From positions 1 to 39,267 of the forward strand of contig JACQXW010000021.1 of assembly GCA_016208535.1 (NCBI GenBank): DNA of 39,267 nucleotides, written 5' to 3'. The DNA comes from Candidatus Terrybacteria bacterium (GTDB lineage: Bacteria > Patescibacteriota > Minisyncoccia > UBA9983). The notes under the pieces were generated by a model that made no database searches, was not told the origin of the DNA, and worked only from the letters and a program-made list of their open reading frames with translations. A program made the translations under genes and the position numbers. This document shows positions 1 through 39,267 of this stretch, piece by piece (the stretch's first letter is position 1; each line of letters starts with the position of its first letter).

Positions 1-114
1 CAGGAACTTATCAGATTCGTGAATTACTACAACGCGGTCAAACCCCACAAAGGAATTAACAATATGACACCAATGGAAAAACTTATCAGTTATTTTTATC
101 CAAAGGAATTGTAA
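1..114 (+). mobile_element. 3' end of a DDE (integrase-core/rve type) transposase gene; 5' part lies outside the window
   Basis: Frame 1 reads QELIRFVNYYNAVKPHKGINNMTPMEKLISYFYPKEL then a stop at 112-114. The YYN..(K/R)PH......TP.E tail is typical of IS3/IS481-like transposase C-termini. Confidence 0.5.
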
Positions 115-144
115 AGAACGCTACGATTTCTTACAAATAAACCT

Positions 145-1587
145 ATGAGTTTAGAGGATATACGAAATGAACGAATTAGAAAATTGAATCTTTTGAAAGA
201 AAAGGGGATTGAGCCGTATCCGGTTTCAGTTGAGCGGGATTTTAGTGTTGCTGAGATTTTGAAGAATTTTTCAAAACTTTCCAAAAAGAAAAAGCCGTTT
301 TTTGTGGTGGGAAGAATTATGGCTATGCGGATGCATGGCGGAGCCGGTTTTTTTAATATCAATGATGGTTCGGCTTCTATCCAGGCTTACATAAAAAAAG
401 ACGATATTAGGACGGAGCAGTTTGATTTATTTAATGACACTGTTGATATCGGCGATTTTGTGGAGCTAAGGGGAACGCTTTTTATAACTAAAACCAAAGA
501 AAAGACAATAAAAGTTTCCCAATGGAGGATTATTGCTAAAAGTCTGCGGCCTCTGCCGGAAAAATGGTACGGCCTGCAGGATATTGAGGAGAAATTCAGG
601 AAGAGGTATTTGGATTTATTGATGAATGACGAAGTGAAGCAAAGATTTTTATTGCGTTCAAAAATAATTTCCGAAATAAGAAATTTTTTAGACAAAGAAA
701 ACTTTATTGAAGTGGAAACTCCGATTCTTCAGCATCTGGCTGGCGGCGCTCTGGCAGAACCGTTCAAGACTCATCATAACACCCTGGATATGGAGTTATA
801 TCTCCGCATCGCGCCTGAATTATATCTTAAAAAATTATTGATAGGAGGCTTTGAAAAAGTTTACGAATTGGGAAGAAACTTCAGGAACGAGGGGATTGAT
901 GCCACCCATAACCCAGAATTCACCATGATCGAGGTTTATGAGGCCTATCAGGATGCCGAGGGTTTACGCAAATTTATCGAAAAAATAATAAAAGCTCTGA
1001 TTAAAAAATTATCCAAAAAAAATCTCAAAAAATTCAACACTATTTCTTATTTTGATGTTTTAAAAAGATTTGCCTTAATAACCGATATTGAAAAGGCGTC
1101 CCGGGATAGTTTAATATTAAAGGCCCAGCAATTTGGAATAAAAGTGGAAACTTTTGAAAGCAGAGAAAAGATAATGGATAATATTTTTAAAAAAATCTGC
1201 CGGCCGAAGATAGTCCAACCGACTTTTGTTGTTGATTATCCAGCTGGTTCCTCGCCTTTAGCCAAAAGAAAAGAAGGCAACTGGGAAATGATAGATAGAT
1301 TTCAGTTAATAATTGATGGTGTGGAAGTGGCCAACGGGTTTTCCGAACTCAATGACCCAATTGACCAAAGAAACAGATTTATTGAACAAGACAAGGCGCG
1401 GGAAAAGGGCGAGAAAGAAGTTTCGCCAAGCGATGAGGATTATCTGGAGGCAATGGAATACGGCATGCCTCCAGCAAGCGGATTCGGAATCGGCATAGAC
1501 CGTCTGGTGATGCTTCTCACAAACACTCACAACATCCGTGAAGTCATTCTTTTCCCAATCTTAAGGCCGAAGGATAGTAATCAGTAA
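145..1587 (+). CDS. lysS: lysyl-tRNA synthetase, class II
   Basis: 480-aa ORF with an OB-fold N-domain and class II core motifs (FRNEGID, EFTMIE, GFGIGIDRLVML) typical of LysRS. Confidence 0.95.
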   Translation: MSLEDIRNERIRKLNLLKEKGIEPYPVSVERDFSVAEILKNFSKLSKKKKPFFVVGRIMAMRMHGGAGFFNINDGSASIQAYIKKDDIRTEQFDLFNDTVDIGDFVELRGTLFITKTKEKTIKVSQWRIIAKSLRPLPEKWYGLQDIEEKFRKRYLDLLMNDEVKQRFLLRSKIISEIRNFLDKENFIEVETPILQHLAGGALAEPFKTHHNTLDMELYLRIAPELYLKKLLIGGFEKVYELGRNFRNEGIDATHNPEFTMIEVYEAYQDAEGLRKFIEKIIKALIKKLSKKNLKKFNTISYFDVLKRFALITDIEKASRDSLILKAQQFGIKVETFESREKIMDNIFKKICRPKIVQPTFVVDYPAGSSPLAKRKEGNWEMIDRFQLIIDGVEVANGFSELNDPIDQRNRFIEQDKAREKGEKEVSPSDEDYLEAMEYGMPPASGFGIGIDRLVMLLTNTHNIREVILFPILRPKDSNQ

Positions 1588-1597
1588 TAAGTAAGTT
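1577..1597 (+). repeat. heptamer array gtaatca gtaataa gtaagtt spanning the lysS stop codon
   Basis: Three GTAAnnn units. The 11-mer gtaatcagtaa is identical to 18335-18345 at the end of ctpA. Confidence 0.6.
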
Positions 1598-1604
1598 AGA
1601 TTGG

Positions 1605-1630
1605 CTGTGGAAGTTATCCACAGTTTTTTA
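1605..1630 (+). terminator. rho-independent terminator after lysS
   Basis: Stem ctgtgg/ccacag with a 7-nt loop, followed by a T-run (tttttt). Confidence 0.6.
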
Positions 1631-1645
1631 TTTGTAAATATAGAG

Positions 1646-1707
1646 AAGTGGTGTATAGTGTTAATAAAGTGGGTAAAAGTGGATAAGTCTGTGGATAATG
1701 TGGATAA
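1646..1707 (+). promoter_or_regulatory. six phased GTGG/GTGT boxes (MraZ-operator-like) just upstream of mraZ; the last three also match the DnaA-box 9-mer
   Basis: GTGG or GTGT starts at 1648, 1658, 1669, 1679, 1691 and 1700, spaced 9-12 nt. A possible -35 TTGTAA (1632-1637) and -10 TATAGT (1654-1659) overlap the boxes. Confidence 0.45.
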
Positions 1708-1716
1708 CTTAAAAAT

Positions 1717-2151
1717 ATGTTAATCGGCGAATACAAACATAGTCTTGATCCTAAAAAACGAGTGGCAATTCCAGCTAAATTCAGGAAGGAGATAGGCGAA
1801 AAAGCAGTGGTAACAAGGGGTTTAGATCAATGCCTTTTTGTTTATCCTATGTCTGAGTGGGAAAAGGTGGCTGAAAAACTCAGTGAGCTTCCGACCGGCT
1901 CAGCTGACACAAGAAATTTCGTCCGCCTTTTCCTCTCAGGCGCGACAGATGTGGAAATTGATGCCTTGGGTAGAATATTAATTCCAGATTATCTTAAACA
2001 GTTTGCCGGATTAAAAGAAAAAGTTGTCATAGTTGGAGTACATAAGCGTCTGGAAATATGGAACGAAGAAAATTGGGAGAATTACAGGCAGCGCCTTGAA
2101 AAACAGACAGATATTTTGGCAGAAAAACTTGGAGAATTAGGGGCTTACTGA
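1717..2151 (+). CDS. mraZ: transcriptional regulator MraZ
   Basis: 144 aa. N-terminus MLIGEYKHSLDPKKRVAIPAKFR, a second LGRILIP half, and first position of the dcw cluster. Confidence 0.95.
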   Translation: MLIGEYKHSLDPKKRVAIPAKFRKEIGEKAVVTRGLDQCLFVYPMSEWEKVAEKLSELPTGSADTRNFVRLFLSGATDVEIDALGRILIPDYLKQFAGLKEKVVIVGVHKRLEIWNEENWENYRQRLEKQTDILAEKLGELGAY

Positions 2152-2152
2152 T

Positions 2153-3070
2153 ATGGCGCACATTCCAGTTCTTTTAAAAGAGGTAATTCATTATCTTGAC
2201 CTTCAGCCAGGCGATACGATTTTGGACGCGACAATTGATGGCGGAGGGCACGCGGCGGAAATACTTAAAGCGATTGGCAAAAATGGGAAGCTGATTGGAA
2301 TAGAACAAGACAAAGAAATATTAGAGCAACTGGAATTAAGAATTAAGAATAAAGAATTAAATAGTAATTTAATTTTGATAAATGGAAATTTTAGGGATTT
2401 GGACGAATTGATCGCACCTTACAATATAAAATCAATCAATGGCGCGATATTTGATTTAGGAATGAGTTCTTTGCAGTTAAAGGAATCAGGCAGGGGATTT
2501 TCATTCCAAAAAAATGAACCGTTATTAATGACTTTTAAATCTAAAATATGGCCGGATGATTTGACTACAAAAGAAATAATTAATAGATGGAATGAAAAAG
2601 AGATTGCCGACGTCCTTTATGAATACGGCGAAGAAAGATATGGCAGGAGAATAGCTAAAGGCATTGTTGAGGCAAGAAAAAAAGAACCGATTGAAACAAC
2701 TTTTGATTTAGTGGATGTAATTCGCGTAAATGTGCCGGCGGCATACAGAAATCCGCCAGCTGGCGGAAGAAGAATTAATTGCTGCACCAGAACTTTCCAG
2801 GCTCTGCGTATTGCAGTGAATGATGAGTTAAAAGCACTAGAAGAGGGAATTGAGAAAACATGGAATTTGCTTTCAAAAAAATCGAAACTGGTGGTGATTT
2901 CCTTTCATTCCTTGGAAGACAGAATAGTAAAAAATTTTTTTAGAGAGAAATTTAAAAATAATAAAGAAGGAATAATTTTGACAAAAAAACCAGTTACCCC
3001 CGCAGAAGAGGAAATAAAATTAAACCCCGCTTCAGCCAGCGCAAAATTGCGAGCGATAGAAAAATTATGA
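2153..3070 (+). CDS. rsmH: 16S rRNA (cytosine1402-N4)-methyltransferase RsmH
   Basis: 305 aa with HIPVLLKEV, DATIDGGGH, TRTFQALRIAVNDEL and SFHSLEDR motifs. Confidence 0.95.
   Translation: MAHIPVLLKEVIHYLDLQPGDTILDATIDGGGHAAEILKAIGKNGKLIGIEQDKEILEQLELRIKNKELNSNLILINGNFRDLDELIAPYNIKSINGAIFDLGMSSLQLKESGRGFSFQKNEPLLMTFKSKIWPDDLTTKEIINRWNEKEIADVLYEYGEERYGRRIAKGIVEARKKEPIETTFDLVDVIRVNVPAAYRNPPAGGRRINCCTRTFQALRIAVNDELKALEEGIEKTWNLLSKKSKLVVISFHSLEDRIVKNFFREKFKNNKEGIILTKKPVTPAEEEIKLNPASASAKLRAIEKL
2333..2367 (+). repeat. heptamer array gaattaa gaattaa gaataaa gaattaa atagtaa inside rsmH
   Basis: Five 7-nt units translated as LRIKNKELNSN. Same unit family as 7941-7975. Confidence 0.6.
2752..2767. 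repeat. perfect 16-nt palindrome tccgccagctggcgga inside rsmH
   Basis: The sequence is self-complementary. It is a GC-rich island in AT-rich coding sequence and encodes PPAGG just before the conserved TRTFQALRI block. Confidence 0.7.
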
Positions 3071-3381
3071 CAAAAATAGTAAAAAGTTTATCTGAATACA
3101 AAGAGGTTAATGCAACATTAATAAAATTAATGTTAGTTGCTATTTTTTCAATTTGCATTTTTTATCTTTATTTTATGAGCATCACTGTCAATGCCGTTAT
3201 TGAAAACCGGCAAAACACAAAGAGTTTGGATAGACTCGGCCAGGAATATCAAAAACTGGAAACTCAATACCTTTTTCTTATTGGGCAATTTGACATGGAT
3301 TATGCCCGCCTTTTGGGTTTTGTTGACCAAAACAAAAAATCAGAATATGTGACGCGCCAGAGTATTTTTGCCCAGCGTTAA
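3067..3381 (+). CDS. small single-pass membrane protein, FtsL-like by position
   Basis: 104 aa with one N-terminal TM helix and a coiled-coil-like tail. It lies between rsmH and ftsI, and its start overlaps the rsmH stop (ATGA). Confidence 0.5.
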   Translation: MTKIVKSLSEYKEVNATLIKLMLVAIFSICIFYLYFMSITVNAVIENRQNTKSLDRLGQEYQKLETQYLFLIGQFDMDYARLLGFVDQNKKSEYVTRQSIFAQR

Positions 3382-5095
3382 TATGAAAGAGGGATTTAAA
3401 TTCCGAATCCGCTTAATTTATCTGTTTATTTTTTTATTCGGCGCTGTTTTAACAACCCGCCTTTTTTTTATTCAAGTGGTCAAGGGAAACTATTACGAAG
3501 ACCTTGCCAATCAGCAGTATGTTGCGCCGGCTGGGGAATATTTTGACAGGGGGTCAATTTATTTTAAAGAAAAAAACGGCCAGATTTTTTCAGCGGCTGT
3601 TATAAAAAAAGGCTTTCAGTTGGCTGTAAATCCTAAAATTCTTGAAAATTCCGAGGATGCTTATCAAAAATTGTCGGAAATAATAGTTTTGGATAAAAAT
3701 GATTTTTTTCAGCGCGTCAAAAAAAAGGATGATCCCTATGAGATAGTGGCTCGTCGGCTTGATAATGAAACCGCGAAAAAAATCAGTGATTTAAAAATAA
3801 AAGGAGTAAATGTGTTTTTGGAAAATTGGCGTCATTATCCCGCCGACAATCTTGCCTCTCATATTCTTGGTTTTGTCGGCTATAAAAAAGATTTTTTACT
3901 TGGCCGCTACGGCTTGGAACAATATTATGAAAATATTTTAAGCAGAGGCGAAGAAAATAATTTTATCAATTCTTTTGCGGAAATTTTTACTGACATTAAA
4001 AAGAGTATTATTAATAATCCTGAAAAAGGGGACATTGTTCTGACTATTGAACCCACTGTCCAATCCCTGCTTGAAAAAACACTTGAGAAAACAATGGAAA
4101 AATACAAGAGCCAGCTGGCTGGAGGAATCATAATTGAGCCGAAGACCGGGAAGATTTTGGCAATGGCGGTTAAGCCTGATTTTAATCCTAATTTTTATAA
4201 CGAAGTTAAGGATCTCTCTATCTTTATAAATCCTTTAGTGGAAAACGTTTTTGAAATGGGGTCTATTATGAAGCCGCTCACCTTGGCTGCCGGCCTTGAT
4301 CAAGAAAAAATCACTCCCCAGACAACTTATGAAAATAAGGGCTATGTGACTATCAACGGAAAACGAATTGAAAATTATGATATTGATAAATATCTGGGCA
4401 AGAGAACAATGCAGGAGGTGCTGAATTATTCTCTTAACAGCGGAGTAATTTTTGCAATGCAGCAAATGGGAAAAGAAAAATTCCAGGAATATTTGATTAA
4501 TTACGGCTTTACAGAAAAAACAAATATTGATCTTTCCCAGGAGACGACAGGCATGCTCTCCAATGTGATTGATAGTCCGCGAGAAATAGAGTATGCCACA
4601 GCCTCTTTTGGCCAGGGAATTGCTGTCACACCCATTGCAATGACAACGGCTCTTTCCTCGCTCGCCAATGGAGGGGTTTTAATGAAGCCGTATGTTGTTG
4701 AAGAAATAAAAATCAAGGAAGGTAAGGATATAAAAATCGAACCTCAGGTCAAAAAACAGGTTTTAAAAAAGGAATCTGCTGAGGAAATAAGCCAGATGCT
4801 GGTTGAGGTTTTTGACAAAGCTTTGATGGACGGAATTTATAAGATAGAACATTACTCTGTGGCAGCCAAGACCGGCACGGCCCAAGTTATCAAGGAAGGT
4901 GAGAAAGGTTATGAGGAAGGAGAATATATTCATACTTTTTTTGGATATGCGCCTGCTTTTGACGCGAAATTTTTAACTTTTCTTTTATTAGTTAAGCCTC
5001 AAGGAGTAAGGTATGCCTCGCATTCGCTTTCCGAGCCGTTTGTAAATATTGTCAAATTTTTGCTAAACTATTATAAAGTGGCGCCGGACAGATAA
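3368..5095 (+). CDS. ftsI: peptidoglycan D,D-transpeptidase (class B PBP, FtsI-like)
   Basis: 575 aa with an N-terminal TM helix and SxxK (SIMKP), SxN (SLNSG) and KTG (KTGTA) motifs. An alternative start lies at 3383. Confidence 0.88.
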   Translation: MPSVNMKEGFKFRIRLIYLFIFLFGAVLTTRLFFIQVVKGNYYEDLANQQYVAPAGEYFDRGSIYFKEKNGQIFSAAVIKKGFQLAVNPKILENSEDAYQKLSEIIVLDKNDFFQRVKKKDDPYEIVARRLDNETAKKISDLKIKGVNVFLENWRHYPADNLASHILGFVGYKKDFLLGRYGLEQYYENILSRGEENNFINSFAEIFTDIKKSIINNPEKGDIVLTIEPTVQSLLEKTLEKTMEKYKSQLAGGIIIEPKTGKILAMAVKPDFNPNFYNEVKDLSIFINPLVENVFEMGSIMKPLTLAAGLDQEKITPQTTYENKGYVTINGKRIENYDIDKYLGKRTMQEVLNYSLNSGVIFAMQQMGKEKFQEYLINYGFTEKTNIDLSQETTGMLSNVIDSPREIEYATASFGQGIAVTPIAMTTALSSLANGGVLMKPYVVEEIKIKEGKDIKIEPQVKKQVLKKESAEEISQMLVEVFDKALMDGIYKIEHYSVAAKTGTAQVIKEGEKGYEEGEYIHTFFGYAPAFDAKFLTFLLLVKPQGVRYASHSLSEPFVNIVKFLLNYYKVAPDR

Positions 5096-5098
5096 AAT

Positions 5099-6397
5099 AT
5101 GATTAAACAAATTCTTAAAAAAATTATTGTTTTTCTTTTACAAACAGAAGCGAAATTAATTCTTCGCAAATATAAGCCGAAGATTGTGGCTGTTTCGGGA
5201 ACAGTAGGTAAGACATCTGCCAAAGACGCCATTGCCTTGGTGCTGGGGAATAAATTTAGCGTCCGCAAGAGCGAAAAAAGCTATAACAGCGAAATCGGAG
5301 TGCCCCTCACCATCATTGGCGCCAGAAGCGCCTGGAATAATTTTTTCCAATGGATTTTTATTTTATTTAAGGGCCTGAAAGTTTTTTTTAGAGAAAAAAA
5401 TTATCCCCAGTGGCTTATTCTGGAGATGGGCGTGGACAGGCCTAAAGATATGGAGCGCCTGGTAAAATGGATCAGGCCGGATATTGCAATTATTACGACC
5501 TTGGTGGAAATTCCAGTTCATGTGGAATATTTTAAGGGCCCTGAAGAATTGATAAAAGAAAAGATAAAATTAATTAAAAAACTCAAGCCGGAAAATTACG
5601 CCATTTTAAATGGCGATGACAAAATTCTTCCTGAATTAAAAGAAAAAACAGAGGCAAACATAATCACCTACGGGTTTTCGGAAAATCTTGATTTAATTGC
5701 CTCAAATTACCATCTTTCTTCAGAAGGCATTACTTTTAAAATTGACTACAAGGGGAATATTGTTCCTATCAGGATTCCCGGTGTTTTTGGCAGGCAGTAT
5801 GTTTACAGCGCCTTAACAGGCATTACTGTAGGCATTTCCCAGGGATTGAATTTGGTGGAGGCAGCTGAGGCGCTTTCAAAATTTAAGCCTCCTCCTGGCC
5901 GGCTCAATCTCATAGAGGGTATAAAAAATTCCTTCATTTTTGACGATAGTTATAATTCTTCACCCATTGCCGCAGCCGCAGCCTTAGAGGCCTTAAAAGA
6001 GCTTTCCGAATATATGTCAACAATCAAGCCGGGCCGGAAGATCGCTGTTCTTGGCGATATGCTGGAATTGGGAAAATTTACCATTGATGAGCATAAAAAA
6101 GTGGGGAAACTGGTTAAAGAAATCGGAGCAGATTTGCTTTTCACGGTTGGCCCGCGGTCAAAATTCACAACTGAGGAGGCGCAGGCCGTTGGATTTGATC
6201 CGAAAAATATTTTTGAATTTTCAACATCTGACGAGGCAAAAAAAGCGGTGCAGGAAAAAATTCAGGAAAACGACTTGATTCTGGTGAAAGGCTCTCAATC
6301 AATGCGGATGGAAAAAATCGTGGAAGAGATAATGGCCCATCCGGAATTAAAAGAGCAACTCCTTGCCAGGCAAGAAAAAGAGTGGCAGAATAGATAA
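5099..6397 (+). CDS. murF: UDP-N-acetylmuramoyl-tripeptide--D-alanyl-D-alanine ligase
   Basis: 432-aa Mur ligase with P-loop SGTVGKTS. DDSYNSSP and VLGDMLELG...H motifs are characteristic of MurF. Confidence 0.85.
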   Translation: MIKQILKKIIVFLLQTEAKLILRKYKPKIVAVSGTVGKTSAKDAIALVLGNKFSVRKSEKSYNSEIGVPLTIIGARSAWNNFFQWIFILFKGLKVFFREKNYPQWLILEMGVDRPKDMERLVKWIRPDIAIITTLVEIPVHVEYFKGPEELIKEKIKLIKKLKPENYAILNGDDKILPELKEKTEANIITYGFSENLDLIASNYHLSSEGITFKIDYKGNIVPIRIPGVFGRQYVYSALTGITVGISQGLNLVEAAEALSKFKPPPGRLNLIEGIKNSFIFDDSYNSSPIAAAAALEALKELSEYMSTIKPGRKIAVLGDMLELGKFTIDEHKKVGKLVKEIGADLLFTVGPRSKFTTEEAQAVGFDPKNIFEFSTSDEAKKAVQEKIQENDLILVKGSQSMRMEKIVEEIMAHPELKEQLLARQEKEWQNR

Positions 6398-6399
6398 TA

Positions 6400-6518
6400 A
6401 ATCCGAAGCACGAAGCACGGAATCCGAAACAAATCCAAATGTTTAAAATTCAAAAGTTTAAAATTTAGAATTTAATTATTGTTTCGAATTTCGGATTTAG
6501 AATTTCGAATTTAAAATT
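6400..6518. repeat. 17-unit (119 nt) heptamer array with dyad symmetry, filling the murF to tRNA-Glu spacer
   Basis: Units: aatccga agcacga agcacgg aatccga aacaaat ccaaatg tttaaaa ttcaaaa gtttaaa atttaga atttaat tattgtt tcgaatt tcggatt tagaatt tcgaatt taaaatt. The right arm is the reverse complement of the left-arm unit types. Confidence 0.85.
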
Positions 6519-6520
6519 TT

Positions 6521-6595
6521 GGCCCTATCGTCTAGCCCGGTCTAGGACATCAGGTTCTCATCCTGAAAACACCGGTTCAAATCCGGTTAGGGTCA
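6521..6595 (+). tRNA. tRNA-Glu (anticodon CTC)
   Basis: 75-nt cloverleaf: acceptor GGCCCTA/TAGGGTC, anticodon stem TCAGG/CCTGA with loop TTCTCAT, T-arm CCGGTTCAAATCCGG. Confidence 0.9.
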
Positions 6596-6600
6596 CAAAA

Positions 6601-6705
6601 AAACTGGCGGAAATAAAAAGGGTCTCTCTGAATAAAATCGCGGAACAAACTTTCGAGAACGATAAGAAAGTTTTTAATTTGGGTTGCAAAGTTTTGGCGG
6701 TTTAG
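6601..6705 (+). pseudogene. relic of the 3' end of a TatD-family hydrolase gene
   Basis: An in-frame read gives KLAEIKRVSLNKIAEQTFENDKKVFNLGCKVLAV*. It resembles the TatD C-terminal consensus (..iAe.kg.s.eeia..T..N..k.F.l). No upstream coding part exists, because the tRNA lies there. Confidence 0.45.
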
Positions 6706-6711
6706 TATAAT
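6684..6711 (+). promoter_or_regulatory. sigma70-like promoter for the 6751 ORF
   Basis: -35 TTGCAA (6684-6689), 16-nt spacer, consensus -10 TATAAT (6706-6711). A strong SD AGGAGG lies at 6736-6741. Confidence 0.45.
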
Positions 6712-6750
6712 TAGATACAGGAAGCATATTAAAAAAGGAGGTATGAAAGA

Positions 6751-7068
6751 ATGAAAGATTTAATTATAATCATCATCGCCGGCTTTTTGATGGTCATTAT
6801 AGTTTCTAAATGGCTACTCCAAGCCGTAAAAGAAGATGATGGCTTGGAATTGAAAGAACAAGGGATTAAGTGTCCCAGGTGTGGAAAAAATAATTTAGTA
6901 GGAGGAGTAAATCTGACAATTAAAAATTTCTTTATTACAGTAATATTGAGAATTCCTACTACTGAAAAATCATACAAAATAGAGTGTAAAAGCTGCGGCC
7001 ACTTTTGGGATGGCGCCAATATAATATCAAGCCTTAAGCTTAAAAAAATGAAGAGGTTCGGCCTCTAA
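6751..7068 (+). CDS. hypothetical membrane-anchored zinc-ribbon protein
   Basis: 105 aa with an N-terminal TM helix and CPRCG...CKSCG (CxxC x2). It has its own promoter-like element, a canonical SD and a terminator. Confidence 0.6.
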   Translation: MKDLIIIIIAGFLMVIIVSKWLLQAVKEDDGLELKEQGIKCPRCGKNNLVGGVNLTIKNFFITVILRIPTTEKSYKIECKSCGHFWDGANIISSLKLKKMKRFGL

Positions 7069-7097
7069 AAAACAAAGGGAATAAGGATGAGGATGAA

Positions 7098-7130
7098 GGG
7101 GCGAAAGAAATTTTGCCCCCTTTTCTTTTG
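7098..7130 (+). terminator. rho-independent terminator
   Basis: Stem ggggc/gcccc, followed by ttttctttt. Confidence 0.6.
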
Positions 7131-7169
7131 CGAATTAAATTATTATTTGATAAAGTAGGTATACAAGCT

Positions 7170-7970
7170 ATGGAAAACAAAAAAATAATAAGATTGGTGT
7201 TGATGATTATAGCCGTCATTGGTTTGCTGATTTTGGTTTTTTATCCCAGAATTTCGGAAACCGGATTATCCGGGTTTTCTTTATTTCCAGAGCACAAGGG
7301 GCCGGTTGTTTCCAATCCTTTTGAAAATCTCAATCTTGAGGCTAAAGCGGTCTATGTTTTTGATTTAGCAAGAAACGAGCCGATTTTTGAATTAAATTCT
7401 CGGGCTCAACTGCCTCTTGCCAGTCTGACTAAAATTATGACTGTGCTTGTGGCAAAAGAAATAAGTTTCCAAGGGGAATCCTTGGATAATATTATTGACT
7501 CTGCCTTGGCGCAGTCTTCCAATGAAGCAGCGAGCGCCCTTGCCTCAATGGACAACAATTTTATCAATCTTATGAATAAAAAGGCGAAGGAATTAAATTT
7601 GCGCCAAACATATTTTTTAAATGAAACCGGATTGGATATTTCCCGGCAGATTTCCGGCGGATACGGCTCAGCCCAGGATGTCGCCAAATTAATCAAATAT
7701 GCAATTAAAAATAATCCGGAGTTATTTGAGGCCACAACCAACGGCGAATCTAATAGTAATATCTATGCTTCCAGCACTACATTACTCATTGCCTCAAAAA
7801 CAGGTTTTACAGATCTGGCTGGCGGCAATCTGGCTGTAATCTTTGACGCCGGATTTGAACACCCAATTGCTGTGGTGGTATTGGGCTCTACAAAAGAAGG
7901 AAGATTCACTGATGTGGAGAAATTGATTAAAGCAACGTTTAAGAATTTAGAATTAAGAATTAAGAATTAA
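7170..7970 (+). CDS. D-alanyl-D-alanine carboxypeptidase (peptidase S11 type)
   Basis: SxxK (SLTKIM), SxN (SSNEAA), KTG (KTGFT) and an N-terminal TM helix. The start is set at MENKK (7170) because the upstream ATG at 7113 lies inside the terminator. Confidence 0.85.
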   Translation: MENKKIIRLVLMIIAVIGLLILVFYPRISETGLSGFSLFPEHKGPVVSNPFENLNLEAKAVYVFDLARNEPIFELNSRAQLPLASLTKIMTVLVAKEISFQGESLDNIIDSALAQSSNEAASALASMDNNFINLMNKKAKELNLRQTYFLNETGLDISRQISGGYGSAQDVAKLIKYAIKNNPELFEATTNGESNSNIYASSTTLLIASKTGFTDLAGGNLAVIFDAGFEHPIAVVVLGSTKEGRFTDVEKLIKATFKNLELRIKN

Positions 7971-7975
7971 GAATT
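7941..7975 (+). repeat. heptamer array aagaatt tagaatt aagaatt aagaatt aagaatt, ending exactly at the mraY ATG
   Basis: Five 7-nt units (35 nt). They encode the dac C-terminus LELRIKN*, contain its stop (7968-7970) and abut ATG 7976. Confidence 0.85.
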
Positions 7976-9025
7976 ATGAATATTTTAAAAGTTTTTGGTT
8001 TGTCGGCCTTTGCCTTTTTTCTGGCGATTTCTTTAACGCCGATTCTCACCCATTATCTTTACAAATACAAAATGTGGAAAAAAAAGGCGCGGAACGAGGC
8101 CTTGGGAGGAGGGGAGACGCCGATTTTTCATCAATTGCATAAGGAAAAAGAAGTGGGCACCCCGCGCATGGGCGGCATTTTGATTTGGTCAAGCGCCTTG
8201 ATTGTTGTTTTAATTTTCTGGCTGATTGTAAATTTTTTCCCTTCTGATTTAACGAATAAACTGAATTTTTTGAGCCGAGGGCAGACCTGGCTGCCGTTGT
8301 TCACTCTTGTTTCCGCCTCTTTGGTGGGCTTGGTTGACGATATTCTTCAAATTTACGGCAAAGGGAAATATACGGCTGGCGGCCTTAGTTTATTTAAAAG
8401 AATTCTCATCGTCATAGTCATAGGTCTAATAGGCGCCTGGTGGTTTTATTACAAATTGGGAATGAGCACCTTGATTGTGCCGTTTGTCGGCGAAATTAAT
8501 TTAGGAATCATTTTCATCCCGATTTTTATTCTGACAATGCTTTTGATGTTTAGCGGAGGAGTGATTGACGGCTTGGACGGCTTGTCAGGCGGAATTTTCG
8601 CCATTATTTTTTCAGCCTACAGCGGAATCGCTTTTTTCCAGAACCAGATTGACCTGGCCGCGTTCTGCAGTGTTTTGGTGGGCGGAATCTTGGCATTTTT
8701 ATGGTTTAATATTCCTCCAGCCCGCTTTTATATGGGAGAAACAGGAATTTTAGGATTAACCACTGCGCTGACAGTTGTGGCCTTTCTCACAAAATCAACC
8801 CTTGCCCTTTTAATTATTTCTTTCCCTTTGATCGCCACCTCAGCCTCAGTGGTTATTCAATTGATTTCCAAAAAATTTTTTCACAGAAAAGTTTTTCTGG
8901 TGGCGCCCATGCACCATCATTTTGAGGCCTTGGGCTGGCCGGCCTACAAAGTGACGATGCGTTATTGGGTAATCAGCATTATCTTGGCGGTCATCGGCCT
9001 GGTCATCGCCTTGGTAGGAAAGTAA
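7976..9025 (+). CDS. mraY: phospho-N-acetylmuramoyl-pentapeptide transferase
   Basis: 349-aa polytopic membrane protein with VIDGLDGLSGG and HHHFE motifs. Confidence 0.95.
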   Translation: MNILKVFGLSAFAFFLAISLTPILTHYLYKYKMWKKKARNEALGGGETPIFHQLHKEKEVGTPRMGGILIWSSALIVVLIFWLIVNFFPSDLTNKLNFLSRGQTWLPLFTLVSASLVGLVDDILQIYGKGKYTAGGLSLFKRILIVIVIGLIGAWWFYYKLGMSTLIVPFVGEINLGIIFIPIFILTMLLMFSGGVIDGLDGLSGGIFAIIFSAYSGIAFFQNQIDLAAFCSVLVGGILAFLWFNIPPARFYMGETGILGLTTALTVVAFLTKSTLALLIISFPLIATSASVVIQLISKKFFHRKVFLVAPMHHHFEALGWPAYKVTMRYWVISIILAVIGLVIALVGK

Positions 9026-9045
9026 AAACAGGATATAATAATTTT

Positions 9046-10617
9046 ATGGCGCGGTATGATGTTTTAATTAAAAATGGTACGGTTTTTGACGGCAGAGGCA
9101 GCGCGCCAAGTGTTGCGGATGTCGGCATTGTTGGTGATGAAATAAAAAGAATAGGGGATTTATCCGGTAATACTGCCAGCAAAATTATTGACGCCACCGA
9201 TAAATATGTTTCCCCTGGCTTCATTGATTTGACAAACCATTCTGACACTCATTGGACCATTTTCAGCCAACCCTCTCAAGAAAGCCTGCTTCACCAGGGC
9301 ATCACCACCATTCTGGGCGGCAATTGCGGCTCTTCGCTCGCGCCCTTTTTAGGCAAAACTTCTATGGAGGAAATCCAGCGCTGGGTCGACGTTTCTAAAA
9401 TAAATGTAAACTGGGCCACAATGAAAGAATTTTTAAAAGAAATGGAAAACCATAAACTCAGCGTTAATTTTTGCACTCTTACAGGCTTTAATACCATTCA
9501 AAGAACTGAAATGGAAATAAACCAAATAAAACTTTTATTAAAAGATTCGCTTGAGGCCGGCTCTTTCGGTGTTTCTACTAACTTCGGGTTAGTGTATGGT
9601 AGAACTTTAAAAGATGATGAAATAATCGATTTATTTAAACTGGCAAAAAAATACGGGGCTTTGATCAAGCATCATCTTGAAGATGAGGGAGAGAACATTC
9701 TTCCCAGTCTTTCCCGTTTGATTTCCTTGGCCCAAAAATCAGGAACACAACTGCACATCAGTCATTTTAAGGCCTTGGGTAAAAATTCATGGAAATTTAT
9801 TCCCGGTGCCATAGAAATGATTAAGAACGCGATTAAGGAAAATTTAAAAATAACCTGCGACTTTTTTCCATACACCAAAACCGGTTCAAGTCTACTCATA
9901 CTTCTTCCTTCTTGGTTTAGAAAACTTCCTTTGGCTGAGGCAAAAAATATTCTGGAAACAAAATCTGACGGCCGGAAAAAAGATTTAATAGAATCCCTAA
10001 AAAAATTGACCCTTCATTATGATAAAATAATTGTTGCCTCTGGATTCAGCGAGTTGGGGGCGGTGGGCAAGACAATCGAACAATTAAGCAAAACATCGGG
10101 TCTTTCCGGAGAAGACATTATTCTTGATTTGCTTTGGACCAACAATCTCCGCGTTTCCATATTTAACGAGGTTATAAACGAAGAAAATATAGAGGCGATT
10201 GCCAAGGAAGAATTCAGCGCCATTGCCTCTGACGGCGTCGGATATCAGTTGTCAGCTATCAGCCGTCAGCCGTCAGCTATCAGTGATTTGCCGCATCCAA
10301 GGTCTTTTGGCGCTTTCCCTAGGGCTTTTAATTTATTAGTTAAACAAAAATCAATATTAAAATGGGAAGAGGCGATTTGGAAAATGAGCGGGTTGGCAGC
10401 GGAAATCCTGGGGATAAAGAACAGGGGAGTGCTTGCCAAAGGGAATAAAGCTGATATTATTATTTTTAATCCCGTTGAAATCTCAGATCGGGCAACTTAT
10501 GACAATCCTTTCCAGTATTCCCGGGGAGTGGATTATGTTTTAATCAATGGGACAACTGTTTTAGATAATAAAGAATTTACCGGAAAATTTCCCGGCTATA
10601 TTTTAAGGAAGAAATGA
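9046..10617 (+). CDS. N-acyl-D-amino-acid deacylase (D-aminoacylase) family amidohydrolase
   Basis: MARYDVLIKNGTVFDG...PGFIDL.NHSD, GGNCG, HISHFK, ASDG, HPR..GAFPR, and KADIIIFNP at the C-terminus. The start is set at 9046; the longer ORF overlaps the mraY end. Confidence 0.75.
   Translation: MARYDVLIKNGTVFDGRGSAPSVADVGIVGDEIKRIGDLSGNTASKIIDATDKYVSPGFIDLTNHSDTHWTIFSQPSQESLLHQGITTILGGNCGSSLAPFLGKTSMEEIQRWVDVSKINVNWATMKEFLKEMENHKLSVNFCTLTGFNTIQRTEMEINQIKLLLKDSLEAGSFGVSTNFGLVYGRTLKDDEIIDLFKLAKKYGALIKHHLEDEGENILPSLSRLISLAQKSGTQLHISHFKALGKNSWKFIPGAIEMIKNAIKENLKITCDFFPYTKTGSSLLILLPSWFRKLPLAEAKNILETKSDGRKKDLIESLKKLTLHYDKIIVASGFSELGAVGKTIEQLSKTSGLSGEDIILDLLWTNNLRVSIFNEVINEENIEAIAKEEFSAIASDGVGYQLSAISRQPSAISDLPHPRSFGAFPRAFNLLVKQKSILKWEEAIWKMSGLAAEILGIKNRGVLAKGNKADIIIFNPVEISDRATYDNPFQYSRGVDYVLINGTTVLDNKEFTGKFPGYILRKK
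10243..10284 (+). repeat. six-unit heptamer array tatcagt tgtcagc tatcagc cgtcagc cgtcagc tatcagt (42 nt = 14 codons) inside the amidohydrolase
   Basis: Encodes YQLSAISRQPSAIS between the conserved ASDG and HPR blocks. Confidence 0.85.
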
Positions 10618-10988
10618 CATACAAATCCAACCCTGTGGGGAACGAAATAACATGTATTATGTATGGTTTGAATAAAGCTCTTTTAAGCGATGCCAAAAAA
10701 CTAGAAAATCTTTTATTAGAAGCAGCCAGTCAAGAAAATTTTAAAATTTTAAATAAAATCTCGCATACTTTTAAACCTTATGGATATTCTGCCGTGTTAT
10801 TGATTCAGGAATCCCACATTGCCATTCATACTTATCCTGAATATTGTTCTCTTGTTTTTAATCTTTACAGCTGTCGTGGTTCTCAGGACGGCTTCAAGGC
10901 TTACGAATATTTTAAAAATGCCCTTCAACCCTCGAGAATTGAATTTAGGCAAAGCAATGTGTCAGTAGATATAGGTAAAGAAATATGA
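10614..10988 (+). CDS. speH: S-adenosylmethionine decarboxylase proenzyme (small pyruvoyl type)
   Basis: 124 aa with the self-processing motif ESHIAIHTYPE. Confidence 0.85.
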   Translation: MTYKSNPVGNEITCIMYGLNKALLSDAKKLENLLLEAASQENFKILNKISHTFKPYGYSAVLLIQESHIAIHTYPEYCSLVFNLYSCRGSQDGFKAYEYFKNALQPSRIEFRQSNVSVDIGKEI

Positions 10989-10989
10989 T

Positions 10990-12084
10990 ATGCGAGGAGG
11001 CCGCTATGATAAAGTCTTTTTAGGAACAGTTTGTCTGCTGGTTTTAACCGGTATTTTTATCTTAGCCTCTGCCTCAATGGGCCTTTTGACTCGGGAGGGG
11101 GCAGATTTTTCAAAAACTCTTTTCCGGCAGATTATTTTGGGAGTAATTGGAGGATTTATTCTCCTCTTCATCGCCATCAGAATCCCTTACAAGAACTGGA
11201 GAAAATTCGCCCTTCCTTTTTTTATTTTTTCTTTTTTGCTGACGCTTTTGGTTTTTATTCCCCATATAGGTTTTGATTCTGGCGGCGCCAAGAGATGGAT
11301 TAAATTGGGACCTATTTTTTTTCAACCGTCGGAAATTTTAAAATTAGGCTTTATTGTGTATCTTTCCGCCTGGATTGTTTCGCGTAGGTCTGAGATTAAA
11401 TCCTTTAAATTCGGATTGGTGCCCTTTCTGGTAATGGTGGCTTTCGTGAGTTTTCTTCTGATTATGGAGCCAGATGTCGGCACTCTCGGCGCACTGGCAA
11501 TAACCAGTATGTTTTTATTTTTTTTGGGCGGAGGCAAATTTACCCAATTGGCTTTTTTAATGCTTCTTGGTTTGGCGGTTTTATACGGCTTGGCTCTTCT
11601 GGAGCCGTATCGGATGGAGCGCATCATCACCTTTCTTAATCCCTCTCATGATCCCACGGGGGCCGGCTACCAGCTCAGGCAATCTCTTATTTCCATTGGC
11701 TCAGGAGGAATTTTCGGACGCGGTTTCGGAATGAGCGTTCAGAAATTTAATTTTCTGCCGGAGCCGATAGGAGATTCCATTTTTGCGGTTTTTAGCGAGG
11801 AATTCGGGTTTGTCGGCTGTATTTTTTTAATCGGCCTGTTTTTATTTTTTCTTTACAGAGGATTTTCCATAGCCTTACGGGCGCCTGATGATTTCGGTAG
11901 ACTCCTGGGAGCGGGAATTGTTATACTTATAATAACGGAGTCGTTTATCAACATTGGCGCGATGATCGGAGTTTTACCTTTAACCGGCGTGCCGCTCATA
12001 TTTGTGAGCAAGGGCGGTTCGGCCCTGGCAATCGCCCTGGCCGAAATCGGCGTATTGTTAAATATTTCGAGATACGGAAAGTAA
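10990..12084 (+). CDS. ftsW: SEDS-family peptidoglycan glycosyltransferase FtsW
   Basis: 364-aa multi-TM protein with FQPSE, GGSA and other FtsW/RodA blocks, at the dcw position before murG. Confidence 0.85.
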   Translation: MRGGRYDKVFLGTVCLLVLTGIFILASASMGLLTREGADFSKTLFRQIILGVIGGFILLFIAIRIPYKNWRKFALPFFIFSFLLTLLVFIPHIGFDSGGAKRWIKLGPIFFQPSEILKLGFIVYLSAWIVSRRSEIKSFKFGLVPFLVMVAFVSFLLIMEPDVGTLGALAITSMFLFFLGGGKFTQLAFLMLLGLAVLYGLALLEPYRMERIITFLNPSHDPTGAGYQLRQSLISIGSGGIFGRGFGMSVQKFNFLPEPIGDSIFAVFSEEFGFVGCIFLIGLFLFFLYRGFSIALRAPDDFGRLLGAGIVILIITESFINIGAMIGVLPLTGVPLIFVSKGGSALAIALAEIGVLLNISRYGK

Positions 12085-12113
12085 TAAGTAACTAGTAATA
12101 AGTAATAAGTAAT
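12081..12113 (+). repeat. heptamer array gtaataa gtaacta gtaataa gtaataa gtaat, running from the ftsW stop to the next ATG
   Basis: GTAAnnn units. The stop TAA at 12082-12084 lies in unit 1, and the array abuts ATG 12114. Confidence 0.85.
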
Positions 12114-12485
12114 ATGGATAGTAAAATTAATGATTTTGACGATTTGGAGGCGTGGAAAAAAGGCCATCAATTAGTATTGGAAATTTATAAAATCACAAAA
12201 GAGTTTCCTAAAGAAGAAAAATTTGGAATAATCTCTCAATTACAAAGAGCATCAAGTTCTATAACAGCTAATGTAGCAGAAGGATTTTCGCGATATCATT
12301 TTAATGACAAATCAAGATTTTATTATCAGGCAAGAGGCTCAGTTTCAGAAGTCAAAAATTTTCTTTTATTGGCAAAAGATTTGGATTATTTAGATTCAAA
12401 AACGTTAGAAAGTTTAATTGAAATAACTAATACAACTCAACGATTGATAAACGGCTTAATAAGATCGATTGGAAATCAAAAATAA
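12114..12485 (+). CDS. four-helix-bundle protein (23S rRNA intervening-sequence protein / Avd-like family)
   Basis: 123 aa. DLEAWKKGHQLVLEIYKITKEFPKEEKFGIISQLQRASSSITANVAEG...YYQARGS..E match this family as I recall it. Confidence 0.8.
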   Translation: MDSKINDFDDLEAWKKGHQLVLEIYKITKEFPKEEKFGIISQLQRASSSITANVAEGFSRYHFNDKSRFYYQARGSVSEVKNFLLLAKDLDYLDSKTLESLIEITNTTQRLINGLIRSIGNQK

Positions 12486-12526
12486 ATATGACAAAACAAC
12501 AAAATCTTGTTAAAATAAGTACATTA

Positions 12527-12561
12527 TTACCAGTTACTGATTACCGATTACTAGTTACTTA
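12527..12561 (-). repeat. heptamer array ttaccag ttactga ttaccga ttactag ttactta, the inverted counterpart of 12081-12113
   Basis: The reverse complement contains aagtaactagtaat, a 14-mer identical to 12086-12099. Confidence 0.85.
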
Positions 12562-12568
12562 AATTTTT

Positions 12569-13699
12569 ATGAAAATTTTATTGACAGGCGGAGGGACAGG
12601 GGGGCATTTTTATCCCATCATGGCTGTTGCCGACAGCCTGAATGAAATTGCGAAAAAGGAAAAAATCATAAAAATGGACCTCGTTTTTATGTCGGAAAGC
12701 CCCTATGACCAAAATCTTCTTCTCCAAAAAGGAGTGCGTTTTAAAAAAATATACTCAGGCAAAGTAAGGAGATATTTTTCTTTTCGTAATATAACAGATA
12801 TATTTAAAACAATTACCGGCGTCATAAAGGCAATTTGGAGTATCTATGTCGATTTCCCTGACGTTATTTTCAGTAAAGGCGGTTACGCCAGTTTCCCCGC
12901 AGTTTTTGCCGCCCGTCTCTTTGGTATTCCCCTTGTCATCCACGAATCTGACACCATTCCGGGAAAAGTTAATAAATGGGCCGGGAAATTTGCCAAAAGA
13001 ATCGCCGTTTCCTTCTCCCAAACAGCCAAATATTTTCCCCAAGGAAAAACCGCTCTCACTGGCGTTCCAGCAAGAAAGGAATTTTTTATTCCTGCCAAAA
13101 CAGGGGCTAGGGAATTTTTTAATCTCGAAGAAAACACGCCAGTGATTCTGACAATGGGCGGGTCGCAGGGTTCAAAAAAAATAAATGATAATTTTCTGGA
13201 TATTCTTCCTGAAATCGTCAAAAAATATCAGGTTATCCATCAATGCGGAGAAAATAATCTAAAAGAAACGCAAGCCCGGTCTTCTATTCTACTTGAAAAA
13301 TCATCTTTCAAATCCAGGTACCATATTTTTCCATATCTAGATCTTTCTGCTTTGCGAATGGCTTATGGAGCGGTTGATTTAGTGGTTTCGCGGGCCGGGG
13401 CAGGCTCTATTTTTGAAATTGCCGCCTCTGGCCTGGCAAGTATTCTTATCCCCTTAGCCAATTCTGCCCAAGATCATCAAAAGGAAAACGCCTATAGCTA
13501 CGCCGCCATTACCAAGGCCACTGATGTCATTGAAGAACATAATCTCTCTCCCCATATTCTCCAATCAGAAATAGAAATTTTACTGGAAGACAAAAATAGA
13601 TTAAAGGAAATGGCTGAAAACGCAAAAAAATTCGCCCAGCCAGAGGCGGCCCAAAAAATCGCCCGAGAAATCATCAATCTCGTTCTCCAACACTCCTAA
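12569..13699 (+). CDS. murG: UDP-N-acetylglucosamine--N-acetylmuramyl-(pentapeptide) pyrophosphoryl-undecaprenol GlcNAc transferase
   Basis: 376 aa with GGTGGHFYP and a C-terminal GT28 domain (RAGAGSIFE, QDHQKENA). Confidence 0.95.
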   Translation: MKILLTGGGTGGHFYPIMAVADSLNEIAKKEKIIKMDLVFMSESPYDQNLLLQKGVRFKKIYSGKVRRYFSFRNITDIFKTITGVIKAIWSIYVDFPDVIFSKGGYASFPAVFAARLFGIPLVIHESDTIPGKVNKWAGKFAKRIAVSFSQTAKYFPQGKTALTGVPARKEFFIPAKTGAREFFNLEENTPVILTMGGSQGSKKINDNFLDILPEIVKKYQVIHQCGENNLKETQARSSILLEKSSFKSRYHIFPYLDLSALRMAYGAVDLVVSRAGAGSIFEIAASGLASILIPLANSAQDHQKENAYSYAAITKATDVIEEHNLSPHILQSEIEILLEDKNRLKEMAENAKKFAQPEAAQKIAREIINLVLQHS

Positions 13700-15107
13700 A
13701 GATTAAATATCCTTTTTCCGCATCTTTTATTTCGTATCCGAGTTTTTTTATTTTTTCGCGGAGTTTGTCGGCCTCCTGCCATTGCTGAATTTTGCGCAAT
13801 TCCTCGCGTTTTTCCGCTAAATCAATAATTTTTTGAGGAATTTTTTCTTTTTTAAGCGCCTCTTTCAATTTTAATCCCAAAACTTTGTCAAAATCCAAAA
13901 TAGTAGCCAGCTTTGAGTCATCAGTAATCAGGCGAGATTTTAATAATTCCTGAACTACAGCCAGAGCCCTTGGAATATTTAAATCATCATTTATCGCCTT
14001 CAAAAATTTATCTTTAAATTTTCTATTCTCTATTCTTAATTCTTTCCGCCAACTGGCGGACTTAATTCTTAATATTCTAATCTGGTTATATAATCCATTT
14101 AATCCTCTCTCCGCACTTTCCAAACTTTTCCAGCTGAAATCTAGCGGTTTTCGATAATGTGTCTGCAGGCATAAATATCGAAAGGCTATGGGATTATTAT
14201 TTTTTTTTTCAATATCGCGCAAAGTGTAGACATTACCAAGACTCTTGCTCATTTTTCTGCTCTCAACCAGCAACATGGCGTTATGAATCCAGAAATTTAC
14301 CGGTTTTTTTGCGTTAAATCCAATGGTGCTCTGCGCAATCTCATCTTCATGGTGAGGAAATTTGAGGTCTTCTCCGCCGGTATGAATATCAAACGGCATA
14401 CCTAATTCAGCCTCTCCCATAGCCGAACACTCAATGTGCCAGCCCGGCCTGCCTGGAATGTCTTTCCCAGCCAGCCTAAAATTCCAAAACGGTTCAGTTG
14501 GCTTTCTATTTTTCCAAAGCACAAAATCCTGAATATTTTCTTTCGCGTATTCATCTGCATCAATGCGATTACCAGATTTTAATTTAGACAGGTCTAATTT
14601 TACCAATTGGCCGTACTTATATTTTCTATTATATTTGGCAATATCAAAATAAACCGAGCCATTTTTAATATAAGCAAACCCTTTTTCATGAATCTTTTTC
14701 ACCAATGCCTGCATTTTTTTAATATACTTATTGTCGGCAGCATGTGGAATGGCATTTGGTTTGGTAATATTCATCTTTTTGACATCTTGCCAGAAAAATT
14801 TCTCATATTCTTTGGTGAGTTTTACCAATGCTTGTTTCGGTTTAGTAATCGGATATCTTATTTTAGAGTCACGGATTGTTTTGTCGTCAACATCGGTAAT
14901 ATTCATCACCCATTTTATTTTTTTATCGCCGAAATTATATTTCAACATCCGCGCCAAAATGTCGGCAAAGACATAAGCGCGCAGATTGCCAATATGAGCA
15001 AAATTGTAAACAGTGGGCCCGCAGGTATAGAGTCCGACCTTGCCTCTTTTTATCGGCTTAAAAAATTCTTTTTTTTTAGAGAGAGTATTGTAAAATTTTA
15101 AATCCAT
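13674..15107 (-). CDS. cysS: cysteinyl-tRNA synthetase
   Basis: HIGN and KMSKS motifs, plus CGPTVY. The start is set at MDLKFYNTLS (15107). The 3' end overlaps murG convergently by 26 nt. Confidence 0.95.
   Translation of the reverse strand: MDLKFYNTLSKKKEFFKPIKRGKVGLYTCGPTVYNFAHIGNLRAYVFADILARMLKYNFGDKKIKWVMNITDVDDKTIRDSKIRYPITKPKQALVKLTKEYEKFFWQDVKKMNITKPNAIPHAADNKYIKKMQALVKKIHEKGFAYIKNGSVYFDIAKYNRKYKYGQLVKLDLSKLKSGNRIDADEYAKENIQDFVLWKNRKPTEPFWNFRLAGKDIPGRPGWHIECSAMGEAELGMPFDIHTGGEDLKFPHHEDEIAQSTIGFNAKKPVNFWIHNAMLLVESRKMSKSLGNVYTLRDIEKKNNNPIAFRYLCLQTHYRKPLDFSWKSLESAERGLNGLYNQIRILRIKSASWRKELRIENRKFKDKFLKAINDDLNIPRALAVVQELLKSRLITDDSKLATILDFDKVLGLKLKEALKKEKIPQKIIDLAEKREELRKIQQWQEADKLREKIKKLGYEIKDAEKGYLIFRSVGERD
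14021..14081. repeat. composite insertion in cysS: CTTAATT-type heptamers interrupted by a 19-nt hairpin unit
   Basis: ttctatt ctctatt cttaatt [ctttccgccaactggcgga, 14042-14060] cttaatt cttaata ttctaat. On the coding strand it encodes LRIKSASWRKELRIENRK. Confidence 0.7.
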
Positions 15108-16012
15108 TTTTTTTGTTTGAACCAGATGAGCATTGTTGTAATGGACAAAATTATTATTCCCACAATAATCCAAAAATCTCCTTTTATACCCAAAATCGGC
15201 GTGGAAACAGTACCCATACTAAATAGGGCGGTGAGCAGCATCATGGGGAAGGTAAGAAAAGAAAGGGTGGCCAAAAATCTCATAATGTCATTGGTTTTAT
15301 CCGTCAAAAGAGAATCATTTGTGCTTTGCAAAGATTCCATCGTCTCTTTGCAGTTGTTAAGAATGTTTTTCACTCGAGCCAACTCGCCGCTTATATTGTT
15401 TATATAATGAACAAAGTCCTGTCCGAAAAATTCCTTGCCGGACAATTCCAGAGAATTTAAAATACTCTCGTGGCCGTAAATTGACCGCTGAAAATCAAGG
15501 GTGTCCCGTCTGACACAAGAAATAACTTCAACCATCTCAGCCTCTCTGCCCTTAAAGATATTATCCTCAATGTTATTTATTTTTAATTGGATATGATCAA
15601 GCTGTCTTAAGGCAAAATTGTAAAGCTGGCGGATTATAAAAAAAACAAGCAGTCCCGGATTTTTTATCATATTATCTTTGCCAAGTATGGAACCGACCTC
15701 AAAAACTTTCGTCAGTTCGTAGAGCGGAGTGATTGGCTTGTAATGGGCGGTGATTAAAAAATTTTTCCCGATGATAAAATCTATCTCGTAGCTTATGGAA
15801 GTCTTGCTTTCTTGTTCAAAAACAGGGAAATGCATGATGAGATAGATAAAGTTTTTATAAACATCAACCTTGGGCCGAATGGTCGGTTTTAAAAGCTCCT
15901 CTGCCACCAAGGGATGAATGGAATATTTCTGCATCAATGACTTTACCTCCTCCGCCGTAGGGCATTCCAGATCAATCCAGGTTATTTTGTTTTGTTTAAA
16001 GGTGGAAATCAT
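15098..16012 (-). CDS. corA: CorA-family divalent cation transporter with a non-canonical pore motif
   Basis: Two C-terminal TM helices and a KKWI tail, as in CorA. The position of YGMNF reads FSMGT. The start is set at MISTFKQ (16012). Confidence 0.75.
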   Translation of the reverse strand: MISTFKQNKITWIDLECPTAEEVKSLMQKYSIHPLVAEELLKPTIRPKVDVYKNFIYLIMHFPVFEQESKTSISYEIDFIIGKNFLITAHYKPITPLYELTKVFEVGSILGKDNMIKNPGLLVFFIIRQLYNFALRQLDHIQLKINNIEDNIFKGREAEMVEVISCVRRDTLDFQRSIYGHESILNSLELSGKEFFGQDFVHYINNISGELARVKNILNNCKETMESLQSTNDSLLTDKTNDIMRFLATLSFLTFPMMLLTALFSMGTVSTPILGIKGDFWIIVGIIILSITTMLIWFKQKKWI

Positions 16013-16040
16013 AGTGTTTTTATTATAGCATAGAATAAAA

Positions 16041-17138
16041 ATGTTTAAAATACAAAGCCAATATAAAAAAGCGCGGACGGGCATTTTAAGGACGCCTCAC
16101 GGCAAAATCAAGACCCCGAATATGGCTTTTGTGGCCACCCATGGCAATATCCGGCTTTTGAGCGCCAAGGAACAGCGGTTGGCCGGGCCGGAATTGATAA
16201 TTGCCAATACCTTTCATCTTTGGGTAGGCAACAAAGTGTCAGAAATTAAAAAAGACGGCGGAATTCACAAATGGAGTAAATGGAAAGGGCCGATTATGAC
16301 TGACAGCGGCGGATTCCAGGTTTTTAGTCTGGGGTGGGGGAAAAAGCACGGGGTAAGTAAAATTCGAAGCACGAAGCACGAAATTCGAAACAATATCAAA
16401 ATTCAAAATCAGGTGAAAATTACAAATGACGGTGCGATTTTTAATTACGATGAAAAAAAATACGAATTGACTCCGGAAAAATCAATCCAACTTCAGCATG
16501 ACATCGACGCTGATATCATTTTTGCTTTTGATGAATGCACTTCGCCTTTGCACAATTATGCTTATAACCTTGAGTCGCTGAAGCGGACGCATAAGTGGGC
16601 GATTGAATCACTAAATGTAAAATGCAAAGTGCAAAATGCAAAACAATTATTATTCGGCATTGTGCAGGGCGGGGTTTATGAAAAATTAAGAAGGCAATCA
16701 TCTAAATTCATCGGCTCATTGCCTTTTGACGGCTTTGGCATTGGCGGCTCATTCGGAGAAAAACAGATGAGTAAAGTGATTGAGTGGGCATTGAGCGGCT
16801 TGCTAAAAGAAAAACCAAGGCATCTTTTGGGAATCGGCAAGATAAAAGATATTTTTTTGGCAGTGGAAAAGGGAATTGATTTGTTTGACTGCGCCATCCC
16901 CACGCGCGAGGCAAGGCACGGAATGATTTACACAAAACAAGGCAGGATAAATATCAAAAAATCCAGATTTGCAAAAGTATTCCAAAAAGATAAATCAAAG
17001 GCAGTGCGTTTGGCAACAATCCACAATATCAAATTTTACAAAGAACTTTTCTATAAAATCCGCAAGGCAATAAATAAGGGCGGGGGATTGAATAATCTAA
17101 AAAAAGAGTATAAAATTTATTTAAATGACAAAAGTTAA
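16041..17138 (+). CDS. tgt: queuine tRNA-ribosyltransferase (TGT) homolog
   Basis: ARTGILRTPHGKIKTP, TDSGGFQVFSL, LFGIVQGG, DLFDCAIPTR and TIHNIKFY blocks. It carries two repeat insertions and lacks the CxCxxC Zn segment. Confidence 0.85.
   Translation: MFKIQSQYKKARTGILRTPHGKIKTPNMAFVATHGNIRLLSAKEQRLAGPELIIANTFHLWVGNKVSEIKKDGGIHKWSKWKGPIMTDSGGFQVFSLGWGKKHGVSKIRSTKHEIRNNIKIQNQVKITNDGAIFNYDEKKYELTPEKSIQLQHDIDADIIFAFDECTSPLHNYAYNLESLKRTHKWAIESLNVKCKVQNAKQLLFGIVQGGVYEKLRRQSSKFIGSLPFDGFGIGGSFGEKQMSKVIEWALSGLLKEKPRHLLGIGKIKDIFLAVEKGIDLFDCAIPTREARHGMIYTKQGRINIKKSRFAKVFQKDKSKAVRLATIHNIKFYKELFYKIRKAINKGGGLNNLKKEYKIYLNDKS
16361..16409 (+). repeat. heptamer array aattcga agcacga agcacga aattcga aacaata tcaaaat tcaaaat inside tgt
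   Basis: The first 35 nt are 30/35 identical to the intergenic array at 6400-6434. Translated as IRSTKHEIRNNIKIQN. Confidence 0.85.
16613..16647 (+). repeat. heptamer array aaatgta aaatgca aagtgca aaatgca aaacaat inside tgt
   Basis: Five units. It shares the 12-mer aaatgtaaaatg with 23753-23764. Confidence 0.7.
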
Positions 17139-18345
17139 GAAGATTATTTTTAGCGCATTGGTTTTGGCGCTTTTGGTTGGAATTTTTATCGGCGGCGCGT
17201 TTTTTGGCTATGCCAATAGGCCGGAGATTGAGAAAGTCCGCATCCTTTTTAATAAAGAATCTGCAAAGCCGGCTGAAATAGATTTCTCGCCCTTTTGGAA
17301 GGCCTGGAATACCATTGAATCTAAATATGCCTCTAATGACGGTCGCAACAGCCAAGAAATGGTCTGGGGAGCGATTAAAGGGCTTGTGGGGTCTTTAGAT
17401 GACCCCTATTCGGTGTTTTTCCCGCCCCAGGAAGCAAAACAGTTCCAAGAGGATATGCAAGGCGATTTTGGGGGCGTGGGTATGGAAATAGGCATCCGCA
17501 AAGGCGTTTTAACTGTAATTTCTCCTCTCAAGGATACACCGGCTGAGAGAGCCGGGATTAAGGCTGGAGATAAAATTTTAAAAATAGACGACGAAATAAC
17601 ATCTGACATGAGTGTTGAGCAAGCCGTGCGTCTCATCAGGGGCGAAAAAGGCACTTCTGTAAAATTAACCATTTTTCATAAAGACGCGGAAAAACCTGTG
17701 GAAATTACAATTATAAGAGATATTATCCAGATTCCTGTCTTGGATACTGAAAAAAAACCAGAGGGAATCTTTATCATCAAAATGTATAATTTTTCCGGAA
17801 ATTCCACGAATATTTTTAGAAATACCCTGCGCGAATTTATTTTTTCCGGAAGCGATAAACTGATTCTTGATTTAAGAAACAACCCTGGGGGATATCTGGA
17901 ATCAGCAGTGGATATTGCCAGTTGGTTTCTGCCGGTCGGTAAAATTGTGGCGCGGGAAAAATTCAGCAGCGGCGAGGAAAAAGTATTCAGAAGCAAGGGA
18001 TATGACATTTTTGATTCGCCAGCTGGCGAATTGCCAATGGTTGTTTTGGTAAACGAGGGGAGCGCCTCGGCTTCGGAGATTCTGGCAGGCGCCCTGCAAG
18101 AGCATGGCGTGGCAAAATTAGTGGGGATAAAAACATTCGGCAAGGGTTCGGTGCAGGAACTGATTGAGATTACGCCTGACACATCTTTAAAACTTACCAT
18201 TGCCCGCTGGCTTACTCCGAATGGCAAGTCAATTTCCGAGCAAGGCCTGGAGCCGGATATTAAGATAGAAATTACTGATAAAGACATTGAGGCCAACCGC
18301 GACCCCCAAATGGAAAAGGCGATTGAAATTTTACGTAATCAGTAA
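17125..18345 (+). CDS. ctpA: carboxyl-terminal processing protease (peptidase S41) with PDZ domain
   Basis: 406 aa with an N-terminal TM helix, a PDZ region (GIKAGDKILKID) and the catalytic block NEGSASASEI. Confidence 0.9.
   Translation: MTKVKKIIFSALVLALLVGIFIGGAFFGYANRPEIEKVRILFNKESAKPAEIDFSPFWKAWNTIESKYASNDGRNSQEMVWGAIKGLVGSLDDPYSVFFPPQEAKQFQEDMQGDFGGVGMEIGIRKGVLTVISPLKDTPAERAGIKAGDKILKIDDEITSDMSVEQAVRLIRGEKGTSVKLTIFHKDAEKPVEITIIRDIIQIPVLDTEKKPEGIFIIKMYNFSGNSTNIFRNTLREFIFSGSDKLILDLRNNPGGYLESAVDIASWFLPVGKIVAREKFSSGEEKVFRSKGYDIFDSPAGELPMVVLVNEGSASASEILAGALQEHGVAKLVGIKTFGKGSVQELIEITPDTSLKLTIARWLTPNGKSISEQGLEPDIKIEITDKDIEANRDPQMEKAIEILRNQ
18014..18031. repeat. perfect 18-nt palindrome attcgccagctggcgaat inside ctpA
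   Basis: Self-complementary. It shares the core cgccagctggcg with 2752-2767. Encodes DSPAGE. Confidence 0.7.
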
Positions 18346-18367
18346 CGAGTAACGCGTAACAAGTAAT
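18335..18367 (+). repeat. heptamer array gtaatca gtaacga gtaacgc gtaacaa gtaat, running from the ctpA stop to the rplI ATG
   Basis: GTAAnnn units. The stop at 18343-18345 lies in unit 2, and the array abuts ATG 18368 (gtaatATG, as at 12109-12116). Confidence 0.85.
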
Positions 18368-18790
18368 ATGAAGATAATTTTATTACAAGATGTGCCGAAT
18401 GCGGGCAGAAAATATGAAATAAAGAACGTGAGCGACGGGTATGCGAGAAATTTCCTTTTTCCGAGAAAATTGGCTGAGATTGCCGCCCCAAAATCCATTC
18501 AGGCCATGGAAATAAAAAGAAAACAACTGGAACAGAAAAAACAGATTCAACAGGACCTTTTTGAGAAAAATCTTGAATCTTTAAATGGCGCGAAAGTTGT
18601 CATCAAAGAAAAAACCAATGAAAAAGGCCACCTTTTTGCCGCCATCCATCCCAAGGAAATAAGCAGGGCCATAAAAGAACAGCATCATATTGATATTCCG
18701 CCGGAAATGATAGAATTAGACAAGCCGATAAAAGAAAAGGGGGAGTATAAAATCAAAATTAAAGATAGAGAATTTAAAGTAATTGTATGA
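18368..18790 (+). CDS. rplI: 50S ribosomal protein L9
   Basis: 140 aa; MKIILLQDV...G....VSDGYARNFLFPRKLA. Confidence 0.95.
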   Translation: MKIILLQDVPNAGRKYEIKNVSDGYARNFLFPRKLAEIAAPKSIQAMEIKRKQLEQKKQIQQDLFEKNLESLNGAKVVIKEKTNEKGHLFAAIHPKEISRAIKEQHHIDIPPEMIELDKPIKEKGEYKIKIKDREFKVIV

Positions 18791-20430
18791 CCAAATATAT
18801 TTTTGTAGTCGGAGGCGTGATATCAGGAGTGGGAAAGGGGATTGCCACATCTTCCATTGCCAAAATTCTTCAGGATTACGATTATAAAGTGACAACCATA
18901 AAAATTGATCCCTACGTCAACATTGATGCCGGCACCATGAATCCAATTGAGCACGGCGAAGTTTTTGTGACTGATGACGGCCTGGAAAGCGACCAGGACC
19001 TCGGAAATTATGAACGCTTTCTGAATGAGGATATGCATAGAATAAATTATATGACCACCGGCATGGTTTATGAATCAGTTATTCACAAGGAGCGTAATCT
19101 GGAATATAAAGGAAAATGTGTGGAGGTTGTGCCGCACATTCCAGAAGAAATTATCCACAGGATTGAAACCTGCGCCAAAAAAACAAAGGCTGATTTTGTG
19201 CTGATTGAGATAGGCGGAACAGTGGGTGAATATCAAAATCTTCTTTTTCTTGAGGCAGGCAGAATGATGAAATTAAAATATCCTGAAAAGGTTATTTTCA
19301 TAATGGTCAGTTATCTTCCCATTCCTGATAAAATAGGGGAGATGAAGACAAAGCCGACCCAACATGCTGTGCGCACCCTTAATTCTTCTGGCATCCAGCC
19401 CGAGATTATCATTGCCAGAGCGCGCGTACCGCTTGATAAACCAAGAAAAACAAAAATCGCCATTTTTTGCAACATCAAAGAAGAAGATGTTATTTCTGCG
19501 CCAGACATCCAGAGTATTTATGAGGTGCCTGTAAATTTTGAAAAAGACGGATTGGGCGAGAGAATCATTAAAAATTTCGGCCTAAAGGCGAGAAAAAACA
19601 AAGTAAGGGCAAAAAAATGGGAGGAGATGGTAAAAAATATAAGAAATATAGAAAAACCATCAAATAAAAAAGTGCTTAAAATTGCGACGATAGGAAAATA
19701 TTTTACAACCGGAGATTTTATTTTAAGCGATTCTTATATTTCAGTGATTGAGGCAATCAAACATGCGGCTTGGCAGGCAGGATACAGGCCAGTGATAAAT
19801 TGGATTGACTCTGAAATTTATGAGAAAAATCCTAAAAAATTGAATGAACTTTTAAATTATAACGGCATTATTGTGCCGGGCGGATTTGGGATGCGGGGCG
19901 TGGAAGGAAAAATCAAGGCCATTCAGTTTAGCCGGGAAAATAATATTCCTTATTTTGGCCTTTGTTACGGCATGCAATTGGCTGTGATTGAGGTGGCGCG
20001 GCATTTAGCGGGAATGAAAAACGCAAATACAACTGAAATTAATCCTGATACTCCTTTTCCAGTAATTGATCTGGCAGAGGACCAAAAAGAAAATATTAAA
20101 AACAGCCGATACGGCGGGTCAATGCGGCTTGGTTCTTTTCCTTGCGAAATTAAAAAAGAGTCTGTGAGCTTCAGGGCATACAAAGAAAAAACCGTACTTG
20201 AACGGCACAGGCATAGATACGAATTAAACAACGATTTTAAAGATAAACTGGAAAAAGCCGGTTTGATGATGGCGGGCGTAAATCGGGAGCGCAATTTAGT
20301 GGAGATTGTGGAATTTAAAAATCACCCCTTTTTTGTGGGCGTGCAATTTCATCCAGAATTTAAATCGCGGCCCCTTCAGCCGCACCCTTTATTTAAAGAG
20401 TTTATTAGAGCCTGTCTTACAGCACGCTGA
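18787..20430 (+). CDS. pyrG: CTP synthase
   Basis: 547 aa; [17 protein letters not shown], a GATase domain with GLCYGMQ, and the HPEF block. Confidence 0.97.
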
Positions 20431-20689
20431 CAATTTTATATTTTTTAGTCCGGCTATCATACCTCATTTTCCGTTTTTCGCTGAAATCAACAATACCTTC
20501 TTTTAAGGCAAAAAGGGTGTGGTCTTTGCCGATACCGACATTTTTACCAGCCAGAATTTTTGTTCCGCGCTGGCGCGCCAAAACAGAGCCGGCTTTTGCT
20601 TTCTGGCCGTCAAATAATTTAATCCCCAGGTATTTTGGCTGGGAATCGCGTAAATTTTTAGCTGTACCTGTAGCTTTTCTATGAGCCAT
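20417..20689 (-). CDS. rpmA: 50S ribosomal protein L27
   Basis: 90 aa; [24 protein letters not shown]...[19 protein letters not shown]. Confidence 0.9.
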
Positions 20690-21052
20690 ATTGGAAATAT
20701 ATTAGCAAAAATTAAAAACTTTCGCAATACTTACGAAAAAGATTTTATTATTGTCATAGTCATCGTGACGATGGCTTTTATCAGTTTTGGATTAGGCCGG
20801 CTGTCAAAAATAAAAGAAAATAAAATACCAATTACCATAGAAAATATTGGCGCATCTGCAACAGAAACCGGGCTTCAAGAAAATACCATTTCAGGCGCCG
20901 TTGTTGCTTCAAAAAACGGCACAAAATACCATTATCCATGGTGTTCAGGCGCCCAAAGCATAAAAGAAGAAAACAAAATCTGGTTCTCCTCAATCGAAGA
21001 GGCGCGCAAAGCCGGCTACACCCCGGCCTCTAACTGCAGGGGGCTGAAATAA
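20681..21052 (+). CDS. membrane-anchored protein with a C-terminal Ada-type metal-binding-like motif
   Basis: 123 aa with a TM helix, then [37 protein letters not shown]. Its start overlaps the rpmA start divergently. Confidence 0.5.
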
Positions 21053-21054
21053 AA

Positions 21055-22122
21055 TTATTTTTCTATCTTTTTTCTCAAGGCGGTTAGAATGGTAAATTGT
21101 TTTTTTATTATAAAATTATCAATTTTTTCTTTTAAAAATTCCTTGATTTTTTTTATATCGTAAGAGATTTTTTCTTGCATCTTGCGGGTGAGATATCCCT
21201 CTGCGCCGAAAACCCTTTCCACTTTTTGCTCATCCATAAAGCCGTAAATAAGCGTCTTTAATTCGTCTAAGCGGTCATTATTTTTATCATTCTGGTCTTT
21301 TAACTCAAAATACTCTTTAATAACCGGCTCAATATCTTTTTGAGATTTAAAATTTGAGATTTGAGATTGATAAAGGTGTTTCCACATCGGACACATCTGC
21401 TTATAGCCGCACCAATCGCAAAGCCCTGAGGGCAAGGGCGGAAAATCATAATTATTTTTTATCCTTTCTTTAATTTCATCAATAGTCTTGAAAATAAATT
21501 TTTTATTTTCTTCCAACTGGTTCTTGTTGCGCGAGGTGGAAATTTTTTCTCCGTGCTTGAGATAGTAAAAACTCAGTTTTATTTTTCCGGGATCTAGATG
21601 CGGCCAGCGCCTGAGTAAGCCAAGGTGGTAAATAGACATCTGCAAATCTTTGTCAATATTATCCTGGCCAGGCATCTTGCGCGCCGTTTTATAATCAATT
21701 ATTTCATAGGCATCGTCATTTTTGTCAATGCGGTCAATAATGCCGGCCAGAACGTGTTTTTCGCCGGTTTTCGGGTTATCTAAATCAACTTCAAAGCGCG
21801 ATTCCAGATCAACCACATTGAAATTCCAGGGTTGATTGCGCTTATAAAATCTTTCCAGTAAAGAAATTCCTTCTTTAAAATAAACATCCTCGTTTTTGAT
21901 TAAAGTTTTTTGCTGGTCCCATAAATTACGGAAAAAGTCAATGATTTGGTTCAAGGTGGGGTAGAGAGGCTTGCGTTCAAACATATATTTGAGCGTCGAA
22001 TGGATAGAGGCGCCAAAAATCTGCTCTATATTTTTTGGAGCGCGTATTCTATCTATGTCTTGAAGTTTGTATTTAAGCGGACACGTTTTAAAAGTGTCCA
22101 AACTGGAATAAGAGATACGCAT
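21055..22122 (-). CDS. PD-(D/E)XK nuclease family protein (RecB/AddB/Cas4-like, with Cys cluster)
   Basis: 355 aa. N-terminal Cys (FKTCPLKY), GIIDRID...EIIDYKT (D...ExK) and C-terminal CDWCGYKQMC. Confidence 0.75.
   Translation of the reverse strand: MRISYSSLDTFKTCPLKYKLQDIDRIRAPKNIEQIFGASIHSTLKYMFERKPLYPTLNQIIDFFRNLWDQQKTLIKNEDVYFKEGISLLERFYKRNQPWNFNVVDLESRFEVDLDNPKTGEKHVLAGIIDRIDKNDDAYEIIDYKTARKMPGQDNIDKDLQMSIYHLGLLRRWPHLDPGKIKLSFYYLKHGEKISTSRNKNQLEENKKFIFKTIDEIKERIKNNYDFPPLPSGLCDWCGYKQMCPMWKHLYQSQISNFKSQKDIEPVIKEYFELKDQNDKNNDRLDELKTLIYGFMDEQKVERVFGAEGYLTRKMQEKISYDIKKIKEFLKEKIDNFIIKKQFTILTALRKKIEK
21338..21372. repeat. heptamer array tttgaga tttaaaa tttgaga tttgaga ttgataa inside the nuclease gene
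   Basis: Five units. On the coding strand it encodes YQSQISNFKSQ. Confidence 0.6.
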
Positions 22123-22194
22123 AGTTTAGTTAGGGTAGTAATTAATAGGACGACGCACAATATACCTTCCCGGCATACTATTATAATTTATTAT

Positions 22195-22503
22195 TTATTG
22201 GCTGGGAACTGCCTCAGGCGCATTCTCTATCATTTCAGGAGATTTTCCTTGCCTTATTCTGTCCATATTTTCTATAAAAGAATTCCAGAGTAAATCTATA
22301 AAAATATTATTCCAGAGATATTTGACAGGTCCGAGAAGATAAGTTTCCCAGACGTATTTTACTCCTCCCCAAACATAATTGAAATTATTTTTAAAGAGAT
22401 CGCTCTCAAAAAGCGATCTTATATTAATCCCAAAATAACTGAGAACAATTAATAAAATAATTATTAAAATAATAAATTTTATAAAACCGCTTTGGTTCGC
22501 CAT
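22195..22503 (-). CDS. hypothetical small membrane protein
   Basis: 102 aa with one strong N-terminal TM helix and a Trp-rich tail. I recognise no family. Confidence 0.5.
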   Translation of the reverse strand: MANQSGFIKFIILIIILLIVLSYFGINIRSLFESDLFKNNFNYVWGGVKYVWETYLLGPVKYLWNNIFIDLLWNSFIENMDRIRQGKSPEMIENAPEAVPSQ

Positions 22504-22529
22504 ATATTTTTTAAAATTTTACCAATAAT

Positions 22530-23828
22530 TTATAAATATGACAAGGGATTCAAATAGCCGTTATATGAAGCTACTGGCAGACGCATTATTGTCCCGCAAA
22601 TCTTGCTCTGAATTTGGCCAATCTCCACCCCTTTTGTGGCGAAAACAGCGAAATGCAGATGCGGACCTGTGGTATATCCCGTATCTCCACTATAACCTAT
22701 AATTTGTCCTACCTCAACATCCTGGCCAGTTGAAACTTTTATCAAGGAAAGATGGCTATAGAGCGTGGAAAGATTATTGGGATGGTCAATGAGGATCCAT
22801 TTGCCATAGGAAACCCCTTTGCAAGATTCATCAGTGTTTCCAATGGCCCTTACTGTGCCTGTTTGGCTTGATTTAATAGTAGTGCCCGGAGTGGCTCTGA
22901 AATCTACTCCATTATGCCCTTTGCCGTTATAAACTTGAGGGTTTTGAGTGGCAAAAGAGGTATTCCCAAAATACTGAGTTATTTTTATGCTGTCAAGAGG
23001 CCATTTTAATACGCCAGAGCCGGCCGGGGGTAAAGAGGCTGGATCTATGATAATCCTGATTTGCTCTTCAAATTCTTTAATCTCTTCCTCAAGGGCCTGT
23101 TGTTTTGCCAATCGCTCAGCCAGAAGTTTTTTATAAACAGACTCTTTGTTTTTTGTTTCCTGAAGAAGTTTGTCTTTGTTTTTCTTGTTCAAATCGGCTA
23201 ATTGTTTTTGGTCAGTCAATTTGAATTTTAATTGCTCCAGACTGTTTTTCTTTTCTTCTTTATTTGATTTTTCTTCCTCAAGCAATTCTTTTAATTCTTT
23301 CAATTCCTCCAGATTAAGATTTATTTCTCTTTGAAAATTTTTCAAATGCTGGATATCGCTGAAAAAATCGGAAAATTTATTTTGTGATAAAATAATCTCG
23401 GTAAGCGAAACTGATTCCGCATCATTGATGTTTCTAATAATTTCTCCAAGCGCACCCAATCTTTTCTTAATATCATTTTCTTTTTCTTCGATTTCCAAGA
23501 TAATTTTTTCAATGGTATATTCGGTTGATTCTATTTGTTTCTGTGTTAGAGATATATCAGCAATCAGTTTTTTCTTTATGGTTTCCAATTTTTTAATTTC
23601 ATTCTTGAGAGTGGATGCCTGTTGAGCATTTTTTTCAATTTCTTCTTGGTATTGGTCGATTTCTTTCTGAATCTCTTCCATTTGTCTGCTGCGTTCCTCT
23701 ATTCTTGCTTTTAATTCGTCTATGGTTGAGGCAGAGACGTTTATTGAATATAAAATGTAAAATGTAAAAATCAAAATTACAATCCAAAATACAAAATTAT
23801 TTTTAAATTTTAAATTATCATTTTGCAT
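22530..23828 (-). CDS. M23 family metallopeptidase with a long coiled coil (EnvC-like architecture)
   Basis: 432 aa with an N-terminal TM/signal segment, about 250 aa of K/E-rich coiled coil, and a C-terminal HNGVDF...GPHLHF LytM domain. Confidence 0.85.
   Translation of the reverse strand: MQNDNLKFKNNFVFWIVILIFTFYILYSINVSASTIDELKARIEERSRQMEEIQKEIDQYQEEIEKNAQQASTLKNEIKKLETIKKKLIADISLTQKQIESTEYTIEKIILEIEEKENDIKKRLGALGEIIRNINDAESVSLTEIILSQNKFSDFFSDIQHLKNFQREINLNLEELKELKELLEEEKSNKEEKKNSLEQLKFKLTDQKQLADLNKKNKDKLLQETKNKESVYKKLLAERLAKQQALEEEIKEFEEQIRIIIDPASLPPAGSGVLKWPLDSIKITQYFGNTSFATQNPQVYNGKGHNGVDFRATPGTTIKSSQTGTVRAIGNTDESCKGVSYGKWILIDHPNNLSTLYSHLSLIKVSTGQDVEVGQIIGYSGDTGYTTGPHLHFAVFATKGVEIGQIQSKICGTIMRLPVASYNGYLNPLSYL
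23750..23826. repeat. 11-unit heptamer array with dyad symmetry covering the 5' end of the M23 gene
   Basis: ataaaat gtaaaat gtaaaaa tcaaaat tacaatc caaaata caaaatt | attttta aatttta aattatc attttgc. The reverse strand encodes MQNDNLKFKNNFVFWIVILIFTFYIL. Confidence 0.7.
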
Positions 23829-23830
23829 TT

Positions 23831-25132
23831 TTATTTTTGAATTTTTAATTTGGCGATTTTTAATCGCCTTAGAGTTTCTTCTTTACCGAGAATTTCGGCA
23901 ATTATAAAAGGATTTGGTGATTTCTCTAAACCAGTCAAGGCCACTCGGAACGACCATAACACATCGCCTCGACCTTGTTCTTCCGCATATTTCCAGATCG
24001 CCTCTTTTATTTTTTCTTTATTAAAATCGCTCTCTTGAATGTCGCACAATATTTTAGAGAGATGTTCCAAATGGGCGGCAATTTTTTCTTCAGTGGAATC
24101 TCTCCATATCAGTAATTCTTTTTTATACTCCGGCTCTTCAAAAAAATAATCAATACCCTCCCCTACCTCAGATAATTTATTTATTCTCTCTTGTTGTAAT
24201 TTTATAACATCATTAATTTTGAGTTTTGAGTTTTGAGTTTTGAGTTTTTTAATATACGGCTCACATAATTCTGCCAATTCATCAATATCTTTTTTTTTAA
24301 TATATTCCTTACTCATCCAATTAAGGCGTTGAATGTTAAAAATCGCTCCAGCTCTTTGAACTTTTTCCAAAGAAAAATCTTTTATCAACTCATTCAAGTT
24401 TAAAATTTCTCTTTCGTCTCCAGGATTCCAGCCGATAAAAGCAATAAAATTTATAATCGCCTCTGGCAGATAGCCCTCCTGGCGATATTCACTAACAGAA
24501 ACCGCACCGTGCCTTTTAGATAATTTTGACCGGTCCGGCCCCAGAATCAGCGGAATATGAGCGTAAATGGGCCTAGGAGCCTTGATCGCCTCCTGAATGA
24601 GGATTTGCCTAGGAGTGTTGGAAATGCCGTCCTCTCCGCGAATTATATGACTTATTTTCATTTCAAAATCATCCACCACCACAGCCAGATGGTATAAGGG
24701 GCTTTCCTCGTCTTTGGCAATGACAAAATCGCCCAACTCAGCAGTGTCAAACTCAATCTCTCCCCTTATTAAATCTTCAAAAACAATTTTTCGTCCAGGA
24801 TTTCTGAATCTTATCACTGATTCTCTTTGGCCCCTTGTCTCTTTAGAAACATAGGCCTTATCTTCCTCTATCAGTTTTTTAAGATATTTTTTATAAATTT
24901 CCTTGCGGTCGCTTTGACGGTAAAATTCGTCCCATTCCAGACCAAGCCATTTTAAACCATTTGTAATATCGTCTTCATATTCTTTTTTTGACCTGGCTGG
25001 ATCAGTGTCCTCAATGCGCAAAATAAATTTGCCCTTGTTTTGCCTGGCAAACAAAAAATTAAAAAGCGCTGTCCTCGCCCCGCCCAAATGCAGCACTCCT
25101 GTCGGACTCGGCGCAAAACGTGTAATTATCAT
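23831..25132 (-). CDS. gltX: glutamyl-tRNA synthetase
   Basis: 433 aa; RFAPSPTGVLHLGGARTALFN (HIGH region) and KLSKRHG (KMSKS). Confidence 0.95.
   Translation of the reverse strand: MIITRFAPSPTGVLHLGGARTALFNFLFARQNKGKFILRIEDTDPARSKKEYEDDITNGLKWLGLEWDEFYRQSDRKEIYKKYLKKLIEEDKAYVSKETRGQRESVIRFRNPGRKIVFEDLIRGEIEFDTAELGDFVIAKDEESPLYHLAVVVDDFEMKISHIIRGEDGISNTPRQILIQEAIKAPRPIYAHIPLILGPDRSKLSKRHGAVSVSEYRQEGYLPEAIINFIAFIGWNPGDEREILNLNELIKDFSLEKVQRAGAIFNIQRLNWMSKEYIKKKDIDELAELCEPYIKKLKTQNSKLKINDVIKLQQERINKLSEVGEGIDYFFEEPEYKKELLIWRDSTEEKIAAHLEHLSKILCDIQESDFNKEKIKEAIWKYAEEQGRGDVLWSFRVALTGLEKSPNPFIIAEILGKEETLRRLKIAKLKIQK
24216..24250. repeat. heptamer array attttga gttttga gttttga gttttga gtttttt inside gltX
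   Basis: Five units (35 nt). The coding strand encodes KKLKTQNSKLKIN. Confidence 0.8.
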
Positions 25133-25184
25133 TAATATTATTTTAACATATTTGCTTAATTTTTAAGAAACCCTTGACCCAAAC

Positions 25185-25207
25185 TGACCCAAACCAGGTT
25201 TAGGTCA
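25185..25207. repeat. REP-like imperfect palindrome tgacccaaaccaggtttaggtca (left end; contains the transposase stop codon)
   Basis: 11-bp stem with one G-T position. It is preceded by a partial duplicate, ttgacccaaac (25174-25184). Confidence 0.8.
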
Positions 25208-25843
25208 AAGTAAAACCTCGTCATTATAATGCTCTTCTACGAAATTTTTGTATTCTTGCGGATTTTTAAATTGATCTTCAATAATATTCTTTTTTAAAAG
25301 GTGTTGCCATCTGTTTTCCGAAATAAAATCCCGATAACTTGACCAAGGATATTTTTCTTCTTTATTTTTCCAAGATAGAAGATCTTTGCTGTTTTTATGA
25401 ATATAAGATGAAAGAACAAGCAAATATTCATTGCTATCGATATGCTTTGAATTAAATTTATTTTCAAAAAGGTGCCCCCTTCTGTCATATTTTAGATTGA
25501 AATATTTTGAGTGGCTTACTAAAATTCGATGCAGATATTTTGGTATATTAGCATTGCCTCGTTCACCTAATAAAAGATGAAAATGAGTAGGCATTAAACA
25601 AAAACAAACAATATCAACAAGCTTTTTGCCTAAATCTATCTTATCATTTGCAATGTCCCAAACCAGGTTTAGGTCAACACATCTATCAAGGCGAGGAATG
25701 GTTTTCGTCCCATTTGCAGAAAAAATTAAAGTCAAAAATCTTTGATAATCTCTTTCATTGCGAAAAATTTCTAAATTGCCTATACTATGGGCGTATATAT
25801 GATAAAATTCTCCTTGAACAAAACTATGTGGTCTTATGCTCAT
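25205..25843 (-). CDS. IS200/IS605-type Y1 (HUH) transposase, REP-associated tyrosine transposase-like
   Basis: 212 aa; YHIYAHS, CFCLMPTHFHLLL (HUH), YFNLKYDRRGHLFENKF, YIHKN, YPWSSY. There is no TnpB partner. Confidence 0.8.
   Translation of the reverse strand: MSIRPHSFVQGEFYHIYAHSIGNLEIFRNERDYQRFLTLIFSANGTKTIPRLDRCVDLNLVWDIANDKIDLGKKLVDIVCFCLMPTHFHLLLGERGNANIPKYLHRILVSHSKYFNLKYDRRGHLFENKFNSKHIDSNEYLLVLSSYIHKNSKDLLSWKNKEEKYPWSSYRDFISENRWQHLLKKNIIEDQFKNPQEYKNFVEEHYNDEVLL
25654..25676. repeat. third copy of the REP-like hairpin (22/23) inside the transposase ORF
   Basis: tgtcccaaaccaggtttaggtca, in the same orientation as the left copy. It is in frame and encodes VDLNLVWDI. Confidence 0.75.
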
Positions 25844-25857
25844 ATAAGTTTATTTTA

Positions 25858-25880
25858 TGACCTAAACCTGGTTTGGGTCA
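25858..25880. repeat. REP-like hairpin tgacctaaacctggtttgggtca (right end)
   Basis: Exact reverse complement of 25185-25207. Confidence 0.8.
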
Positions 25881-25923
25881 AGGGGTTATGTTTGACTAAT
25901 TTAAAAATATGGTATCATAGAAA

Positions 25924-27291
25924 ATGACTATGGCAAAAGAGGTTATAAAAAACAGCAAATTGCGGATGCCGCCGCATAATCTGGAGGCGGAAAAGTCGGT
26001 TTTGGGCTCTTTGATGCTGGATTCCAAAGCCATCAATATTATTGTTGACATCCTCAAGCCGGAAGATTTTTACCATCAAAAACACCAGTTAATATACCAG
26101 GCAATGTTTGATCTCTATGAGAAAAAAGAACCCATTGACGTTCTTTCTGTTTCCAGCCGCCTGAAAGAGAAAAAAATTCTTGATGAAATTGGCGGGCATT
26201 CTTATCTGGCCGAGTTGGTAAATTGCGTTCCCACCGCCAGCAACGCGAAACACTACGCGGAAATTGTCCAGAAAAAAAGCGTCTTAAGAAATTTAATTGA
26301 ATCATCAGACCATATCTGCCAACTGGGATATAACGAGGAGGATGAAATTGATGAAATTCTTGATGAGGCAGAAAAGAAAATTTTCAGCATCGCCCGATTT
26401 TCCATAAAACAGAGATTTTTAAAAATTAAACACGCATTGGAAGAGGCTTGGGAGCGTTTTGACCGGATGTATAAATCAAAAGGAGAGTTGCGCGGCATTC
26501 CCACTGGATTTCCGGAGTTAGATAATTTGCTTGCCGGCTTCCAAAAATCAGACTTAATTATTTTGGCTGCCCGGCCCTCTGTTGGAAAAACGTCTTTGGC
26601 TCTTGATATTGCCCGCAACGTCGCCTGTAAATACAATATTCCCGTCGGCATTTTTAGTTTAGAAATGTCATCTCAGCAACTCACAGACCGCCTTTTGGCG
26701 GCTCAGGCGCATATCGATTCCTGGAAATTGCGCACCGGCCGGCTTTCCAATGACGATGAATTTACAAGAATAAGAGACGCCTTGGATACCCTTGCCTCTG
26801 CGCCGATTTTTATTGATGACGAGGCCTCAAACAATATTATGCAGATGCGAGCAAAGGCAAGACGTCTGCAGGCAGAACACAACCTCGGTCTTCTGATTGT
26901 GGATTATATTCAATTAATGGTCCCCCGGCAAAAGACAGAAAACCTTGTCCAGCAAATGACTGAAATTTCCCGGTCATTAAAGGGGTTGGCGCGCGAATTA
27001 GAGGTGCCTATCTTGGCCCTCTCTCAACTCTCCAGGGCTGTGGAAAGCCGCAATCCTCCCATCCCAAAACTGCATGACTTGCGCGACTCCGGCAGTATTG
27101 AACAAGATGCCGATGTGGTAATGTTTATTTACCGCGAGGACAGATATAAGGAAAATACTGACAATCAAAATATTGCCGATATTTTGATTGAAAAACACAG
27201 AAACGGGCCTTTGGGAAGAATTAAATTGTATTTCAATCCTAAAAAGGTAAGTTTTTCCAGTATAGAAAAAGGTGATTTCAGCAGTATATAA
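25924..27291 (+). CDS. dnaB: replicative DNA helicase DnaB
   Basis: 455 aa; PPHNLEAEKSVLGS, Walker A ARPSVGKTS, LIVDYIQLM, SQLSR, RDSGSIEQDAD. Confidence 0.95.
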   Translation: MTMAKEVIKNSKLRMPPHNLEAEKSVLGSLMLDSKAINIIVDILKPEDFYHQKHQLIYQAMFDLYEKKEPIDVLSVSSRLKEKKILDEIGGHSYLAELVNCVPTASNAKHYAEIVQKKSVLRNLIESSDHICQLGYNEEDEIDEILDEAEKKIFSIARFSIKQRFLKIKHALEEAWERFDRMYKSKGELRGIPTGFPELDNLLAGFQKSDLIILAARPSVGKTSLALDIARNVACKYNIPVGIFSLEMSSQQLTDRLLAAQAHIDSWKLRTGRLSNDDEFTRIRDALDTLASAPIFIDDEASNNIMQMRAKARRLQAEHNLGLLIVDYIQLMVPRQKTENLVQQMTEISRSLKGLARELEVPILALSQLSRAVESRNPPIPKLHDLRDSGSIEQDADVVMFIYREDRYKENTDNQNIADILIEKHRNGPLGRIKLYFNPKKVSFSSIEKGDFSSI

Positions 27292-27292
27292 T

Positions 27293-27910
27293 ATGTCGTT
27301 AGACGGATTAATTGAATATTTTTTGAAGTTTCCGGGTGTGGGGCCGAGGCAGGCGAAGAGATTCGCCTATTTTTTGGCCGGGGAAAGCGAAAGGTTTGCA
27401 AAAAATCTTAGCCAGGCTATTTTGGAAATTAAAAACAGCGTCAAGCAATGCTCTCTCTGTTTTAGATTTTATCAAAATGGCGCGAATGGAAAATGCAATA
27501 TTTGCTCAAATCTAAACCGCAATAAATCTTTACTAATGGTGGTGGAAAAAGATGTTGATTTGGAAAATATAGAAAGAACGAACATTTACAACGGCAGATA
27601 TTTTGTTTTAGGAGGGGTGATTTCTTTGAACGCTAAAAACAACATAGACAACTTGCGATTCAAGCAATTGTTCGACTTAACGAAAGATGAAAAACCAAAA
27701 GAAATAATTTTGGCGCTAAGCGCCACTATTGAAGGAGAAAACACGGTCCGTTATGCGGAGAAAATTTTAGAGCCATTATCCTCCAAGGCTGGACAAGAAA
27801 TTAAAATCAGCAAACTTGGCCGCGGGCTTTCCACAGGCACCGAGCTGGAATATATAGACAGCGAAACAATGTCCAACGCGCTGAAAAACCGCACAATCTC
27901 TGTATTATAA
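27293..27910 (+). CDS. recR: recombination protein RecR
   Basis: FPGVGPRQAKRFAYFL, a C4 zinc finger (CSLC...CNIC) and a Toprim region. The start at 27293 lies directly after the dnaB stop. Confidence 0.92.
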   Translation: MSLDGLIEYFLKFPGVGPRQAKRFAYFLAGESERFAKNLSQAILEIKNSVKQCSLCFRFYQNGANGKCNICSNLNRNKSLLMVVEKDVDLENIERTNIYNGRYFVLGGVISLNAKNNIDNLRFKQLFDLTKDEKPKEIILALSATIEGENTVRYAEKILEPLSSKAGQEIKISKLGRGLSTGTELEYIDSETMSNALKNRTISVL

Positions 27911-29871
27911 TGAAACTTATAATTGTTGAATCACCAACAAAGGCAAAAACTATCAGCCGCTTTCTAAGCGGTGATTTTAAGGTTGAATCTTCTTATGGCC
28001 ATATTCGCGATCTGCCGAAATCAAAACTTGGAATCGATGTTGAAAAAAATTTTGAACCGACTTATGTCATTCCCACAAAATCGCGCAAACGAGTAAATGA
28101 ACTAAAAAAAGAGGCTGAGAAATCTCAGGAGGTGATCTTGGCAACTGATGAGGACCGCGAGGGAGAAGCCATTGCCTGGCATCTTACCAAAGCCCTAAGT
28201 TTGGAAAGCGCGAAACGCATTGTTTTTCATGAGATTACGGAAAGCGCCATAAAAGAGGCGTTAAAAAATCCTCGCGATATTGATTTAAATCTTGTTGACA
28301 GCCAGCAGGCGCGAAGAATTTTGGACCGCTTGGTCGGCTATGAACTATCCCCTTTCCTATGGAAGAAAGTTTTTAAAGGGCTTTCTGCCGGCCGAGTGCA
28401 GTCCGTGGCTGTCCGTCTCATTGTTGACAGAGAACGGGAAATAGAGGCGTTTAAACCAGAGGAATACTGGTCAATCATCGCTACACTCCTTAAAGTTAAA
28501 TCTCAAATCTTAAATCTTTTTGAGGCGAAATTGATTAAAAAAAATGATAAGATTCTGGACAAACTGGAAATTAAAAACAAAGAAGAGGCTGATAAAATTC
28601 TTAATGATTTAAATGGCGCGGAATATAAGGTTGAAAAAATAGAGAAAAAAGAAACTAGAAGACAGCCAAAGCCAGCGTTCACCACCAGCACTCTCCAGCA
28701 AGAGGCGGTAAACAAACTGCACTGGTCAGCCAAACAAATAATGATACTCGCTCAGCAATTGTACGAAAGCGGCTTCATCACGTATATGAGAACAGACTCA
28801 GTCAATCTCTCTGAAGAATCTTTAAAATCTGCAAAACAGGTTATTGAAAAAAATTTTGGCAAAGAATTTTCTTTAACCGAGCCGCGCCGATTCAAAACAA
28901 AATCAAAATTCAGCCAAGAGGCGCATGAAGCAATCAGGCCTTCTAATCCGGAAAACACTCCGCAAGATTTAAAAGACAAACTAGATGCCAAACAGCACAA
29001 ACTTTATGATTTAATATGGCGCAGATTCATCGCCTGCCAGATGAAAGAAGCGATTTTTGATTCCACGACAATTGATATTATTGCGAAAAATTATACTTTT
29101 CGCGCCACTGGTTCAATTATGAAATTTGACGGCTGGATGAAAGCTGTCGGAAACTCGGTTTCCGACATTTTATTGCCGGAATTATCTGAAAACGAGATTC
29201 TTGAACTAATTAAACTTTTACCTAACCAGCACTTTACCGAGCCGTTGCCGCGTTACAGCGAAGCCGCGCTCATCAAGGCACTAGAAGAATACGGCATCGG
29301 CCGGCCTTCCACTTACGCGCCCACTATTTCTACCATCCAGACGCGCAATTATGTGGAGAAAAACGAACAAAAGAAATTTATTCCCACAGAAACAGGTGTT
29401 ATTGTGAATAATCTGCTGGTGGAGCATTTTCCGGAAGTGGTTGATATGGGATTTACCGCAAAAATAGAAGATGACTTAGATGAGATTGCTGAAGGAAAAA
29501 TAAAATGGGCGCCAGTAATAAGAGAATTTTATGAGCCGTTTCATAAACATCTTGAGGAGAAATACGAAAGCGTGGAAAAACAAACCACTGACGAAGAAAC
29601 AGAAGAAATTTGCGAAAAATGCGGCAAGCCGATGGTGATAAAGCACGGCCGGTTCGGAAAATTCCTCGCCTGCTCAGGATTCCCAGAATGTAAAAACGCA
29701 AGGGCAATCAAAAAAGCGCCGGAAACAATTGGAATGAGATGTCCGAAATGTAATGAGGGCGATGTTGTTATAAAACGCACCAAGCATAAGAGAATTTTTT
29801 ATGGATGTTCAAGATGGCCAGAATGCGATTTCGCCTCATGGCAGAATCCGAAAAAAGAAACTGCCACCTAG
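27910..29871 (+). CDS. topA: DNA topoisomerase I
   Basis: 653 aa; Toprim LIIVESPTKAKTI, DEDREGEAI, YITYMRTDS (catalytic Tyr) and C-terminal Zn-ribbon repeats. Confidence 0.95.
   Translation: MKLIIVESPTKAKTISRFLSGDFKVESSYGHIRDLPKSKLGIDVEKNFEPTYVIPTKSRKRVNELKKEAEKSQEVILATDEDREGEAIAWHLTKALSLESAKRIVFHEITESAIKEALKNPRDIDLNLVDSQQARRILDRLVGYELSPFLWKKVFKGLSAGRVQSVAVRLIVDREREIEAFKPEEYWSIIATLLKVKSQILNLFEAKLIKKNDKILDKLEIKNKEEADKILNDLNGAEYKVEKIEKKETRRQPKPAFTTSTLQQEAVNKLHWSAKQIMILAQQLYESGFITYMRTDSVNLSEESLKSAKQVIEKNFGKEFSLTEPRRFKTKSKFSQEAHEAIRPSNPENTPQDLKDKLDAKQHKLYDLIWRRFIACQMKEAIFDSTTIDIIAKNYTFRATGSIMKFDGWMKAVGNSVSDILLPELSENEILELIKLLPNQHFTEPLPRYSEAALIKALEEYGIGRPSTYAPTISTIQTRNYVEKNEQKKFIPTETGVIVNNLLVEHFPEVVDMGFTAKIEDDLDEIAEGKIKWAPVIREFYEPFHKHLEEKYESVEKQTTDEETEEICEKCGKPMVIKHGRFGKFLACSGFPECKNARAIKKAPETIGMRCPKCNEGDVVIKRTKHKRIFYGCSRWPECDFASWQNPKKETAT
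28497..28517. repeat. short heptamer run taaatct caaatct taaatct inside topA
   Basis: Only three units, related to the TTTGAGA/AGATTTR family. This is weak evidence for an insertion. Confidence 0.4.
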
Positions 29872-29878
29872 GTGGCAG
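29861..29878. repeat. perfect 18-nt palindrome ctgccacctaggtggcag holding two convergent stop codons
   Basis: The topA stop TAG is at 29869-29871. The minus-strand ORF stop is at 29868-70. Both use the central CCTAGG, and both proteins end in TAT*. Confidence 0.75.
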
Positions 29879-30041
29879 TGATTGGACTCGTTGGAGATTT
29901 CGAAGCAGTTTTGATTATTCCAGGATAAGAATATAGAGCATTGCAATGCAAGCATTGCGTAGGCGGAAAGCGCGGGTCGTAAATCTCTATTCTTCCACAC
30001 CCAGAACATCTACTTGTTATTAAAAGAGATTTTGCTTTCAT
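29868..30041 (-). CDS. hypothetical 57-aa zinc-ribbon protein
   Basis: MKAKSLLITSRCSGCGRIEIY...CLHCN (CxxC x2). The start at 30041 is chosen because AAGGAGGG sits 5 nt upstream. The longer ORF to 30137 has no RBS. Confidence 0.5.
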   Translation of the reverse strand: MKAKSLLITSRCSGCGRIEIYDPRFPPTQCLHCNALYSYPGIIKTASKSPTSPITAT

Positions 30042-30204
30042 CTCACCCTCCTTTGTTTTAAAAAGTTCTAATTTTGGTCGAGGCGGCTGAGTCGCACAAC
30101 AAACCTCAACTTTCCTTCTTTTTTTGACTAAGGCCATATAGATGAGGACTTCCTCCCCGCCCCGTGTTTATTTCTGTCTGATTGAGAGTATACTGTATAG
30201 TAAT

Positions 30205-31719
30205 ATGGAAGTCAACCCCGTTAGAAGTAATCAATCAAAGATTGATGCCGAAATGTCAAAGACATTTCGGACTTCTAACGGGGTCAATGAAATTATCCAC
30301 ATCTTAAAAAACCCTTCAAAGAACGATATTGAACTAATTACTCGCGCCTTTGAATTTGCAAGGCAGGCGCATAAAGACCAAAAAAGATTTTCCAACGAGC
30401 CGTATTTTATCCATCCTTTTGAAACCGCAAAAACACTCAGCCATCTCCAGCTTGGCGCAAAGATGATTGCTGCCGGGCTTCTTCACGATGTCTATGAAGA
30501 CACTGGCGTAACGGAAAAAGAAATAAAAAAAGAATTCGGCGAAGAAATCGCCTTTTTAATAGAGGGAGCCACAAAACTCGGCACTTTGAAATATAGGGGT
30601 ATTGAACGCCAAATTGAAAACCTCCGCAAGATGTTTTTGGCAATGGCAAAGGATATCCGCGTGGTTCTTATCAAACTTGCCGACCGACTGCATAATATGA
30701 AAACTTTACAGTACGTGCCTAAAGAAAAACAAATAAGAATTGCCAAAGAAACTCTTGAGATCTATGCTCCTCTGGCAAGCCGGCTGGGAATGGGAGAAAT
30801 TAAAGGCCAGCTCGAAGATCTTGCCTTTCCCTACGTTTATCCTGAAAAATACAAAAAGGTAATGGAAGCAATAAAGGGAAAATATGAAGAAAAAGAAAAG
30901 AAACTCTCAAAAGTCAGACACGAAATAGAGAAAGAACTGAAAAAAAATAACATCCAGCCGGTAAAAATCGATTCCAGGGTAAAACACATCTATAGTTTAT
31001 TTAAAAAACTCCAACGGCCTGAGGTGAATATGAACATAAATAATGTTTATGACCTGATTGCCTTGAGAATTTTGGTTGAAACCGTGGAAGAATGCTATAA
31101 GATATTGGGCATAATTCACACTCTCTGGAAACCGTTACCCGGCAGAATAAAAGATTATATTGCCGTGTCAAAGCCCAATGGATACCAAAGTATTCATACC
31201 ACAATTTTTGCCACTGAGGGCGAAATAACCGAAATCCAAATCAGGACGGAAAAAATGCACGAGGAGGCGGAACACGGAATCGCCGCGCATTGGGCCTATA
31301 CCGAATCAGGAAAACCGGATGAGGGCGGAAAATTCCACCCTCATCTTGCCTGGGTCAATCAGCTGATAGAATGGCAAAAGAGCATCTCCCAATCAAAAGA
31401 TTTCTTGGAAACTTTAAGAATAGATTTTTTTAAGGACAGAGTTTTTTGCTTTACACCCAAGGGCGACGTGATTGATCTGCCAGAAGGCGCCACAGCCATT
31501 GACTTTGCCTATGCCGTGCATACCGAAATCGGCAACACTGCGATTGGCGCTATGGTAAACAATAAATTTGTCTCTCTTGATTCTGTTCTTAAAAACGGAG
31601 ATATTGTGGAAATAAAAACCCAGAAAAATAAAAAGCCCAGTATGGAGTGGCTGGGACATACCAAAACTTCGTTTGCCAGAAAACAAATTAAATCAGCGCG
31701 CCGCCTGCTACCCGATTAA
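30205..31719 (+). CDS. rel: bifunctional (p)ppGpp synthetase/hydrolase (RelA/SpoT homolog)
   Basis: HD domain (HDVYEDT), synthetase block (RIKDYIAVSKPNGYQSIHT) and TGS domain (FTPKGDVIDLPEGATAIDFAYAVHTEIG). It has no long ACT-type C-terminus. The start is uncertain (30205 or 30253). Confidence 0.9.
   Translation: MEVNPVRSNQSKIDAEMSKTFRTSNGVNEIIHILKNPSKNDIELITRAFEFARQAHKDQKRFSNEPYFIHPFETAKTLSHLQLGAKMIAAGLLHDVYEDTGVTEKEIKKEFGEEIAFLIEGATKLGTLKYRGIERQIENLRKMFLAMAKDIRVVLIKLADRLHNMKTLQYVPKEKQIRIAKETLEIYAPLASRLGMGEIKGQLEDLAFPYVYPEKYKKVMEAIKGKYEEKEKKLSKVRHEIEKELKKNNIQPVKIDSRVKHIYSLFKKLQRPEVNMNINNVYDLIALRILVETVEECYKILGIIHTLWKPLPGRIKDYIAVSKPNGYQSIHTTIFATEGEITEIQIRTEKMHEEAEHGIAAHWAYTESGKPDEGGKFHPHLAWVNQLIEWQKSISQSKDFLETLRIDFFKDRVFCFTPKGDVIDLPEGATAIDFAYAVHTEIGNTAIGAMVNNKFVSLDSVLKNGDIVEIKTQKNKKPSMEWLGHTKTSFARKQIKSARRLLPD
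30215..30284. repeat. 70-nt mismatch-free nested hairpin at the 5' end of the rel ORF
   Basis: P1 30215-30228/30271-30284 (14 bp). P2 30230-30236/30240-30246 (7 bp, loop aaa). P3 30248-30257/30261-30270 (10 bp, loop aaa). Confidence 0.8.
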
Positions 31720-32481
31720 AAAAAGTCTGTAAATCTTATCGCCCTCCTTTTCTATCCGCACCTTTGTAGCCAAGGCATCAGAAAGTTTTTGTTCCAATGA
31801 TTTAATTTCAGGGTCAATTTCTGTTTTTCTGGCCCTTTCCACTGCAATGGTTCTGGAAATTTTCTCAGCCATCCGCACATTTATTTTTTTATTCACAATA
31901 TCTTGAAAAAGCTGCATCTGCTCCTCTCTCCTCTCGGAAAGCATCAATATCGGACGGCAATGACCCTCGCTGATTTCTCCTTTAATCAGGGCGGTTTGCA
32001 CCTCCTCGGGCAATAAAAGCAGGCGAACGGTATTGGTGACATATTCGCGGCTCTTGCCTATTTTTTCCGCAATTTCATGATGCCTCAGTTTAAATTCATC
32101 GCTAAGTTTTTTAAAGGCCTTGGCCCGCTCAATGGGATTGAGGTCCTCGCGCTGAAGATTTTCAATAATGGCAAGTTCCAATTTAATTTTATCCTCTGTG
32201 TCGTCGCGGATGATGATGGGGACCTGAATGAGACCGGCAATCTGGCTGGCCCGCAATCTGCGCTCGCCTGAGATGAGTTCGTATTCCACATCAGTTCCCC
32301 TTTTGGTTTCAATTTCCTTTCTGGTGACAAGGAGGGGCTGGAGAACTCCGTATTGCCTGATTGATTCCGCGAGGTCGTGAAGCCGGCTGTCGTCAAAATC
32401 TTGCCGCGGCTGCATGGGATTGGGTTTGATTTTATCAATCTCTATCCAAAAAATTCTTTCATATCTTTTTGGTTTGTTCAT
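31708..32481 (-). CDS. parB: chromosome partitioning protein ParB/Spo0J
   Basis: 257 aa; GVLQPLLV, ISGERRLRASQIAG and an HTH region. There is no adjacent parA. Confidence 0.9.
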   Translation of the reverse strand: MNKPKRYERIFWIEIDKIKPNPMQPRQDFDDSRLHDLAESIRQYGVLQPLLVTRKEIETKRGTDVEYELISGERRLRASQIAGLIQVPIIIRDDTEDKIKLELAIIENLQREDLNPIERAKAFKKLSDEFKLRHHEIAEKIGKSREYVTNTVRLLLLPEEVQTALIKGEISEGHCRPILMLSERREEQMQLFQDIVNKKINVRMAEKISRTIAVERARKTEIDPEIKSLEQKLSDALATKVRIEKEGDKIYRLFLIG

Positions 32482-32546
32482 ATAATTTTATTTTATAAAA
32501 ATTGATTTTGAAATGCAAATTTGATATATTTAAAAAATAGTTTTTC

Positions 32547-32667
32547 TTGCCCGGGTGGCGGAACCCGCCGAAGGCGGGCAAGTCCGCCTTAGGCGGGCAA
32601 GTTGGCAGATTTAGTCGCCTTTGGCGACCGCGCACGATTCGCCTACGGCGCATAAACTCAAAATCGT
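32547..32667 (+). pseudogene. copy of nt 1-43 of tRNA-Leu(CAA) split by 38-, 19- and 19-nt hairpin insertions
   Basis: Blocks 32547-32563, 32602-32609, 32629-32637 and 32657-32667 match 32909-32953 at 45/45 nt. Insertions lie at 32564-32601, 32610-32628 and 32638-32656. Confidence 0.8.
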
Positions 32668-32904
32668 ATGATATTTTTATATATTATAGAAAGTAAAAAT
32701 AAGAAATTCAGATATGTGGGTATAACAAAGAACATTAAAAAACGATTTGAGCAACATAATAATGGTTTTAATTTGAGCACGAAAGGATTTAGACCATTTG
32801 AATTAATTTTAACCGAAGAATTTAATAATTATAAAGAAGCGCGAAAAAGAGAAATATTTTTAAAAAGCGGGGTTGGCAGAAAGTTATTAGATAGTTTAAA
32901 ATAA
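32668..32904 (+). CDS. GIY-YIG nuclease domain protein (stand-alone catalytic domain, 78 aa)
   Basis: FLYIIES.....YVGITKNIKKRFEQHN.G (GIY...YVG...R..EH), plus a conserved E in KREIFLK. Confidence 0.8.
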   Translation: MIFLYIIESKNKKFRYVGITKNIKKRFEQHNNGFNLSTKGFRPFELILTEEFNNYKEARKREIFLKSGVGRKLLDSLK

Positions 32905-32910
32905 AACATT

Positions 32911-32994
<84 letters not shown>

Positions 32995-32996
32995 TA

Positions 32997-34007
32997 ATGG
33001 CAAAAACCTATCACATCATCACCTTTGGCTGTCAGGCGAATTTGGCAGACAGCGAGCGCATTGCGCGGAAATTGGAAATGAGCGGATATAAAATGGTGGC
33101 TAAACCGAAGTCAGCCAACCTTATTGTTATTAACGCTTGCTCGGTGCGGCAATCGGCGATTGATCGCGTGTACGGCAGAATAAGAGAATTATCGGCCCAA
33201 GGCCGACCAGCCTCGGGCTGGAAAAATAAAAAAATAATTTTGGCTGGTTGCGTGCTTGAAGTAGATAAAAGAAAACTTAAAGATAAAATTGACGAATTCT
33301 GGCATCCGGATGAATATTTTGACCTAGTGCCTATTGGCTCTGGTTCTAATGTGGCCTACATCCCGATTATGACCGGCTGTAATAACTTCTGCACCTATTG
33401 CGCCGTGCCCTATACCCGCGGCCGCGAGCGCTCGCGGCCGGCAAAAAATATTATAAAAGACGTAAAAAACGCTCTAAAAAATAAGATTAAAGAAATCTGG
33501 CTGTTAGGACAAAATGTGAACAGCTATAAATATGATTTTCTAAAATTATTAAAAACAATCAACGATATTGCTGGCGATTTTAAAATTCATTTTATGTCAT
33601 CTCATCCCAAAGATTTTTCTGATGAATTAATAAAAACTATCGCTGAATGCAAAAAAGTTTCCAGAGAAATTCATCTGCCAGCGCAATCGGGAGATAATAT
33701 GATACTTAAAAAAATGAACCGCAAATACACCGTCGGCCGCTACAAAAAACTTATCAAAAAAATCCGTAAGGCGGTTCCAGATATAAAAATTTCCACTGAT
33801 ATCATTGTCGGCTTTCCCAGTGAAACAGAAAAACAATTTCAGAACACGGTAAAATTATTTAAAGAATTAAAATTCAGCAAAGCGTATATCGGCAAATACT
33901 CTCCCCGCCCCGGCACCCCGGCGGCAAAAATGAAGGATGACGTGTCGATTAAGGAGAAAAAACGACGCTGGAAAATATTAAATGAAATCGCAAACCCAAA
34001 AAAATAA
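32997..34007 (+). CDS. miaB: radical-SAM methylthiotransferase, MiaB-like, without a TRAM domain
   Basis: N-domain (YHIITFGCQAN, INACSVRQSA), CNNFCTYCAVPYTRGRERSR, and adjacency to miaA. The start at 32997 is chosen because the longer ORF overlaps the tRNA. Confidence 0.75.
   Translation: MAKTYHIITFGCQANLADSERIARKLEMSGYKMVAKPKSANLIVINACSVRQSAIDRVYGRIRELSAQGRPASGWKNKKIILAGCVLEVDKRKLKDKIDEFWHPDEYFDLVPIGSGSNVAYIPIMTGCNNFCTYCAVPYTRGRERSRPAKNIIKDVKNALKNKIKEIWLLGQNVNSYKYDFLKLLKTINDIAGDFKIHFMSSHPKDFSDELIKTIAECKKVSREIHLPAQSGDNMILKKMNRKYTVGRYKKLIKKIRKAVPDIKISTDIIVGFPSETEKQFQNTVKLFKELKFSKAYIGKYSPRPGTPAAKMKDDVSIKEKKRRWKILNEIANPKK
33193..33221. repeat. two tandem GC-rich mini-hairpins inside the miaB-like gene
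   Basis: cggcc-caa-ggccg, then a, then ccagcc-tcg-ggctgg. Encodes AQGRPASGW in a linker region. Confidence 0.7.
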
Positions 34008-34914
34008 AATCGTAGTAATTCTTGGCCCTACTGCCTCCGGAAAAAGCGAATTAGCCGTAAGGCTCGCCCGCCAAATGGCGGGTGAAATTATTTCCGCTGA
34101 TTCGCGGCAGGTTTATAAAGGATTGGATATCGGTAGTGGAAAAATTACAAAAAAAGAAATGCAAGGCATAAAACATCACTGCATTGATATTGTTTCTCCG
34201 AAAAAGGTTTTTACCGCCTTGGATTTCAAAAAATGCGCGGAGAAAGCGATTAAAGATATTATATCTCGCGGAAAAACGCCTATCATCTGCGGCGGAACCG
34301 GATTTTACATAAGCGCCATAACCGGCGGAATCAATATCCCCAAAGTAAAACCTGATTGGAAATTAAGAAAGCGACTGGAAAGAAAAACAACCGAGGAATT
34401 ATTTAAAATGCTGAAAAAATTAAATCCTGAACGGGCAAGAAATATAGATAGACATAATCCCAGGCGGCTGATTAGGGCAATAGAGATAGCGAAAATGAAG
34501 CCGTCAGCCATCAGTCACCAGCCGTCAGAAGCTGAAAGCCGAAAGCTGAAAGCTGAAAGCTATACCCTTATAGGCATTAAACTGCCGGAAAAAGAATTAA
34601 AAAGGAGAATAGAAAAAAGGATTAATAAAATGTTAAAACTTGGTCTAATTAAAGAAACAAAAAAACTCCGCGATTCAGGATTATCTTGGAAACGGCTTTA
34701 CGAACTCGGTTTTGAATACAAATATCCAGCAATGTTGCTACGGGGCGAGATTACTAAAAATGAGATGTTAAAAAGAATGATTATAGAAAACCGGCAATAC
34801 GCCAAACGCCAGATGACTTGGTTCAAAAAATTTATGCCAAAAACGAGATGGATTCGGGGGTGCAAGGAATCGAACCCTGGTCTTTTCTTTTGGAGAGAAA
34901 AATTCTACCACTGA
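33982..34914 (+). CDS. miaA: tRNA dimethylallyltransferase
   Basis: P-loop GPTASGKS, DSRQVYKGLDIGS, RRLIRAIEI, YAKRQMTWF. The last 60 nt run antisense through tRNA-Trp. Confidence 0.9.
   Translation: MKSQTQKNKIVVILGPTASGKSELAVRLARQMAGEIISADSRQVYKGLDIGSGKITKKEMQGIKHHCIDIVSPKKVFTALDFKKCAEKAIKDIISRGKTPIICGGTGFYISAITGGINIPKVKPDWKLRKRLERKTTEELFKMLKKLNPERARNIDRHNPRRLIRAIEIAKMKPSAISHQPSEAESRKLKAESYTLIGIKLPEKELKRRIEKRINKMLKLGLIKETKKLRDSGLSWKRLYELGFEYKYPAMLLRGEITKNEMLKRMIIENRQYAKRQMTWFKKFMPKTRWIRGCKESNPGLFFWREKFYH
34502..34564. repeat. nine-unit heptamer array (63 nt = 21 codons) inside miaA, with two arms of opposite polarity
   Basis: cgtcagc catcagt caccagc cgtcaga | agctgaa agccgaa agctgaa agctgaa agctata. 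Encodes PSAISHQPSEAESRKLKAESY. Confidence 0.85.
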
Positions 34915-34925
34915 ACCACACCCCC
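34855..34925 (-). tRNA. tRNA-Trp (anticodon CCA)
   Basis: 71 nt. Acceptor GGGGGTG/CACCCCC, anticodon loop CTCCAAA, T-arm CAGGGTTCGATTCCTTG, discriminator G. Confidence 0.9.
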
Positions 34926-34929
34926 AATT

Positions 34930-35088
34930 TTACTTCTTCACCTCCTTATGCATCGTCTGTTTTCTGCACCAATTGCAAAATTTCTTAAGCTCGATTTTGC
35001 GCTCAACTTTTTTCTTGTTCTTTCTGCTCCAATAATTTACACGTTTGCAGGTTTTACATTGTAATTTTATTAAATTTTCCTGACTCAT
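34930..35088 (-). CDS. rpmG: 50S ribosomal protein L33
   Basis: A 52-aa ORF absent from the supplied track: MSQENLIKLQCKTCKRVNYWSRKNKKKVERKIELKKFCNWCRKQTMHKEVKK. It has the CxxC...CxxC L33 pattern and the typical rpmG/tRNA-Trp neighbourhood. Confidence 0.9.
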   Translation of the reverse strand: MSQENLIKLQCKTCKRVNYWSRKNKKKVERKIELKKFCNWCRKQTMHKEVKK

Positions 35089-35099
35089 AAATTATTTTA

Positions 35100-35184
35100 T
35101 GGGTAGGGAGGGATTCGAACCCCCGAAGGCCGTCAGGCCGCCAGATTTACAGTCTGGTGCGATTGACCGCTCCGCCACCTACCC
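35100..35184 (-). tRNA. tRNA-Tyr (anticodon GTA), long variable arm
   Basis: 85 nt. Acceptor GGGTAGG/CCTACCC, anticodon stem CCAGA/TCTGG with loop CTGTAAA, variable arm GGCCTGACGGCC, T-loop TTCGAAT. Confidence 0.9.
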
Positions 35185-37853
35185 TAGATTTTAATCTTTT
35201 CTTTTACCTCTTCTTTTTTAACCTTTTCTCTTTTTTTCACCTCAAGTATTATTTCACTATTTTTTACATCCACCATCATCACACTCCCCTCTTTTGCCCT
35301 AGCGCTCACAATAAACTCAGCCGCCTTGTTTAAAATCTTATTCTGGATCAAGCGCTTCAAGGGCCTGGCGCCATAATGGGGATTATATCCTTCTTTCGCC
35401 AAAAAAGAAAGGGTTGACGCCGAGATTTTCAAATTAATTCCTTTCTCTTTCAATCTCTTGGCGACAAAATCAATCTGAATTTTGACAATATCTTCAATGT
35501 CCCGGGGCGTGAGAGTATTGAAGATAATGATTTCATCCAGCCGGTTCAAAAACTCGGGCCTGAATTTGTTTTCCAGGGCCTCTCTAATCTTGCTCTTTAA
35601 TTCATTCTCTTTTTTTTCATTCTCTTTTTCTTCAGTCATAAAACCGAGTGTTCCCATCTGCCGAATATAATCGGAGCCGATATTGGAAGTCATAATCAGA
35701 ATCGTATTCTTAAAATTGACATGCCTGCCCTTGGCGTCTGTCAATCTTCCATTATCAAGAATCTGAAGCATTATATTAAAAACCTCGGGATGAGCCTTTT
35801 CAATCTCGTCAAAAAGCACAACTGAATACGGCCGGTGCCTGATGAGCTCTGTGAGTTGTCCGCCTTCTTCATATCCCACATAACCCGGGGGGGAACCGAT
35901 GATTTTGGAAACCGTGTGGCGCTCCATATATTCAGACATGTCAACCCTGATCAATGATTTCTCGTCATTAAACATGAATTCTGCTAAGGTCTTTGCCAGC
36001 TCAGTCTTGCCCACTCCGGTCGGGCCAAGGAACATAAAGGAACCGATAGGCCTGTCCTCGTAGGAAATTCCGGCCCGCGACCGGCGCACAGCATTGCTGA
36101 TTTTGGAAATGGCCTCATTTTGACCTCTCACCCTCTTCTGAAGAATCTCTTCCATCTTCAAAAGTTTCTCCGCCTCTGTTTCCAGCATCCTAGATACTGG
36201 AATGCCGGTCCATCTTGAAACAACCGAGGCAATATCCTCTTCAGTGATATCTTCTTTCAGGATTCGGCGCGAGACCTGCAATTTCTTTAATCTCTTTTCC
36301 TCTGTTTGCAGCTGATTCTCCATTTGGGGAATGGCTCCGTAACGCAATTCAGCCACCCGCGCCAAGTCGGCCCGGCGCTCGGCATTGTCTGCCTCCAAAC
36401 GGTAGACCTCTAAATCCTTCTTTAGTTTGCCGATAGAATTTATAACCTCTTTTTCGCTTCTCCATTTGATTTCCAAATGAGAAATCTTTTCCTTAAGATT
36501 GTTTATTTCCTTTTCTATCTCCTTGATTCTTTTTTGAGGCTTTTCGCTCTCGTCTTTTTTTAAAGCCTCTTTTTCAATTTCTAATTTTGTGATCTGCCTG
36601 TAGGCAACATCAAGTTCTTCCGGCATGCTATCCAATTCCAGTCTCAGAGCGGAACAAGCTTCGTCAATCAGATCAATGGCTTTGTCCGGCAGAAATCTGT
36701 CTGCGATATAACGGCTGGAAAATTGGACAGCCGCGCGAATGGCCTCATCAGTGATGCGAATTCCGTGATACAATTCATATTTCCTTTTCAGTCCCCGCAA
36801 AATGGCCACAGCATTGTCTAAGGACGGCTCGTCAACATAAACCGGCTGGAATCTTCGCGCCAAAGCAGGATCTTTTTCAATATGCCTCTGATATTCTTTT
36901 AAGGTCGTGGCTCCGATGGCGCGCAAATCTCCTTTGGCCAAGGCCGGCTTGAGCATATTGGAGGCGTCAATGGCTCCCTCTGCCGCACCGGCGCCAATGA
37001 TGGTGTGGATCTCGTCTATAAAAAGAATGATTTTGCCGGCTGATTTTTCTATTTCCCGTATCACTGTCTTTAAACGCTCTTCAAATTCTCCCCTGTATTT
37101 TGTGCCTGCAACCAGGGCGGCCAAATCCAAAGAAATTACCTGTTTATCTTTCAATGTCTCCGGCACGTCGCCTTGGCTAATTCTAGAGCTAAGCCCCTCA
37201 ATAATGGCTGTCTTACCAACCCCGGCCTCGCCCACCAAGATGGGATTATTTTTTGTCCTTCGGCTCAAAATTTGCATCACCCTTCTGATCTCTTCCTCCC
37301 GGCCGATAACCGGGTCAAGTTTATCCTCTTTCGCCAACTTGGTCAGATTGCGGCTGTATTTTTCAAAAAATCCTGATCTTCCTTGCGGCTCAACATCCGT
37401 AATTTTTGCCTGCCTGAGCTGATTCAGAATTTCCAAGACACCTTCTTTATCTATTTTGAATTTGTTTAAAATTTCTTTGGCCCTGGAGGGAATTTCCAAA
37501 AGCGCCAAAAAAAGATGCTCGGTGGAAACGTAATCATCCTTCAGATAAAGGGCGATTCGATGCGAAGTTTCAAAAACTTTCGCCAATTCGGGCGTGAGAT
37601 AAATCTGATAGGATGGCGTGAGCAGGCTGGAACGCTCGCGGTCGCTCAAGTTGTCCATAATGGAATCTGTAAGAAAAACAATATCTATCCCCATTCTTTC
37701 AAGAATGGCAATAACCAGGCTGTCCTCCTGCAGAGTTAAACCAGCCAAAAGATGCAGAACATCAATATGATTCTGTCCTCTTTCCATGGCCAGTTCATGC
37801 GCTCTCCGCACAGCCTCCTGGGCCTTGATTGTGAAATTTGAAAATGGGGGCAT
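35184..37853 (-). CDS. clpB: ATP-dependent chaperone ClpB
   Basis: 889 aa with a Clp N-domain, two AAA+ modules (GEAGVGKT, GPTGVGKT) and a long coiled-coil M-domain between them. Confidence 0.97.
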   Translation of the reverse strand: MPPFSNFTIKAQEAVRRAHELAMERGQNHIDVLHLLAGLTLQEDSLVIAILERMGIDIVFLTDSIMDNLSDRERSSLLTPSYQIYLTPELAKVFETSHRIALYLKDDYVSTEHLFLALLEIPSRAKEILNKFKIDKEGVLEILNQLRQAKITDVEPQGRSGFFEKYSRNLTKLAKEDKLDPVIGREEEIRRVMQILSRRTKNNPILVGEAGVGKTAIIEGLSSRISQGDVPETLKDKQVISLDLAALVAGTKYRGEFEERLKTVIREIEKSAGKIILFIDEIHTIIGAGAAEGAIDASNMLKPALAKGDLRAIGATTLKEYQRHIEKDPALARRFQPVYVDEPSLDNAVAILRGLKRKYELYHGIRITDEAIRAAVQFSSRYIADRFLPDKAIDLIDEACSALRLELDSMPEELDVAYRQITKLEIEKEALKKDESEKPQKRIKEIEKEINNLKEKISHLEIKWRSEKEVINSIGKLKKDLEVYRLEADNAERRADLARVAELRYGAIPQMENQLQTEEKRLKKLQVSRRILKEDITEEDIASVVSRWTGIPVSRMLETEAEKLLKMEEILQKRVRGQNEAISKISNAVRRSRAGISYEDRPIGSFMFLGPTGVGKTELAKTLAEFMFNDEKSLIRVDMSEYMERHTVSKIIGSPPGYVGYEEGGQLTELIRHRPYSVVLFDEIEKAHPEVFNIMLQILDNGRLTDAKGRHVNFKNTILIMTSNIGSDYIRQMGTLGFMTEEKENEKKENELKSKIREALENKFRPEFLNRLDEIIIFNTLTPRDIEDIVKIQIDFVAKRLKEKGINLKISASTLSFLAKEGYNPHYGARPLKRLIQNKILNKAAEFIVSARAKEGSVMMVDVKNSEIILEVKKREKVKKEEVKEKIKI

Positions 37854-37854
37854 A

Positions 37855-37882
37855 CAATTTAAATTTCTAATTTCTAAAGATT
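37855..37882. repeat. short heptamer run caattta aatttct aatttct aaagatt between the htrA stop and the clpB start
   Basis: Only two perfect units. It spans the htrA stop (37874-37876) and ends 1 nt from the clpB start codon. Confidence 0.4.
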
Positions 37883-39079
37883 CTCCGGGCGTTCGCCTAA
37901 AATTACACTCACTGTCATCTCTTTTCCGTCGCGCAGGATTTTAAGAGCCACTGTGTCAGCGACGCGATACTTGCTCAATAATAAGCCTATATCCTCAAGG
38001 ATAATGTCTCCCTCTTTAAGACCGGCTTTTTCCGCTGGCCCATTCGGATCTATGGCTGGCTCGTCACCCGGACCTTTTACCAATTGAACGCCGTTTTCAA
38101 CAACCTTGTATCTTATGCCTATGTACGGATACTTTATCTTTCCGAATTCCTTGGCATCGGCAATATCCCTTTTGGCGACGTTTATCGGCAGGGCAAAACC
38201 GACATTTTCCGCTGACTGCGCCACTGCAACATTGATACCTATCACCCGGCCGAATATGTCAAGCAACGGCCCGCCGGAATTCCCAGGATTGATGGCCGCG
38301 TCAGTCTGAATCAATTCTTGCAGTTCTACCGGCCCGGATAACGCGCCTTCGGCTGTTATGCTCCTGTGCAAACCGGAAATTATCCCGACTGAAACCGTGT
38401 TCTGAAATTCTCCCAAGGTGTTGCCAATGGCAATAACAGTCTGGCCGACATTGAGGCTGTCAGAGTCGCCGAGCGGAATTGGCTTGAATTCGCCAGTTGG
38501 CGAACTACCTTCAACCTTCAAAATAGCTATGTCCTGAAACGGATCCCGGGCCAAAACCTTTGCATCCAATTTTTGGCCGTTAGTCATGATTATCGAATAA
38601 TCTGCATCAGCATCTTCAACCACATGCCTATTAGTAACCAACAAGCCGTCTCTGGAAACAAAAAAGCCGGTGCCGCTGGAAACCTGTTTTTTCTCAGTGC
38701 CCTTTTGCTTGTATTGCGGAATTTGAAAATCAGGAAAAATGTCCCCAAAGGGGTTGATGTAATATTCTTCTATCACCGGAATGTCTTTTGTCGCCACAAC
38801 GCTTGCCACAGATGGAGAAATGTCTTTGACCATTTTCACCAAGGCTTCTTCCTGGCCGTTGTATATCTGCGCATTATTATTTTGGTTTTGTTCCGGCTTT
38901 TTCTCTTCCGGCGTCAGCGGAATGGGTGTTATTTTTTCAATCACCTTATGCACTGTCTGGGTGAACGGCGCCGGCGCCTGACTCATCAGACTGACTGTGA
39001 CAATCCCGGTTGCCAAAGAGGTCATAAAACTGACCAGTAAAGTCAATAAAACAATCTGCGTTTTTGTGAGATTTTCCAT
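37874..39079 (-). CDS. htrA: HtrA/DegP-family serine protease with PDZ domain
   Basis: 401 aa with an N-terminal TM helix, catalytic blocks TNRHV, D.A.LK and GNSGGPL, and a C-terminal PDZ domain. Confidence 0.9.
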   Translation of the reverse strand: MENLTKTQIVLLTLLVSFMTSLATGIVTVSLMSQAPAPFTQTVHKVIEKITPIPLTPEEKKPEQNQNNNAQIYNGQEEALVKMVKDISPSVASVVATKDIPVIEEYYINPFGDIFPDFQIPQYKQKGTEKKQVSSGTGFFVSRDGLLVTNRHVVEDADADYSIIMTNGQKLDAKVLARDPFQDIAILKVEGSSPTGEFKPIPLGDSDSLNVGQTVIAIGNTLGEFQNTVSVGIISGLHRSITAEGALSGPVELQELIQTDAAINPGNSGGPLLDIFGRVIGINVAVAQSAENVGFALPINVAKRDIADAKEFGKIKYPYIGIRYKVVENGVQLVKGPGDEPAIDPNGPAEKAGLKEGDIILEDIGLLLSKYRVADTVALKILRDGKEMTVSVILGERPENL

Positions 39080-39182
39080 ATTTTTCTTTATTTTATAGGA
39101 AATTTATATTTGTGTCAAATGAGATTGGTAATGTGCACACACATATGGCGGTTTCCTCTAAAATGGGGAAATGGCAATATGT

Positions 39183-39267
39183 ATGGCAAAAACAATTAAA
39201 GAGGAAAGATTAAGATGGATAATGCCGATTATTAGACATGAGGTTAAACTGGTTGATGTGGCAAGGA
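39183..39267 (+). mobile_element. possible 5' end of a transposase gene (runs off the window)
   Basis: ATG at 39183 opens MAKTIKEERLRWIMPIIRHEVKLVDVAR. This looks like an N-terminal HTH segment of IS481/IS3-like transposases. Only 28 codons are visible. Confidence 0.3.

Follow-up and report, generated by a model that had tools for sequence, protein, structure and literature searches.

The window, meaning the whole 39,267-nt stretch of DNA analysed here, derives from a Patescibacteria/Paceibacterota MAG and carries about 20 arrays of tandem 7-nt units, as detected by TRF over its full length. Every position at which the initial annotation had noted heptamer runs holds an array (1577, 2333, 6400, 6484, 7941, 10243, 12081, 12527, 14021, 16361, 16613, 18335, 21338, 23750, 24216, 28497 and 34502); at its end locus, near 37862, an array is present but weak, with 2.3 copies of AATTTCT at the junction of an HtrA-like and a ClpB-like gene (37862..37877). 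Coordinates refer to the + strand unless marked otherwise. Coding sequence makes up 94% of the window, yet junctions and spacers, which account for 6%, hold about half of the arrays, while the remainder are read in frame within weakly constrained protein segments. The proposed placement was borne out, both at gene boundaries and, for the in-frame arrays, in variable segments of conserved genes.

The first array (AGTAATC AGTAATA AGTAAGT; 1576..1600) overlaps the lysS stop codon and is followed by a terminator-like hairpin (1605-1623). Directly 3' of the murF stop, a composite array (AATCCGA AGCACGA AGCACGG AATCCGA; 6398..6436) forms the left arm of an inverted pair; its inverse, TTTCGAA/TCGGATT (6481..6520), ends at tRNA-Glu (6521), and an AT-rich TTTAAAA/TTTAGAA array (6442..6475) lies between the arms. 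Six copies of AAGAATT (7934..7987) encode the C-terminus of a DD-carboxypeptidase (ELRIKN*) together with its stop and adjoin the mraY ATG. Five copies of AAGTAAT (12078..12113) extend from the stop codon of ftsW up to the ATG of a four-helix-bundle (4HB) gene of the PF05635/TIGR02436 family (23S rRNA IVS protein / bAvd-like; 12114..12485), and an array of opposite polarity (TTACCAG TTACTGA TTACCGA TTACTAG TTACTTA; 12524..12561) ends 7 nt before the murG ATG. Five NNNGTAA units (18332..18367) extend from the stop of ctp (S41 protease) to the rplI ATG, ending in AAGTAATATG, and an AT-rich period-7/14 array (23799..23864, - strand) spans the junction between the gltX stop and the start of an M23 peptidase gene.

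In-frame arrays were confirmed in all hosts previously named, and topA and the signal/TM segment of the M23 peptidase were added to them. They comprise GAATTAA x4 in rsmH (2328..2367; ELRIKNKELN); TATCAGC/CGTCAGC x6 in an amidohydrolase (10243..10288; YQLSAISRQPSAIS), in a segment of equal length in the relatives L001 and L107; an AAGAATT-type array in cysS (14005..14085, - strand), split by a 16-nt palindrome (TCCGCCAGTTGGCGGA; 14045-14060) that is absent from L001; two sites in tgt, AATTCGA AGCACGA AGCACGA AATTCGA at site 1 (16360..16393), common to L106 and L107, and AAATGCA x4.4 in a variable segment at site 2 (16611..16646); TCTCAAA x4.3 in a PD-(D/E)XK nuclease (21338..21370, - strand; SQISNFKSQ); a TTTTACA-type array that codes for the hydrophobic stretch at the N-terminus of the M23 peptidase (23739..23779, - strand); a perfect CTCAAAA x4.6 in gltX (24208..24255, - strand; KLKTQNSKLK); TAAATCT x3.3 in topA (28490..28519); and, in miaA, a TCAGCCA-type array abutting AAGCTGA x4.7 of opposite polarity (34499..34563), a pair that folds as a hairpin (z = -4.5). 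Opposed-polarity pairs were likewise found as described, at 6398/6480, 12085/12534 and 34499/34529, and their suggested capacity to form hairpins is predicted for some of them. The comparison once drawn with Rickettsia palindromic elements is more apt for the small palindromes that these genes carry apart from the arrays than for the arrays themselves.

As had been argued, repetition is at the level of DNA and not of amino acids: identity recurs every 7 nt, synonymous positions included, and arrays also occupy non-coding spacers. Translated arrays traverse all three frames of the unit, yielding a 7-residue peptide repeat, and all host ORFs are intact. The five arrays with a would-be in-frame stop all depart from the consensus at that codon. 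This change falls exactly at the would-be stop in rsmH (the single TAA to AAA), topA (TAA to CAA) and miaA (TGA to CGA); in the DD-carboxypeptidase array the first TAA is TTA and the next serves as the real stop, and the cysS array departs similarly at its would-be stops. Six further arrays have a unit that is stop-free on the coding strand; reversing the orientation would introduce stops in four (amidohydrolase, PD-(D/E)XK nuclease, gltX and the first miaA array), while the two tgt units are stop-free either way. Selection for the ORF dictates array orientation and fixes single base changes that remove would-be stops.

When lag-7 self-matches of at least 16 of 21 bases were counted, 16 loci were observed, whereas shuffling within 200-nt blocks gave an expectation of 0.08 and never more than 1, bearing out the anticipated excess over composition-matched controls. 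Periods that are not multiples of 7 gave 0-2 loci each at this cut-off, except period 15 (6 loci), and a stricter cut-off of 19 of 21 left 5 period-7 loci versus 0 in dinucleotide shuffles. The excess is confined to discrete arrays, which cover 2.9% of window bases: over other lags, lag 7 had z = 2.1, falling to -0.3 once arrays were masked, so that "pervasive" overstated the pattern. Nor are the arrays mostly of exactly five units, as lengths form a continuum between 26 and 62 nt whose lower limit is imposed by detection. The proposed unit families are only weakly above chance (163 near-identical pairs versus 117 ± 18 expected, rotation- and strand-aware), and the notion of a core plus variable positions (GTAAnnn, nnTCAGC) was not upheld: mismatches over unit positions match random decay (z ~0), with 3.29 invariant columns observed versus 3.17 expected. 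Contigs of independent Logan assemblies, built from several sequencing runs, cover 13 arrays in full at 100% identity, so these are not assembly artefacts. Such contigs break at three arrays; two stop at 6506, within the right arm of the murF spacer, and one begins at 16373, in tgt site 1. The perfect gltX array interrupts contigs in four or five independent k=31 assemblies, with contig ends inside it from either side, as expected from copy-number heterogeneity or from identical arrays elsewhere in the genome.

Period-7 arrays occur at orthologous sites in six other species, and the same sites in relatives hold different units, palindromes or nothing. At the gltX site, the window array corresponds to a perfect TCTCAAA x4 in L107, a GTAAC-type array in L108 and none in L002; cysS and both tgt sites show similar turnover, the M23 peptidase site in L107 holds a GTTACNN array instead, and at the ctp/rplI junction the genes overlap in L002 and L106. 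Encoded array segments are the least conserved parts of their proteins. The suggestion that they are lineage-specific insertions holds for tgt site 1, a net insertion whose array sits within a lineage-specific stretch of about 27 residues, but not for tgt site 2, gltX or miaA, where arrays fill existing variable segments of about the length seen in distant homologs with solved structures (tgt site 2 shows no net insertion relative to Z. mobilis Tgt). Two arrays have dispersed counterparts: the left arm of the murF spacer is a copy of tgt site 1 (34 nt, 91%, same composite order), and the ctp/rplI array has a match in an array of another gene in L107 (28 nt, 93%). Such arrays are not independent local products, an observation against a purely local origin.

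The inverted array pair around the 4HB gene is the longest inverted repeat of the window, the right arm being 89% complementary over 28 nt to 12085-12112. This bracketing of a 4HB gene by inverted heptamer arrays is new, and the arrangement recurs around the PF05635 family in five phyla, with period-7 arrays flanking 14 of the 17 PF05635 genes examined. The gene has been inserted between ftsW and murG; at the empty sites of L001 and L107 both it and the arrays are missing and ftsW overlaps murG. Cassettes homologous to it, whose arrays are near-identical (34 nt, 94%), occur in unrelated gene neighbourhoods, and most 4HB homologs are on very short contigs. In the predicted MFE and centroid structures the arms base-pair with each other, enclosing the 4HB gene (window and L111) or rplI (L108). 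At the starts of the 4HB gene and rplI in the window, of rplI in L108 and of the 4HB gene in L111, arrays end exactly at the start codon with a conserved ...AGTAATATG, and these four starts have no Shine-Dalgarno sequence. No transposase or integrase accompanies the cassette, an extra ORF in L110 having no Pfam match. In 50 kb examined of each of an Azospirillum and a Riemerella replicon, the sole two period-7 arrays flank the PF05635 gene. Arrays found only beside the 4HB gene in such heptamer-poor replicons are not predicted by a universal polymerase bias alone.

The statement that this array type is undescribed does not stand, as heptanucleotide tandem repeats are a documented class. They are reported as the commonest long-SSR class in most prokaryote genomes (Mrázek 2007, as cited in PMC4679880; Mrázek 2007 is also cited on heptanucleotide repeats in PMC4692102), and other cases include TAACTGA in Beggiatoaceae, with placement at start codons likewise reported (PMC4679880), GGGAATC/GGGGAYT (PMC4692102), and TTTTGAA near start codons in Nostoc, for which reporter effects are described (bioRxiv 10.1101/2022.06.06.494920). 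Among our non-CPR controls (1.16 Mb, unrelated phyla), period 7 was commonest with 65 arrays, versus 3-33 for each other period from 3 to 13. The window arrays belong with these long simple sequence repeats, found across many bacteria, and with the STRR-type repeats of cyanobacteria.

We therefore favor, with moderate confidence, the reading that these are heptanucleotide repeats born of DNA-level slippage and kept where tolerated, a subset being structural and bracketing cistrons. Arrays would arise and turn over by strand misalignment in 7-nt steps, with contig ends pointing to possible copy-number polymorphism, and may occasionally be copied between loci. They persist only where tolerated, at stop/start junctions, in 3' spacers and in weakly constrained protein segments. 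Folds and one characterized precedent suggest that GTAAY arrays and inverse RTTAC arrays bracket a cistron, with a predicted transcript stem of roughly 30-40 bp. The array-flanked PF05635 gene resembles the Coxiella 23S rRNA intervening sequence, in which RNase III cleaves a 28-bp terminal stem and the heptamers preceding the S23p ATG vary among strains (PMC4990558). Because the ftsW-4HB-murG anatomy is that of a 23S rRNA intervening sequence, the stem around the 4HB gene is probably an RNase III processing site, with the cassette probably a selfish insertion of the IVS type; the window itself contains no rnc gene.

A broader role for mobility is possible, if rather unlikely: most arrays could be arms, half-sites or footprints of small mobile or copy-paste elements, such as IVS-like 4HB cassettes or gene-less miniatures of two inverted arrays, inserted at stop/start junctions and in tolerant loops, rather than products of local slippage. 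The empty L001/L107 junction, the cassettes in unrelated neighbourhoods and the two replicons whose sole arrays flank a 4HB gene agree with this, as do the murF spacer (two inverted arms with a short loop, the left arm a 91% copy of tgt site 1), the abutting inverted arrays in miaA, the different unit families occupying one loop by species, and the short contigs of 4HB homologs, assemblies breaking at arrays. However, a 4HB gene is absent from the vicinity of most arrays, in the window and controls alike, units vary by locus and recur only weakly above chance, and the continuous array lengths come with neither defined element ends nor target-site duplications; the cassette's lack of a transposase or integrase also counts against it. 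Arrays that are internally perfect but differ between species by one base in every unit point instead to in-place homogenization.

It is improbable that the arrays are binding sites for a heptad-reading factor (the pentameric four-helix-bundle protein itself, a cold-shock/S1-type RNA-binding protein or a ribbon-helix-helix repressor) controlling how the adjacent gene is transcribed or how its translation starts. Their ending at start codons with ...AGTAATATG and no Shine-Dalgarno sequence, the Beggiatoaceae placement and the Nostoc reporter effects would fit, as would the X. campestris S23p homolog, cited in PMC4990558 as a homopentamer, beside many bracketing arms of about five units. Yet the 39 kb of the window contain many different units, half of the arrays are inside ORFs and distant from any start codon, units show no excess core conservation, and array lengths overall show no preference for five units. 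Selection for 7-residue heptad peptides, or ancestral conserved protein sequence, is very improbable: three heptamers (21 nt) do equal an alpha-helical heptad, and in distant homologs helical or loop segments of equal length stand where the gltX, miaA and tgt site 2 arrays lie, but a protein-level origin is contradicted by arrays in non-coding spacers and on both strands, and by identity at 7 rather than 21 nt, synonymous positions included (gltX is 100% periodic), in segments that are the least conserved. Chance matches or assembly artefacts are the least credible reading and already contradicted: tandem repeats may be assembled wrongly from short reads, and the Logan contigs are broken at three arrays, but the locus count, the 13 independently assembled arrays, the orthologous-site arrays and the intact host ORFs all stand against it. 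Array density is unusually high in this Paceibacterota (CPR) genome, about 3.5 times that of the six closest relatives (16 per 39 kb in the window versus 11 in 93 kb).

The gene content of the window comprises a dcw cluster (mraZ-rsmH-ftsL-ftsI-murF ... mraY ... ftsW-murG) together with lysS, cysS, tgt, rplI, pyrG, gltX, dnaB, recR, topA, relA and miaA, and named homologs assign it to the Patescibacteria (Candidatus Paceibacterota). TRF identified approximately 20 period-7 arrays in these 39 kb, and an array was present at every coordinate listed in the initial annotation, which had proposed that degenerate heptamer arrays pervade the window. Self-match at a lag of 7 in at least 16 of 21 bases was observed at 16 loci, compared to a mean of 0.08 and a maximum of one after shuffling within 200-nt blocks. 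At this cut-off, periods that are not multiples of 7 yielded between zero and two loci each, with the exception of period 15 (six loci), and at a cut-off of 19/21 period 7 retained five loci while dinucleotide shuffles yielded none. Masking the arrays, which occupy 1,119 bases or 2.9% of the window, abolished the excess of lag 7 relative to other lags (z = 2.1 before masking and -0.3 after), indicating that the signal is local to the arrays; a genome-wide period-7 signal beyond them was therefore rejected for the window. An origin of the arrays as assembly artefacts was ruled out by 17 contigs from independent Logan assemblies of several runs, which are 99.9-100% identical to the window and span 13 arrays at 100%.

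The form of the arrays differs in part from the initial description. Rather than being mostly five units (35 nt), the arrays range continuously in length between 26 and 62 nt and show no peak at 35 other than that produced by the detection threshold. Mismatches fall across unit positions as chance predicts (mean z of 0.01; 3.29 invariant columns compared to 3.17 expected), and a model of a conserved core plus variable positions was rejected, since the differences between units do not cluster at any positions; the apparent "GTAAC+NN" pattern is an impression and not a constraint. Many different unit sequences occur within this one window, and the six unit families originally suggested recur modestly above chance in rotation- and strand-aware clustering (163 pairs compared to 117 ± 18), which lends them weak support. 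Convincing copying between loci is confined to composite arrays.

Though the window is 94% coding, about half of the arrays lie at gene junctions or in spacers: across the lysS stop codon (at 1576, overlapping the stop only), in the murF-tRNA(Glu) spacer (6399-6432), between the DD-carboxypeptidase stop and the mraY start (7934), between the ftsW stop and the start of a four-helix-bundle (4HB) gene (12078), between the 4HB gene and murG, between the ctp stop and the rplI start (18332), and between the gltX stop and the start of an M23 peptidase gene. The others are in frame inside rsmH, the amidohydrolase, cysS, tgt (site 1, 16360-16393; site 2, 16611-16646), the PD-(D/E)XK nuclease, the M23 peptidase, gltX, topA and miaA (two arrays), a distribution that bears out the gene boundaries and all but two of these hosts (the M23 peptidase and topA, which are additional) as first reported. 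Because 7 and 3 are coprime, the reading frame passes through all three phases of the unit over three copies (21 nt), which yields a 7-residue peptide repeat, as in GltX, where the array encodes KLKTQNS. Where a unit would create a stop codon, the array departs from its own consensus: TAA is replaced by AAA in rsmH and by CAA in topA, TGA is replaced by CGA in the second miaA array, and the cysS array likewise deviates at its would-be stops. In the DD-carboxypeptidase gene, the first TAA has become TTA, and the next TAA is the real stop of the gene. Six arrays have units that are stop-free on the coding strand, four of which (amidohydrolase, PD-(D/E)XK, gltX and the first miaA array) would contain stops if reversed, while both tgt units are stop-free in either orientation. 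With would-be stops mutated and orientation set by freedom from stops, this pattern is that of DNA-level repeats on which selection has kept the frame open and not that of protein-level repeats, as the initial annotation had argued from the period alone.

The same annotation anticipated that ortholog alignments would reveal the in-frame arrays as lineage-specific insertions, which holds for one site and not for three others. The tgt arrays occupy the two segments of Tgt that vary most and are rich in indels, the protein being otherwise well conserved (66% mean column identity). At site 1 there is a net insertion, with approximately 27 residues compared to approximately four in Zymomonas Tgt. 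At tgt site 2, gltX and miaA, the segment is about as long as in distant homologs with solved structures, suggesting that these arrays overwrote variable sequence and added none.

We compared the window with six syntenic relatives (Tgt identity 69-80%) using codon alignments. The relatives were found by exact-protein contig look-up; a single-protein metagenome scan gave five loci, and a GTDB scan based on the Tgt alignment recovered non-CPR genomes almost exclusively (35-40% identity), the loci of which were reused as negative controls. At the gltX site, the window carries a perfect CTCAAAA x4.6 array, relative L107 a perfect TCTCAAA x4 array and L108 GTAAC-type units, while L002 has no array and is seven residues shorter. 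At the cysS site, AAGAATT arrays are present in the window, where a 16-nt palindrome splits the array, and in L001, where it is uninterrupted; the CTTTCAG array of L002 is interrupted by another, GC-rich palindrome, a long palindrome occupies the site in L108, and L107 and L109 have nothing. Both tgt sites turn over between relatives in the same manner, and the N-terminal hydrophobic segment of the M23 peptidase is array-encoded in both the window and L107 by different units. Copy number also differs between species at orthologous sites. Arrays that are homogeneous internally yet different between species imply continuing homogenisation in place. The window itself is about 3.5-fold denser in arrays than its closest relatives (16 per 39 kb compared to 11 in 93 kb).

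Taken together, the arrays are real DNA-level heptamer repeats that are filtered by reading-frame selection and turn over at fixed, tolerant sites. Not all of them are independent local products, as some have been copied between loci: the murF-spacer array matches that of tgt site 1 over 34 nt at 91%, with two unit types in the same order, and the ctp/rplI array matches an array in a different gene of L107 over 28 nt at 93%. The tgt site 1 copy is common to L106 and L107. Additionally, contigs from four to five independent k=31 assemblies end on both sides within the perfect 32-nt gltX array, and other Logan contigs break off at positions 16373 (tgt site 1) and 6506. As the 31-mers of a perfect 32-nt array would be unique without longer alleles or identical arrays elsewhere, the breaks in gltX point to copy-number heterogeneity or to copies of that array at other loci. 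Perfect arrays, concerted differences between species and the contig breaks all favor 7-nt strand slippage, the standing hypothesis for this repeat class, as the process by which arrays would be born and homogenised.

The genome from which the window derives is less special in this respect than first supposed. Across 80 unrelated genomes, mostly Chloroflexota (1.16 Mb sampled), the commonest tandem period was again 7, with 65 arrays, whereas the other periods between 3 and 13 gave 3-33, and the bias was seen in Chloroflexota, Nitrospirota, Firmicutes and others. The control arrays look like those of the window, having approximately four to six degenerate units, frequent inverted pairs and some locations within ORFs. 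One Nitrospirota MAG (L019:928-1073 and 2212-2405) contains an inverted pair, GAACATC x4 facing GATGTTC x4, in two copies; the arms are approximately 70-120 nt apart with no long ORF across, resembling a gene-less two-arm element.

Contrary to the initial view that no description of such arrays exists, heptanucleotide repeats are documented in the literature. As summarised in later papers, most prokaryotes have them as their most abundant class of long SSR, and polymerase slippage is the suggested cause (Mrázek 2007, via PMC4679880 and PMC4692102). Described examples include TAACTGA repeats, which in Beggiatoaceae, cyanobacteria and Bacteroidetes occur both within ORFs and at stop/start junctions (PMC4679880), the GGGAATC repeats of Xanthomonas and the GGGGAYT repeats of Nostoc (PMC4692102), the cyanobacterial STRR heptamers of Calothrix and Nostoc cited therein, and TTTTGAA repeats close to Nostoc start codons (bioRxiv 10.1101/2022.06.06.494920). 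According to those summaries, this LSSR/STRR class consists of head-to-tail 7-nt units at many loci per genome, with heptamers dominant, intergenic enrichment, occasional inverted pairs and slippage as the proposed origin, and the window shares these properties, its 7-nt units exceeding composition (16 loci compared to 0.08) at many loci enriched outside coding sequence. It differs in belonging to a CPR lineage with a small genome, in holding many units per 39 kb in place of one or a few dominant ones, and in having about half of its arrays in frame in core housekeeping enzymes with stop-avoiding substitutions, whereas non-triplet units are, in the generalisation attributed to Mrázek 2007 (via the same two papers), rare in coding sequence. 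The window arrays are thus a new lineage and a variant of a known repeat class and not a new kind of element; our literature searches found no paper linking Patescibacteria to heptanucleotide repeats.

The junction arrays recall the TAACTGA repeats, which overlap the upstream stop, end at or beside the downstream ATG and lack a Shine-Dalgarno sequence (MacGregor 2015, PMC4679880), and window arrays at 7934, 12078 and 18332 likewise overlap a stop and end at or near the next start. One orientation of TAACTGA has stops in all three frames, and reverse copies are translated within ORFs as 7-residue repeats (PMC4679880), as are the in-frame arrays of the window. The unit itself is not that of the window arrays, where we found only the one-base variants TTACTGA (12534) and TCAGCTA (10243), the latter being the reverse complement of TAGCTGA; both TTACTGA and TAGCTGA are listed among such variants (PMC4679880). 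Inverted pairs, of which the BOGUAY genome has one (PMC4679880), are common in the window. Further differences are that the window has no single favored heptamer and that its arrays occur inside conserved enzymes and not just at ORF ends.

Rickettsia palindromic elements are palindromes of approximately 100-150 bp with a family consensus that reside as selfish DNA in frame in conserved genes. Like them, the window arrays are short repetitive DNA tolerated in frame at surface-tolerant positions; unlike them, they consist of 7-mers in tandem, span 26-62 nt, draw on many units and fold only as pairs. Closer analogues are separate small palindromes in the same genes. One, at 30205-30285, is a long near-perfect compound palindrome with a three-way fold (-41.6 kcal/mol, z = -7.9). 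It is read in frame as part of the N-terminal extension of the RelA/SpoT ORF, 5' of the region matching RelA/SpoT models, and Logan contigs end or start within it (30255/30276); should the true start codon prove to be further downstream, it may instead be a 5'-UTR element. The other is the 16-nt palindrome TYCGCCARYTGGCGRA, present at 2752, 14045, 18015 and 38489 (four copies compared to 0.01 expected), with a fifth copy at 34067 under a looser pattern. All copies are within coding sequence (rsmH, cysS, ctp, HtrA-like and miaA); the cysS copy is the one that splits the heptamer array, the ctp copy is at an orthologous position in L002 (L002:12587), and the whole calls to mind highly iterated palindromes, for example the cyanobacterial HIP1. 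The small dispersed repeats of Nostoc are said, after Elhai et al. 2008, to be short hairpin elements (21-27 nt) embedded in heptamer arrays, an arrangement similar to that of the window cysS site, where the palindrome within the AAGAATT array is shorter (16 nt). In Borg tandem repeats, units within genes are reportedly multiples of three, unlike the 7-nt units of the window, through which the frame rotates. Borg repeats, which create disordered protein segments (PMC9879509), and window arrays are alike as fast-evolving DNA-level tandem repeats that provide ORFs with new low-complexity segments.

The window also contains a weak Y1 (IS200-like/RAYT-like) transposase ORF (25205-25843, minus strand, within region 25140-25900), flanked by inverted repeats of the GACCCAAAC / GTTTGGGTC type at 25176-25206, 25654-25676 and 25858-25880. 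This motif was found nowhere else in the window and is absent at the arrays, in contrast to a REP/REPIN-RAYT system, and no link between the ORF or its flanking repeats and the arrays was found in the window.

The suggestion that arrays of opposed polarity could form hairpins is supported by folding, as opposed arrays fold better than shuffles in miaA (z = -4.5) and in the murF spacer (z = -3.0). The longest inverted repeat of the window is likewise a pair of heptamer arrays (12085-12112 and 12534-12561; 28 nt, 89% complementary), and it brackets the 123-residue 4HB gene (12114-12485, plus strand; PF05635, 124.8 bits; TIGR02436, 112.6 bits). In L001 and L107 the 4HB gene is absent and ftsW overlaps murG at ...TATAGTAAAT[C/T]ATGAAAAT, an empty junction which indicates that the 4HB cassette was inserted, together with its two arrays, where a native AGTAAAT junction had been. 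In MFE and centroid folds the two arms pair as a long stem around the 4HB ORF, as do the arrays flanking the 4HB homolog of L111, a Patescibacteria locus, and those bracketing rplI in L108. In L110, a second Patescibacteria locus, 34 nt of the left arm of the cassette are 94% identical to the left arm in the window.

[quoted passage not shown] Both have a PF05635 ORF, terminal inverted repeats, and heptamers directly upstream of the ATG without a good Shine-Dalgarno sequence (PMC4990558), and the predicted terminal stem of the window cassette (28 nt, 89%, in MFE and centroid folds) is comparable to the Coxiella stem of about 28 bp and surpasses a threshold of 20 bp. It differs in that both arms are heptamer arrays and in location: the Coxiella IVS is in helix 45 of 23S rRNA (PMC4990558), whereas the window cassette is between ftsW and murG in the dcw operon and not in helix 25 or 45, and an Rfam scan of the window found four tRNAs only and no rRNA. 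By analogy, the 4HB cassette is probably an IVS-like selfish insertion, and stems formed by inverted arrays are predicted to be processed by RNase III.

We then compared 17 PF05635 genes, all that could be reached: that of the window, the L110 and L111 homologs from unrelated Patescibacteria neighborhoods, two Anaerolineae genes from control loci (L039 and L012), and 12 plasmid-borne genes from cyanobacteria, Riemerella, Azospirillum and Gemmatirosa. Period-7 arrays occur in the immediate flanks of 14 of the 17, mostly as inverted pairs of 20-33 nt, with lineage-specific units (GTAAT, ATGG-type, TCAGGAG, GGGAAAA, GGTTTAA, CAGAGGA, GGGTGTA and AGAATTA). The exceptions to the pattern are direct arrays in Pseudanabaena, period-8 repeats at two genes and no repeats at one. 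The Azospirillum and Riemerella replicons, examined over 50 kb each, contain no period-7 arrays other than the two that flank the PF05635 gene. In L110, the bracket takes in a second ORF, and RNase III is the next gene after the cassette. Thus, a subset of arrays forms inverted arms around a cistron, and in this sample that arrangement is a property of PF05635 genes across Patescibacteria, Chloroflexota, Cyanobacteriota, Bacteroidota and Pseudomonadota. This link to the four-helix-bundle/IVS protein family, which is outside the initial interpretation, is the most interesting part of the analysis; apart from the single Coxiella IVS (PMC4990558), we found nothing in the searchable literature tying S23p/four-helix-bundle proteins to heptamer repeats in general.

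Among the plasmids, the Pseudanabaena (L118) and Picosynechococcus (L120) 4HB genes are wedged in CRISPR-cas operons, one between cas6 and cas4 and one between cas10/cmr2 and cmr3, and both genes have short tandem arrays on their flanks. Orphan arrays distant from the 4HB gene are present on a Calothrix brevissima plasmid (L129:2240-2284), within a giant surface-protein gene and with the same GGGTGTA unit as the Calothrix 4HB flanks, and on a Geminocystis plasmid (L128:23684-23727), where the unit CCCTGTT is similar to the flank unit CCCTTTT.

One reading, which we consider improbable, is that heptamer arrays and the PF05635 protein constitute a single two-part module across phyla, in which the pentamer, a state known from one solved case, the S23p homolog of X. 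campestris (cited in PMC4990558), putatively binds or acts on arrays of approximately five heptads bracketing its own gene. The many orphan arrays at junctions and within genes of the window, and possibly the classical cyanobacterial and Xanthomonas repeats, would then be footprints, miniature derivatives or trans targets. If true, this would assign a function to a protein family that is very large but has no known role, and would account for the excess of heptanucleotide repeats in bacteria, which has long lacked an explanation. Regardless of this reading, the bracketing of PF05635 genes in our sample, those in cas operons included, connects that excess with the IVS/S23p family, two unexplained things. 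In the window, a DNA-level mutational process writes peptide segments into core CPR enzymes (tRNA synthetases, Tgt, TopA and MiaA) while selection polices the reading frame only. Heptamer arrays are thereby a concrete source of many "CPR-specific" insertions and variable loops, and array-encoded segments call for caution in annotation and as alignment columns in phylogeny.

The window contains further repeats. Period-14/15 tandem repeats (TTCATTCTCTTTTTC and similar) at 35189-35234 and 35593-35634, at the 3' end of a ClpB-like ORF on the minus strand, are a different class from the heptamers. Just 5' of mraZ (1660-1710), three to four GTGGATAA / GTGGGTAA boxes spaced by 9-10 nt look like MraZ operator repeats and probably account for the period-9/10 TRF matches. 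Finally, tRNA-Leu overlaps the mechanical start of ORF 32952-34007 (region 32910-32995) and tRNA-Trp overlaps the end of the miaA ORF (region 34854-34926); the mechanically called ORF boundaries at both are probably too long.
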